A stretch of 64,000 nt of DNA, taken from NCBI GenBank assembly GCA_965202585.1, contig OZ241827.1:11098001-11162000 (forward strand). Direction: 5' to 3'. Source of the DNA: Thalia democratica (taxonomy: Eukaryota). The notes under the pieces were generated by a model. That model made no database searches and had not been told where the DNA came from. It worked only from the letters and a program-made list of their open reading frames with translations. The translations under genes and the position numbers were made by a program. Below are positions 1 to 64,000 of the stretch, in pieces (position 1 is the stretch's first letter; each line of letters opens with the position of its first letter).

Positions 1-222
1 ACTTATTAGACAAATAAAAAATTAACAGACAAAGTTATTTATTTAATGAAATAAAATTTTAAAGTTAAGATTGTATATAAAATGTGAAGGTAAAGTTAAT
101 AAGCTAATCAAATAAAAATAGAACAATTAAAAACTCAAACCGTTAAGTTAAGTGTTATATTTGTTTGAGGTTAAAAAAGACTATACTAACAGGAATTTAA
201 TAAAATAAAAACAAATTCAAAC

Positions 223-396
223 CGTTGGTCTTGAACATTTCGTTTCTACTGTCGTCACCTTCGTACTGCAACAAAACTTCGTAGTGTGTGACGTCATAGT
301 AGTCGTCGCTGACGTCATTCATCTGCCACTCGATCACCGCCGACGTCAGGTTTGATGACGTCACTTTCAAGTTAGTAGCTCGCGGTTGCAGCTTGT
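223..396 (-). CDS. Exon 69, FN3-32 first half (A); the gene continues left of the window
   Basis: KLQPRATNLKVTSSNLTSAVIEWQM...YYDVTHYEVLL...FKTN; phase 1-1; donor GTTTGA. Confidence 0.9.
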
Positions 397-3300
397 CTAA
401 AAGTTTTTTATGTAAAAAGCATATTATTATTTTTTACTTAAGTTATTAAAAACTTTCTGAAATTGTAATGAAATGAAAAAAAAAGGGATAATTTTTGAGA
501 AAAACTTGAAAAATTTTCAAATAAATCTGAATATTATTATTTTTTTCTTAAGTTACCAAACTTAGCAAAAAAGTACCGTTCAAATAACAACAGTAAAAAC
601 TATGAGAACTAACGTAAAATTTTTACAATATCGTAACTATATATTATTCGAAACAAACTTGTAGTGACTAAAATTTTTCCCGCCTTTCCGTTTGAATAAT
701 CAGGGAAGTAAGGAGTGACCTCTATCACGTGGTCAGTGGCGGGTTTCAGGTTTTCTAAAGTGTATGACGTAATTTCAGGTGCCAAGTAGATGTTCTGGAA
801 CTGTTTCGAGGAAATTAAAGCTATAAGAACAATAAACTAGTATTAAATGTCATCATCAAAATTAAAGCTCAAAAGTTGTCTTTTATGACAAGACAGTATA
901 AAATAACTAATTTTTAATTTATTAAAAGTAGAACGTAAGTATAGCTGTAAAAACTTAAATCATTGACAATGTTTTTTTTAAATATCGGCTAAAATAAAAA
1001 GATTATTATCAGTCCTTAGATAATATTAAGTTTATATTTCGTTTTTCATTTTGTTTAATTTTTATTATAACTTTAACTACAGCAGTACTTTTATCTGAAA
1101 CCAACTTGACGCTGAGTCTTGTTGTTTTGTTTCTCCTTCCTAAAAGCCTGCAGCCTGTAACCCGCCAACTCTTCGGCCCCATCTAGCGTCCATTTCGCCG
1201 ATATCGACGAGTTTGTCACGTGATCCACCTCCATGCTTATTTTTCCCATTTGTTCTTGAAAAAAATAGGTTGTTGTACTAAAAGAATACTGGGTAATGTT
1301 AAAGACTTCGTTAAGTTTCAAAAAAGATCTCTTAAAACGGTAGAATTAGTCTAAACTTAATCTAGCTAATTTTTAAAGTATTTTATAATTTTACATCATA
1401 GTTAAATATTAGTTTTTCTTAGCTATTTAGCACTTATAAAAAAAGCTATCAAAGTGAAAATTAGCAACAAATTCAATATAAATATTTTTTTTGAATGTTA
1501 AAATATGTAAAATATGAAATGAGTTAAGAAGAGAATTATTTTGTAAAAAAACTAAAACTAACTAAATCAAATTTTAAAACAAACAAACTTGTTATGAATT
1601 TGTAAGTGTATGGGGCAACATTGAAGAAGTCTTGGTCCTCAGTTCTTCCAATCAGTCTAGCCGAATATTTAGTACCCGGTTTTAGTTCAACCAACGGGAA
1701 AGTATTTTCAGCTCCGTCTATAATTACAATCAGTTTATTAGTTTAGTTGTAGCTTAGATTGTAGCTTTGATGTACAAAAATTAAGCGACAAAAACAAAAC
1801 GATACAGCAAGTCTAGAAACTTTTTTTTAGATGACTAGAAACAAAAACGTTTTATAAAGATAATTTTGAAAGCTAATAAATAGTTGAATAAAAAATAACT
1901 GCAAAAAATCTTTAAAAAATTAATAAAGTATTGTTATTCTATAAAATAGTTTTTACATGTGATTTTGTAGCGCAAAGACTGCAATATTCATTTACTAACA
2001 ATTAATAAAAAAGCAATACAAAAACTTAATGTATTTTAAAAGTTTTCATACTTAAAATAATATAACATTAAAACTAGTTGATTTGCAAACCGAGGTATTT
2101 GACGTCACTGTTGTTCAGTTCTTCAATTTCGAGTTTGAATTCAACAATTTCGCTGAACTCCTCTCCCTCCCCTGCTACGTTCCACATCAAAAGCGCTGTG
2201 GTGTGGCCCGTCTTCACCGACCACAACTTCTCTATTACCGGTACTTTCTTCGCTGTAACAACATTTCAAGTTTACTAATTCATTTGTTTAACAGCTGTAT
2301 ATATATATATATATTTATTTATTTTAAGTTTTATCAAAAAAAACAAATAATAATTTAAAATGACAGTTTTTACTACCATTCAAATAAAAAAAGCTAAAAT
2401 AAAATTTTGATCTGAAAAAAGAAAAAATACAACTTGATTAAACAGAGGACATTTAATAATTGAACGAAAAACTTCTAAAATCACGTTTATATACTATATA
2501 TATAATCACGTATTTTCTATTGAAGTATTTATATTAAATAATCAAAGGTATATCTAGTAACTTCATAAAATAAATAAACATCTGACTAACATGTATCTAG
2601 TGTAAATATCAAACAAACTGACGTATGTCTATTGTTAATGTTGATTCTGGACCACGCATGCTTCCATGGACCGGTCTCACCTCAAAAGTGTACTCAAGAC
2701 CAGGAATGACTTCATTGACAAACTCAAAATATTCCGAAATGGCCGGCATATTTCTCCATTTAGTTTCCTTAAAAATAAATAAATTTGTTTTTGAATAGAT
2801 TGTAAATGTTCTATGGAAAATGATAATTTTAAATGTCATCTAGTAAAATTATTTTACAAGTTTTTCCATTGAGTTTCCAAACTTTGTTCAATGATAGATT
2901 TAAAGTATCTTTAGGTTGATAGATTTTATTTTATACTTAACATCAAAATTGTAAGGATTGTAAAAAGTGAGTTGTAGAACTTTGTGAAAATTGTATACAA
3001 AAGAGTATTTAAAAATAAATTTATCAAACTTTTAGAGAGCTGCGTTAATACTTTGTTTAACCTTAAAAAGTACAAATTTGTTTTGTTAGCCTATCAATAT
3101 TATGAAGTACTTGAATTGAAATAACTTGATCTTACTTTATTCTGTCCTAAAAATTTTACAGCTTAAAATTAATACTTATGTTATTTTTATTAAAGTATAA
3201 ATAGTCTTTAAAGTTTTAGTACTATTTGCAGCACACAACTCTAGATTTTTACTTTAACATAAAAAACATAACTAGCTTCAAAAAAACGTTTATAGTAAAA

Positions 3301-6300
3301 ACCTTGCAAACTTTACTACGTTGGTTGTTCGCCCACTTGGTTGGGTAATATTTAAAAACATATGACGTCATAATAATATAAATTACAACCTTGCAAATTT
3401 CACTGCGTTGGTTGTTCGCACACTTGGTTGGGTAATATTTAAACACATATGACGTCATAATAAAATAAAGACTAACCTTGCAAATTTCACTAAGTTGGTT
3501 GTTCGCACACTGGGTGGGGTAATATTTGAACATGTATGACGTCAGTCCGTCCCCTCCCACCGGTTGCCACGTCAATATGACGCTGTTGGGGAGAAGTTCA
3601 ACAACTTTGAACTTTATTTCAGCGTACGATTCTGTTTTTATTTTATTCATTTACACTGATGGTACATTGTGAACACCAAAAGTTAAAAGTCATTTTAATT
3701 CAAGCTAAATTGCTTTTAACTTATGTTGAAAATATCAAGCTTGCTAAAAGTAAAATATATTTATAATTTTTTTTCTTAGGTATAACTTAGTATGCTGTAA
3801 ATAAGTTTTCATAATAAATTTTATTCTATTGTTAACTGTTATCAAATAAATGCTGATTAAAAACAGTACGTAATGAAATTTAATTTTACTTAAAAATGTT
3901 AAAACATGAAAAAAAACTAGCTTATAAAGACATCGGCAGATAGTTGATTTGAATATCCGCCGTCGGTGATTGCTAATACTTTCACTGAATAGTTTCTAGA
4001 AGAGTTAAGATCCTCAACCAACTTCCACTTGCCTGTTAAAGTTTTGAAATGGTATTTATGTAGATTCATTTTCCAATATTTATTGCTACTATTCTGAATA
4101 CATTAAATCAGGTTTTACATAAAAAAAATACCGTAGAATCTATTAGTGTACTTGAAGAAATTTTTTATTTAAGATTTGTTTAGTATTTAATTAAACAACA
4201 ATAGGTAATAAAATTTACTATGACTATTTATTGATAAAATTAAAAAATAGCGAAAGACTCAGAGATCCAGTTGAATTTTAATTTTTAGACACATATTTTC
4301 TTTTTAAGAAAATATTTACTTGTACGTATATTCTAATAAAAAAATAGCCAAAACAAAAAGTACTAAAAACTATTCACAAACAAATCATACTTTCGAAATC
4401 GGGTTGTCCCTTGTAAATGTAAAAGGTCTCGGGTCGGTAGTTGGCATCCTCCTGGTCGCTGGTAACCCTGACAACATACCCTGTGACGTCATAGTAATCT
4501 TCACCGTCGTCAACAGACCACGTGACGTTGAACGAGTCGAAAGTGACGTTATTGAAATTCATCGAGGTGATCTTCGGAAGTCTTTTACCTGAAGTGAGAT
4601 TTTTTTTCAGTGGAAGCGATATATAGAGCAATATTGGTGTTTATTTACAGAAGTAGTAACTATAAATTCTTTATAAACATAAAAAACTTAAATTTTAGTC
4701 AACTACTTGTTAGTAAAACACGATTTAATGAAAGCATACTTATAGCTTATAGTTAAATTTTTAAACTATGCAATTATTTACACTAATACTCGAATATTTG
4801 CTTTCTTTCTTACTTTTTTTATTGTAAACTTCAAACAAACTTGTCGTGATATGAACGTTCAAGGGTTTTCCCTTCAAATTTCCGTGGAACACCGGTGTTA
4901 TTGTGACGTCATAATCGGTGTTTGCGTCGAGACCCTTCAGATGCTTCGTATTAGATTTAACCGTGTGGTGCTTCGGCGTTTGCTGAAAGTTTAAAATAAA
5001 ACATTTAAAAGTTGTACTTTAGTTTCATTAAGTGAATATCAGGTTTTGCAATAATGTTTTCCACAGGTTTGAACAATTTTCAGACTAAAGATTAATACAG
5101 TTGTTACCTTTACAAAAAAGTAAATGAAACTGGTAATGTGTTTTGAATCAGTCTTGTTTTAAAAAGTAATTAAAATAAAGTGTTTGGTTTTATTAAACTT
5201 TTTTTCATACTTGTTCAACACTTTCATCGGTCATCGACTGCGCGCCAACCTTAGACACGGTGACGTCATAATACGAGAAGCCGTCTCCCCCCTCGTTTTG
5301 CATGTTGAGGGTGACCGAGCTGGAAGTGACGTTGAAGTAATCGGCAAAAGTATCACCGAAAGATGCTAAGATATAATTTATTTACTACTATTTGAAGGTT
5401 TTAATTGTTTATTAAAAGTACATAACCAACGAATTTTACTGAATATTGTTTAATATACAATTGATTATAAGAGAGAAATTTTACAAATGACAATACTTAT
5501 TTTTTACAGGTTGATCGTAAGAATTAAGCTTGTACAACTTATAATAACTCTTATATTTATAAATAAAAGAAAACTAGAGATTAATATGAGAACAGAACTT
5601 TTTAAAACACCACAAATTAACTTTTTGGTGTCGGCTGCAGATCTAACGTCGCTTCTGATTGGCTAATATTTTACTTATTTTTATTTCAAGTTTAAAGTAA
5701 TGAAATATTTTATTTTTATTTTTTATATATTTGGGTAAAGTGGTTAGGGTTGAGGGTAAAGATGAAAATTTTGGTAAGGTAGGTTGTTGATAAGAGTATA
5801 GATGTTTCAATATACTACTGTATTATCACTTGACCTCATTTGCATAATGATATGAATGAAAAAAATTCAAAAACGTTACAACTGCAGCCGACGAAACTTT
5901 TTGTACAAAAAGTGTCATGTAAAATCGAAATTTACTTTTAGAATCTGTTTAAAAATAATAAAGACTTATCAAAGTAGTGTATAGTTAAAGCAACAGATTT
6001 CTACTTACTAGTTTTAATGCGGATTTTCTTCAGTTTAGTTTCCCTCAAATCTTCAGTTACTCCTTTTATGGTTAGTATGTATTCCTGGTCCGTTTTTAAG
6101 TCGTTAGCGGTGAAACGATTATCTAAAAATTGATGTTACAGAGAAAAGTTAAAGTTTAATATTCATTTTACTCAAATTAAAGTTTTTTTCTTTGATCAAT
6201 AAGAATAAAAAGTTTTAATTTGTTAGTTGTAAAGTTTTACTTTTAAACAGTTTATATTGAATTTCTAGCAAACCTACTCAGACATATTAAAAAAACATAT

Positions 6301-9300
6301 TAAAAAAAGCTTTAACATTAGTTTATACAAATTTTCAACATTGTACCTGTCAACTCATATGTTTTCATCTTTGGTTTGTTTTTTCTTTTTGTTGCCTGTC
6401 CCAACGCCACTTGGTATTTTTCAATCTTTTCTACTTTCTCACTGTCAGGAGTGACCAGCCACGAGATTTCAAAATAGTTCTGAGTCAGTTCCTCAACTTT
6501 GTAACTTTCTATATCAGGCACCGATTTATCTGTTCAGTGTGATGTACTTATAGAGTTTTTTTTTTGTTTTAGCTTTTTTAATTTTATCTAGTACTTACAT
6601 TAATAATTATTTTTTAATAAGTTATGCTTGTTTTAAGAAAAAAATCATACGAAAAATAAAGTAAATTTTTAAGAATTGAAAACAGCCGTCATATTTTTGA
6701 TGTTTATATTCTACCTAAATTATAAATACACCTTTAAATTTTAAAACAACATATTTAATTAATTAAAATCTACCAACTATAGCCATTTATATGTGTTTTT
6801 GACAACTGAAAAAAAAAAAAAATTAATGTAAAATATGTATTTTAAACACAGGGTTTTTCGGCTAATAAGCTCGCGCACAACTGGCAGTGCGTACCGAATA
6901 AATGTGAGCTTAAGAGACAAGTTATCGCATGTGCAAAACTAAATAGTTTTCCAACAACTAATTTTAAGAAATATAACTAACATCAACTTATAATGCTTTC
7001 TTTTTAATTTCGAACATAACTAACTAAATTCATTATGTTTTAAGTTAATTTTATTTAAGTAGTGATAGTTTCAAACATAAAATCTTCACTTTTACGTAGT
7101 TATCTTTTGGAACTAAAACAGTTTTACTTATAAATAGCCAAAAGTTTTAACTCAATTCAAAATTTTAAATACTATTAACTAAACAATGTTTTACTGTTGA
7201 TCATCAGTTGAATAAAATCTGTAAAAAAGATTTATTTGAAAAAGTTTTGTTATTGATATTCGATCATTCTCCTTATCATTAAGTAGATAACTTTTATTGC
7301 GATCTATGAAGAAAAAAGTAAACATAGAATCCCAACTTGACAAGCAAAGCGTATTAAAAACAAACCAGTAGTCGCTTCGACGGCACCAGAACCTCCAACT
7401 AATGAAAGGCGGCCCCAAAGTCCTTTCGATTCAAATGCGTACATCGGGGAGACTGTAACGCTGTAATCGGTGCCCGGCTCCAAGTTTTCCAACGTCACCA
7501 CTTCGACCGTCGGCGCTTGCTCAACAACTCTCTTGGTTTCGCCTAGCTGTGAAAAGATCATGATCATGAGACTTCTGATGTTGTTAAACAAATTTTAAAG
7601 GCTTAGAATTTAAAGTTGTTTAAATCATCAATCAGTTACTATTTTTGCTATAGTTTAAAAGTCAAACTAAATCTTTCATTTTATATTTTTTTTAATGTTA
7701 GTATTAATTAACTAAATAATAATACAACCACAATTAAATATATTCTGATGAAACCTCTAACTGTTTACTTGCTCTTAGTGTGCAAAACTAGTTGCTAACA
7801 AATGTAACTGATAAGTGTTAGATGAAATCGATTTTATTTGTTTGTTTAATAAAATTGTTTTTAAATGATTCCTGTTTATTTATGTAACAGTCAATTTAGA
7901 AATGTCAGTACTTCATCCGTCGTTTTTTGGTATTCTATCTGATACCCAGTAAGGTCTTCCGGATAGTCCGCATCCAAACTCAATGTTATCGAGTTCTCGG
8001 TCGTTTTAACCAGGTTCACTCGAACTGAGCGTATTTTTCCTGTAGAATTTAAAATTTTCTAAAATAGTTTTTAGTGTTAATAGTCAGTCTTATTACTGTT
8101 TTTCCTGTAAAACTAAATACAAAAATTTATACTAAGATTTTATAACGTTTATAGTCTTTTTTATATAATAAACCGTAAAATACCTGTGCGAAACTCAGTA
8201 TAGGTGCTGTTAGGTTCGAAACCCGTTGAATTTCTTACTACTTTTATTTCTACTTTATGATTACTGTCGGGGTTTATGTTCTCCATTGGGAAACTTCTTT
8301 TTTCATCTATTAATTTATTATTTTAAAAACGTCCAAATTGTGAAATTTAAAATGTTTTAATATTTTAGCTAAAAAACGTGTTTTTAATATAGTCAATGGT
8401 GATAAATGTTAATAGTTTGTAAAAATTTCAACAATGTAGTTGACTAACTTATAAATGATTGCACTTTACTGAATTTAGAAAAATTTCAATACTTAAGTGG
8501 CTAAAACTTGAATAAAAAATATGATTTGATCTACGTCTAATTTTAAGCTGTACTCTTAAACATACTTAAAAGTAACAAAAATCAATGTTTGAAACTCACT
8601 GTCCAAGTTATAATACTCTACTGTGTCGTCATAATTTGCAGCGTCCCAAAAATAAAGTTTAAAGTAAACATCATCTTCGTAATCCGTGTCATTTTTCCCG
8701 TCCGAATCTAGCTTCCACGTCAACTTGGCCACGATGTCTCTGATATCAGACACTTCCAATCTTTCAACTGATGGTAACATTTTCTCTGAAATAAATTCGT
8801 GTTACAGAATTTTGTTCATACTTTTGATAAAACGTTATGATCAATGAATAATATTCTATGAATACGACTTGTTTACAATTTTATGTTGTATAGATTTTTT
8901 TTCATACCCTTATTTTAGATAAAGTACCTGAAACTTGTACTTTACAAGTTACACCGTTAAAAAAGCATACATAACTAATTTAGAAAACTCTAAAGTGAAC
9001 AATAAAAATCTAAAATAATAAGAAAAATATAAACAATAGAAGCTTCTTTTGTAAAAAAATCCAAGTAAAATGTTTGATACAAAAGGCAAACGTTAAAAAC
9101 ATAGTCATAAATAAAACTAAGACGTCTAAAACTTTACGATATTCAAACTACATAAAACTAATATGTTCTAAGCATAAACATAAATTGATTGACATAGTTA
9201 TTTACATAAAAAAAGAAGAATAAACATAATAAGATAAAAAATGTACTATGTTAAACAAATGAAATTTACCAATTTGAAGTGAATGTTTAACATTTGAAGT

Positions 9301-12300
9301 GCAAAGTTTATATTTAATTTACAAATGCTAAATTTAATATTTTTGACTAAAACTGTATGTACAACGAAACCAAGTTAGTAAAAACTACAGTAACTCACCC
9401 GTTTTGAAAGTTGTAGTTGCGCTTTCACCTTTTTTGTTGCCGTACAAAGTTGTCAAAGTGGCCGTGTAAAAAGTGTTTGGACTCAGTTTGTCAAAGTAGA
9501 AGTAGTTTTGAGATGTTTTTTCACGGACCTCCATGCTCTGTAACATATATTTTGTATAAACATTCGGTCTAAAAAATATTTTAAGTCAGTCAGTGTTTAA
9601 TAAAGTTATATAAAACAAAATAATAAATTAAATTTTAAATTTAAAGCAATCCGATTAAAAGGACTTTTAAATAAGCTGATTCGAACTTTTTAACTCAAGT
9701 TAACTAAACTTTTAGTTTTGCAAATAACTTAAAATATTATATGTTTTGGTTTTAAGAAAATTTATTTTAATTGTTTAAATGCTATTTGCCATGACTGTCA
9801 CATATCTTTTTTTTAGATTTATTTAAGCACTGACGTGGTCTTTGATCGAAACTTAGTTTGCAAAATAAATTTTTGAAAGAATAAATGTACAACTTAAAAT
9901 ATGGTAAAAAAAAAACAAAACAGTTTTGAAAAAGTTGTTACTCGGTTGTGTTCATCGTTCCAAGTGATCAAGAGTTCGTAATTGTACTGATCAGTCGTGT
10001 CCTCACCAGACTCAGCATCCGACCGCTCCCACCCGAAAACTATTCCCTCTTCAGTTGTTTCTAAACTCCCTTCAAAGTCAAATGACAACTCACCAAGACG
10101 ACCTGTGTTGTTTTAATAAATATTTTAATAACTTTTGTTTATGTTTTTTAAACACAAGTTATTGCTTTTTTTAAAATATTCAAATGTTTTTTATTTTTAA
10201 ACTGTGCAGTTAAACCGTTTTCTTCTTTTAATAATTTAATTATGAACAAGACATAGTTGTTTTCAAAAAGCTTTAGACTTTAAATATACTAAAACTAAAT
10301 ATCGTCCACGTTTATAAAGTATTTATAAGTGTAATATCATTACTAAAACCAAAAGACAGTTCAAACTTGTTGTGAATTCAACTGTTGTGTACTTATGGAC
10401 TTCACCATCTTCAAACACTAAGTTCGCGTCATAATCATAAGTTGTGTCCGGTTCTAAACCTTCGATGACTAGCTCACCAGGTGCGCCTGTAAAATTAGCC
10501 ACAGTTTTTGTTTTCTAGTTTGGTGTAAAGTTAGCCAATTATTAGTTATTTCCTCCTAACAGTCTAAAACGCCATTTTTTGAAAAACCTGGTATGCACTC
10601 ACTTAAAATTTTTTTTTTGAAATCAACTGACCCGGTTCGAAAGTTCCCTCGTAACTTTTACTTGGGTCGTAGGGGTTAACGATGCGGAACCCGGTCGGTT
10701 GGTTGTACATCTCCACCAAGTGGTTGCTGCTTATCGGGTCGAGATGGACGAAAACTTTCACTGTGAACGGGTCGATGTTGACTACGTTGATCTCGCCAAT
10801 GCTTCTGTTGATCTTTTCTGTTTAAAATAATAGTAAATTTTAGGTTGAATACATATCATTTGTACTTTTATTTGAAGTTAAAGTAAATGGAGAACTGAAA
10901 CTTTTAAAATTGCAAGACTTCAAAAAAGGTTGATGTTTTACCATACAATATTACAAAGATAATTTTTTTTGTACTTGCTTTTGTTAATACTGTAGTATTA
11001 GCTTATTATTAGACTTTTATATAATATGCTATCATTTGACTATAGTAAACCAACTGATACACGTTAATAAAAACATTTAACTTGAAACTTTTTGAGTTTG
11101 AATTTTAATTGTATATGAAAGTTATTGAAATTAGACCAAAAGTATAAATTGAAAACAAACTAAGGATGCTTAGTAGAAGAAATTAAAAGTCAAAAAATTA
11201 AATTAAATTGCAATTTTTCCAAGTAAAAAAGAATTCACTCGTTCTAGCACTTATTCTGACGGTTTCCCCCGTTCCGTCTTCCTCGCGGTAAATCGAAGTG
11301 ACATTTATGGCGTAATTCGTTCCTGGCGTCAGTTCCTCAAACTTCAAGTCGATAACGCCTCCCCAAAAATCTGGCCCTTGGTTTACTACTGTATCTTTCT
11401 GAAAAAGTATTATGAATGTTATTTTTGAAAAAAAATGTTTTAACTTTTTTATAAGAAAAATAGTTTTTTAGGTGATTGTATGATGACGTAAGTTTTTTCT
11501 TATGTTTGCTTTAATTATCTTGACAATATTTATCGTTTTTAAATTATTATTATTCGTATTTTTGCTTATAAAAAGTGCCCTTTTTATTTATTTTTTAATT
11601 TTTATTCAAAAAAAAACCTATTTTAACGGTATTATATTATTATTTGATCTCAATCTGTTAATTCTACTTAATATTACTTATGTTTGAAAAGTAAGTATTA
11701 TGTATTACAATTTCGTTAACTTATTTAATTATAAAACAGTAGAGCCTAAATTACTAAGCTTTTTTGATTTAGTAGGCTATGTAAAATAATAATAAATACA
11801 AATGTATAATTCAGTTTTAACAAATAGTAGTTTTCAAATTAATTTAAAACTTGTCGGTATGTTAGTAGTGTAATAGAACAAAAACAAGTTTTTGCTAATA
11901 ACATAAAATATAAAGTATGATTAATCTTAGCTACGTTTTTGATTTGACAAACTGTTTTTACGTGAAAACAAAAGTATTTCGTATCTGCCAAAAATTAAAA
12001 GAATTAGCTGTAAAAAAATAAACTTTTAATATTAAGTATTAAAGTCTTATAATACACAGTATTATAAAAAAACATTTTAGACTAAGTTTACAAATATCAA
12101 AACCTTGATATATAGACTGCCGTTTGTTATATCTTTACGAACATAAATGTTAAAGACAAAAAGGCCTTTGCAAACACTTGTAAAATTGAACAGTAGAATT
12201 GTTAACTAGTTTAGCTGGATTGTCTCTTTTGGTCAAAAAATTAACAAATACTATTCACCTGAATTAAAAAAAAAAGTATGACTTTTAGCAACAAAATTAT

Positions 12301-15300
12301 GTGTATAGACTGTAAGAACGTATGCTAAGATTCCAAAACAAAAAAAATATAATGAGGTTTTATGCTTTTAGTTTTGTACGTTTAAACTTAGTATACTAAA
12401 TTTATTTACTCTGTGAGCTTACCAATACAATTTACACAAAAAGAAAAAAAAAAACATTGTGTACCTGTTATATTAATGGAAAATAAAAAGATGTAAGAAG
12501 TTATTAACTAAAATAAAAAATATGCACGAATGAGTTTTCGTGCTTGTGTTTGTGTATTTTTAAACTTCATTCGCATCGGAGCTTCGGGGGTAAACTCTTT
12601 TATAAGATTTTCTGTTCGAATATTTTGTGTAAGATTTCCATCTACTACTGATATGCCTTCCAGGTTTGCGCAATATTGTGGTTTTTCCATTGTTTGTAAA
12701 AACAATACAGTCAATCGTTGTACTATACTTACCTAGTTTCTGTTAAGTATAGTTACATCTACGATTATCAACTATAAACATTGTTAAAGGTAAATTATTT
12801 TCACCGAAAGTAATGATGTTTCTTATATTTTTTATCGCATAAGTCTGTTAAGAGTTAAAAATCCAAGTTTTACTTTTAGATTGTTTTGCGTAAAACAAAA
12901 TCATTAGTACAAAACGTATCTATTGTATTAACATTTCTGATATACACTTTTATTTAAAAACTGAAAATGTTTAAACTTTTTTATAAAAGTTTAGAAAATA
13001 TAAAAAAATAATATAGATAATCTGTAAACATCTCGCCAAAATAATTAGCTACATGCTTTACCTACTTCAAATAATCGCAACTTTGCAAGTTAACTAAAAA
13101 CCATAATCATTTTTTTTCAGTAGCAATGCTCAGTAACTCTTGTTTAAAATTTGCAAAAGTATATATATACATACATAGAACAAATAAAGGTTCGTAACCA
13201 GTTTAAACTAGTGATGTACCGGACTCACTATCCGGGTCCTGGTCCGGCCGGATACTGCCATTTTTGTCTGATATCCGGGTCCGGCCGGATCCTAATTTGA
13301 AAAAAAGTCCGGATCCGATTCCGGCCGGATTCTAATTTAAAAAAAAAGTCCGGATGTGGGTCCGGTACATCACTAGTTTAAACCTAGTAAGCAAAAAATT
13401 TACGAAATAAGATAAACGCACCGGAGGAGCGTCTACGTCATCGTATTGTGACCTCACATGAACCCGGTATTCGTAAACGTTTAAGTCCCTGTGCTCCCAG
13501 TCTATTGCTATGGAGCTGCTGGTTGTTTCCAGCACTCTGACGTTCAACTTCTCCACTTGCACTGAAAAACAGGACAGAAAGTCAGAAGTTTGCTGTAGGT
13601 CGTAATTTAAATCAAAAATAATTAAGTACCTTAAGAATTATATGAACATGGATGTTTTGAAATAAAACAGATTTTGGGTTTTTGATAATGGTAAAGTAAT
13701 TGAAATTCATTTATGTTCATTTTAACAAACTAAAAAAAGTATTTTTTACGCTTTGATTTTAATTCTGTGCTAAAAATGAGGTCTTAGTTTTTAAAACGTC
13801 TGAAAAAACAACTAAAATGAATTTTTTATTGATAACATTTAATGTGATGTGTTTAACTAAAAATGTTAACAAAAGATTAATTTGATAGCTAAATGTATTT
13901 CTAGAACGTAGAAACTTTATTTTTAGAGAAATACTTACAAATCTTTTATTTCGTATTAGTTTATGACTTTTTATGTTTGAAAAACAAATTAGTTTGACTT
14001 GTAAGATAACTAAACTTTAATAAAGTTTTATGAAAACGTACAAGTAGTGAAGTTAGTAGTTGCTGCTTCTGATTCGTTGAGTTTAGTTCTCAAGACTACT
14101 GTTACGTCATAATCTGTATCAGGTGTCAGATGCTCAATCACAATGTATGACGAATCGGAAACTAATTAAAAGTTAGTTATTGATTTTTATTTTGAAAAAT
14201 TATCATACTTACAAAATACTTTTTCAAAGTGTTATCGAACACATAAAAAGTGCATTGTTTATTTAAATTTCTAAATCCAATTGGGCAAGTTAAAATATTA
14301 AAATTAAAACAACTATGTAGCTACAAGTCGTAATATAAAAATTAAGCTGAATTTGTTTTTCTTAGTTAATTTTACTATAGTAAAAATAAAGCTTATTTTG
14401 TGAACAAACTATTTGTTTTAATTTCATAGTATTGCTCAATTTACTATATACTAAAGAACTTGTTTAATTATAACAATGAGCAAGCTAACTATTTTATTTA
14501 TTACCCGGTTTCAGGCCGATCATTCAGCTATAATCAAACATTTAATTTATTGTTTTTTTATATTTAAAAAGGTCGGATGTTTGCCCACTGAAACCGAGTA
14601 GTAAACCAAATAGTTTGCACATTTATTATCATTTGCAAAAATATAAAAAAATCGTATAATTAATTTAGTAAAGTTATTAAACGTTTATTCGTTATTAACT
14701 TTTGTTCATTAAAATTGAAAATATTTTCTAGTTGTATACTGTTTTCAAATTTAAACTCACCTACAAACTCCATGAATGTAGCTTCTTTCTCAGAGGTCAA
14801 CGTCACAAAACTTTCAACAACGGGGTTCCACCTTTCTCCCACTCCCCTCACTTCCCACGTGACCAAACACTTGTCCTTTGTGACGTCATGGACTTTAAGG
14901 TCCACAACGGAAGGCGTAAGCTTGTCTGGATAAAATTAATTACTTTACAGTTAACTATAAAACAAAAAAATTATTAGCTACGAAAGCATTTTCTTGTTGT
15001 TTAGACTATATCTTTATTTTCGTGTTGGTAATTAAAATTAGATTGGTTGATTATAAAAAAGTATCAGTGCTTACGAAAACGTTATGTTACTGTTTTATTT
15101 TTTAGTCTAACTTTTTAGATAATGCTTATATTTTCATTAAATCTGAAGTAGCTGTTTTATCTATTTTAATCTACAAACATTGTACTTACAAACATTTATA
15201 TTTTTAAATTTTAAAGATTTATTAATTTTTCGTTTACAAAAAGAAAACCACATTGTTTCATATAAACTTTTAAATAGAAAAGTAACGAGCAAACTAGCAC

Positions 15301-18300
15301 AATATTAACAGAACCAATAAATAACAACATACCTGTGTACATTTCGTCATAACCACTTGTACCATTGATAATATCGAAGAAAGGTGTGATTTCAATCTTG
15401 TACTTGGTTGCTGTGCTTAACCCTTTAACAGTGTGAGACGTTTGTTGTGGCATAAACCTCTCTGTTGATATCTGTATAAAAACTTGTGCGTAATTACGTT
15501 TGTTGAATTAATTTAACGTTGCGTTTGGTTAAAGTACTTGTTTTATGTTAATTTTTATACTAATGTATAAACTTCCGAATCTTATTTTATTGACGTCATT
15601 TTTTTTTTGCTCAGCATTTAATAACCAAAAGATATTGAATACATTATTAAATAATTTTATAGAGTGTTTTTCTTATTATGAGTACATTAAAGAGCTATAA
15701 TATACACTGATGTTACTAGCACATATGTTTATAACACTTTTAAAATATCTTTACTAAAAACATTGGCTCTAGCCTATTACTGACCTTGTATCCATGAAAA
15801 TAACTGTCCATCTTTAAAAAAAACAACAAAAAGCACAAAAAACCTGTTCGTACTGTCCATCTTTAATTTGGTAGACATTCATTTGATAGTGGGTCAGTCC
15901 GTCTGTGTTTGTTGTCGTCCATTTGACGTACAATGATGAAGTCGTTGGTTCCGACAATTCTACTGTGGTCTCACCAAGCGACACTGTATATTACAACTTT
16001 TTATACTAAAAATGTAAATATACGTTTAAATTTTCCGAATTTAGACAGAAGCATATTATAGAAAAAACTAAGTGAAATACTTTTAAGGTTTGTTAATAAC
16101 TAATTATCATCAAAATTGTCATTTATAGTCATAAAGTATTTTATAACTTTTGGTTATTTCAAATAATACCTTTATAGTTTTTTATAATTAATTATAAACT
16201 TATAAAATTTTAAGAGTATACATCGGTTTTAATTAAAGTTTTATCTTCATTTATTTCAATCTATGTAAAAGTACATAGTAAAGTACAAAGTATTTTTTAC
16301 TTTTATGCACTTTTAGACCATACTAACAAGTAATGAACTGTTCTTTCAGCTCGTTTGTTTTCGACACCTTGTTAATGTAAGATAACTTTTTTTCGTCACT
16401 AATGTATGAAGCATTGTTCATTTTGAAGAAATTTTCAACTGCATTCGTGCTGTTGTCTATTATGGCTGCAATGCTTACTGAGTACAATGTGGAAGGCTCT
16501 AGGTTTCTCAATTTGAATGCAGACTCTATAAAGAAGAATTAAAGTGGCAAATTTTATAAATTTTACTACTCCTAGTAAGTAAACTAAAATTTAATGTTTT
16601 CATTAATGCTGACTACTGTGCTAATTTAAGCGTTTTTAAACTGATAACTTAATGTTGTGAAGAGAGAATTGATCTAAGAAGTAAGTGGAATTGCAGACAT
16701 ATCACTGTTTTGTTTTATTATTTACGTTAGATACATGAAACAACTTTATTTTAAGTTTTAAATATAAAAGCAAACTTACCATAACGATCTAAATTAAAAA
16801 TCTTTTCTGTTTTGTTGTCCATATTCGAGACAACCAACTGAAATTTTTCGATGTCTTCATATTTGTCAAGATCTGTTGTGTAGTTCCAACTTATATTTGC
16901 ACTTGTGTGGTGAACACTGTCTACCTTTAATGACTCCATCTCTGGATTTGGCTTTTCTGAGAAAAAAATTGTTGAAATTTTGTATTGAGATGGCTGTTGT
17001 AAAGGTAAAAACTAAATAATTTTAAACAATAGCTTTAAATACCACAACACTTAGTTACAAATAAAAGTGATTAAACAAAGATAGAAACAAAGCAAAATGT
17101 AAAAATAGGTTTTCTTTAGATAAACTTTTCCAGTTTTCTGTATATTCTAGTTGTTTAAAAGTATATAATGTAGCTTTACCTACAACTAAGTTCAATTTTT
17201 AATTACAGTAAACTGAATTTGAATACAACTTGTGTTATATGAACGATTATACTTTGTATTGAAGCTTAGGCTTATATTCTATTGCGATTATAAAAAAGTT
17301 ATTATATTAAAGATAAAATTTGCGACACTAAATATTTTTAGCCACGTATAAATAATGCACTAATGTTTTTTTAATATTTTATCAAAAGTATACAAATTTT
17401 AAAAGCAATTTCCACCACTAACTTGTTTTAGCTAAGTGCAAATGCGATGCTTTCAATTTTGGTGATTCCCCGCCAGGTGTGAACATTATGGAGTATTCGG
17501 TATCTGGTTCCAGGTCCGTGAAAGTTATCAGGTTTTGGCCCGGATCCAGTCCTAGATCGTATCCAGATTCCTACAGGTTTTTATTTGTTGTCATTGAAAC
17601 AAAGGTTGCTTTATTTTGAAAAATATCATTGCGATATTTTTATCAGTTCAAGTAAAATTTTTTTTTTGTTTATTTAAAAACAAGATTAAAAATAAGATAA
17701 ACAATATTTTCATAAATTAGAGACACTTTCTTAAAACAGCTAAATTAAAAAAAAATAGAAGAATAGTTCACTCGATTTGACTTTTAAATTTGTAAACTAA
17801 TAAAGGCAAAAAATGATAAACAACAAAAATTTATTGTCTTTAATATAAAAGCTATAAAATTGGTTGGCATTAACTTGCCTAGTTTAGCGAAAAATATATT
17901 TACCATTTAGACACAAAAAAAAACACATAACGAATTAAATTAATTGTTTGTAAACGCAGCTAGTATGATTTTACATTAAAATTTCTTGGTCTAATATTAA
18001 GATAGTTACCTCGTTTTTACTCTCTATACTGATGTCAGGTCCTGAGAAGATGCCATACTTATCATCAGTCCAGGCCACAGTGATTGTCCCAGTAGTGGTT
18101 TTTATCGTTTTCACGTTCAGTTCCGGAACTTTATCTGTAATAATTAATCTTGTAAAGTTATTAAATTTAATTAAAACCAAAGTTTTTTTTCTACAATAAC
18201 GAAATACTAAAAGAGTTTAATGATCTATGGCCTGTACGAACAGCTACTAAAATGATTTGACTAAAAAACGTTTAAAGAGGCATGTATATGACGTAATCTA

Positions 18301-21300
18301 ACTTTTTTCATATTTTAGATTAAATTGTTTTCAATACTCATTTTTTCTATAGTCAGGAAACTATTGTATCCTAATTTTTCTTAAAAGGAAAACAAAGTTT
18401 AAGTAAATTATGTCATCATTTAAAAATATGTAGTATGTACTAAAATAAAACACTTTATCGAAAATAAGTTTTGTTTTTAGTTAACTTTGTGTTTACAACT
18501 TAAGATAATCAACTTTATTTACAAAAAAATAGTTGTCAAGGTTGCTTTAAGTTAAATTTTAAAACAGAACTAATATTTTGAAGTTATAGTATTATATATT
18601 AATGTAACCTGTTTCAAAATCAACTTCTTTTTGCGAGACAACTTCGTTCTCATCCTTGTCTGCGTAATAAGTCAAAGTTGCTTTGTACTTCGTATCTGGA
18701 TACAAACCTGTGACTTCTTGATCTGTATCTGAATAAAAAAGGAATTAGTAGAACAAAATAAAAGGTGGGTATAGGCAGAATCCGTTTTAAAAAACAATCA
18801 TTTAAAATTCAACATTTAATTATAGCAATTACCACTGATAATAATGTATAATCTCAATACTCATATTATAAAAAGCTATTACAATTCATAAGAAAAAAGT
18901 TTTGAAACCCATAATAAAAACACCGTAAAAAGTGTTAAAATAGTTGCTATTTTAAAATGAACAAACTTTATGCAAAAATTACCACATGAATTATATTTGA
19001 TGATGTTTTATATCACTTTGACTTAACACATAATGTCTGTTTTATGCATACTTAAAAAAATATTACATTGAATTTATTTAGAAAGTTAGTTAAACAAACT
19101 AAGTTTCATTTACATAAAAATTTCGTGGAATTAATAAACAAATTTTGAAATAGCACTTTAAAACAATAATTAAAAAATTAAAAAAATAAAACACTTACTG
19201 TAGGGAGATTCCAATTCGAAATACAGTTCAGGACCATCTATGATTACAGTTTCCACATCCAATTTACCGTGGTGGACGTTTTCTCCGAACAAACCGGAAA
19301 CGTTCCACTTGAGTGACGCTGTACTAAATGCGACGTCATAAGCTCCTAAGCTGGTTATTTCCAGTTTATCGGGGTCTGTGCGGGTAAAGTTTTGTTAAAA
19401 GTTTGATTTTTTTCTTTTGACAACAAATTAGTATTAACAACTTTTTTAACAAATTGACTGCTTTAATTGTACAAGGTTTAACTAGTAATTTACAAATATA
19501 AAGTAATTATTAACCAATGAAACATGTTAGATATCTAAAAACTCAGACTAAAAATTTTTGTAGATAAATGTTTAAAGTTGTCTCTAAAAAAGCGCATAAC
19601 TTAAAACAACTCTTATTTAGTATTTAAATCAAATATAGCTAAATATTCAAATAAAATTTTACGCTGTTACTTTGGTTTAAGCTTAACATAAACTTAAGTG
19701 CTTAAATATTTGTTACGTTACTCAATGACAAAAAACAAGAATTGATGGTAGTATTTTATTGTGCTAAATAAAAACAAATTCAATGTTAAAATAGGTTTTG
19801 CGATTATCTAATATATTGTGTAATATATAAAAGTTGCGGCAAACGGAAATAATATAAACACAATTTTGAAAAAAAAACACAAATGCGTTTTAACAACATA
19901 TTATGCATAACGAATAAAAGCACATTTTGATTTTGCTAAGACAGTGTATGTAATAAAATTCATGCTAAGTACCTAAAACTGTATAGTTTAAATTTTGAAG
20001 CTGTTTATATCGGTAAAAAAACATGCATTAGCCGTGCAATGCAAAAACTTTATTGTTGGCAATAAAATTTTTTTTAATAAGTATCACAGTATAAAAGAGT
20101 AATGCAAATTGTATTTGCTTATGATTAGTTAAATAAACAAGGCATTTTAAATACCTATATACACTTTTTTAAAGCAATTTTCTAACTGCGTTTATTGTCA
20201 TAAAAAATAATCGTAAATGTATAAATAAAGGCAAGTTTGTTCTGCGAATAAATAACAACATGGCGAATATATCTTATAAACTAATTCATAATCTTATTAA
20301 ATTATATATAAAAGTTTTGTATATAAAGTAAAACAGTCCTAATGCAACTAAAACTGCTTAAAATACAACTGTAGCTTGCAGTCCATGCAAAAGAGAAAAA
20401 CTATCAAAATAGCAACAAAGTGTTGTTTTGGTATTTAAAATTCAAAGTATGCAAACTAACTTTGGCAAGTTTAGTTTGCTCAAAAAACTATGATATATTC
20501 CTAAAAGAAATTATTTCTTTCTGTAACGAAAAACAATGCAATTAAAACTGTTGAAAATAGTCGTTTAATTTGTTCTCCATGCATAATAGTAATAACTACA
20601 TATTTAAAATACATAAGTATTATCAAGTCTCAGCGACAAAAATTATGTTTCTTGGTATTTAACTTTCAAAGTACTAAGTTGTAAAGTGAAATTAATTGCT
20701 TTCTAAAACAATAAAATTTATTAACTTAAAGTTTTAAAAAACTGTTTTTATTACTTATCAAATGTAGCTTGTTTCCATGCAAAATAAAAAATAGTAAAAT
20801 TGTTTAAGGAGCGACAAAATAAAATTGTTTTTTTTGTTCATTTAACCTTCAAAGTACTCAGTCGTGATGTAGGATCTCAGTGATTTCGAACCACCGTTCT
20901 TGTAATGCGTGGTCAGGTGCACCTCGTACTCAGTTTCGCTATCTAGATTTTCAATCGTTAGTTGGCGCTGCGAGCTGTCAACTGTCATGCGTTTCCTCTG
21001 TAGAAAAATTAAAGTTTTAAGCTAGTATTCATGGTAGTAATGACAGACTTAAATATGTGTAATATTTTGGAATAACTTAAGGATTTTTTTTATGTTTAGT
21101 TTTAAAAATTTTCAATAGACAAATAGACCGTAAAAAATTACGAGAAAGCTAAAAAATTGGCATGAAAAAAAAAACTATTTAAAAAACTACAACTAAATTT
21201 ATTAGTTAAGTTTCCATAAGACTTTTACACTATAAAAGACGAAATTTTTTCAATATGAGACAACTAAAAAAGTGTAAAAATACTTTAAGTATCGAAACTG

Positions 21301-24300
21301 ACGGCTCCCAATTATAATCTAATGAGGTAAAATAAAAATACGAGTAATTGATGACATAAATAGATTTAATATAAATAAATATTAACACAATCAAAGCAAA
21401 CATGTTCTTTCTTATAATAAGGCAAGGGAAAATAAAATACAAAGTATTTTCTAATGAACAAAAAATAAAGAAAGTAATAATAAATAAACAAACATGCTCC
21501 CCATCCTTATCAGTTGTTGGGAAATATAATACAGAATAATTCCTTATATCCCCTTCATCTTCCACTCTCCACTCCAAAGTGACTGTGTCCTCCTCCGAGA
21601 ATATATCGGTGATCTCAACTGGCTCGTAAGCGGCTGAAATATTATATAAAATCTTAATAATATTACTACTGAATATAAAATCTAGTGAAAGTTTATTTAA
21701 GTTGATTTAAAGCTTATAGTGTGCTGTGCCTATAGGTTTTTATTTGTTTTTGTTTTTAATTTTAATTTGTACTATCTGGTTTTTTACAAAGCAACAAGTT
21801 TTAAGTAAAAGTCGAAAAGTAAAACAAGCTTGTGGTTGTCAGTAATTATTAGAAATATTAGAACTTTTTTCAGCATTTGTCTGATGTTGAAAATTATTAA
21901 AAAGAATTTTGCAAGATTTTCTATAGTTTTTGTTGTTTAGTTAAGTGCAATTTTTATACAAATAAAGATGACGCAACAATAGGAAACTTTATTGTACAAC
22001 TTCATACAACGTTTTATATTTCAAACTTTTCTTCAATTTTTATTTATTTGAATAGTTGACTTTAAAATCAGACTTGAATCACTTTCAAACTCTAAAACTA
22101 GTAATGTCAAACACTTTTCTATAATAACTACTCTTACAAATTTCAAACTTGAAGGATTATTATTGATAAGATAAATCCAGAGTTATCAAAAAAGTTCTTA
22201 AGGTGTACACATTTTTTGTATACCTTAATTAAATGCAATAACATTTTGATTTTAATAATATATGTAGTAATATCTACTAAGACATTCGACCTACTTTCTA
22301 CCGAAACATTTAAAAATAAAAACATCAATTTCTTGCAATCACCTGTAGTGATGTGTACAGTAGACATGGGACCTGCTATGTAACCGAACATCGGTGTCAC
22401 TTCAATCGCGTACGTGGTGTTTTCCCTCAATCGATACAACCTTCGCTCGTGAGTGCTGCCGTGGATTGGGATCGGCATCGGCTGTAAACGTTTTTTCAAG
22501 TTTATTTCAATCAACTAAAAAAGTGCGCATACACATATACCTTTATTAGACTCTGCAAGGTGAAATAAAAACTTTCCGTAACTTATGAAAATTAATAATC
22601 ATGTCTTACTTTAAATGTGGTTTGTATAGGGTAATTACACGTTAATTTTATAACAATATGTTTATTTAAAATTTCTAACCCTGTCAGTGGTTAGAAAGTA
22701 TTAAAAAAAAATCATATTTATATATAAATGCACATATACCTTTATTAGATTCTGCAAGGTGCAATTATTCCGTTTATAGTAATTTATCACAATTAATGAT
22801 CATGCTTACTTTACACCGAAGGTGTTTTGTAAGTGGTGTTTTATACATAAATTTTTTTAATAATATACTTAATTAAAAATCTTCCAACCCTATCAGTGGG
22901 ATCGTTTTCCCTGTAGTACCAGAGAAGTTTTACACGTTAATTACACGTTAGTTTATTATTAACATGCTTTGTAAAAATATTCCAACCCTGTCAGTGGGAT
23001 CGTTTTCCCTGTAGTAAGAGAGAAGGTACTTTCTCACGTCCTTGTCGTTTTCCAGCGACCACCTCACAAACATCTGGTGCTTGGACACGTCCATCACTTC
23101 AATGTCCACTTTCTCCGCTTTCGCTGTGACGTCATAATTAAAATGTTTAATAACTACGGTTTTTTCCATAAATGTTAAGTTGCTTATAGTCATAGTAATG
23201 GGAAAAATATATATCGAGTACAAAGTGTTTTAAGATTTTTTTAAAAATGTTAAATTTTTTTATGAATAAATAATTTTACGCGCTAATGTTGGTAAAGATT
23301 TTGTATGTAGAAAAAAGAGATTCAGTAATAGTCAATTATTTTAGCATTATTCAAAACAAAACAGTGAAAACGATAATTTAATACATTTTTTAGTACTCGA
23401 ACTAACCAACTAACCATATACAGAAACAAAACAGTAGTGAACACAACTTTCATATATATTTTTTTTTTTGATATTCAATGTCTTACCAGTTTTGAAAGCC
23501 TTCCTGATGGAGTTGAGCTCCCTACCCTCAACAGTTTGCCCTCCAACCGACACGGTGTACACGTGATCCATCATCAAGTGTTTCAGTTCGAACGCAGTTT
23601 CTGTAACAGATTGATCTCGTTAAAGTAATGGAGACTTTGAAATAGTTAAGAATGCCGACAGTGCTTTTAAGATTACAGATGCCTTAATTGGTAAGTACTT
23701 TCTCTTTTATTTATTGGTAAAAATGTTTTCCTAGCCTATTGGATAGACCAATAGAATACACTGTATAAAAAATGCAAACCACCTTTGGTGTTCTCCTGAA
23801 TGACGACGCCCCTGTTCTCGTGCGCGTGGTACATGACGTCATAGTTTTCGATTTTCTCGTAGTTGACGTCATCACCGCCGCTCACCTTCCACCTTACCCA
23901 CGCGCTGATTGGTGACGTGGACTCTATGGACATCGACTCGATGCGGGGCACTTTCAGTCGTCCTTGAAAAATTTACTCAACATAGGTTGCTGTATCGTAG
24001 TACAAAGAAAAAGTTTTAAATGAAATAACCAAATTACTTTATTGTCATTTGCAGTCTAGTTGCTTTCACTTGTTAATAAATTAAACACAAATTCGATACG
24101 AGGTATTTTAAGATATTTAAAAAATCATTTAATTTAACAGCTTGTGACAGTTTGAAAAATAAAGTTTAGTTAAAAAAATATCAAAAATAATGTCTCAATT
24201 TACAAAAAAAAACATTTAAAATGAGACTTTCTTTCGTTAAAACATCTTGAACTCTGCTGAAAACTACATAACAATAAAAAACTACAATAATGTTAAAAAA

Positions 24301-27300
24301 ACTGCTGTAAAACTAAACCAACTAGTTTTAGCTTGCATGTCGAAACTTTGTTGATTTACTCCCTCCACAACGGGACTTATTCTGATGTTGTAATTGGTGT
24401 TTGGCTCCAATTCTGTGAGAGTCACTGAAGAACCTGACTTCAACACAGTACCAGCTTTTACGCTTTTCACTCCACTTGACTGAAATAAAATATAAGTTTC
24501 AAACTTTTTTGTAAAGTTGAGCAGTTGTGTTTTACTTGCTACTAAAAATTAATTGTTTTCAAAAGTAATTACTAACAGCGTAAGTTGCTTTTTATTTCTG
24601 GACGCACATGATAATATTTGAGAGGTTTATTAGATAACAACTACACATATATATAATTCACAAATATAACTAAAACTTGAATTTATAAAAGAAAAAAGTA
24701 TATAAATAATAGTAACACACTTCTCCACTATCTTCTCCGCTTTCTTCTTCTTCATCTACTTGAGGCCAGTAACTGATTTCGTAGCCGCTAATCTCCTCAT
24801 TTGTAGAGTGCATGTTCAGTGTGAGAGACGTGGCCCGTTTGCTGGTCACTTCCACCCTGATGTCTGACGTGATTGTCTTCGGAACTGAAAATAAAAGAAA
24901 TAGCTAAATTGACTGTTATTTTTGTTAGTTTGTATTTTTAAATATTTATAACGATGTGGTTGTGTTTTAAGCTATTCAGAAAAGAAATACGCGATCAAAA
25001 AATGGTTGAGTTTGTATTTTTGGCTACTTTTAATGATCTAAATAAATTCAAAAAGATCTTTGCAAACAAAACCTGTATGTAGGACAATATCATTTGTTTA
25101 TAAACATTAACAGTTTACATTTTAAAAACTTTTAAAACTCTATTCAATTTTTGTGTTCTGTACGTGCTTACTTATTTTAGCACTTTACAAAAGTAGTCAT
25201 TTTGCAAAAACAAAATTTTGTGACATTAAGTGTTCAGAAAAGCTAACGCATGACAAAAAATGTTTATTTTTTATGACCTTTAAACATGTTTTGATATTTT
25301 TAAGCATTAAAACCTGTTGAAATTCTTAAAGTTCCTGTTTGTCCCTCCAAACCGTTGTAGTAGGGAGTAAGCTTGATTTCGTAAGTTCTATCCGCTTGGA
25401 GGTCTGTAATTTCATAATCATTCGTGTCAGATGAAAGTTTTTGAATGAACGGTAGTCCGGTTACCTTTGTTAAATAAAAACTTATTTTTATATAAAGAAC
25501 TCAAACTTAAAGGTTTAGTAGTATAAAATTAGTTATTGAAATGAGTAGTTATCACACATAAAAATTTTTTAGGAACAAGACCAATTTTTTAATACTTTGT
25601 GAATAGATCTACTAGTAGTTATGTAAAACTATTTATATATATGTTAAAAACTTTTATTTTGTCTGGTTTTATACTTAAAATTTTAGCAAAAATTTTTTTT
25701 TTTCACAGACTTAAAGCAAGTATTTATAACTTAGTAATAAACATTATCGCTTGTTTATTAACATACAAGCTTTTTTATTTGTATTTCATTTATTTTCTTG
25801 TTTTATACTACTACTCCAACCAGCTGATAGTTAACTTCAAATTCTGACATACAAACCAATTCAAAACCAGTTATGATGTGTATAAATAAAATAAATTTAT
25901 TAAAACCTCCCCATCTTGTCCGACCGACGAGTACTCGATTTCAAATCCGGATGTGTCCTCATCTTCTTCACTCTCCCAACTGAGATCAATCGAGTTTGAT
26001 GAGGACGAAGCTTTCACCTTTATCGTCCGACGTTTTTCTGTGTATTGTTTGTTAACCTCAAAACAGTTATATAGTAACTTTCGTATGAACTACCAAGTGT
26101 CTAAAAAGAATAATGAGTTTTATTCCTTAATATACAGATCTATTTATATTCTTAATAAATTAAGTGTTTTATTAGTTATAATTCAACAAACTAGTTTCAA
26201 ATGTTTCCACAGCAGGTTCAGAGACTTGACCGTCTTCAGTGACTACTTCAACTTTGATTGTGTAAAGTGAATTCGCCTCTAAGTTGTCAATCATTATACG
26301 ATCATCTGTATATAGATTAGCTAGATTAATAATTTATTTCACTACTTCAACCTTGATTGTATAAAGTAAATTTGCCTTAAAGTTATCTATCCTAATATGA
26401 TCATCTGAAAAACAATTTATTAATTAGCTCTGAGTTTATTAAAGTAAACTAGAATTTTTAATAGAAAATTAAGTAAGTTTTAACAATTCAATACTCATGC
26501 GCTATCATAAGTAAAAGTTAAGTACTTTTTAGGTAGTGTTAATTTTATTTAGTTTTAATTTTAAGTGCGTTAGAAATTGACAAAAAAAATGTTTTCAAAG
26601 TTTTAAATTAAACTTAAGATACAGACAAACAAATTTAAGTAGAAACGAATTATTTTTTTTGTCATATTTTGTACGAAAGCATAAATACTTTTAAATTTCA
26701 TTCGTTGCACTAAAGAAACAAAGGTGACTAAACGTTTTCTCTTATGTGTAGACTAAACAACAACAATCACTCTTATAACCTATTTTTTATATTTACATTA
26801 AACTAATAGTCTTTGTAATACTCCCTTCGAGCTATAACTCGTAAGAATTGTACATATATACTTTAAACCTAGCTCTAAAAGCGGATGATAATTTCTGTTT
26901 ATACACTCATTTCAATATATTATTATGCATCATTATTTTTAAAAGTAACTTGAGAAAACATATTAAGTAATTATATGCTATTCACTAAATAGTTAGTGTT
27001 CATTGATGAGTTATGAAAGTTAAATTAAATTGATTTAAATATTTCCATAATTTTAAACTCTTATTTACATATACAGTATTTAAGTATATTACAACAAAAA
27101 TTATTAGTTTTAAAAAACACTTTAAAATTAAGCTTAAAGAACTACTACTTTTAACAAAATATTAACATGTACAAGTCAATCTATCTCTTTTTTTTCAACT
27201 TGATAATCACAACTAAACACTCATAAAAAAGTGTAAAACTTTAACCACAACTGATGTTTCAGATAAAACATTTAAAATGATATGACTCATTTGAGTTTTG

Positions 27301-30300
27301 TCAAGCCAATTGCTTTTAAGTTTGTACCGATAAGTAGTCGGTTTAAAAATAAATACTCTTTTTAGATAAAAAAAACTTGTTTACATTATTGTTTACATAC
27401 TTTTATAACAAATTAAATGTTTTAGTAACAAAATTTTCCTGTATTTAAATTAAAGTTTTTTTAGAAACATTAAATTAAACTTTGAGATAAATTTTACAAA
27501 ATCAAAACTGTAAAAAGTAAGTTTAATATGTTCTCTCTTTTTTCACAGTGGTTTTAACTCTTCAAAAGAAGGTTCAAAACTAAATCAACATAAAGAAAAG
27601 CGTAAGCTGTTTTTTTTTAATTTTTAAAGAAATGAATACGTGCAAAACTTTTATATAAATTTTTTTTGTAAGTAATGACGTTGTGCAATTTTAAACACAA
27701 TAACACATTTTAGCTAACAATTCATAATGGTATCAACTGTTAAAATTTTGTAAGTCTTTTTTTCAATGAATTTGTACGGACATTACGTCGGCAATAAATT
27801 AGTTTAAAAGTTTATTAAATCTTTTAGTTCTTATGTTTCTGAACAAGTTTTTAAGTAATTTTTAAACACAAAACTCAGATAATTTTCGTCTAGTTTTATT
27901 TTAATTGATTGTTTTGTTACTAAAAATTTAAATACTTTAATTATAAAAAAAAATTATGTAATAGCTCGTAAGAAAGTTTATAGACATGTGGTGTACGACA
28001 CGATAACCAAAAAGTTGCTTTTTACACCAGGTCTTTAGACCAAACTTTTTGAGCGCTTTAGACTAAAGACTAGTTTTAAAAAGCAAGTGTAAAAACTTTT
28101 AAAAACACTTTATAAATACTTATAAAACTTCACATGTTTATTTTAGTAAACTTTTATTTTAAAAATGGAAATTGACGCAGTTTAAAACTAGACAACTAAA
28201 TACTAAACTGTCATTAGTGAAAACGTTTTATCAAAAACAGAGCTTTCGTTATACAAAATGATTTGAAAATTGCAAATAATGTTTTTTAATTCAAAAACAT
28301 TGTTTTGCTTAAAACTTCTAATAAAGCATAATTTCAATAAAATTATATTAGTTTATACCATTTGTAAATATAATTATTAACGCATATTTGTGATATTAAC
28401 ATTTAAACTAATAAAAGCTGGATATACCAACACTTTTTTTGTAGCAGCAAGTATAAACTATTTAAACAAGTTAAAAGACAAAAAATAAAATCAAAATTTT
28501 GAATACAAAATTAGCTCACTTTATCTTTCATAGTGGATTCACTACTTTAAAGCATGCAACTCAGAAATTGAAATAATATATGCACAAGAAAAAAGTTATT
28601 TAGAAATTTCAAAAATTAAAATAGATAAAACTTACAAAAAATTTTTGCATAACAAATGACGTATACCATTTTAACCACAATAAATCTGTTGAACAAACTA
28701 CTTATAATTATATCAAACTACCTCAGTTTGATAACTTTTTGTTTTGATTAGTTTGTACTGACTTTGGTCGGTAAAAAAATATGAGTGATCAGCTTTATAA
28801 AGCAAGTGGACATACGTTTAAATTCTTGAAACAAATACTAACTTTGAACTTCACAAAATTATTTATTTAAGTTTCGTTTGTAAATTGAAGCAATTTTATA
28901 CTAAACATAGTGAAATGTCATTGAAGATAATTATATATAAAGTGTAAAGTTATATTCATAAAACATTATTTTAAGAGCTTAAAGTGCAAAAACTAGTTTG
29001 TGAATTTTTTTCTTAAAACATGATTTAAAATAAAAGTAAACTATATGCTATTGAAATATTAATAGAAAATCGCGTATAGAAATGTACTTTTATTAATAGC
29101 GAGTCTAGATTACTTAAAAAAGGTGTAAGTTTAAAAAATAGTTATAAACAACAATTTAATTGAAAACGAAATTACAACATACTATCCAAAATGGTCTGCT
29201 AATTTGAAAAACTAAACTTAAAATTTAAAACAATGTCTTATGAAAAAAAAAATTATCTTTTAAGAATTAAAATAGGTAAAATTTATATACAAACTGTTCC
29301 TTTAACTATTGACGTTTGACATTTTAAACACAAAAAGTCTATTGAACCAACTATTTATAACACTATCAATGTACCTCAGTTTGCTAAGCTTTATCTCATT
29401 TAGTTTGTACCGACTTAGGTCGGCAGAATAAATACGAGTGATCAGTTCAATAAAGCTAGTATACAGAGATTTGAATTGTTGTAAAAAATACTAACTGAAC
29501 TTTACTAAAATAATTAAGTAAACTTTTTTTTGAAAATTAAAGCAGTTTAATACAAAAATTTTACCCACTTTCATTAATGATAATTTGATAATTAATGATA
29601 ATAATTCAAGTATGAAGTATTTGTTATAAAACGTAATTTTAAAATTTCTAAAGGCAAACACTGTTCTTTAGTTCAAAATAAAAAGCTAAAAATTCCTAAC
29701 CAAACAAAATTTAAATTAATAGTAAATTAGGTCATACTATCTAATTTATACCATAAGTATTAAAAAATATCATTCTGACTTATAAAATCCCATAAATACA
29801 ATTACAAATTTAGTAACAGCAAACCTAAATTAATTAAACCAGATAAAAAAACAAGTACAAATTTTAAAAAAATTCAAAAAAACAACATAACATACTCTCC
29901 ACAATGGACTTACTACGCATGCAACTTATTTTTTTCTTAATATATATGCATAATATAAAATTTGCTTAGAACTTTCAAAAGCTTAATTACGTAAATTTCA
30001 TATACAATCTATTGCAATAGCAAATGACGTTGTATTGTTTTACATACAATAACTCATTTAATCAAAATAGTTATAGTGATACCAATCTAACAAAGTTCGT
30101 TGGCATGTATGTTGATTAGTTTGTACTGATTTAGGTCGGCAGAATAACTATAAGTGATTAGTTTATAAGGCAAGTTTAAACACGTTTGAATGACTATACC
30201 TGCTCATTCAGTTAACTTTATTATACTAGTCTTTTGCTTAAATTTAAATCAGTTAAAACTAATACTTAATACTAAACATTTTTATAAATATAAAGTCTTT

Positions 30301-33300
30301 GTTATAAACTCATAAGTTAAAGAAATTAAGATTCAAATACTAATTTGCTTTTGAAACGTTGAACAATTTTTCTTGAACTTTATTAGTACCAAACAAAACA
30401 GCAAACTAGTATTTACTAACTGACTTACAGTCTAAACTTATACAATAAACTTTCTTTTAGTAAAATACAAAATAAAAAGAAAAATCAAAATATTCTATCT
30501 GAAATAGCTTTTTACCAGCTAATAAAACTAAGTAACCACGCAAAAAAAAAAAAGGAAATAACTAACAATGTTAGTCAGTAGAACTAGTTTGGCTTAGAAA
30601 AGTTAACAAAACTAATAAATTAAATTAAACATACCTTCAACCTTCTTACTGACAGCTTGATCTTCTGACCCGACTCTCCAATACTCAACGTTGTAAAAAT
30701 CAACATTCTTGTGCTCATCTGAGAGCACCGATGTTTTCCAAGTAACTTCAGCTGATGTGCTGTCCTCGTTTACTCGAATGGACATTATTGTCGGCTGAGG
30801 CGTCTCAAGCTCCTCTGTTGGGTTGGAATTATGTTAGTTTGATTACTTTTAACTTAACGATTACATAAAAGTATTTGTTTTGCAAACAATTTCACATATA
30901 CTTTGACTTTTTAATAGTGTTTCAAAGTTTAAATTTATAGCTTGGTGAACTTTTTTTTTAGTTTATGTTATTGCAAATGGAAAAGTTGACAACGCAAAGG
31001 TAAAATTTAGTTAGAAAGTTAGAACAAGCTAGTAAGCAAACTTGTTCTGACGGTTTTAGTTACGGTTTCGCTTCTTGTCCAGTTCTTGTAGATATCGGTT
31101 ATTTCGAACTGAATATTTGTATTAGATGTGACATTGGATAAAACAAATTCCTTCTCAGTTGACCTTATTGTCTTGGTTTCTGTCTGTAAAATCGCAAGTT
31201 TTATTTACATTCGTAAAATAATAATATATTTATTAATAAACTAAATTTAGCATTTGAACTTTTATAGTGCTTTTTTCCTTTTAATAGTTAAAAAGACCTG
31301 TCGCTTTTAAATCAATGTTTGAAGTACGTTTTTTATTAAGACCTAACTGCTGCAATACACAATCATAAACTTAAAATTCATAAATCAAAACTTTTTTTTT
31401 ACTTTTTGTAAATGTTTAAAAATATCGTTGATTAAAAAGCTACTTCAAATTTTTTGATTTTTATAACAACATTATAGTTCTTAAGTGAGTAACACTCTTT
31501 GAATATACTTGTATAAATATTAAGAAAGCTTTGCTAGTGTATTTGGAAGTTGTGCTTTTCTATGTTGATTCTAAGTATATAAAAATATTATTACTTTTGT
31601 CGTTCCGTCTTTATAAAAGTAAGTGATTTTTATCTCTCGTTTGATCACGTTTTCGTTATTCAGAGAATGATTGCTGAATTTGATCACAATTCGGCTTGTC
31701 GTAGTTCTTATTGTTTGAACTGTTTCTGTTTTGTTTACAGTTGTTTCCGAGTTCTTGTTCCATGCGGCTGTGAATATTTACAAATACATTAGAATACTTA
31801 AACTCTACTAAACCTGTATGTTTATTATTGAAAATTGTACATCTAAAACTTCAGTTATTTCTACTTATATTATAAACAAACATTTTATTATATGAAAGGA
31901 ATGACTTTATTACATGAAATAATTGACATTTGTGATTCTTTAAGCTGTTTTCAAAATAAGTACAAAGTTATTCTTAGTGTTTATCAAACTAGTTTTGATA
32001 GAACACTGTAAAAAAAAAGAATAGTTCTAAAATAAATAGAGTTCTGAAGTTTACTTGGTAGTTAAGTAAATATTACGTAATAATAGAAGTTACAAGTTTC
32101 TCGATTACATTTTTCGGATTTTTTTTGCTAAATATTGATAAAGTTTTACTTCATTATTACAAGTATAAGACATTTATCAATTGTTATACACTTTAAAGTT
32201 AACTGAATACTAACTTTAGTTAATTACAATTTATATTAAAAGAAAACTAGTTTGTGACAAATAAATACAAAGACTTTTACTTACCTTTATAAGTGAAGAC
32301 ATGACTCAAAATATTGCTGACAATCTTCTGGTTTTTGTCAATGGCAACAATTCTTAATTGGTATTCTTTGCCATTTTCCAAGCCAGTTAATTGTAGTGAT
32401 GTATCTGTAAAGCGAGAAATTATTATTTTTTTAAAAAATGAATAAACTAGTTTATAGTTGTAAATAAATTATGAAGGTTATGTTGATAGTCTACAAATAC
32501 ATTATGGCTAAATTAATTTACGTGAACTAAATTATAGAAATATTTAGTAAACAACTAAATGCTTTTTAAATAAATGTTGTTAAAATTTGGTATTTACAAA
32601 TAAATTTTAAACATGTCGGTTACCTCAAAAACTTTAATATTTTAACAACAGCTTAAAGTATTGTTTATTCAAAATTTTGTACTTATTGAACATGTACTTA
32701 GTCGCTATTTTTTATAAGCTAGTTTAAGTAATAAACTGAAATCGAATTTGAAAGTGTTGAATTAAAAGTATAACGAAACATTTATTTCACATGAAAATGC
32801 AAAACAATACTACATAAATATGCTAACCTGCAGTGACAACTTCCTGGGTATCTGATCCGTCCATTTTGTGCACTACCACCTTGTACACATGATTATTATC
32901 GACCTTGCTACCCATGTTCAGCACTTCCCAGTAAATAGTGTTGCCTTGCTCGTTTTGTTCAATGTAGATGTCTCCTATCTCGATCTTCTCTGCTGTTTCT
33001 GCATAAAATGTTTTGTGTAATCACAAATATAAACGAATCTTTAAAGCTTTTAATCGCAATACTACGCTAGGTAAAGTATTTAGGAAATATTTCTAAGACA
33101 AAAGTAAAGACAAAACTTGACTAAAAGACCACAAACTTTGCAACTAAACCAAATGTTACTAGATTAACAGTTTATCACATATATTTATCTATATCCAGAT
33201 GTTAATTGATAAAAAGCTTTCTTTACTTACAACGTTTAGTAAAAATAAAAGTTATAATAAATATTGTACCGTAGACTTATTTTATATCAAACATAATTCT

Positions 33301-36300
33301 AGATGTCAACAATGTGTTAGAAAAAATAGACTCACTTAAATTCAATCATTAACTTACTTGTAACGAATGTTTTAGTGCTTCTTTTTCCAACATACTTCTT
33401 GTACTTGGGAGTAATTTCAAATGTGTACTCTGTGGCAAACTCAAGATCACTGAAAGTGTGCTCGTTTGTTGAAGCATCAAAAACAAGTTCTGTTCCCTGT
33501 TGTTGTTAGAATGTTGTGTTTATGTATGTTTGCTCTCAGTGTTATAATTTGGAGTAAAATATTATTAAAAAATGTTTTTAAAAAATTTCTATTGGTTGTT
33601 ACTTTTCTGTATATCTAAATTTCTGTATACTATCGTTACATAGCAACTCAATCATAAAGCTATTGTTAAAAGTTCATCGAGAGGAAAAATAAAATGTACT
33701 TACTTATGTTATTTCCAAACTGTAATATTTACCTATTGAAATTTTTTTCTAAACAGTTGTTAAAAAAAGCACAAATATACTAATTGGAAAAAGAAAACAT
33801 TATTACCTTATCACTACCAGTCTTCTTATAAATTGTATTTTAATCGTAATCGTAAAGATTAAATTAAACACTACTAATTAATATACAATAAGTTACACAA
33901 GACACACAATTTCAAAAACACTAAATATACTTCGAGCAATTCTCTTCAGTAGAGTACAATGCTAACAAATAATAAGATTTTACACACTTATATAGTAACC
34001 AAGAAATCATATAGTAATCAAGAGATACTAATTAAATAAAACACACTAGTGATACCTCTTTATCACTGCCGATCTTCTTGTAAAAGATCTTGTACTCGTA
34101 AAGACCCTCCTCCTCATCAACCGACCACTTAAGGGTGTTTGTCTCCTTGTCAAACTCCATAGTTGCCTGTCCTGCTTCCTCTGTGATATTTGATATAAAG
34201 TTTAATTTGTTGGACATATATATAAATAAATATATATATGTTCAACATATAAAATATATATATATATATCTGTGATAGTTTATTAAAAGTTTATTTTGCT
34301 GGATATGCGTATAAAGTTTAAAAACTGATAATATGTTTTCTTACTCTCTATATTTTAATTTTACATAAAGTTAATACTTATAAATAAAAACAAAAAAAAA
34401 CTAAAAACTTATACTTGGGAGTCGTCAACGGTTGTTACAGACTTAAAATAAAAACAATATAACATAAAATATCTAATTTTAATATTTACTATTATGTTGT
34501 TGTTTACAAACTTGTAGTGGCGAGGTCGTAAACTGTTATTCCTCTCAAATCGTCGTAAAAAGGAGTGACGTCAATTTCGTACTCGGTATCCGGTTGCAGT
34601 TTCCTGACCATCATTTCCGTTTCGTTCGCGTAAAATTCGTATGTTGTTACCTGTTTGATTGAATTTTTTGTTGAAATTAGTTTTTTGTTAACTTGTTGTG
34701 GTCTGTTAGAATTTGTTACAAATCTGCTAATAATAAAATTTTAAACTAATTCAATATTCGTAAAAAAAAAATCTGGTGAGCTATGACCTTCTTAAATTTT
34801 TTTTTTGTCCGCTTGAAACCGCTAAAGAGTAGTTTATATTATCATAAAAGTTGTGCACATTAGAATAATTAGTTTAATTTTTGTAGTTTTGCTTTAACTT
34901 TTTAAATCTTACAGTCTTAAATTTCAGATTAAAAAAAGAGCAAACAAACAAATTTTTGACTCACAAATCGTTTAACAAAAAAAAAAGATAAACGATAAAA
35001 ACAACTAATAAAGATAAAACCAAAAATGAAATAAAGTAAACTAAAAAAAAATATTTATGGTGTATGTGATGTTCTTCTGTAAACTACTACTTCTGTTACT
35101 GTAACATATTTAGTATATAATAGTTATAATAGGACTTCAGAAAAGTTTTACATAAATTATAAAAACTTTTTAATTTTTTTTTTAGTTTCAGTTTTTTTTT
35201 ATTTATGACACGTTACTAAAAATTTGTATTATTTAAAAAAACCAGGTAAAAATTTTTAGACTTGTGAGGAAACATTTTTTTTTTGAATAAACTTCAGTTA
35301 TAAAACAAAAGAAAGAGCAACCACAACTAACTTAGTGTGAGGTAACCTTTCAACAAACAATTACCTTATTGTAGACTGTTTGAAAACACATTCTACTACA
35401 GACGGTCGTGCCAAAAAAAGAAACATCTTGTCAAATTAATTTGATTAAAGCTGAAAAAATAAAACCGTCATGTCTCTCAACTGTGCGTATTACGTAGGAT
35501 TGATGTTTTAAAACAAAAAGTAACAATGCAGTCAGCTGTATTTAAACCTTGCTGAGAAATGCCACACAAATATACTGAAGAGCGAAATGGTAAACTTTTT
35601 TTGCGGGTTTGCCTCGAAAATGCTTTTAACGCATTTAAAACTTGTTAACCTTTAGAGGTGATGAAATTCATGTTGGGCTTTCGGAAAATTTGGAATTTAG
35701 TAAAATTTGTTGTTATTGCAGTAAATTTTAAATATCATAGTAAACAATGAACCTGTTAGAAAACAAAAAAAAAATTTTTATATATGTTTAAATATTTTTT
35801 TAGTTAACATAGATTATGTACAGGTTTAAATTCTTAAAAGTTTGTAAAAAAACATTGGTACAATTAGAAGAGTATGAATAAAACGCTTAACTTCTTTGTT
35901 TTTAACTGATAAGTGCCTAATACATTTGATATATGACCTAATATTCATGTGCTACTTACCTCAGTAGGATTAGCAGTAGTGAATACTTCAGCAAAATATC
36001 TTATTATACAACATGTTATTATACCACATATTGTATGTATATATTTCTAAATTTATAATATAATAACTTATAATATAATAGTTTATAATATTTTATGTAT
36101 ATATATCTAAATTTTACTTTAGATATATATATATATGTCTTAAGTAAAATTTCCCCTCAGTTGGGTTAGCAGTAGTAAACACTTCATTAAACTGTTTTAT
36201 TACACAACATATAAATATAATTTTATATATATACTAAGTAAAATATTTACTTCAGTTGGGTTAGCAGTAGTAAACACTTCCACTAAGTATTTTGTGATCA

Positions 36301-39300
36301 GATCCTTTTCACTGGTATCCTCCATTCCCCAGTTTAATTTTATGGATACCACGTTAGACTTCGTCTTCATCCACAAATCACCAAAGTCATCTGAATAATT
36401 ATTAATTAAATGTTGATATTTATATAAAGTATGGAAAACTTTTGTTACTTTTTTTTTCTAGTTACGCACTTCTTCTTCAGTACAACTTCTCGAGTCTAAA
36501 GACTAAATATTAAAAATAACATTTTTCTTTTAATAAAACTAAAAACAGTAAACTATGAGTACTTATGGGACCCGTTTAAAATGCGTTTTAACACTTGATC
36601 GAAATATTTAAAATGTTTTTGCAATATCTCACGTTGTACAATCATTAATTCAAACACTTTTGCTACTTTTTAGATTTGTAATGGTTTTTGCAGAATTTCG
36701 AACAATTTGAAGTTGAGACATTGTATTTTTACCTACCACGTAGAAGATTACTACATTTCTTTCATGCAAATTCATTAAGTAGAAAAAACTTCAAAATGTA
36801 CAACTTTAAATAATCTTAATCCTTTTGTGTTTTTAATTAAAACGGATGATAACTTGAGATACAAAGAGTTTTACTATCTGTTTAATTAGTTGATGGTCCA
36901 GTTAATTTCCAGACGTTTAAAAATGATAAGTAGCGTGATATATTTAAAACTAGTTGTATAATTGTCTGGAGTTTCAATTGGTTTCAATTTTGTTTTTCAC
37001 TGTTTCGTAAAATGTCAATACTTTTAGCCAATTATATTTAATAAATCATATCATGCCATACATATATTTATATTTTATGTAACTTGTTTACTTTTTTTGG
37101 AACTGATTTGAGTATAAGTAGAAAAAAAAAAAGTTCATTACAAACACTTTTAATACTTTTAGCTAATCAAATTATACTCACACGTTTTAAATGGTTTGTG
37201 AATTAAAAATTTGAACATGGTCGAATGTATAGTGAATCAAAAAATAAACAAAAATTTGTATCACAGAAAATTCTTACGCTCAGCATTTAAAAAGCCTAAA
37301 TATACTTATGAAAAATATTTAACAAAAACGATTAATCTTTTTTGTCACAGCTCGTATAATCGGCACTAAGTAACCAATAACCAAAGTTATACAAAAACTT
37401 TTATTGGTTATGCGAAACAAATGTAATAAAAGTACTACGAGTAAAAACAAAATTATTGTAAAAACACAATATTGCTTCTACTGTCTTCGATAAAATGAAC
37501 AAACACACGTTTTAGTTTCACTAGTACTTTCGTTTATTTAAACATTTTCAAGTGTTAAACGGCTTATACAAGGAGAAGACAGTAGAAGCAATATTGTATT
37601 TTTTACAAGAATTTTGTTGTTACTGGTTTTTTATAGTTTACTGTCTGAACAGAGGGGTTCTTATTGTCTTGGACAATGGAATTAAAAAATGGTTTAATAT
37701 TTATAAACTAGTAAAAATATTAAGAATACTAGATAATTTTAAACTTCTAAAAATATAAACAGAGTTAGTACTAAAAACTTTACTTGTAAAACCTTTAGTA
37801 AAACGAATTATAATAAGATTTAGATGACTCTAAGTTTTATCTTAAATAGTTTTAGTTTCATATCTTACAAATTAAGTTAATATAAATAATAGAATAGTTA
37901 TTTATTTTTATATTTTAGTAGTTTTTATTCGTAATAAAACGTAAATGGTAGGTGTCTCACTATCTAACTAAAAACATTTCTTATCAGTAACATTTTTATA
38001 ACATTTTAGCACAAAGGTTTATTAAACTGTTTTAAAATATATCGTCAATAGCTTATCATTTTCTTAAAAGTTATTTTAAGATAATAAAGATACTTGAACT
38101 ATAACTTAGCTACTATACGGATTTTAATCTACAATTTTGATATTCGTACTACATTTGTACTACAATGATTTTAATTACTTTATAAGCTTTAATGTTAGAT
38201 TTGAGGTATAAATGCGGTTAAAAAAGCTTATAGCTTAAAAGACAATTAAACTACTTTAATCCGGTTTATGAACTTTACCTTTAAAAGTGTTGACTTTTTA
38301 AGTTTTAGGCGATTATAAAAATGTTTGAAATTTACTTAAAAAATGAAGTAAAGCATAGGAAGAAAAAAAAAACTTAAAAGTTTAAAAGTTCATAGATTTT
38401 ATTTGCTTTAACAAAAAAACTGACAGGTAATTAATTTAATAATTTAGTTTATTAAAACTAAATACTGTTTCACACATTTTAAACATTTCTTACAGCTTTT
38501 AAATTCGAATGATTTATTCTTTTAAGTAGAGATAACGTGAACGATATTTTACAACAATTAGTAGTCATAGTTTTCTGAGGTGTAAAAATCTTAGTTTTTT
38601 TAAACTAATTTTTGTAAAAACTTCGTCGAACTGTGCTGGTCATAGTACACAGTGAAACGTTTTTAGTATCTAATGAGTTAAGTACTTTTAAAACTCTAAA
38701 ATTTTAATCTTGTTTGTTTAAACCTTTTATCGGAAAAAATTAGTAACAACTAATAATTTTAAACATTATGTTTTATTTTGATCGAATCACGGTGCTTACC
38801 AGTATCAGCAGTAAGAACTGTTCCGACTCCCTTGTTGTTTCCGTAAATCGGAGTGATTGTGACGTCATACTTGGATTCCGGAAGCAAGTTCTCGATCTTC
38901 TGAATTCGCACGTTCTTTTGAACGAATGTTGTGAATCCCTGTAATTAAGAATATTTTATAAATAATTTTACCTTTAAAATTTTTTTTAAGTAAAATAGTT
39001 TGCATTTTTTCCCAAGAACTCAAAGTTAGCTACAAAAACAGCTAAAGTTTAGGTTTTTGACAAAACTATCCTAAAGTTATCTAACTTAAAACAGTTTTTG
39101 AAAGAGTTGTAGATTGATTGCTATAAAAGTATACATTATTTTTAGGGTTCTAAACATAAAAACAAGTTAATAATTACTAAAAAAATTAAAATCTTTATAC
39201 TAATTTAAAGCTAGTTTTAATTACTACTTCTACTAAATTATTAAATAGAAAAACGCTAGTATTCTTGCGAATAATTTAAATGTTAAACTAAATAAACTTA

Positions 39301-42300
39301 AACAGAACAATTTAACAAAAAATATTTAACACTTTTTACGATACGATTCTAATATTTTTTTAAAGCTAATAAAGAATAGATAAACAAAACTTATAAAAAG
39401 CAAAGGACCTTTTCACCAGAACTTTTGTTCCTGTAGTTAATTTCAAAGCCTGTGAGTCCCTTATTTCTGCTGACTTCCCACCTTAAAGTGAAAGAAGTTA
39501 TTGTTGAAGAACTCTGCCTTGCTTTAACTGTGCCCATGGCAGCTGTTGTAAAGAATTATGTTTATTTGATGAATGCATTAATGTGTTTAGAAATGTAGTA
39601 AGTGGTGTGCTTTTAGTTTTTGTATTAAATATACGACATTATTGTTGTTTTTACTGAAATTTAATTTTATTGACCAAGCTAAAAGCGCTTCCTTTAAAAT
39701 GTAAATAATAAAGTTCTTGACTCGTGTGCTTAACTAACTGCGATATTGAATTTCTAACGTATTGTGTTTTTATACTATTGTTGTTATGAAATTTAATTCG
39801 TAAGGGACAAAACTAAAGGTAAGGCAAATAACTTGTATTGTATATATTTTAGGAAATAATAAAAGCATTGGTCATGTAGTTCGAGTTTTGAGAAATCAGT
39901 AACAAACTTCAACTTTTTTATTCGAGTAAGCTTTTAAAAACCAATGACTCATAAATAAATATTAAAACATAAGTGATCAGTAAATATACAATAAGTTACA
40001 CAAAACATACAATTTCAAAAACACTAAACAAAAATTTACGTTTAGTTTTACTGTAGATCGATTATAACGTAAATGGACTTTATTAACTTTAACTGTTACT
40101 AATTGATTTTGGTTTTTATTAATCTCTTGATTATTTTATGGTTACTTAATTAATTGTAAGTAACTATATAAAACTATATAAGTGTGTAAAATCTTGTTAT
40201 TTGTTAGCATTGTACTCTACTGAAGAGAATTGCTCGAAATGTATTTAGTGCTTTTGAAATTGTGTGTCTTGTGTAACTTATTATAAATAAATCACAATTT
40301 CACAGAAACTAGCCATATTTTGTGTACATACTTTATTTAAAATAGTACACTTGAAATAGTGTTAGTATTTCAGTTTGCCCTATTTGCTTAAAGTATTGAC
40401 ATTTATAAATTAAAGCTTTTTAAAATTGTAAATACAGTGCTTCCTCGCTAATCCGGTCCTCGCTAATCCGGTTCCTCGCTAATCCGGCCGGTTTTAGTCG
40501 AGAAGTCGACTTATTTACTTTAGCGTTTTTAGCGTTTAATTTCATTTTACTTCGAAAAAGTATTCAATTTATGTTTTATAAGTATGCAAGCAATATAATG
40601 TTACGTCATAATAAAGTATAATTTGTATAATCTTAAGTTTTTTTTTTTCATACTTTTCCCGCTCAGTTGTAACAAACTTGTTTATTATTCATTTGCAATT
40701 TTTCTGTCTTTGCTAAGCAAGTTACACTTTAATATACTACAATCAACATATCTGGTTAAAAAATGGATAAGACAGCAAAGAAACCAAAACGCGTTCAACT
40801 AACAAAAGAAAACAAGTTTTCTGCTAAGAAACGAGAAAGCACTGTAAAAAAATCTTCCATTCTTTCTTTTTTCAAAAAAAAATCTTAAATTAGTTAAAGT
40901 GTTAACAGTGTAGTTTTTTTTCATTAATTTTGAACTTATAAAATTTTGTTTCGTTTAGTTTTATCTGTTTTAATTCTTTTTTTTTTGATTAAAGTAAAAT
41001 AAATTAAATTAACAGAAATTTTATAGTACGTTTTGTTATATACATTCATAATATAACTAAGGTAGATAATTTGTAAAAAAAGCGATATTTTGTTCTTATC
41101 CGGCCAAAGGCAAATCCGGCCGTATTTTAAAAAAAATCTTGCCCAACTTGGCCGGATTAGCGAGGAAGCACTGTAGTACATTTGCTGAATATTTCTCTAT
41201 TTCTCTATTAAAAACTAGCAACAATTAGTAACATCCAAGCAATAAACTATTAATATTTATATAATTCTTAGCTCATTCTAAATCTAAAATTTTTCACTAG
41301 CTTTAAAACACAGTTATTTACGATAACATGACTTATTTTAAAAGCTGGAAAACTAGAGTTAATTTAGGTAAACCAAAAATATTAATCATTCTGTGTTAGT
41401 TATAACTGTGCTACCTTCTACTGTTTGACAGTATCGATTAATAGTCAGACAAAAAGTTTTAATAGTTTAAGATTTATAGTAATAGAGTACTGTATATTGT
41501 TTCAATAAATTCTATAAAGTGTAATAGAAGGATTTTTCAAGTATAAAAATAAAACTTTTAATAATACCTCAGTCATAACCGTAAACTTAATTTACCTTTA
41601 ACTTAATAATTTACCTTAAAGAGTGTTATATTTAAAAGTTTATTTAGTATTAATAATTCAATTAAACCTGTAGTTATAGTTTTGACGATGGTGTCACCTT
41701 TACTACCACTTTCATAAACAGGATACAGCGAAACTGAATATTTGGTGTTTGGTTTCAGGTACCTGATTGTTGTTTTCACAGTGTTTCTACCGAACTTCAA
41801 CTTCCTTGCCTAGAAACACTAAAGTTTTAAACTCTTGCTGGATACTGTTTCAAATAGTTTACTTCCTTTTCTTCTAATTATTTCAAAAGAATATAAACAA
41901 ACGTATTTTAAACTAGTTTGACCCTTTTTGATTTGGATAGTGTACTGAACAACTTTTCTATTTAAAAAAAAGTTTTTTGTGGAAATAAACATGAAGTACG
42001 AAAATACTTAAAGTATTAAGAATTTTATGAATAAAGTACATGTTGACTATTCACAAAAATCACCTTAAAATTTCAAAGTTAACTTTAGATACAGAAATAT
42101 GTTTATGACGCAGACGTCAAAATAAAAAACTTACATTATTTTAGGAAATTTCAATACTTTTTATTTCTTTTCTTTTTAAAAACTTAAAAAAAAGTACAAA
42201 ATTTTAAAATATTATATAGTTAAAATTTACAGAAAAATATAAGCCGTAATAAACGTTCAATACATCGTTAAAAGTTTAATAAATAAGTTTGAAAGTATCT

Positions 42301-45300
42301 ATGACATCACACCAACTTCCTCCTCTTTTCCTTCTTCCGTCACTGTCATGTGATATGACGTCACTCTCGCGGGGTAAGCTGCCTTCCATCTTGACTTGAA
42401 AGTCGTCAGTTCAGGTTTGTTTACCCTCAATTTAGTCTCGCTTGATGTTGCTGTGATGAAAATAAGGGATTTTTTTGGTATGGTAACATAGTAAATATAT
42501 ATTCTTAAATTTTACTAAATTTTCATTATCATGTTCAAGTTTCAATTTATTCGCTCTCAATATCGTCTCACTCGAATTTGCTGTAGTAAGAGTAAAGGGG
42601 ATATAAGGTAAACTTTATAGATTTTTTTTATATTTAGTTTAATTTCATTTCTGTTTTAATATTCAGTTCCAGTTTGTTTACCCATAACTTCGTCTAAAGT
42701 TTTGGTGAATTTGGAAATTTTTGTAAACTCTTTATCTTTCAGACTAATTTTTTGTTTTTGATATTAAGCAAAACTTTTTAGATATGGTGTAGTTTTACAT
42801 ATTCATATTACTATTAACTACCTTTTAAAGTTGTTTAGATAAATATGATTTTTCTAAATACTTACATTAATCTGTAGCCTCAGATTACTGTTTAAAATAA
42901 AAAAAACAATCTTGATTAAAAAACTATCACAATTTATAACTAATTCAGTTTTTTGTTTTAATTCAGAGAAAGTTATTAGCGACTAACTTGTATTGAACTG
43001 AACGGTTTCCGCTTGACTGAGTTCACCCGATTGAGATACTGCTGCCACGGATGCCTGGTATCTGGTTCCTTCTCGTAATCTCGTCAAACTCAGCTCCGAC
43101 TCTATTAGATGCAATTATTAGTTAAATGATCATGTTTAAGTTAAAATACTTCAAATTATTTTAAAGGTAGTTGATAATGTTCTGTACTTTTTAACTAGTG
43201 GTAAGCATATCTTCAAACAACAAGTAAAATACTTATTGACTTTTCTTCTGTATAATTTTTTTTTTATAAAATAAACACAGTGAATATTATATTATCTACA
43301 AATGTGTTTAAATTTAAAAATTTAAGTTTATTCTGACTCGTTTTCATGTAATTTGTATCACATAAAATACTAAACTTTACCACTATGATGGTTGTGATTA
43401 AACAAAACGTTTAAGCAAAAGCAAGTGAACATTTATTGATAAAACTTTTAACAAAAATAAAATAACTTTTAGTAAATCTTTTCAAAGTCCTCCTTTTCGC
43501 GCCAATCCTCCAGTACTTGACTACAAAGTTCTTTATGACGTCATAATCATCACTTTCTCCACTGACCGACCACTTGATGGTTGCAGTCTTGGTCCCGATG
43601 TCTTCCGCTCTCAAATCCGCCACAGTGGGAACAAGTTTTGCTGTTGGGGATTTTTTTTAAAATTTAATTTCAGTACTCAGTATTTTAGAATTAAGTTACA
43701 TTTTGTTTAAATAATACTCAATGCTAACAAAAATGTTTTGAAATTTAAGTACTTTTAATGAATAATGACTCATTTTTAATAAATAAAATGAGATTTTAGT
43801 ATCATCTTCAACTCTTTAGCATTTATAAAAACTCTTACGTGTTCAATTTAATAAAAGCTTTACTTGTTTAATATAACAAACTCAAAAACATTTGTTTAAT
43901 AGCTAAAATAAATAAAAATGAAATCTTGTGAAAAAAAAACTATAATTAAGTGTCGGAAAACATAATACATGGTTTAAAACAACAAAAAAACAAATAAAAT
44001 TTAAAGAAATTTGATATTAGATATTGATATTATATTTAAGTTTAAAAGCGACAACTTTATAACAGCTGGATATAAATAAAACTATATCATTTCTTAATGC
44101 TATATAAACTAATAAAAAGTATTCGTTCCTACTTGTAAATTCACTGAAATGATCTGCTAGTTTTCCTTCCAAGTTTCCATAGATAGGGTTGACCCAAGCT
44201 TCATACTTAGTATTTGCCTCCAAATTCTCAATGTTGTAACTTGTAACGCTAGAATCGAACTTTTTTGCTTTTGTCTGAAACGTATCGGCAAGTTTATATA
44301 TGTTTGAAAGTTAAACGTAAACAAGCTTTGTTTGGTTGTATACATACATAAAAAAGGAATTTTAAAAGCTTTTAAATAAAATTGAAAGTGAGTTTTTATT
44401 TTCAAAAACAACCACAAAGTGAAAACTTTGTTTTCTAATCAAGTGTTAATGACTTTTTTTATTTCAGTTGCAGTAAGTAGAAAAAAACGTTAAAATTTTG
44501 TATATATCTTAATGGATTTCTTGCTTAAATATTCTTTTAAACTCGTTTAAACTTACCTTCCTTCTATATTCAATTGCATTCGCGAATGTAGCAAATATGA
44601 TAAACACAGTGCATCTGAGTAAAGCACTTTTCATATTTTTGCTAATCCCTATTCATGAAAGTAAACTTATGCTTGATTAGATCTACAACATATTTATTGG
44701 CAACAACAATAACCTTTTTCAAAGTCAAACTTTAAAATCTCAAGAATAAAAGCTTTTTTCAATTATTCTATTGTGACTTAAAAGATCATATCAAGCAAAA
44801 ATTACAAGTTTTCATAACAACAAAATATTTATATGAATGTTTTATCTGTATTTAAAATCAAATGAAAGTTGATATAAAGGAAGCCAAGTAATGATAATTT
44901 GTAGCCAATCTTCTTAACTCACCGCTAATATAATTTTAAAGAGCAATAATTTTTAAGCAAATATTCAGTTTTTTCTAATCTTTTTTTAATAAAGCTTTTC
45001 GTTAATACGTGCAATATGTTTGAAAAAAATAAACGTTATTAAATTTGTAAACAGAGAAATTTAACGTTTATTATCTAAGGTATTTAAAAAGCAATTTGTT
45101 AAAATACTTCGCAAATTTAACACAATTGATAACTGTTTATGCGAAAATTCTAAAATACAAAGAACGTACAGTTTTCTATGTGTTAAAACTACCTTCAAAA
45201 AATAACACTTTTACTAAATTTCTGCAAAAAACCTTCAAACGCAGAACAAGCTACAATATCTATACTAGCTTTGTTAACAAGTCTTAATACAACTTTAACA

Positions 45301-48300
45301 TAAACACATTTGAATTTTATTAAATTTCTTCGCTTTTACATTGCACTATCTCTGCTACGTTACCTTACAAGCCGCCAATTTAGTTTAGAAAACCACAAAA
45401 ATTTCCCGTGCATGAGAGACGATTTAACGGTTGTTAGCAGCGACAAAAATATCAAGCGGATCAGAGTGTTGACGGTAAACAAGAATTAAAAGTAGCGAGA
45501 GGTCTGCACATGACAGCAAGTTATAACGCTACAAGGTTAATTGACATTGAGATCACGATTTGACAAGATTGATTAAAAATTGAATGTTTAATGTAATGCG
45601 TAGTTATTTGCTTATCTTTAATATGCTTGTGAGATTATGGTATATATCGTAAATTGTTTTAATCCAATTAGCATGAGTTAATAATACTTACTGATATCAA
45701 AATACTTTTGAACAACGTTTCTGGTCTTTTTTTCACTATTAAGGTTATATATTTAAATGTTTTTTTTAGTCTTTAACTTTATAATTTTCAAAAAAGTTTA
45801 AACTAAGAAGCGTATCTTTATATTTAGCTTTATTCTAAAGCATCCAGCTAATTAAAATAAGAAGATTAGAAAAAATTCAAGTAAAATAAACATATGTAAA
45901 AATTTGTGATAACTTAATTTACATCTTAAAACCATTTTTATCAATATCATTAGCAGCACTTTTACGAATTTGATAGTATTGACATTTCTGTACTTACTTT
46001 GCTTTTTAGTATAAACGATATTGAAAATATGCTTTGTAAAAAATTTGATGAATACTTAAATAGATAAAACATTTTGACTTTCTGCAATACAGAGCTTGCT
46101 GAAAAGTTAAAGCTTAGTGAAATATTTATTAAATCTTAAACTGATTTATAGCTCCAAATCGAATATGTTTAGTATAAAGACTTATTTAATTACCAAGAAA
46201 ATGAATAAAATATTACCAAATGAATTGCAATTCAGAAACAGCTCATGCGTTTAATTGCAAAAGTTCACAACTTTTTTGCACACTAAAAGTTGCGTCATCA
46301 ATTCGTAAAAATCGTGTAAAATTTGTAACATAAAACATCTTTAAACAGTTTTAATCCATTTCCCCAAAAAGATAAATTTAATTGTCAGTTTTTCATCAAT
46401 TTAAAACAAAAGAAAACCGATGAGACGACGTAATGTTTAACAAATATAGAAATAAATGCACGAAGTTTTGATTGCAATCAGCTAGTACATATCCGGCAAA
46501 ATGCCAAATTTGATTTATAAGCGGTATTAGCGGTTCGTTTCAACCTTTATACGTTGTTTTAACTTATACACTGAAAGTATTACATCTGACTAATTACAAT
46601 GCTTTAAACTTGGTGAAATTTCGTAAAAAAAAAAAATTATGACATCAACTATTTAGGTGTGAATTGAATATAGATGATTTTTTATGCGTATTGAAAATGT
46701 AGTCAAGTTAGCTTTTATGTTTAAATAACCTAATAAAAGTAATTTAGATTTCTTCAAAGCCTTACTAATATAATCAAAATTAAAGTTAAAACAGCTTTTT
46801 CTTCAATTTTATAACTTATATTATACATTTAAGCATACAAAATTCAAAGTTCTTTCCAATGCAGTTATTAAAATGCATTGTAAGAAAAATTATTAAATAC
46901 CCTGATTTAAAAGAAAAAAAAATTACAAAGTTTGTAGACTAGTTTTATATAATAATATATAATTCATAATTTATTTAACACTATTTCTGTTTCTAAGTAT
47001 TTATGTGCAAATTAGTTAGTTTATTAAGATTTATATTTATATTTCAAACTTTATAATAAATAAATTCAATCGACTTCTCTTGGTAAAGCAAACAACATGA
47101 TAATTACAAAGTATCGCTTAACTTATAATTTGCAAACAAAATATACTAATTTTCAAAATTTTAGGACAAAGATATGTTAATAACTTTTTTTTTGGAAAAC
47201 TACTTTCTTAACAAAGCAATCACTACTACTCAAAAACCAATAAGCTTTGTATAAACAAGAGTAAGTTAATTGAAACGAAAAAAAATCATAAAAAGCCCAT
47301 AACAAAAAGTTAATTCACTAATTAATGTTTATTTAAATTTTACAAGTTCTGGTGTTTTTTCCTACCAACACAACATTCAAGTGTGTGTGAAGATTCTGCT
47401 AAAACCAACTTTGGCTTTGGTGCAGCAAAAAAAAAGAAAAAAATCGCCGAGTGCAACCAAGTGTAACGACCTCGCGCATTAACGCCAAAGTCTGATAACG
47501 CCAAATTCGCCCCCTAGATTGTTTTGACAGGTCCGAACAACTTGCGGGCGGTTGTTTTTGTTGATTGCGGTCGGCATTTTGCGTTTGATGTTTCGTTTAT
47601 CTTGGGTTGGTGTTAAATGAAGTTTTTAAAAGTTTTAAAAACAGATTGAACTAATTTAAACAACAAACTTTTATCAGTTAATACGAAGTAAAGCTAAATT
47701 CTTTCGTTTAACTTGAATAAATTATTATTCGTTTGATAACATTTAAAACTGATCTAAATAAGCAAAAATTTAAAAATAATTATATTTGAAATTCGAACAA
47801 AAATAAAGCTTAGTTTTCTAACAAATTTGTTAAAAATTAAGAAATTTTCATTTTACGCCTTTGTATAAATACATAAAAGTTTCAAAAAAATTAGCTTTGA
47901 TTAATTGTAAATGTTATTTTTTAGTTTTATAAATTAGTAACACACTAAAAACTTGTAAAAAAGCTCTAAAAAGTTAATCCGTCTTATTAAAAAAACCAAA
48001 AAAATTTCATTGTGATTTTAATAATCTTTTGGTGTTTAAATTAAAAAAATATTTAATTGAGGGCTACATGAAACTATACAAAAAGTATTTTTTATATATT
48101 TAAGTTTTTTTTTAGTTGACCGTAGAATATTAGAAAAGAAAAACATTTGAAAATAAGTAGGTTAAACATCATTATAATTATCAATTTTTACAATTAATGT
48201 CAGACAAGTATAAAAAATTACTGTATTTAACTAGCACAAAAGTAAAAAATAAAATTTTTGTGTTTTAATTACACCGTTTTTATTAATAAATTCAACATAA

Positions 48301-51300
48301 ATCATATACATTTCGAAACTTTTATAATGCTTTTTATAACCGCTAATTTGGCAATTATGCCCTTGATACTTCGATCATGGTTCTCAAGTTTTTAATCTCA
48401 CGTTAAGAATAATTTATTAGATTATATGGGAGGCGGAATATTATATATCATACCCAGACTAATTTTGATCGATGAATATTTCATAAGTGATTGATCGAAG
48501 GGAAAAATAAATTATCGATAATGGGCTATTTGAAGGTAGGTTTTTATCTAGCAAAATCTAAATACGATACTTTTATAAGCAACAGTAGTATACAATGTCA
48601 AAGGAAATGCTTATTAGAATGATCAATAGCTAAATAGATAAATAAAATTTTAAAGTAATTAAATTAATGTTAAATGCAATCAAAGGTTATTAAAATTAGT
48701 AAAAAAATCTCAGCAAACAATGTACTTCCTTATATGAACTATAAGAATGCCACATATATGATATTTTAAAAATAGTTTTATCGGTATTAAAACCAAACTT
48801 AAAATATTAACTTTACTTTTTAAAACTGTATGCTTCAAACAAATAATTCTTTAGTTAATATATGCTTATAATTAAAAGAGATCTAAAAAATCAAATTTTT
48901 TAAAATCAAATCAAACTTAAGTTAAATTACAACTATTATTGTCAAACAATATTTGAAACAATATTTTTATGAATAAACTATTTTAATTTTGATTTACAAC
49001 CTAAGTAAATAAAAATTAATTTAAGCGTTTTCAATTAGAACTAGCTTGACAAAGTTTTGTTAGAAGCCTGTTTTGATATTTTTTTAGACATATATAGTAT
49101 ACATGCAAAATTAATTAGCTAAAATTTCAAGATTGTGCAACTTAGATATAAAGTTTACACTTATGCGAAGTGAAAACAATTTTTAAAGGTTGAGTAATTT
49201 AGCTCAGGTTAACAAATTATCTTTGATTTATAGCTTAGAGCACACAAAAATTAAACAAATAATTTTTTAACAAACTGTTTTACCACATTTAAAATTTGTT
49301 AAAAAGTAAAACTGTAAAGATATTGTTTATTTAAATGCCATATGAAATGCTTCAGAAGCAAAGTGTTTAACTTCTAATAAACAGCTCAAAACAAATAAAT
49401 TATGTTAAATTATAACAAATAATAACGAATATTTTTTAAATAATATAGCCAACTAACTTTATACTCCTCAAATTAACATTATAAAAATAGATCAAAAGTT
49501 AAAAAAACGTTAACATAAAAATAGATAGACAAATTAACAAAACTATAGTAAAACATATATAATTTAATTAATTTGTTCATTTCCTTAGCTTGCACGACTT
49601 TAAACTACAGTTTGCAGCTATGAAAAATTAACATGGAACTCTGGTATGAGTAAATTATATTGTGGTAAAAAAGTGTTAAATAATTATTTTTACATTGAAA
49701 TGTCTAAACATAAAAAACATATTAGCAAATGCTTTTTCAAGTACTTATAGTCACAAAACCTTCAAAAATAGCAAAAAAGTAAATACATAAGATTATAGTT
49801 TACAAAAATTGCTTTTGAACTATCTTGTTTATTTTTCTAATAAAAGTACAAAAGTACAGTGACTCATAGTTAACCAAAGTATATAAAAATATAGAATAAA
49901 CAAAAATAGCCAACTAACTTTATACTCAGTATCGACACTTCCGTTTTTCAATAATTTCTTCCACCTCAGCTTGTATCCGGTGATTTCCCTTCTATTTTCA
50001 CCTCCGGCCTGCCACCTAGCGGTGAGTGAGTTTGATGTTGCGTTATAGAGGATGATAGTGGTTCGCGCGAAATTTGCTGTAAAAAATGTCTTGAGTTGTA
50101 GGGCTTTGTTTGTACGAAAAACGACAATGAGTTTACATAGTGTAATTTTTTTAAATTAAAAATAACTTGCATATAAATTCAAAGTATTATGAAACCTCCT
50201 GCAAAATTTTCAACTTTTGCAGATTGATTGTGCAAAATAAAACGACAAGTGAGAATATTTCTTGTTAGTTAACAAAAACTGAAAAAACTTTACGCTGACG
50301 CTGATGTGATTAAACCAATAGGCTGTTTGTTAAACTTCGGTTTGTTTTCTAAAGTTTATTAAGTGATAAAATTATTATAATGTAATTAAAAGTAAAACTA
50401 AATCATAATTAATCGCTGAAGTCGTGATATTTTAAAGTTTGTTAGTTATAACTACATGTAGATTAAAGGTTAAAAAAAGTTAATTTTCAGTCAACTGTTG
50501 TTTTTTAACCTTAAAAAGATTTCTTTGCGTTAAAAATAAGTACGATGAGTTGTATTTTCTTAATAAGTTTTTACAGCAATAAATGTTGTTCTTACCAGTT
50601 TTAAACTTTCCGCTAGTAGTGATAGAGGTTTTACCGTCTTCTGTGAACGAGTAAACATTGAAATCGTATTCAGTGTTAGGTGACAATTTGCTCAGGTCTA
50701 TTTTCTTTGCTGTTGTTAAAAACAATTTATGTTTACAAACTTTTATTGATACACTTGCACATTGAAAATTTTATTTTTGTGAGTTTTTAAGTTTATAAAC
50801 AGCTCGTTAAACCGTTGTAACCGTTTTAAATTAATTAAGGTTTCAATTTTGTAAATACATAAGTCAATAAATTGTAACGGTTTTGTGTTTCATAAAATCT
50901 ATGAAAACTTAAACTTAGTACCATAAGTAGATAGTTTAATAAAAATAATTAAAAATATATTGTTTAAATTGATGCAAGATGAAGTCTTTTGCATGATAAA
51001 GAATTTAAATTTTGAAAACAACACATAAGACCAGGTAGTGCATAGATCGAGAACAAAGTTTCTTGGTTCAAAAGTTTATACTCAATAGGCAGATCGGTAA
51101 AATAGTTTGAATTATTACGTCATGACCCTTTCGTAACATTCGAGTGTAGAAAGTAAACTCTATTTATTACATTTGTTTAAAAACGAACTTGTAACGGTCT
51201 TGTGTTTCCAGCCTCCCCTCTTGTCAGCTTTTCTGTACGAAACATTGAACCCTGCCACGTCCAAGTACCTCCTTATTTCAGTCGAGGGAAGTTCCCATTC

Positions 51301-54300
51301 CGCAACCGATGACGTCACTCGCAGTGAGGAGAAACGCAGATTGACCGGAGGTGGTACAAGTTTGGCTGTTTATAAATAAAATTTAATTAAAATAAATAGT
51401 TTTTACTACTTTTTATATTATATCAATATAACGTTGTAAAGCTTGTTATGAACAAAAACACATCTCAAAATGTTAAACAAAACTTACATAAACTTAAACA
51501 CAGCTTAAAAAAATTAACAACAAATTGGTTTTATTTTTAAAATTCAGTTTTATTTTTCATAGAACTTAGAAAAAAAAGTATTTACAGATGTTTTTTACAC
51601 AACATATACTAAAACATTGATACTCTATATTTTTAATTTTTATTAAGTTAGTTACGAACTATATAAGTTGAAACCTTTTAAATAGAACGTTTTTAACAGT
51701 GTTACATTATTAATTATTAAAACACCATAAATCACGTTTTAAAATTTACGTTTAACTGACATTATTTACAATATAAAAACACTTTTTTAACAATTTTAGT
51801 TAACAGAACGAGCAAAACTAGTCGACGTATATTTAAAGACAATACGTCGTTCTAAATTTTAAAGATAAGTTTGTTACTACAATCAAAATAGCCATTAAAA
51901 ATATTGAGTCTTTACTAATATAAAAACAAATTATTATAGAAATAAATAGACGAAACTTAGAACTTAAGTGGGTTTTTACTTAAGTGGTTTTTACTACTAG
52001 TTTTTCCTACTAGTCTAATACAAAACAATTCTTTATAGAACAACTTTAATAGTTTTTAATAGCAAAAGTAATGAAAAATAACTCAAATAAAACTTTGTTA
52101 AAAAATAAAGGATTACGTTGCATTATAAAAAAAAGTTGGGAACTTGTGAACACGTTAATTTTAGTTGGAGAGTAGATTATCAAACCTACAGCAATTTAAA
52201 GTTTCTGCTCAAAATACAAACACCACAAATAAGTAAAACAGTCCAAGGTTTAAAATAAATGCTTGATTATTAATATGTTAGAATATTGCTTAACAAATAA
52301 TTATAATAAAAATATTTGAGTATTTAAAAGAAAATAATAATAACTAAAAGTTAGCAGTTTTGTTGCATCACACAGAAAAGTTTTGAAATAATAAACAAGT
52401 TTTTCGATGTTAAGACTGAGTTAGTAAAATGCATTAGTTCAACGTAACTGCACAAAAAACACCCAAACTAGATTTCCAGCTAGGTCGTTATAATAATAGA
52501 AACTTGTTCATAATTCGAACATGACGTAAATATAAACAAAATGTCAGTTTATACAAAGTTGAACCTTAGAGAGGAAATAATACTTGTATTGTACAAAATA
52601 GCACGTTTAAAAACAAAGTTGTTACTTTCAAATGTTTTATAAATACTCATAAATCACGTTTTTGAAGTTTAAAACTGTTTTTATTAACTGCTAGTAAAGA
52701 AATGTTTTTGTAGTTTGATCAAAAATTAAAAGGGTACTTTTAGACATTAGTAGTAATATTAAGGTTAAGTAAATATAGTTAAGATTTTATTTTTATAGTA
52801 TTAGTTTTACTAAAATAAACAAATTAAGCTTCATTATTTGATGTATACTGTAGATAAAGTAAAGTCATTAAATAATAAAAAAATAATGTTTAGAAGCTAC
52901 TTAAGTTGTAAAATCTTGATAAAGTACTACTAAGCAATATTTGAAAAGTTAATTATATGCAAAAAGTATTCATTTAGTGCTTTTTATCGCAAATGAAAAA
53001 ACCATAATGTAACATAAATAATAAATATTAGACCAAAATAATGTTGTAATATTCAAAAACTTAATGATTTAAAAAAATCTTTAACAAAATGAGTTCAATG
53101 TCAAACAATGCACATAAAAAACAGATAAATTTCAACTATAGTTTTAACTTTTACTTCATATAGATTAGTTTTTACATTAACAAAATTTTCAAAAGTAATA
53201 AATACAGTAAATGTTAGTAAAACTGCAAATAAAATTTGATGTTAGTAACACAACATTGTCATCTCAACATAAGTAGTAGAATAAAAATTTTATAAACAGT
53301 AAAGCTTTTATTAATGAAGATATCTTAAAAAAAGTATAAAATCTAAAATAAGAATTATGTTAAAATTTTCAAAACTAATATAATTCAATAAAAGGTTTTT
53401 AGATATTTTGCTTGAAAAAAATAAATAAAATGAGCTCGTTGATATACACTACAAATAAAATCAGTTTTTAACATTGGTTTAAAAGTTTAATTGAGTTATA
53501 AAATATTAAATAAAGACAAAAGGTTAGTATAAACTTGTTAACTTCAATTGAACATTAGCAAACTAACATCAAACAACACAAAAAAAATCCAAACGACATT
53601 TCGTTGGAAGTTAGCAAAACAACGGAAGTTTTCAAAACTCATATTAAACTTTAAATAAAATAAAATATAAAGAGTTAGTAAAAAATCGTTAATTCCAAAC
53701 ACCACATCATCAACAAACAACTAATCCAGGGTCAAGCAAAATGACCGCATGGGTGACATCAAACATAATGACGTCATAATTACCATGGCAACTGGTTCCG
53801 TCCTGGTAGCTGACGTAGAATCGTTCCGGTTCGTTGCACGCGCACTCGTACCCGCCAAAAGTGTTCACGCATATCTGTGCGCACTCATGCGTGCCGACGA
53901 GGCACTCGTCCACGTCTACGACGTCATAATCAGTTACGTCATAAAAGAGATAAAGTGACGTAATTGTAAACAGGTGTAAACGTTACACTAGTGATAGTTT
54001 GTGTTTTGCAATAGTTTTAAATATTGCAATGAAATGAAAATGTTGCGTAAACGATGAAGTGAAGTTTAAAGTTGCTCTTGTAATTGACTGAATCTTTAAT
54101 AACTCGTTTATTTGAAATATTGCAAAGAAACTAAATAACATTTTGAAGGAATGTTTAACCTCTACTACAATTTAATTTTTTTTTTTACTAAATAATTTGG
54201 ACTATTAGAAAAACCGTTGTACTTATTTTAGTTACTTTGTTATCTAATATCTTGGTAGTTTTGATAAAACTTGTTAATAGTTTAAATTTTTTATTTGTTG

Positions 54301-57300
54301 TAACTATTAAAATGTATATTTTAGTTTTATTCTTAGGTAAAACATAATTTTTCTATATAAGTAAGTCAATTTTACAAAAATACTTTAAAGAAGTTAGTAT
54401 ATTCTTAAGTCCTAAAAATATAATAAAAAAGTACAAACTGCTTTAATTATAAAATAATTCAGTTTAATACGTGTAATTGTAAATGAAAGTAAGTTACATT
54501 TCTTTTTTAAAAAAAATGTTTTATCAACTAAAAGTAAACTTAAATGACTGGAAAGTTAATTTTATTTTATTTAAAGTATGCCATTGTTTTTACTAAGTTG
54601 TAAAACGTAAAGCTGTACCGCATTACAAAGCACAAAAAAATATTAATACAGTTAATTATAAATTCTTCTAATAATTTAATTGCTAACGTGATTACTAGTA
54701 TTACAAAACTTTAAACGTTAAGCGGAAATATCAAGTATTGTACAAAAAAGATTAGTATAACCTTTGTACCACATTTATAATAATACTCCTGTAGTTTGTG
54801 ATTATAAAACAGGATTTCTATGCCATCAACGAAAAATGCCCGCTAAACCTTCAAAAGACAAACATTTCGATGACATAGCTGGCCTCTTTTATTTGCAGCG
54901 GAAATCAAAGGCTGTCCATTGTTTCCAAATTATAAATAAATTCGCTGGTATTTCGCTAAAAATTGCGAACAGAAAGGTGTTAATATAATCCAAATTGGAT
55001 TACGGGGGGTTTTATGCTGAGCGCGCTGGGCTTAAATTAATCTGTTTTCAAGCAGAAAAGTGCCCTTTGAAATGCCTTGACCTTTCTGGCTTTTCATTAA
55101 TCCGCGCGGGTTTTTATCAAAGACAAGTTTTTAAAAGTATTTTTATTAAAAGAAGTGTTTCAATCAGTACCATTCACACGAGTTTTTTAATTAAAGTTGT
55201 TCTGGTTCTATTGATAATTTGAAGCTTAAGTTTAAAAGTATTTGTGAACTGATATAAGCTTAGTTAAAGTATGGAAACCATGGGAGGCTGTTTGTAATTA
55301 AAAAATTGTTTGATAAGATTAAAATAGGGTTGTTTCTTTTAATGGATACGTGCAGAAATTAAAATTTGTCGTCTTATACAATGCTTATGATTGTGTTTAT
55401 AAATTTTTACTTGGAAATTTACTTAAATAAATTTAGTATAAAAAACCTTAAAACTTAATCCTTGTTTTTGACTGAATTTTAGGGTAAGAATGGACCTACG
55501 TGATGTAAACCTAAAAACACTATACAACAATTTAATTATTTTCATAAAAGTAAATATCTAAAAGAAAGCTTCCAAGAATTTTTTGAAGCCTATGGGTAGT
55601 AAAAACGATTGATCATTAAACTTGACTGAAAAGGTTTATTTTCATAAAGTATTCAACAAATATAAAGTTTAACTTCCCAAATTTATATGTAGTAGTAGCT
55701 GTTTGAAATATTGAGCTAAAAAAGTTTCTTGAAAACAATAAGTTTGTTATAAATATTATCAAATAGGTAGACTAGCAATAAAGTAGTACTTTTATAAAAT
55801 AGAAGGAAAAGTTAAGTTTAATATAGGACACATCTTTTTATAAATTATTTAACTAATTTTCCGTATTGTATAAAGTTAACAAACATATATATATATATAT
55901 TTATTTATTTATTTTATGAGACTCACCGCATTCTACGTCATCACCGATGTGTAGCGCCTCCAAGCGGATGCTCCCAAATTCGTCGTATCTATAAAAGTAT
56001 AGTAATGTGCCTGTTAATGTTTAATACCTTTCATCGAATAGTGCTAATTATTTAAGGATAAAGGAAAAAAAAATAAAAAAGCTTATAAAAAGAATTTATC
56101 AAATCATTTTAATGTAATAATGTTATAACAATGTTATTTAAAATATACCTGTGCAAATACTTGGAGGAGGGCTTAGAGGCAATTTCCTCCAACTCTGTGG
56201 CATTCACGCTACTACCTACAGCTACAACGTACAATTTCGCACCAGAGTCCTGCAAATTAGTAATTTTTTTGTATTAGGAAAATTTACAAGTTTTACGATT
56301 TGTTTCGAAAATATAAGCAGAGTCCTAAGGGGTTCCTACATGTTGTTTCGATATTTATTGAAAAAAGTTATTTTTTAAGAATCGCAATTTGATTGAATCG
56401 CTCATTAGAAAACAGCTATGAAAATTATGGGCTATAGTGTATGAATTTACCACTATCAATTATAATTGTATGAGCTAAAAAAGCAAAACTGTAAATTTCA
56501 ATTTATTTTTATCTAACTACGTCATATTCTCAACGCCGAAGAAAAAATGAACCTTTGTTCAAGTTGATTTTTATTTACTAATTTTAAATAGTAACCAAAT
56601 ACTACAATAATTGCCTAAACGACTTGTTAAATGATTATTTTCTCAGAACTACTTTGAGTGATTGTCTACTATTTATTTTGAAAACTTCAATTGTGAGTAG
56701 CAATACTGTCTCGTTTTTGACAAACAACTACCTTCATATACTACTACTGAAGTTAAACTTTCACTTAAAAACGAAGAAAAATTATTTTTATATTATAAAT
56801 CTTCTTATAACTTCTTTAGTTTGAAAAATTTAAGTCTGTTTTATTAACATAATAGAACTAATAGTAGCTAAAATAGTGCAAGTCGTAAGATTTAATTGTC
56901 GAATATTTTATTTTAGTTAATTTCTTATTACTAATTTAAGAGAGCTGTTTATTAAATAATGGTATACAGCTTTTCTTTTCCTATTCCTTTTAAACTATTT
57001 ATCAAACCGGGTTCAAAGAAAATGACACTGGTAATATAAAACAATTTAATCAACTCCAAGGTCGATTTTAAATTATATAAAAAAATTTAATTATAAACAG
57101 CAAGTAATTAAACTTACAGTAATTAACATACTAAATACACTACTGAATAACTTGTGGTAAACGTTAGTTTACATATAAACAGTACACAAACAATTGAAGC
57201 AGTTGTATTTCAGCTTATTTGCTTTTTGTAGAACTGTGTTGAGTGTTTGTCTAGCATTTGTTTGACAAACTGGAGTTTATGAGTGGCAATTCGGTCGAGT

Positions 57301-60300
57301 ATTTGACATGTTATTGCTTCAAGATTACAATGAACAAAGTATTTCTGCTTCAAGTTTGCTTTTACCGAAGTTCAAGTTTCAATCATGGAACAAAAATTTA
57401 AAGAATTTTTGTATAAGAAACTGATAGCTTCTTAAAGTTAGAAATTTTTATTTTCTCATAGATTCAATATCATAGTTATATAGTTTACTTATTTTAGCTT
57501 TATTTGAAAAAGTTAATATTATTAATTTATCGAAATTAGAATATACTTCTTTTAGTTTTAGAAGTTAAGTTAGTTTATCGTATCTTTCCAAAGCTTACTT
57601 TAGTCTGGTTTGAATAAAAACATTACATGTTGTACGACGACCCTTTGTGTAATTTTAAACTAAGCTCAGAGCTGATTGAAAACTCTGTCAAAGTAAGCTT
57701 GAAGAAATAAACGTCTAGTAGCAAAAATACCGCTACTCGTATTTGTATATAAAAAATAAAAAAATATACGCTCAAAGTTGTGGACAGAAAAGCTTGACTA
57801 ATATTTTACATAACTACTTATTAACTTTCAAACAAAGCTTAAAAATTTTTATCAGCCAAGTGATATTTTGATTATATTTAACAAACACAAAGTTATAAAA
57901 AAATTATTTTAAATGTTCTAAAACTACACATAACTTTAGTTGAAAAATATCTTACACCACTTCGCTTTTACAACTCTCTGATAATAACTCTAAAAATAAC
58001 TTTTTGATAACTATGTATACTTTGAAATATTTGATTAATTTTTACCAAAACATAAATTTAAATTAATTCACCTTGATGACCCTCTGATATTTCGAAACTG
58101 TCCCCAGGAAGCTGTCCTGGGACCTTCCGTCTGTCAGCAGGACAACCTTGGTTGTGGTCTTGTGTCCCTCGTCCACAGATGAACGTGGCCCCAGCAGCTC
58201 CAAAGCGACATGCTTCAGTGCCTTTCCAGTCATCGTGCCTTATATTAAAAAATATATGTACATGACAAGTTTACACACATAATAAGATATTTAATGAAAA
58301 CAAGTATAGAATGAATAAAAACGTTAAATGATATAAAAGTAGAAATACATAACTTGAATTAAAAAGTTTAATTCGAATGTTGAAGTTGTCAAATAAACAC
58401 TTGTAGTGTAAGTGATAAACATACAAAAGTTTAATTTAATGCTTATAAAGTTAATACTTTTTCTGCAAAAACATTTTTAAATAACTGTTGTTTTTTTTTA
58501 TAATTTGAAAATTTTGGTTTTCGTATGTAAATGTTGAGAAAATACGAGTAAATAACTATAAATACTATAAAAACAAGCATATATAGAAAAACTAAGTAAC
58601 AAAACACTTAGTTTAGAACTAGCAAAAAACTAATAAATCTCACTTCATAACTGACTTTATTGTTTTTAATTTGTTTTTCATATAAAAATGTTTAATTGAA
58701 TGATGAGATCAGTTAATTAAAGTATTTAGAATATTTTTCACACTATAAAAATACAATTAAGCACGATTTTTCAAAATAATCCATTAATCTTTCAATAAGT
58801 TGCGGTCATGAAAAAGTATTTAATTTCACATACACTTTCGGTTTTAACGGCATACTTTGCAATAAAAGTATCAAGTTTTCAACAAGCCGGTATTTAAGAG
58901 AAAAGTTACAACATCTAAATCAGTATACTTCTGAGTATCAGTTTAGTTAAATGTCTATAAAAACTTTAAAATTGTTCAACTAACATAAAAATTAAATGAT
59001 ACTGAATTATAACGTAAAACTTTTGCCCAAATATTTTATACAAATTTCTCTATAGGATTCAAAAAATAGACTATAAAGTAAGCGTGAAAAAATATTATTG
59101 TATGATGTGTGTATAAATTAATAGTATAAGCCATTTAAGTTAAAAAAATGTGTACAGTGATAATAACTGCTCTAAAAGATTCTAAGTTCAACACACATAG
59201 TTTTTTTTAGTTTTAAATTTTATTTGTGAAACGATTATAATAAATAAACAAAGAAAAAAATCTATGTTTACCCTAAAATAATGTGCGATTTCTAATGCAG
59301 CTGTTTATTGAAAATCATCATTAGTTTGTGTGGGGTGTGCTCGACATTAAAACGGAACACTCCCAAGCGAAAACATCAAAGGTAGATGTGTTGAAAGCGT
59401 ATTTGTTAGCATGTTTACAAACAAACTATTGTGACATCGGAAATTCTTTTGAAATTCTTATCGTGTTATAAATCTAAAGACCGTGTTTAAAGTACCATAA
59501 AAGGCATGTATATTGCTTCCTAAACCCAAAAGCACGCCCATAAAAGCTTTTAATACAGTAATTGTTTCATAGGCCATTACTTAAAATTGTCCGTTTTGAC
59601 AGGGCGCGGGCTTGAAAATTTCAGGATTACTTTTATCGCTGAAAGTTTTCTCGAAATGATCGAGCGCTACCTTTTGATCGATGATTTAAAAAAAAAACAC
59701 AAGCCTTTTTGTTCGAGCCAGAAACTACGAGTTTCCTGGGCATAATTATGCGTAGGAGCAACAAGCGAGCTACTGTCAGTATACCTGGGAATTATATATG
59801 TATATATATATATGTGTGTAAGTACGAGCACGTGGATGTACTTATCGCGTTCGTGTGTCATTTCTGAGATGCGGGCAAGTGAAAGCATCGCTTGTTAGCA
59901 GATTATATTTGGTAGTTACGTCATAATGCGCGCTACCTCTCGCGTTGCAACGCCGCGCCAGTTTACAACTTTCGCAACTTTGATTGCAATGTTTTTGGAA
60001 AATTCTCAAAGTTACATGATTTACATGACAAGTTGTGCTTTTTTTTTTGTGATTTTTATTGCCGTTTTTTCGAAAAACCAGCTAAACACGTGTTTAAGTG
60101 TCAAATCGGAATTAAATGTAAATACTTGTGATATTTGTCGGAAAACTATTTGTATTTTTTGCTGAAACTACTTTAACATATGTTTAAAGTGTACGTTAAC
60201 AAACAGAAAAAAAAAAATATTTTTTAAAAACTTTCCTACCGCCTGTAAATCTTAAATAAAATTGAGACGTTTGAAAGTGCTTACAAATCTAAACTTTGTT

Positions 60301-63300
60301 ATTTAACATTCATAAAATGCTTATAATAACCAATAATGCGTTTGATTTCCACTTTACTAGTAGTAAACGGATGTTGCTAGTATTAACTTAGGAATAAGTA
60401 GCTTAGAAATTAAAATTCTTAGTTTTAATTAGCCAATATAAATATTTTAGACATTATGCTTCATTAGCTGTAGAATTTCGACAAAATTAAACCAGTATAT
60501 TTAATTACTGGTATAATTGTATTTCCATTAATCAAAAACGCTTAGTAATATATTTTATTGCTTTGATCTTTGATAATTACCTATTGATGTTAACACGGCT
60601 TACAATGTAATTGATTTACTGTGTTACGTATAAAAATAGACGTATTGCTGTACACATTTTTTTAAGTACAGATAAACCTTTTAAAGATAAAGCAGTTAGT
60701 GTATAATAAGCTAGAAGTTTGATTTTAGTATTGATAACATGGTAATAGCATGCCAATATTTTTTAGTTATTTAATTATAAAGTAACTTAATGATTAAGCT
60801 TTTAATAAAATATGTGTGTATAACAAACTCATAGTTTTATATGAAAATTTAGTACATAATATTAAGCATAACAGCTAGTAAAAACTGTTTTTGAGTACAA
60901 TTGTTTCGAATTTTTAATTAACTAATTAATTTACTTTTTATCAGATTTGTTTTTGTTAAAAAAACCTTTATACGTTACATCTTAAGTTGTTGGAAATGTT
61001 TTGAAACATTAAAACATTGACTATTAAAATTTTGACTAACAAAACACTAATGCTACTAATGAACAATAACATAGCTTAAATATATAAAACCGATTTAAAT
61101 TTTAAAAATTTAAAAATTGTGCCATAAAAATGGATCAATCAACATAAAAGCTATTGCAACCAAATTTAGTTCTGACAATTTTCTTTTTTCATTTAATAAG
61201 TTTTAGTCATTTGCTAAACAAAAACAAATCGTATGAAACTATTTTTATTTTTATTAATTGGATCTGAATTACTTTCTTTGTACTTAATTGTAATTTTAGC
61301 TGCAGTAAACATTCCTTAAAGAATAATGTTCATTCTTCATATTTTTTATTGCTTTTTTTTTATGAAAATAACACAGTTTTGTTTGTTTATACCTATAATT
61401 AAAGTTCAAACGATAGATTATACCAGGTCAAATTTTTTCTGATTATCCTTAGAAAACTCATTTATTTAAATTAATGTGTAATGGGTTAAGTATTTAGATT
61501 ACAATCTTGAAAATAAATAGAATTTAAGTGCTTAAAAATTATTTTTTAGTATAAGCTAAATTATAATTTTATTGTTAAATTTGTTTGTTCGTATATTCTA
61601 GTTACAACGTAAAAGCATATGAAAATTATCAAAATTACTAATAAGAATTCTAATACATTTCTAATTTTTTTAGTAATTGTAAATTACTTATTTTGTAGCT
61701 TGCAAATTTTCTCTTTCCTCTTGTTAACTTTTTTAACTACTTTAATTGATAACTATTTTCTACAAATTATTTGTTTTAATATTTAAACTAAAATTTTATT
61801 AACAGCACAAATGAAACTTTTAGTACAATTGTTTTCATTTCTATAATTTAATTTAATGAATACTTATATAAAACTTGTATGTTATTTGAACAAAAAACTA
61901 GTACAAAATTTTGAATCGAATTGAACATAACTTTTAAAACATTAATAATGCTTTGAACTTTAAATATTAGTCTATAGTATTTATCGACTTTGTTAAAATT
62001 GATGACTTATTTTTAACTCTAAGTTTAAGACTTTTACATTGCATTTTGTTCAATTTTTTTTTTATAATGCAACTTTAATACATATTTTTCACAACTTTCA
62101 CGTAAAAAACTAAACTATTTTGTCAATTTGGCACTTTTTATATAGCTATATTGACTACATTAAAAAAATGATGAATTTTATTTTTTATAGTTATGTCAAA
62201 TGTATTGATACTTTATCCACACTAATTTACACAATAAATGTTTGGAAATAACTTTTTGTTTAAAAATTTTATATTAAATTAATTTACCTCCGCACATGAA
62301 CTTGATGTCATCAATTGCGGCTTTCAGTGACGTTTTATCCTGGTATTCCCCTAAACTGATCTCCTCTTTTATTATGCTTCCGTATTGTATCTGAAATTGT
62401 TTAAAGTTGATGAATGAACATAGAACAACACTTATAAATAAATAACATTATTTTATTAACGACATCTACAGTTAGAATTACCATTACTTTTAACATATTT
62501 AAACTTTATTGAACTGTCTTTTCATAGTTTATAATTAGCTTGTTGTTTTAACAGTAAATTTAATTAAGCTTGAAAAATATTCGATTAACCTGCTGATAAA
62601 AAATTATTGGTTTGACAAATTTCACTTTAAAATTGTTTTACTTTGTAAGGAATTTTTAAACATCAGCCAAAAAATACCTATGTATTTATCATGTTTAAAT
62701 TAGCAATTTATCTAGCTTTCAAGCTGTTAAAACCTGACAGAAAAAGGAAACATTTTGCACTTAAAAAAATAAAGATTGATACAAATGTTTAACTTTTTAT
62801 TATAGGTCATAAACGGGCTTCCGCATTAGAACCGTTTAAAAGTGACTGCTCCGAAAAATTAAACAAAAAACAGGTGCTAAATCTGATTGATGTTTACGCA
62901 AACACTTGAAAACATTTACAAAACAAAAGCCGCAACATTTGAAATTAAATAAGTAAATAGAAAGTTTCGTGGCGTGCCGGTTTTCAAAACTTGCAGCTTA
63001 TACGACCACGGGATTTAACAGCTGGTTAGTATTTGGAGTTTGTTACAAAAACAATGGTGAAATTTGCTCTATTTGCAATGCGGACATGCTGTTTGTTTAA
63101 GTAGGATGAACGTGTAGACCGCTTAAATCTTGATTGAAGTTAAATGTTAGCAATTGTAGTATAATTAGTTCTGGTTTTGGTGTTTATTTATAAAAGCTTA
63201 ACTACTTGCTTTAGCTTTCGTTGAAAAATGTTTAAAAAATAAAACTTGATACAACTAAATTAACTTTAAAAATAAATTCATGGAATACTTTAAAATTAAA

Positions 63301-64000
63301 TTTCTTAATCACCGTTTGTTTTTGTAAATATTTACCTAAACTTGTTGAAAAATTGCCTGCAAATTGTAAGTTATTTTGAAGTTTTGAATGTTTTTAAGTT
63401 AATTGGACCATTTCAAATTTACATACAAACACGCATATAAGAATAAATGACAGGTGTAAATACATATAATATATTACTTCTGTTAATAAATATTCGGAGT
63501 AATTCTTTTTTTCTAAACATTGTAATTATATGGTTTAGTTCATGAGCTATGGAAAACCATCTTAGAAATTATGAAAACTAATAAACGATGTTTGAACTTT
63601 TAACTGATGCTTTACAAAAACCTTTAAGAAGTTAATTATCTTTTTAGCATATTTTAAAGAAAAATGAAAGAATAAACATCACGATGCTAGACTCCTTTTT
63701 TTTTACTTTACAGAACATTTATGAGAATACTTCGATTAATTTAGTTCATAATTATAACTAAACAAACCTATAAAGTAAAAAATAAATATTAATATAAAAA
63801 CTGTAATTTTTTAAACGTTAAACATTGTATATATATATTTAATGTACTTCTGATAAAACTAAGCACTACAGAAAATGACAATTAACATTTTGTAAAAAAA
63901 CTTTTAAAACCTGGAACACCTACAATCTATATAATACTTCTTAATGTTAATAAAATTCCCCTAAACAACAACCAACCACTGCAACCCTGGTCCAGCCCGG
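223..64000 (-). CDS. Multi-exon gene (partial at both ends): giant vWA-cbEGF-(FN3)x>=32 extracellular protein
   Basis: 69 GC-richer exons bounded by AG/GT (one GC). Intron phases are compatible throughout, giving about 3,305 uninterrupted codons. FN3 hallmarks recur: W in strand B, Y/F in strand C, L.P.T.Y in strands E-F. Many N-x-S/T sequons. Confidence 0.93.
659..800 (-). CDS. Exon 68, FN3-31 second half
   Basis: FQNIYLAPEITSYTLENLKPATDHVIEVTPYF...LVTT; phase 0-1; donor GTTTGT. Confidence 0.92.
1106..1254 (-). CDS. Exon 67, FN3-31 first half (B)
   Basis: QMGKISMEVDHVTNSSISAKWTL...LAGYRLQAF...TQRQ; phase 1-0; donor GTTGGT. Confidence 0.88.
1589..1717 (-). CDS. Exon 66, FN3-30 second half
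   Basis: GAENTFPLVELKPGTKYSARLIG...YKFIT; phase 1-1; donor GTTTGT. Confidence 0.9.
2091..2252 (-). CDS. Exon 65, FN3-30 first half (A)
   Basis: KKVPVIEKLWSVKTGHTTALLMWNV...EFKLEI...VKYL; phase 1-1; donor GTTTGC. Confidence 0.88.
2623..2767 (-). CDS. Exon 64, FN3-29 second half
   Basis: ETKWRNMPAISEYFEFVNEVIPGLEYTFEVRPVHG...TIDI; phase 0-1; donor GTCAGT. Confidence 0.88.
3303..3543 (-). repeat. 87-bp tandem triplication spanning the exon 63 donor
   Basis: Three copies of ACGTCATA(C/T)..TTAAATATTACCC..GCGAACAACCAA...TGCAAG/GTT with exact 87-nt period. Confidence 0.95.
3477..3631 (-). CDS. Exon 63, FN3-29 first half (B)
   Basis: SYAEIKFKVVELLPNSVILTWQP...LTSYMFKYYPTQCANNQLSEICK; phase 1-0; donor GTTAGT; in-frame alternative donors would extend the exon to 3390 and 3303. 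Confidence 0.87.
3922..4032 (-). CDS. Exon 62, FN3-28 second half (GC donor)
   Basis: KWKLVEDLNSSRNYSVKVLAIT...ADVFI; phase 1-1; the only phase-1 donor available is A/GCTAGT. Confidence 0.82.
4391..4588 (-). CDS. Exon 61, FN3-28 first half (A)
   Basis: KRLPKITSMNFNNVTFDSFNVTWSV...YYDVTGYVVRV...PDFE; phase 1-1; donor GTATGA. Confidence 0.9.
4841..4982 (-). CDS. Exon 60, FN3-27 second half
   Basis: QTPKHHTVKSNTKHLKGLDANTDYDVTITPVF...HITT; phase 0-1; donor GTTTGT. Confidence 0.92.
5211..5365 (-). CDS. Exon 59, FN3-27 first half (B)
   Basis: SFGDTFADYFNVTSSSVTLNM...FSYYDVTVSKV...SVEQ; phase 1-0; donor GTATGA. Confidence 0.88.
5626..5896. mobile_element. Putative MITE with imperfect TIRs
   Basis: GTCGGCTGCAGATCTAACG (5630-5648) versus CGTTACAACTGCAGCCGAC (5874-5892); interior has GGTTAGGGTTGAGGG, CTGATTGG and ATTTGCAT; no clear target duplication. 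Confidence 0.5.
6009..6122 (-). CDS. Exon 58, FN3-26 second half
   Basis: NRFTANDLKTDQEYILTIKGV...IRIKT; phase 1-1; donor GTAAGT. Confidence 0.9.
6347..6529 (-). CDS. Exon 57, FN3-26 first half (A)
   Basis: KSVPDIESYKVEELTQNYFEISWLV...EKYQVAL...YELT; phase 1-1; donor GTACAA. Confidence 0.88.
7366..7546 (-). CDS. Exon 56, FN3-25 second half
   Basis: LGETKRVVEQAPTVEVVTLENLEPGTDYSVTVSPMY...EATT; phase 0-1; donor GTTTGT. Confidence 0.92.
7912..8039 (-). CDS. Exon 55, FN3-25 first half (B)
   Basis: KIRSVRVNLVKTTENSITLSL...LTGYQIEYQKTTDE; phase 1-0; donor GTACTG. Confidence 0.87.
8184..8306 (-). CDS. Exon 54, FN3-24 second half
   Basis: EKRSFPMENINPDSNHKVEIKVV...TEFRT; phase 1-1; donor GTATTT. 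Confidence 0.88.
8600..8785 (-). CDS. Exon 53, FN3-24 first half (A)
   Basis: KMLPSVERLEVSDIRDIVAKLTWKL...FKLYFW...YNLD; phase 1-1; donor GTGAGT. Confidence 0.9.
9399..9537 (-). CDS. Exon 52, FN3-23 second half
   Basis: SMEVREKTSQNYFYFDKLSPNTFYTATLTTLYG...TFKT; phase 0-1; donor GTGAGT. Confidence 0.92.
9942..10102 (-). CDS. Exon 51, FN3-23 first half (B)
   Basis: RLGELSFDFEGSLETTEEGIVFGWER...YNYELLITW...HNR; phase 1-0; donor GTAACA. Confidence 0.87.
10367..10486 (-). CDS. Exon 50, FN3-22 second half
   Basis: APGELVIEGLEPDTTYDYDANL...VEFTT; phase 1-1; donor GTTTGA. Confidence 0.9.
10632..10817 (-). CDS. Exon 49, FN3-22 first half (A)
   Basis: KINRSIGEINVVNIDPFTVKVFVHL...PTGFRIV...GTFEP; phase 1-1; donor GTCAGT. 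Confidence 0.87.
11239..11398 (-). CDS. Exon 48, FN3-21 second half
   Basis: KDTVVNQGPDFWGGVIDLKFEELTPGTNYAINVTSIY...SART; phase 0-1; donor GTGAAT. Confidence 0.9.
13209..13375. mobile_element. hAT-type MITE, 167 bp
   Basis: Perfect 15-bp TIR TAGTGATGTACCGGA / TCCGGTACATCACTA; identical 8-bp flanks GTTTAAAC (13201-13208, 13376-13383); interior full of TCCGG/CCGGA motifs. Confidence 0.8.
13422..13561 (-). CDS. Exon 47, FN3-21 first half (B)
   Basis: QVEKLNVRVLETTSSSIAIDWEH...YEYRVHV...DAPP; phase 1-0; donor GTGCGT. Confidence 0.9.
14042..14161 (-). CDS. Exon 46, FN3-20 second half
   Basis: SDSSYIVIEHLTPDTDYDVTVVL...NFTT; phase 1-1; donor GTACGT. Confidence 0.9.
14499..14603. mobile_element. 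Possible tiny MITE, TA-flanked
   Basis: TATTACCCGGTTTCAG ... CTGAAACCGAGTAGTA, 14/16 inverted match. Confidence 0.35.
14761..14925 (-). CDS. Exon 45, FN3-20 first half (A)
   Basis: KLTPSVVDLKVHDVTKDKCLVTWEV...MEFV; phase 1-1; donor GTGAGT. Confidence 0.9.
15333..15471 (-). CDS. Exon 44, FN3-19 second half
   Basis: ISTERFMPQQTSHTVKGLSTATKYKIEITPFF...EMYT; phase 0-1; donor GTATGT. Confidence 0.9.
15844..15983 (-). CDS. Exon 43, FN3-19 first half (B)
   Basis: SLGETTVELSEPTTSSLYVKWTT...LTHYQMNVY...QYEQ; phase 1-0; donor GTTTTT. Confidence 0.87.
16328..16525 (-). CDS. Exon 42, FN3-18 second half (with insertion)
   Basis: SAFKLRNLEPSTLYSVSIAAII...KEQFIT; 198 nt; phase 1-1; donor GTTAGT. Confidence 0.85.
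16780..16956 (-). CDS. Exon 41, FN3-18 first half (A)
   Basis: KPNPEMESLKVDSVHHTSANISWNY...EKFQLVV...LDRY; phase 1-1; donor GTAAGT. Confidence 0.9.
17423..17570 (-). CDS. Exon 40, FN3-17 second half
   Basis: ESGYDLGLDPGQNLITFTDLEPDTEYSIMFTP...LAKT; phase 0-1; donor GTTAGT. Confidence 0.9.
18010..18134 (-). CDS. Exon 39, FN3-17 first half (B)
   Basis: KVPELNVKTIKTTTGTITVAWTDD...ESKNE; phase 1-0; donor GTAACT. Confidence 0.88.
18609..18728 (-). CDS. Exon 38, FN3-16 second half
   Basis: TDQEVTGLYPDTKYKATLTYY...VDFET; phase 1-1; donor GTTACA. Confidence 0.9.
19199..19375 (-). CDS. Exon 37, FN3-16 first half (A)
   Basis: PDKLEITSLGAYDVAFSTASLKWNV...LESPY; phase 1-1; donor GTAAGT. Confidence 0.9.
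20847..20997 (-). CDS. Exon 36, FN3-15 second half
   Basis: RKRMTVDSSQRQLTIENLDSETEYEVHLTTHY...ITTEYFE; phase 0-1; donor GTTAAA. Confidence 0.87.
21494..21633 (-). CDS. Exon 35, FN3-15 first half (B)
   Basis: AYEPVEITDIFSEEDTVTLEWRVEDEGDIRNYSVLYF...DGEH; phase 1-0; donor GTTTGT. Confidence 0.88.
22343..22481 (-). CDS. Exon 34, FN3-14 second half
   Basis: PMPIPIHGSTHERRLYRLRENTTYAIEVTPMFG...HITT; phase 0-1; donor GTGATT. Confidence 0.9.
22535..23020 (-). repeat. Duplications of the exon 33 3' end, donor and adjacent intron
   Basis: TACTACAGGGAAAACGATCCCACTGA(C/T)AGG/GTTGGA repeated at 22889; CCACTGACAGG/GTTAGA at 22680; intronic CACCTTGCAGA.TCTAATAAAGGTATATGTG occurs twice. Confidence 0.9.
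22987..23123 (-). CDS. Exon 33, FN3-14 first half (B)
   Basis: KAEKVDIEVMDVSKHQMFVRWSLEN...KYLLSYYRENDPTDR; phase 1-0; donor GTTGGA. Confidence 0.88.
23487..23600 (-). CDS. Exon 32, FN3-13 second half
   Basis: TAFELKHLMMDHVYTVSVGG...KAFKT; phase 1-1; donor GTAAGA. Confidence 0.9.
23783..23962 (-). CDS. Exon 31, FN3-13 first half (A)
   Basis: RLKVPRIESMSIESTSPISAWVRWKV...YDVMY...ENTK; phase 1-1; donor GTGGTT, or the in-frame GTTTGC 3 nt further. Confidence 0.88.
24323..24479 (-). CDS. Exon 30, FN3-12 second half
   Basis: SSGVKSVKAG...VTLTELEPNTNYNIRISPVV...QAKT; phase 0-1; donor GTTGGT. Confidence 0.9.
24721..24884 (-). CDS. Exon 29, FN3-12 first half (B)
   Basis: PKTITSDIRVEVTSKRATSLTLNM...ISGYEISYWPQVDEEEESGEDSGE; phase 1-0; donor GTGTGT. 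Confidence 0.88.
25314..25464 (-). CDS. Exon 28, FN3-11 second half
   Basis: VTGLPFIQKLSSDTNDYEITDLQADRTYEIKLTPYY...RIST; phase 0-1; donor GTTTTA. Confidence 0.88.
25907..26037 (-). CDS. Exon 27, FN3-11 first half (B)
   Basis: KRRTIKVKASSSSNSIDLSWESEEDEDTSGFEIEY...DGE; phase 1-0; donor GTTTTA. Confidence 0.88.
26192..26305 (-). CDS. Exon 26, FN3-10 second half
   Basis: DRIMIDNLEANSLYTIKVEVV...ETFET; phase 1-1; donor GTTTGT; a decoy acceptor copy lies upstream at 26404. Confidence 0.88.
26306..26404 (-). pseudogene. Truncated duplicate of the exon 26 5' half, with its own acceptor
   Basis: TTTTCAG/AT GAT CAT ATT AGG... encodes DHIRIDNFKANLLYTIKVEVVK* versus the true exon DRIMIDNLEANSLYTIKVEVVT. 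Confidence 0.85.
27180..30300. repeat. Degenerate intronic tandem array, 4-5 units of about 0.45-1 kb
   Basis: Recurrent TTTGTAC-n-GTCGG block at 27321, 27771, 28752, 29404 and 30120. The last four are each preceded about 220-230 nt upstream by a CT(C/T)(C/T)CA..(A/G)TGG-like block and about 100 nt upstream by TGACGT. Confidence 0.7.
30635..30814 (-). CDS. Exon 25, FN3-10 first half (A)
   Basis: ELETPQPTIMSIRVNEDSTSAEVTWKT...FYNVEYW...KKVE; phase 1-1; donor GTATGT. Confidence 0.9.
31042..31183 (-). CDS. Exon 24, FN3-9 second half
   Basis: TETKTIRSTEKEFVLSNVTSNTNIQFEITDIY...KTVRT; phase 0-1; donor GTTTGC. Confidence 0.87.
31595..31767 (-). CDS. Exon 23, divergent FN3-9 first half (B)
   Basis: AWNKNSETTVNKTETVQTIRTTTSRIVIKF...KITYFYKDGTTK; phase 1-0; donor GTAATA. 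Confidence 0.8.
32285..32404 (-). CDS. Exon 22, FN3-8 second half
   Basis: TSLQLTGLENGKEYQLRIVAID...VFTYK; phase 1-1; donor GTAAGT. Confidence 0.9.
32828..32998 (-). CDS. Exon 21, FN3-8 first half (A)
   Basis: TAEKIEIGDIYIEQNEQGNTIYWEV...QEVVTA; phase 1-1; donor GTTAGC. Confidence 0.88.
33358..33496 (-). CDS. Exon 20, FN3-7 second half
   Basis: GTELVFDASTNEHTFSDLEFATEYTFEITPKY...TFVT; phase 0-1; donor GTAAGT. Confidence 0.92.
33887..33996. repeat. 110-bp dispersed copy, inverted relative to 40173-40282
   Basis: About 4 mismatches in 110 nt by eye against the reverse complement of 40173-40282. Confidence 0.85.
34056..34180 (-). CDS. Exon 19, FN3-7 first half (B)
   Basis: EAGQATMEFDKETNTLKWSVDEEEGLYEYKIFYKKIGSDKE; phase 1-0; donor GTATCA. 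Confidence 0.88.
34512..34650 (-). CDS. Exon 18, FN3-6 second half
   Basis: VTTYEFYANETEMMVRKLQPDTEYEIDVTPFY...LATT; phase 0-1; donor GTTTGT. Confidence 0.92.
35955..36285 (-). repeat. Three copies of the exon 17 3' end
   Basis: GAAGT(G/A)TT(T/C)ACTACTGCTAA(C/T)CC(A/T)ACTGA(A/G) at about 36251, 36156 and 35960. Confidence 0.9.
36251..36390 (-). CDS. Exon 17, FN3-6 first half (B)
   Basis: DFGDLWMKTKSNVVSIKLNWGM...KYLVEVFTTANPTE; phase 1-0; donor GTAAAT. Confidence 0.87.
38800..38938 (-). CDS. Exon 16, FN3-5 second half
   Basis: GFTTFVQKNVRIQKIENLLPESKYDVTITPIYG...TADT; phase 0-1; donor GTAAGC. Confidence 0.92.
39409..39542 (-). CDS. Exon 15, FN3-5 first half (B)
   Basis: AMGTVKARQSSSTITSFTLRWEV...LTGFEINY...SGEK; phase 1-0; weak donor AAG/GTCCTT is the only phase-0 GT before a stop. 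Confidence 0.82.
39990..40282. mobile_element. Fold-back/MITE-like element with about 38-bp terminal inverted repeats
   Basis: AATAAGTTACACAAAACATACAATTTCAAAAACACTAAA at the left end is the near-reverse complement of TTTAGTGCTTTTGAAATTGTGTGTCTTGTGTAACTTATT at the right end. Confidence 0.6.
40435..41173 (+). mobile_element. Tc1/mariner (pogo/Tigger-like) internally deleted element, 739 bp
   Basis: TIR CAGTGCTTCCTCGCTAATCCGG / CCGGATTAGCGAGGAAGCACTG; TA target duplication; three copies of CCTCGCTAATCCGG at the left end; 41-aa mini-ORF at 40763-40888. Confidence 0.85.
41668..41809 (-). CDS. Exon 14, FN3-4 second half
   Basis: ARKLKFGRNTVKTTIRYLKPNTKYSVSLYPVY...KTITT; phase 0-1; donor GTTTAA. 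Confidence 0.9.
42317..42450 (-). CDS. Exon 13, FN3-4 first half (B)
   Basis: TSSETKLRVNKPELTTFKSRWKAAY...EGKEEE; phase 1-0; donor GTTGGT. Confidence 0.85.
42988..43101 (-). CDS. Exon 12, FN3-3 second half
   Basis: SELSLTRLREGTRYQASVAAV...VQFNT; phase 1-1; donor GTTAGT. Confidence 0.9.
43467..43640 (-). CDS. Exon 11, FN3-3 first half (A)
   Basis: KLVPTVADLRAEDIGTKTATIKWSV...KRFTK; phase 1-1; donor GTTATT. Confidence 0.88.
44133..44274 (-). CDS. Exon 10, FN3-2 second half
   Basis: TKAKKFDSSVTSYNIENLEANTKYEAWVNPIYG...SEFT; phase 0-1; donor GTAGGA. Confidence 0.92.
44557..44634 (-). CDS. Candidate alternative first coding exon encoding a signal peptide
   Basis: AAAAAT-ATG, MKSALLRCTVFIIFATFANAIEYRRK, then a perfect AAG/GTAAGT donor in phase 0, matching the phase-0 acceptor of exon 10. 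Confidence 0.65.
49919..50076 (-). CDS. Exon 9, FN3-2 first half (type B)
   Basis: NFARTTIILYNATSNSLTARWQAGG...ITGYKLRW...DTEYK; phase 1-0; donor GTTAGT. Confidence 0.9.
50596..50709 (-). CDS. Exon 8, FN3-1 second half
   Basis: KKIDLSKLSPNTEYDFNVYSF...GKFKT; phase 1-1; donor GTAAGA. Confidence 0.92.
51189..51365 (-). CDS. Exon 7, FN3-1 first half (type A)
   Basis: KLVPPPVNLRFSSLRVTSSVAEWELP...GWKHKTVT; phase 1-1; donor GTTCGT. Confidence 0.9.
53784..53915 (-). CDS. Exon 6, calcium-binding EGF domain
   Basis: DVDECLVGTHECAQICVNTFGGYECACNEPERFYVSYQDGTSCH; six Cys, DxDEC and CxNxxGGYxC consensus; phase 1-1. Confidence 0.95.
54800..55130. promoter_or_regulatory. CpG/GC-enriched intronic block, candidate enhancer
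   Basis: GC rises well above the surrounding intron with no FN3/EGF coding; near-palindrome TAATCCAAATTGGATTA plus a further TAATCC. Confidence 0.3.
55927..55988 (-). CDS. Exon 5, vWA C-terminus
   Basis: YDEFGSIRLEALHIGDDVEC; phase 2-1; donor GTGAGT. Confidence 0.88.
56149..56249 (-). CDS. Exon 4, vWA domain
   Basis: DSGAKLYVVAVGSSVNATELEEIASKPSSKYLH; phase 0-2; donor GTATAT. Confidence 0.9.
58072..58238 (-). CDS. Exon 3, vWA domain (MIDAS Thr and Asp region)
   Basis: GTMTGKAL...KVVLLTDGRSQD...QRVIK; phase 1-0; donor GTGAAT. Confidence 0.92.
59280..60000. promoter_or_regulatory. CpG-rich intronic block, candidate cis-regulatory module or repeat remnant
   Basis: Dense CG dinucleotides (GCGCGG, GCGCGC, GCCGCGCC), ACATCAAAG, TGTTTAC and CACGTG; no compatible exon found. 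Confidence 0.3.
62288..62390 (-). CDS. Exon 2, vWA domain
   Basis: IQYGSIIKEEISLGEYQDKTSLKAAIDDIKFMCG; phase 0-1; donor GTAAAT. Confidence 0.9.
63977..64000 (-). CDS. Exon 1 (partial), vWA domain
   Basis: PGWTRVAV, donor GTTGGT, phase 0. Joins the next exon to give the vWA motif TRVAVIQY. Confidence 0.75.

Follow-up and report, generated by a model that had tools for sequence, protein, structure and literature searches.

A predicted giant matrix protein of a salp with a matrilin-like vWA–cbEGF head and about 45 FN3 domains

A minus-strand gene of the salp Thalia democratica probably encodes a secreted, long extracellular-matrix (ECM) linker or filament, in which a matrilin-like vWA–cbEGF binding head is carried on a spacer of about 45 FN3 domains. 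The gene model behind this reading was built around a window of 64,000 nucleotides (G000:C2:11098001-11162000) in an 802-Mb assembly. Positions are given on the window's own numbering, and negative values lie below its first letter. The model comprises 98 exons over 83.3 kb of the minus strand, from 66267 to -16998 (G000:C2:11081002-11164267). Assembly of the spliced coding sequence, proposed when the window was first annotated, gave one open frame of 4,713 codons with a single, terminal stop.

Results

Gene structure

The window has 27% G+C, with CpG at the expected frequency. Stop-free stretches identify the minus strand as the coding strand and show a gene cut into many exons of 40-65 codons. 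An exon-by-exon search of the genome for the cellulose synthase family PF03552, made as a check of tunicate identity, gave no match. The window was extended by 60 kb on its low side and 30 kb on its high side, so that ~154 kb were scanned in total. Exons were joined by splice-aware dynamic programming whose tables of donors, acceptors and codons were re-trained on this very gene, in which donors follow the consensus GT[T/A][A/T]GT. The programme returned 95-99 exons in one frame, and 98 remained after hand curation. Curation added an in-phase B exon at 32285-32404 and the B exon of FN3-28 (3922-4032), reset the boundaries of FN3-25, restored the last EGF cysteine, and removed a pseudo-exon at 13209-13331 as well as a spurious exon far downstream. 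In the final model the median exon is 142 nt, compared to a median intron of 440 nt. Its exons overlap every minus-strand exon candidate in the span (90 at a threshold of 13). The model predicts how the exons are spliced, including at the GC donor of exon 63, and where the start and the 3′ end lie.

Exons 3-70 lie inside the window, as does the tail of exon 2. Both termini had been placed beyond the window by the initial annotation, and extension into the flanks gave predicted positions for them, with a signal-peptide exon at 66201-66267 and a stop at about -16996. The gene is apparently single-copy, as judged from the assembly. No close paralogue of the head exon was found in the genome, and the next best match reaches 53% over 40 aa on contig C1. 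The contig C1 gene was rejected as a relative, having a sushi–vWA–collagen architecture. This ECM gene (G000:C1:58116001-58146000, plus strand) has several sushi/CCP exons, then a vWA, then Gly-X-Y collagen exons.

The vWA–cbEGF head

Exon 1 (66267-66201, minus strand) lies beyond the window, is ATG-initiated and hydrophobic, and ends in phase 1. It encodes MLRGLLCGFLLLVSA, followed by INGQNLE across the junction, and joins the vWA exon in frame. The sequence reads as a textbook signal peptide, with a predicted length of 15-20 residues. No other candidate within 7 kb combines an ATG start, hydrophobicity and a phase-1 end, and this one is positioned ~2 kb upstream of the vWA.

The vWA domain occupies exons 2 to 6, all on the minus strand. 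Exon 2 (63977-64125, of which the 24 nt at 63977-64000 are in the window) matches positions 1-42 of the Pfam VWA profile (E=1.8e-9). Exon 3 (62288-62390) follows with profile positions 43-74, exon 4 (58072-58238) with 79-128 and exon 5 (56149-56249) with 130-157. The four exons are colinear over positions 1-157 of the 174 in the profile, with ~99 bits summed. Exon 4 contributes the Thr (GGTMTG) and the Asp (LTDGRSQD) of the MIDAS, which is completed in the translation by DGSKS, as befits a vWA domain with MIDAS (PF00092). The C-terminal part of the domain and its closing cysteine (DDVEC) are assigned by the gene model to exon 6 (55927-55988), which encodes 20 aa and had no Pfam match when searched alone. 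Against the PDB, exon 2 matched collagen VI, vWF A1 and integrin I domains, and exon 4 alone gave no meaningful match. Cysteines are positioned near both ends of the vWA, as in matrilin and vWF A domains.

Exon 7 (53784-53915, minus strand) encodes a single cbEGF with six cysteines (DVDEC...CxNxxGxYxC), matching Pfam EGF_CA over profile positions 2-43 (E=7e-8). Its translation contains the calcium-binding signature of PF07645, DVDEC plus CVNTFGGYEC. The donor at 53784 was chosen because it keeps the sixth EGF cysteine. The colinear VWA matches and the EGF_CA match agree with the initial annotation, in which a vWA is directly followed by one cbEGF.

To find relatives of the head, vWA exon 2 (49 aa) was searched against 1.84 billion protein representatives. 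The search returned 442 proteins, and the best 150 by summed score, mostly multi-vWA proteins, were retained; single-vWA orthologues may fall below these 150 in a ranking by summed score. BLASTP of the spliced head against the best 150 of 442 placed five named matrilins (-2/-4) and an unnamed two-vWA shark protein in the top six positions. The matrilins are lamprey and fish matrilin-4, fish and lemming matrilin-2, and a bird MATN4 fragment. The top six reach 110-123 bits, with 29-38% identity across 175-223 residues, and the next group ~100 bits. Matrilin-2/-4 vWA domains are 35-38% identical to the head, several of the six alignments extend into the EGF, and the matrilins among the matches carry PF10393. 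Within the best 150 of 442, the head thus appears matrilin-like both in its vWA–EGF order and in its closest sequences.

One reading of these matches is that in tunicates the gene corresponds to the matrilin lineage of vertebrates, with an ancestral vWA–EGF head and an FN3 rod in place of the second vWA and coiled coil. The predominance of matrilins among the best vWA matches (5/6) and the alignments that reach the EGF are consistent with it. So are a single Ciona 'matrilin' reported by BLAST (PMC1464127) and the inclusion of VWA + Matrilin_ccoil among the domain combinations gained in vertebrates (PMC11788884). However, other vWA proteins trail by little in BLASTP score (~100 versus 110-123 bits), and the candidate set is skewed to multi-vWA proteins. 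We regard descent from a shared matrilin lineage as possible, if rather unlikely.

No vWA–EGF–FN3n protein occurs among the best 150 of 442, where FN3 domains are present only in collagen XII-, VI- and VII-like entries. A search with an amphioxus vWA of compatible total length, a proxy query and not the gene itself, found only collagen VI-type proteins, a result that says little about orthologues.

The FN3 array

Each FN3 domain is split over two exons, A encoding the first half and B the second. The initial annotation had counted at least 31.5 contiguous FN3 domains in the window, which the model reproduces as 63 exons running from 51365 down to 223, 31 A+B pairs and one A half. The lowest window exon ends at 223, the very coordinate at which that annotation starts. 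The more than 3,300 aa originally ascribed to the window correspond to ~3,300 residues in the model. An FN3 HMM was built from 25 confidently paired exons and run on all stop-free minus-strand segments. Its matches alternate strictly between A and B from 51.4 kb to the window start and beyond.

Single half-FN3 exons reach 13-18 bits against Pfam fn3, under the cut-off of 25, and the 43 A and 43 B exons were therefore aligned and searched as separate profiles. Against the PDB, the A-half profile matched almost exclusively FN3-containing chains, in their first halves (titin, fibronectin, DSCAM, RPTPs; best E=1.2e-18). The B-half profile matched second halves (fibronectin, titin, tenascin, Tencon residues 52-90; best E=3.2e-27). 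Together with the consensus ...S..l.W......Y.v.y....L.P.T.Y.v.v, in which the Trp and Tyr typical of FN3 strands B and C and the LxPxTxY motif of strand F can be read, these matches place the repeats in the FN3 superfamily (PF00041), whose beta-sandwich domains have about 90 residues.

Within the window, exon coordinates were taken from the gene model and domains from the FN3 HMM; all are on the minus strand and are given as A exon plus B exon. The array starts with FN3-1 (exons 8 and 9) at 51365-51189 + 50709-50596 and FN3-2 (exons 10 and 11) at 50076-49919 + 44274-44133, the latter interrupted by a 5.6-kb intron. FN3-3 follows at 43640-43467 + 43101-42988, FN3-4 at 42450-42317 + 41809-41668, FN3-5 at 39542-39409 + 38938-38800, FN3-6 at 36390-36251 + 34650-34512 and FN3-7 at 34180-34047 + 33496-33358. 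FN3-8, with the hand-added B exon, is at 32992-32828 + 32404-32285, FN3-9 at 31767-31595 + 31183-31042, and FN3-10, which contains a 4.3-kb intron, at 30814-30635 + 26305-26192. Next are FN3-11 at 26037-25907 + 25464-25314, FN3-12 at 24884-24721 + 24479-24323, FN3-13 at 23962-23780 + 23600-23487, FN3-14 at 23123-22987 + 22481-22343, FN3-15 at 21633-21494 + 20997-20847, FN3-16 at 19375-19199 + 18728-18609 and FN3-17 at 18134-18010 + 17570-17423. FN3-18 is at 16956-16780 + 16525-16328, its B exon also encoding the ~30-residue linker that follows, the array's one insert.

FN3-19 continues at 15983-15844 + 15471-15333, FN3-20 at 14925-14761 + 14161-14042, FN3-21 at 13561-13422 + 11398-11239, FN3-22 at 10817-10632 + 10486-10367, FN3-23 at 10102-9942 + 9537-9399 and FN3-24 at 8785-8600 + 8306-8184. 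The hand-set FN3-25 occupies 8039-7912 + 7546-7366, and is followed by FN3-26 at 6529-6347 + 6122-6009, FN3-27 at 5365-5211 + 4982-4841 and FN3-28 at 4588-4391 + 4032-3922 (B being exon 63). The last domains of the window are FN3-29 at 3631-3477 (exon 64) + 2767-2623, FN3-30 at 2252-2091 + 1717-1589 and FN3-31 at 1254-1106 + 794-659. FN3-32 has only its A exon (396-223) in the window, with the B exon at -266 to -379.

Two exons and one intron in this stretch have unusual sequence. To stay in frame, exon 63 (3922-4032) requires a GC-AG donor, TAA/GCTAGTTT (TAA/GCTAGT, the slash marking the splice site), which otherwise fits the local consensus. The 3′ end of exon 64, donor included, recurs as three 87-bp tandem copies (3303-3631), and every copy has TGACGTCA plus a GT donor of one and the same phase. 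In the FN3-21 intron, 13209-13331 scored as a false exon and was rejected, being palindromic and CCGG-rich; the segment is GC-rich, with CCGGATCCGGCCGG-type palindromes and a MITE-like look.

Below the window, 13 further FN3 domains lead to the stop codon (about -16996). The gene's own HMM delimits 44 FN3 domains with linkers of 4-13 residues, and a divergent FN3 (exons 84/85) lies in the one 121-residue gap of its coverage, for ~45 FN3 domains in total. The C-terminus is a 57-residue stub resembling an FN3 A half. Extension into the flanks, another step suggested with the initial annotation, thus supplied the rest of the head and a predicted tail and raised the count to ~45 FN3 domains from the 31.5 in the window.

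The FN3 domains share a mean pairwise identity of 17% (maximum 31%). No super-repeat was detected at offsets 1-15, mean identity being 16-19% at each offset, and neighboring domains are no more similar than distant ones. Such divergence without likeness between neighbors indicates that the array is old and not a recent amplification. Intron phases are consistent through the array, and almost every FN3 module is flanked by phase-1 introns. Modules of this symmetry could be skipped without breaking the frame.

The predicted protein has 4,713 aa, a mass of 533 kDa and a pI of 5.2, with Thr, Val, Glu, Lys and Ser abundant in its composition. Of its 20 cysteines, 10 are in the signal-peptide/vWA/EGF head and 10 are spread over ~4,450 residues of FN3. 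There are 56 N-glycosylation sequons (NxS/T). An extracellular location, as first proposed, is in keeping with these sequons, the in-phase signal-peptide exon, the cysteines bracketing the vWA, and the cbEGF. At the 3.5 nm per FN3 domain used in the initial annotation, ~45 domains would give a giant rod of roughly 160 nm, beyond the 100 nm it had set as a minimum.

Beyond the signal peptide the protein has no hydrophobic 19-mer. RGD is absent from its 4,713 aa, and one KGD and four LDV motifs are present. It contains no run of at least 4 Gly-X-Y triplets, and six frames of the 154 kb contain no run of at least 5. Collagen exons of another gene, on contig C1, were plainly visible in open frames and served as a positive control. 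The reported lack of RGD, collagen and transmembrane segments in the window therefore stands, and holds for the full modeled protein.

The NC3 arms of collagens XII and XIV are marked by just this union of a vWA with a long run of FN3 domains, and the array here can be aligned with the collagen XII arrays of gar and hagfish (20-24% identity, E down to 2e-24). The gene might thus be a FACIT-type collagen whose collagenous and TSPN exons were missed. Yet this likeness is only at the level generic for FN3 arrays, and the cbEGF that follows the vWA here is absent from FACITs. A TSPN/LamG-like domain is also absent, there being no extra coding exons in or after the gene and nothing similar by Pfam downstream. 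According to the initial annotation, a downstream Gly-X-Y domain would have identified a FACIT collagen; with none in any frame of 154 kb under a control that was readily seen, this objection to a separate architecture fails, and a collagen is extremely improbable.

The 3′ end and flanks

In the window, 21 copies of the palindrome TGACGTCA are present (289-53769), 56x the expected number; the 154 kb contain 36. Of the 36 copies, 27 are in model exons, which make up 9% of the 154 kb. Exonic copies are read in two frames, as DVT/DVI and as xTS. Several non-exonic copies lie exactly at acceptors (gacgtcacag/, the slash marking the splice site).

Outside the gene, coding signal on the gene strand ceases. 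At the threshold of 13 there are 0 exon candidates in 43 kb downstream and 28 kb upstream, versus 90 inside the gene. The A and B profiles at E<0.01 find 43 A and 43 B exons inside the gene and none in the 71 kb of flanks. FN3-half matches at -42975 and -21580 were borderline and were rejected as short AT-rich chance matches. Ten downstream open frames gave nothing credible against Pfam. An exon at -24703 to -24751 was rejected, as it belongs to a 7-kb tandem duplicate. Tandem duplications of ~7.3-7.7 kb are present in both the low flank (-17400 to -32000) and the high flank (84683-92737). Near-identical open frames pair at -17.5/-24.7, -20.4/-27.7 and -21.2/-28.6 kb in the former, and identical ones at 84.7/92.4 kb in the latter; no coding potential was detected in either duplication.

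The last 330 residues (exons 93-98) are degenerate, with atypical phases, and the model stops within half an FN3. Confidence in these C-terminal 330 residues, and in the exact stop of the model, is low. The abrupt end, and a usable donor two codons before the stop, suggest how a short missed 3′ exon might add a TM helix or a GPI signal. Such an exon would turn the product into an adhesion receptor or surface filament tethered to the membrane. A short, AT-rich terminal exon of this kind would escape both the coding-potential and the HMM scans. However, the same threshold that detects 90 exons in the gene leaves the 43 kb downstream empty, the ten open frames there are without Pfam match, and the exon-marking word TGACGTCA ends at -16879. 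Together these make a membrane anchor quite unlikely, and a secreted linker or filament is the form of the product that we retain.

Sequence variation

Public sequencing runs that contain the sequence are three DNA runs (two samples from two studies) and no RNA run. Contigs of the three DNA runs were aligned to window 1-6000, and the best-supported 40 of 503 differences were used. Of these, 22 are exonic, 15 synonymous and 7 non-synonymous. The expected synonymous fraction is 0.22-0.28 versus 15/22 observed (P 6e-6 to 1e-4). None of the 12 indels among the listed differences falls in an exon, where exons make up 27.6% of the stretch (P=0.02). Rates in exons and introns are not comparable here, since the listed differences are the supported subset of the 503. 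One additional difference lies in the GC-donor exon 63, where it leaves the amino acid unchanged in the frame proposed. The synonymous excess and the placement of indels outside exons argue for purifying selection on the predicted reading frames.

These results bear on whether the gene may instead be decaying or unused, or whether the model has merged two genes, with the array a relic instead of one protein. The degenerate C-terminal repeats, the single GC-donor exon and the truncated last domain could be taken that way, as could public runs that are DNA only. Against it, the 98 exons share one frame of 4,713 codons with no internal stop, synonymous changes are in excess, indels avoid exons, and intron phases in the array are consistent. 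Decay or merger is highly improbable on this evidence, leaving a single gene under selection as the better account.

Window 1-6000 also showed two haplotype classes within one sample, differing by up to ~8% plus indels in introns. The second sample has the same alternative alleles, and heterozygosity is very high. At window 5600-6000, all three DNA runs show summed contig depth rising from ~150 to 8,000-48,000 and dozens of alternative joints. This segment is a very high-copy intronic repeat.

Discussion

The architecture suggests how the protein may work. The vWA–cbEGF head would be the binding end, making a divalent-cation-dependent contact with a matrix partner, which could be a collagen, another vWA protein or a cell-surface receptor. 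Like the FN3 arrays of fibronectin, tenascin and the collagen XII NC3 arms, the string of Cys-poor FN3 domains would serve as a spacer that can flex and extend. It would lend reach and elasticity, and the whole protein would act as a long matrix linker or filament. What the analysis shows is the predicted gene structure, the domain content, no detectable membrane or collagen part, and purifying selection; secretion, the binding role, length and tissue are what we infer for this protein.

As far as sequence comparison goes, the gene appears to be a new arrangement of known ECM modules, one not found elsewhere in searches that were biased. The initial view that it matches no family goes further than these searches do, and the roles first proposed, in tunic, cuticle or an adhesive filament, are guesses. 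Taxon-specific reshuffling of vWA, EGF and FN3 domains is common (PMC3308698). It is doubtful, though conceivable, that the product is a tunicate- or salp-specific filament without a vertebrate one-to-one orthologue, such as a fiber of the tunic or of the mucous feeding net, or else that it represents a matrilin lineage predating the coiled coil. If the model holds, the protein would rank among the largest secreted proteins with an FN3 array that have been described from a chordate. It would join a matrilin-like head to a FACIT-like arm, which vertebrates keep in separate families, and would bear on the assembly of chordate matrix proteins by exon shuffling. It would also be a candidate for the poorly known protein make-up of salp extracellular structures. 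All of its parts are common ECM domains, and a specialist may find the combination noteworthy rather than astonishing.

The initial annotation had set the protein apart from matrilins, FACIT collagens and tenascins, and the full model upholds the distinction, as the defining features of each are missing. Matrilins (-1 to -4) are secreted ECM adaptors and are similar in having a signal peptide, an N-terminal MIDAS vWA and then EGF-like domains. In contrast to matrilins, there is here no second vWA and no C-terminal coiled coil, but ~45 FN3 domains in a protein roughly 5-10 times larger. Matrilin_ccoil (PF10393) is absent from the model, whose C-terminus is FN3-like, with no Pfam match in the last exon and no downstream exons. 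The FACIT collagens XII/XIV and collagen VII likewise combine vWA with long FN3 arrays; the salp protein differs in its single vWA, its EGF, and the absence of Gly-X-Y and TSPN. Tenascins and fibronectin resemble it in their strings of EGF and FN3, and the best PDB matches of the FN3 profiles include both. However, its coding content is signal peptide, vWA, one EGF and FN3, without the heptads, EGF array and fibrinogen globe of tenascins, and without FN1, FN2 or RGD.

Two further systems have a comparable layout. WARP/VWA1 has a signal peptide, one vWA, two FN3 domains and a short Cys-containing tail, with no EGF and no collagen part. It shares the collagen-free order of signal peptide, one vWA and FN3, whereas the salp protein has ~45 FN3 domains and a cbEGF. 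Hemicentin (fibulin-6) is secreted, has a mass of ~500 kDa, and carries an N-terminal vWA and >40 beta-sandwich domains of the Ig type, ending in TSP1, G2F, EGF and fibulin modules. The repeats described here match FN3 and not Ig chains, and are not followed by other modules. Nevertheless, both proteins place one N-terminal vWA at the head of a long beta-sandwich string, a design logic that they have in common.
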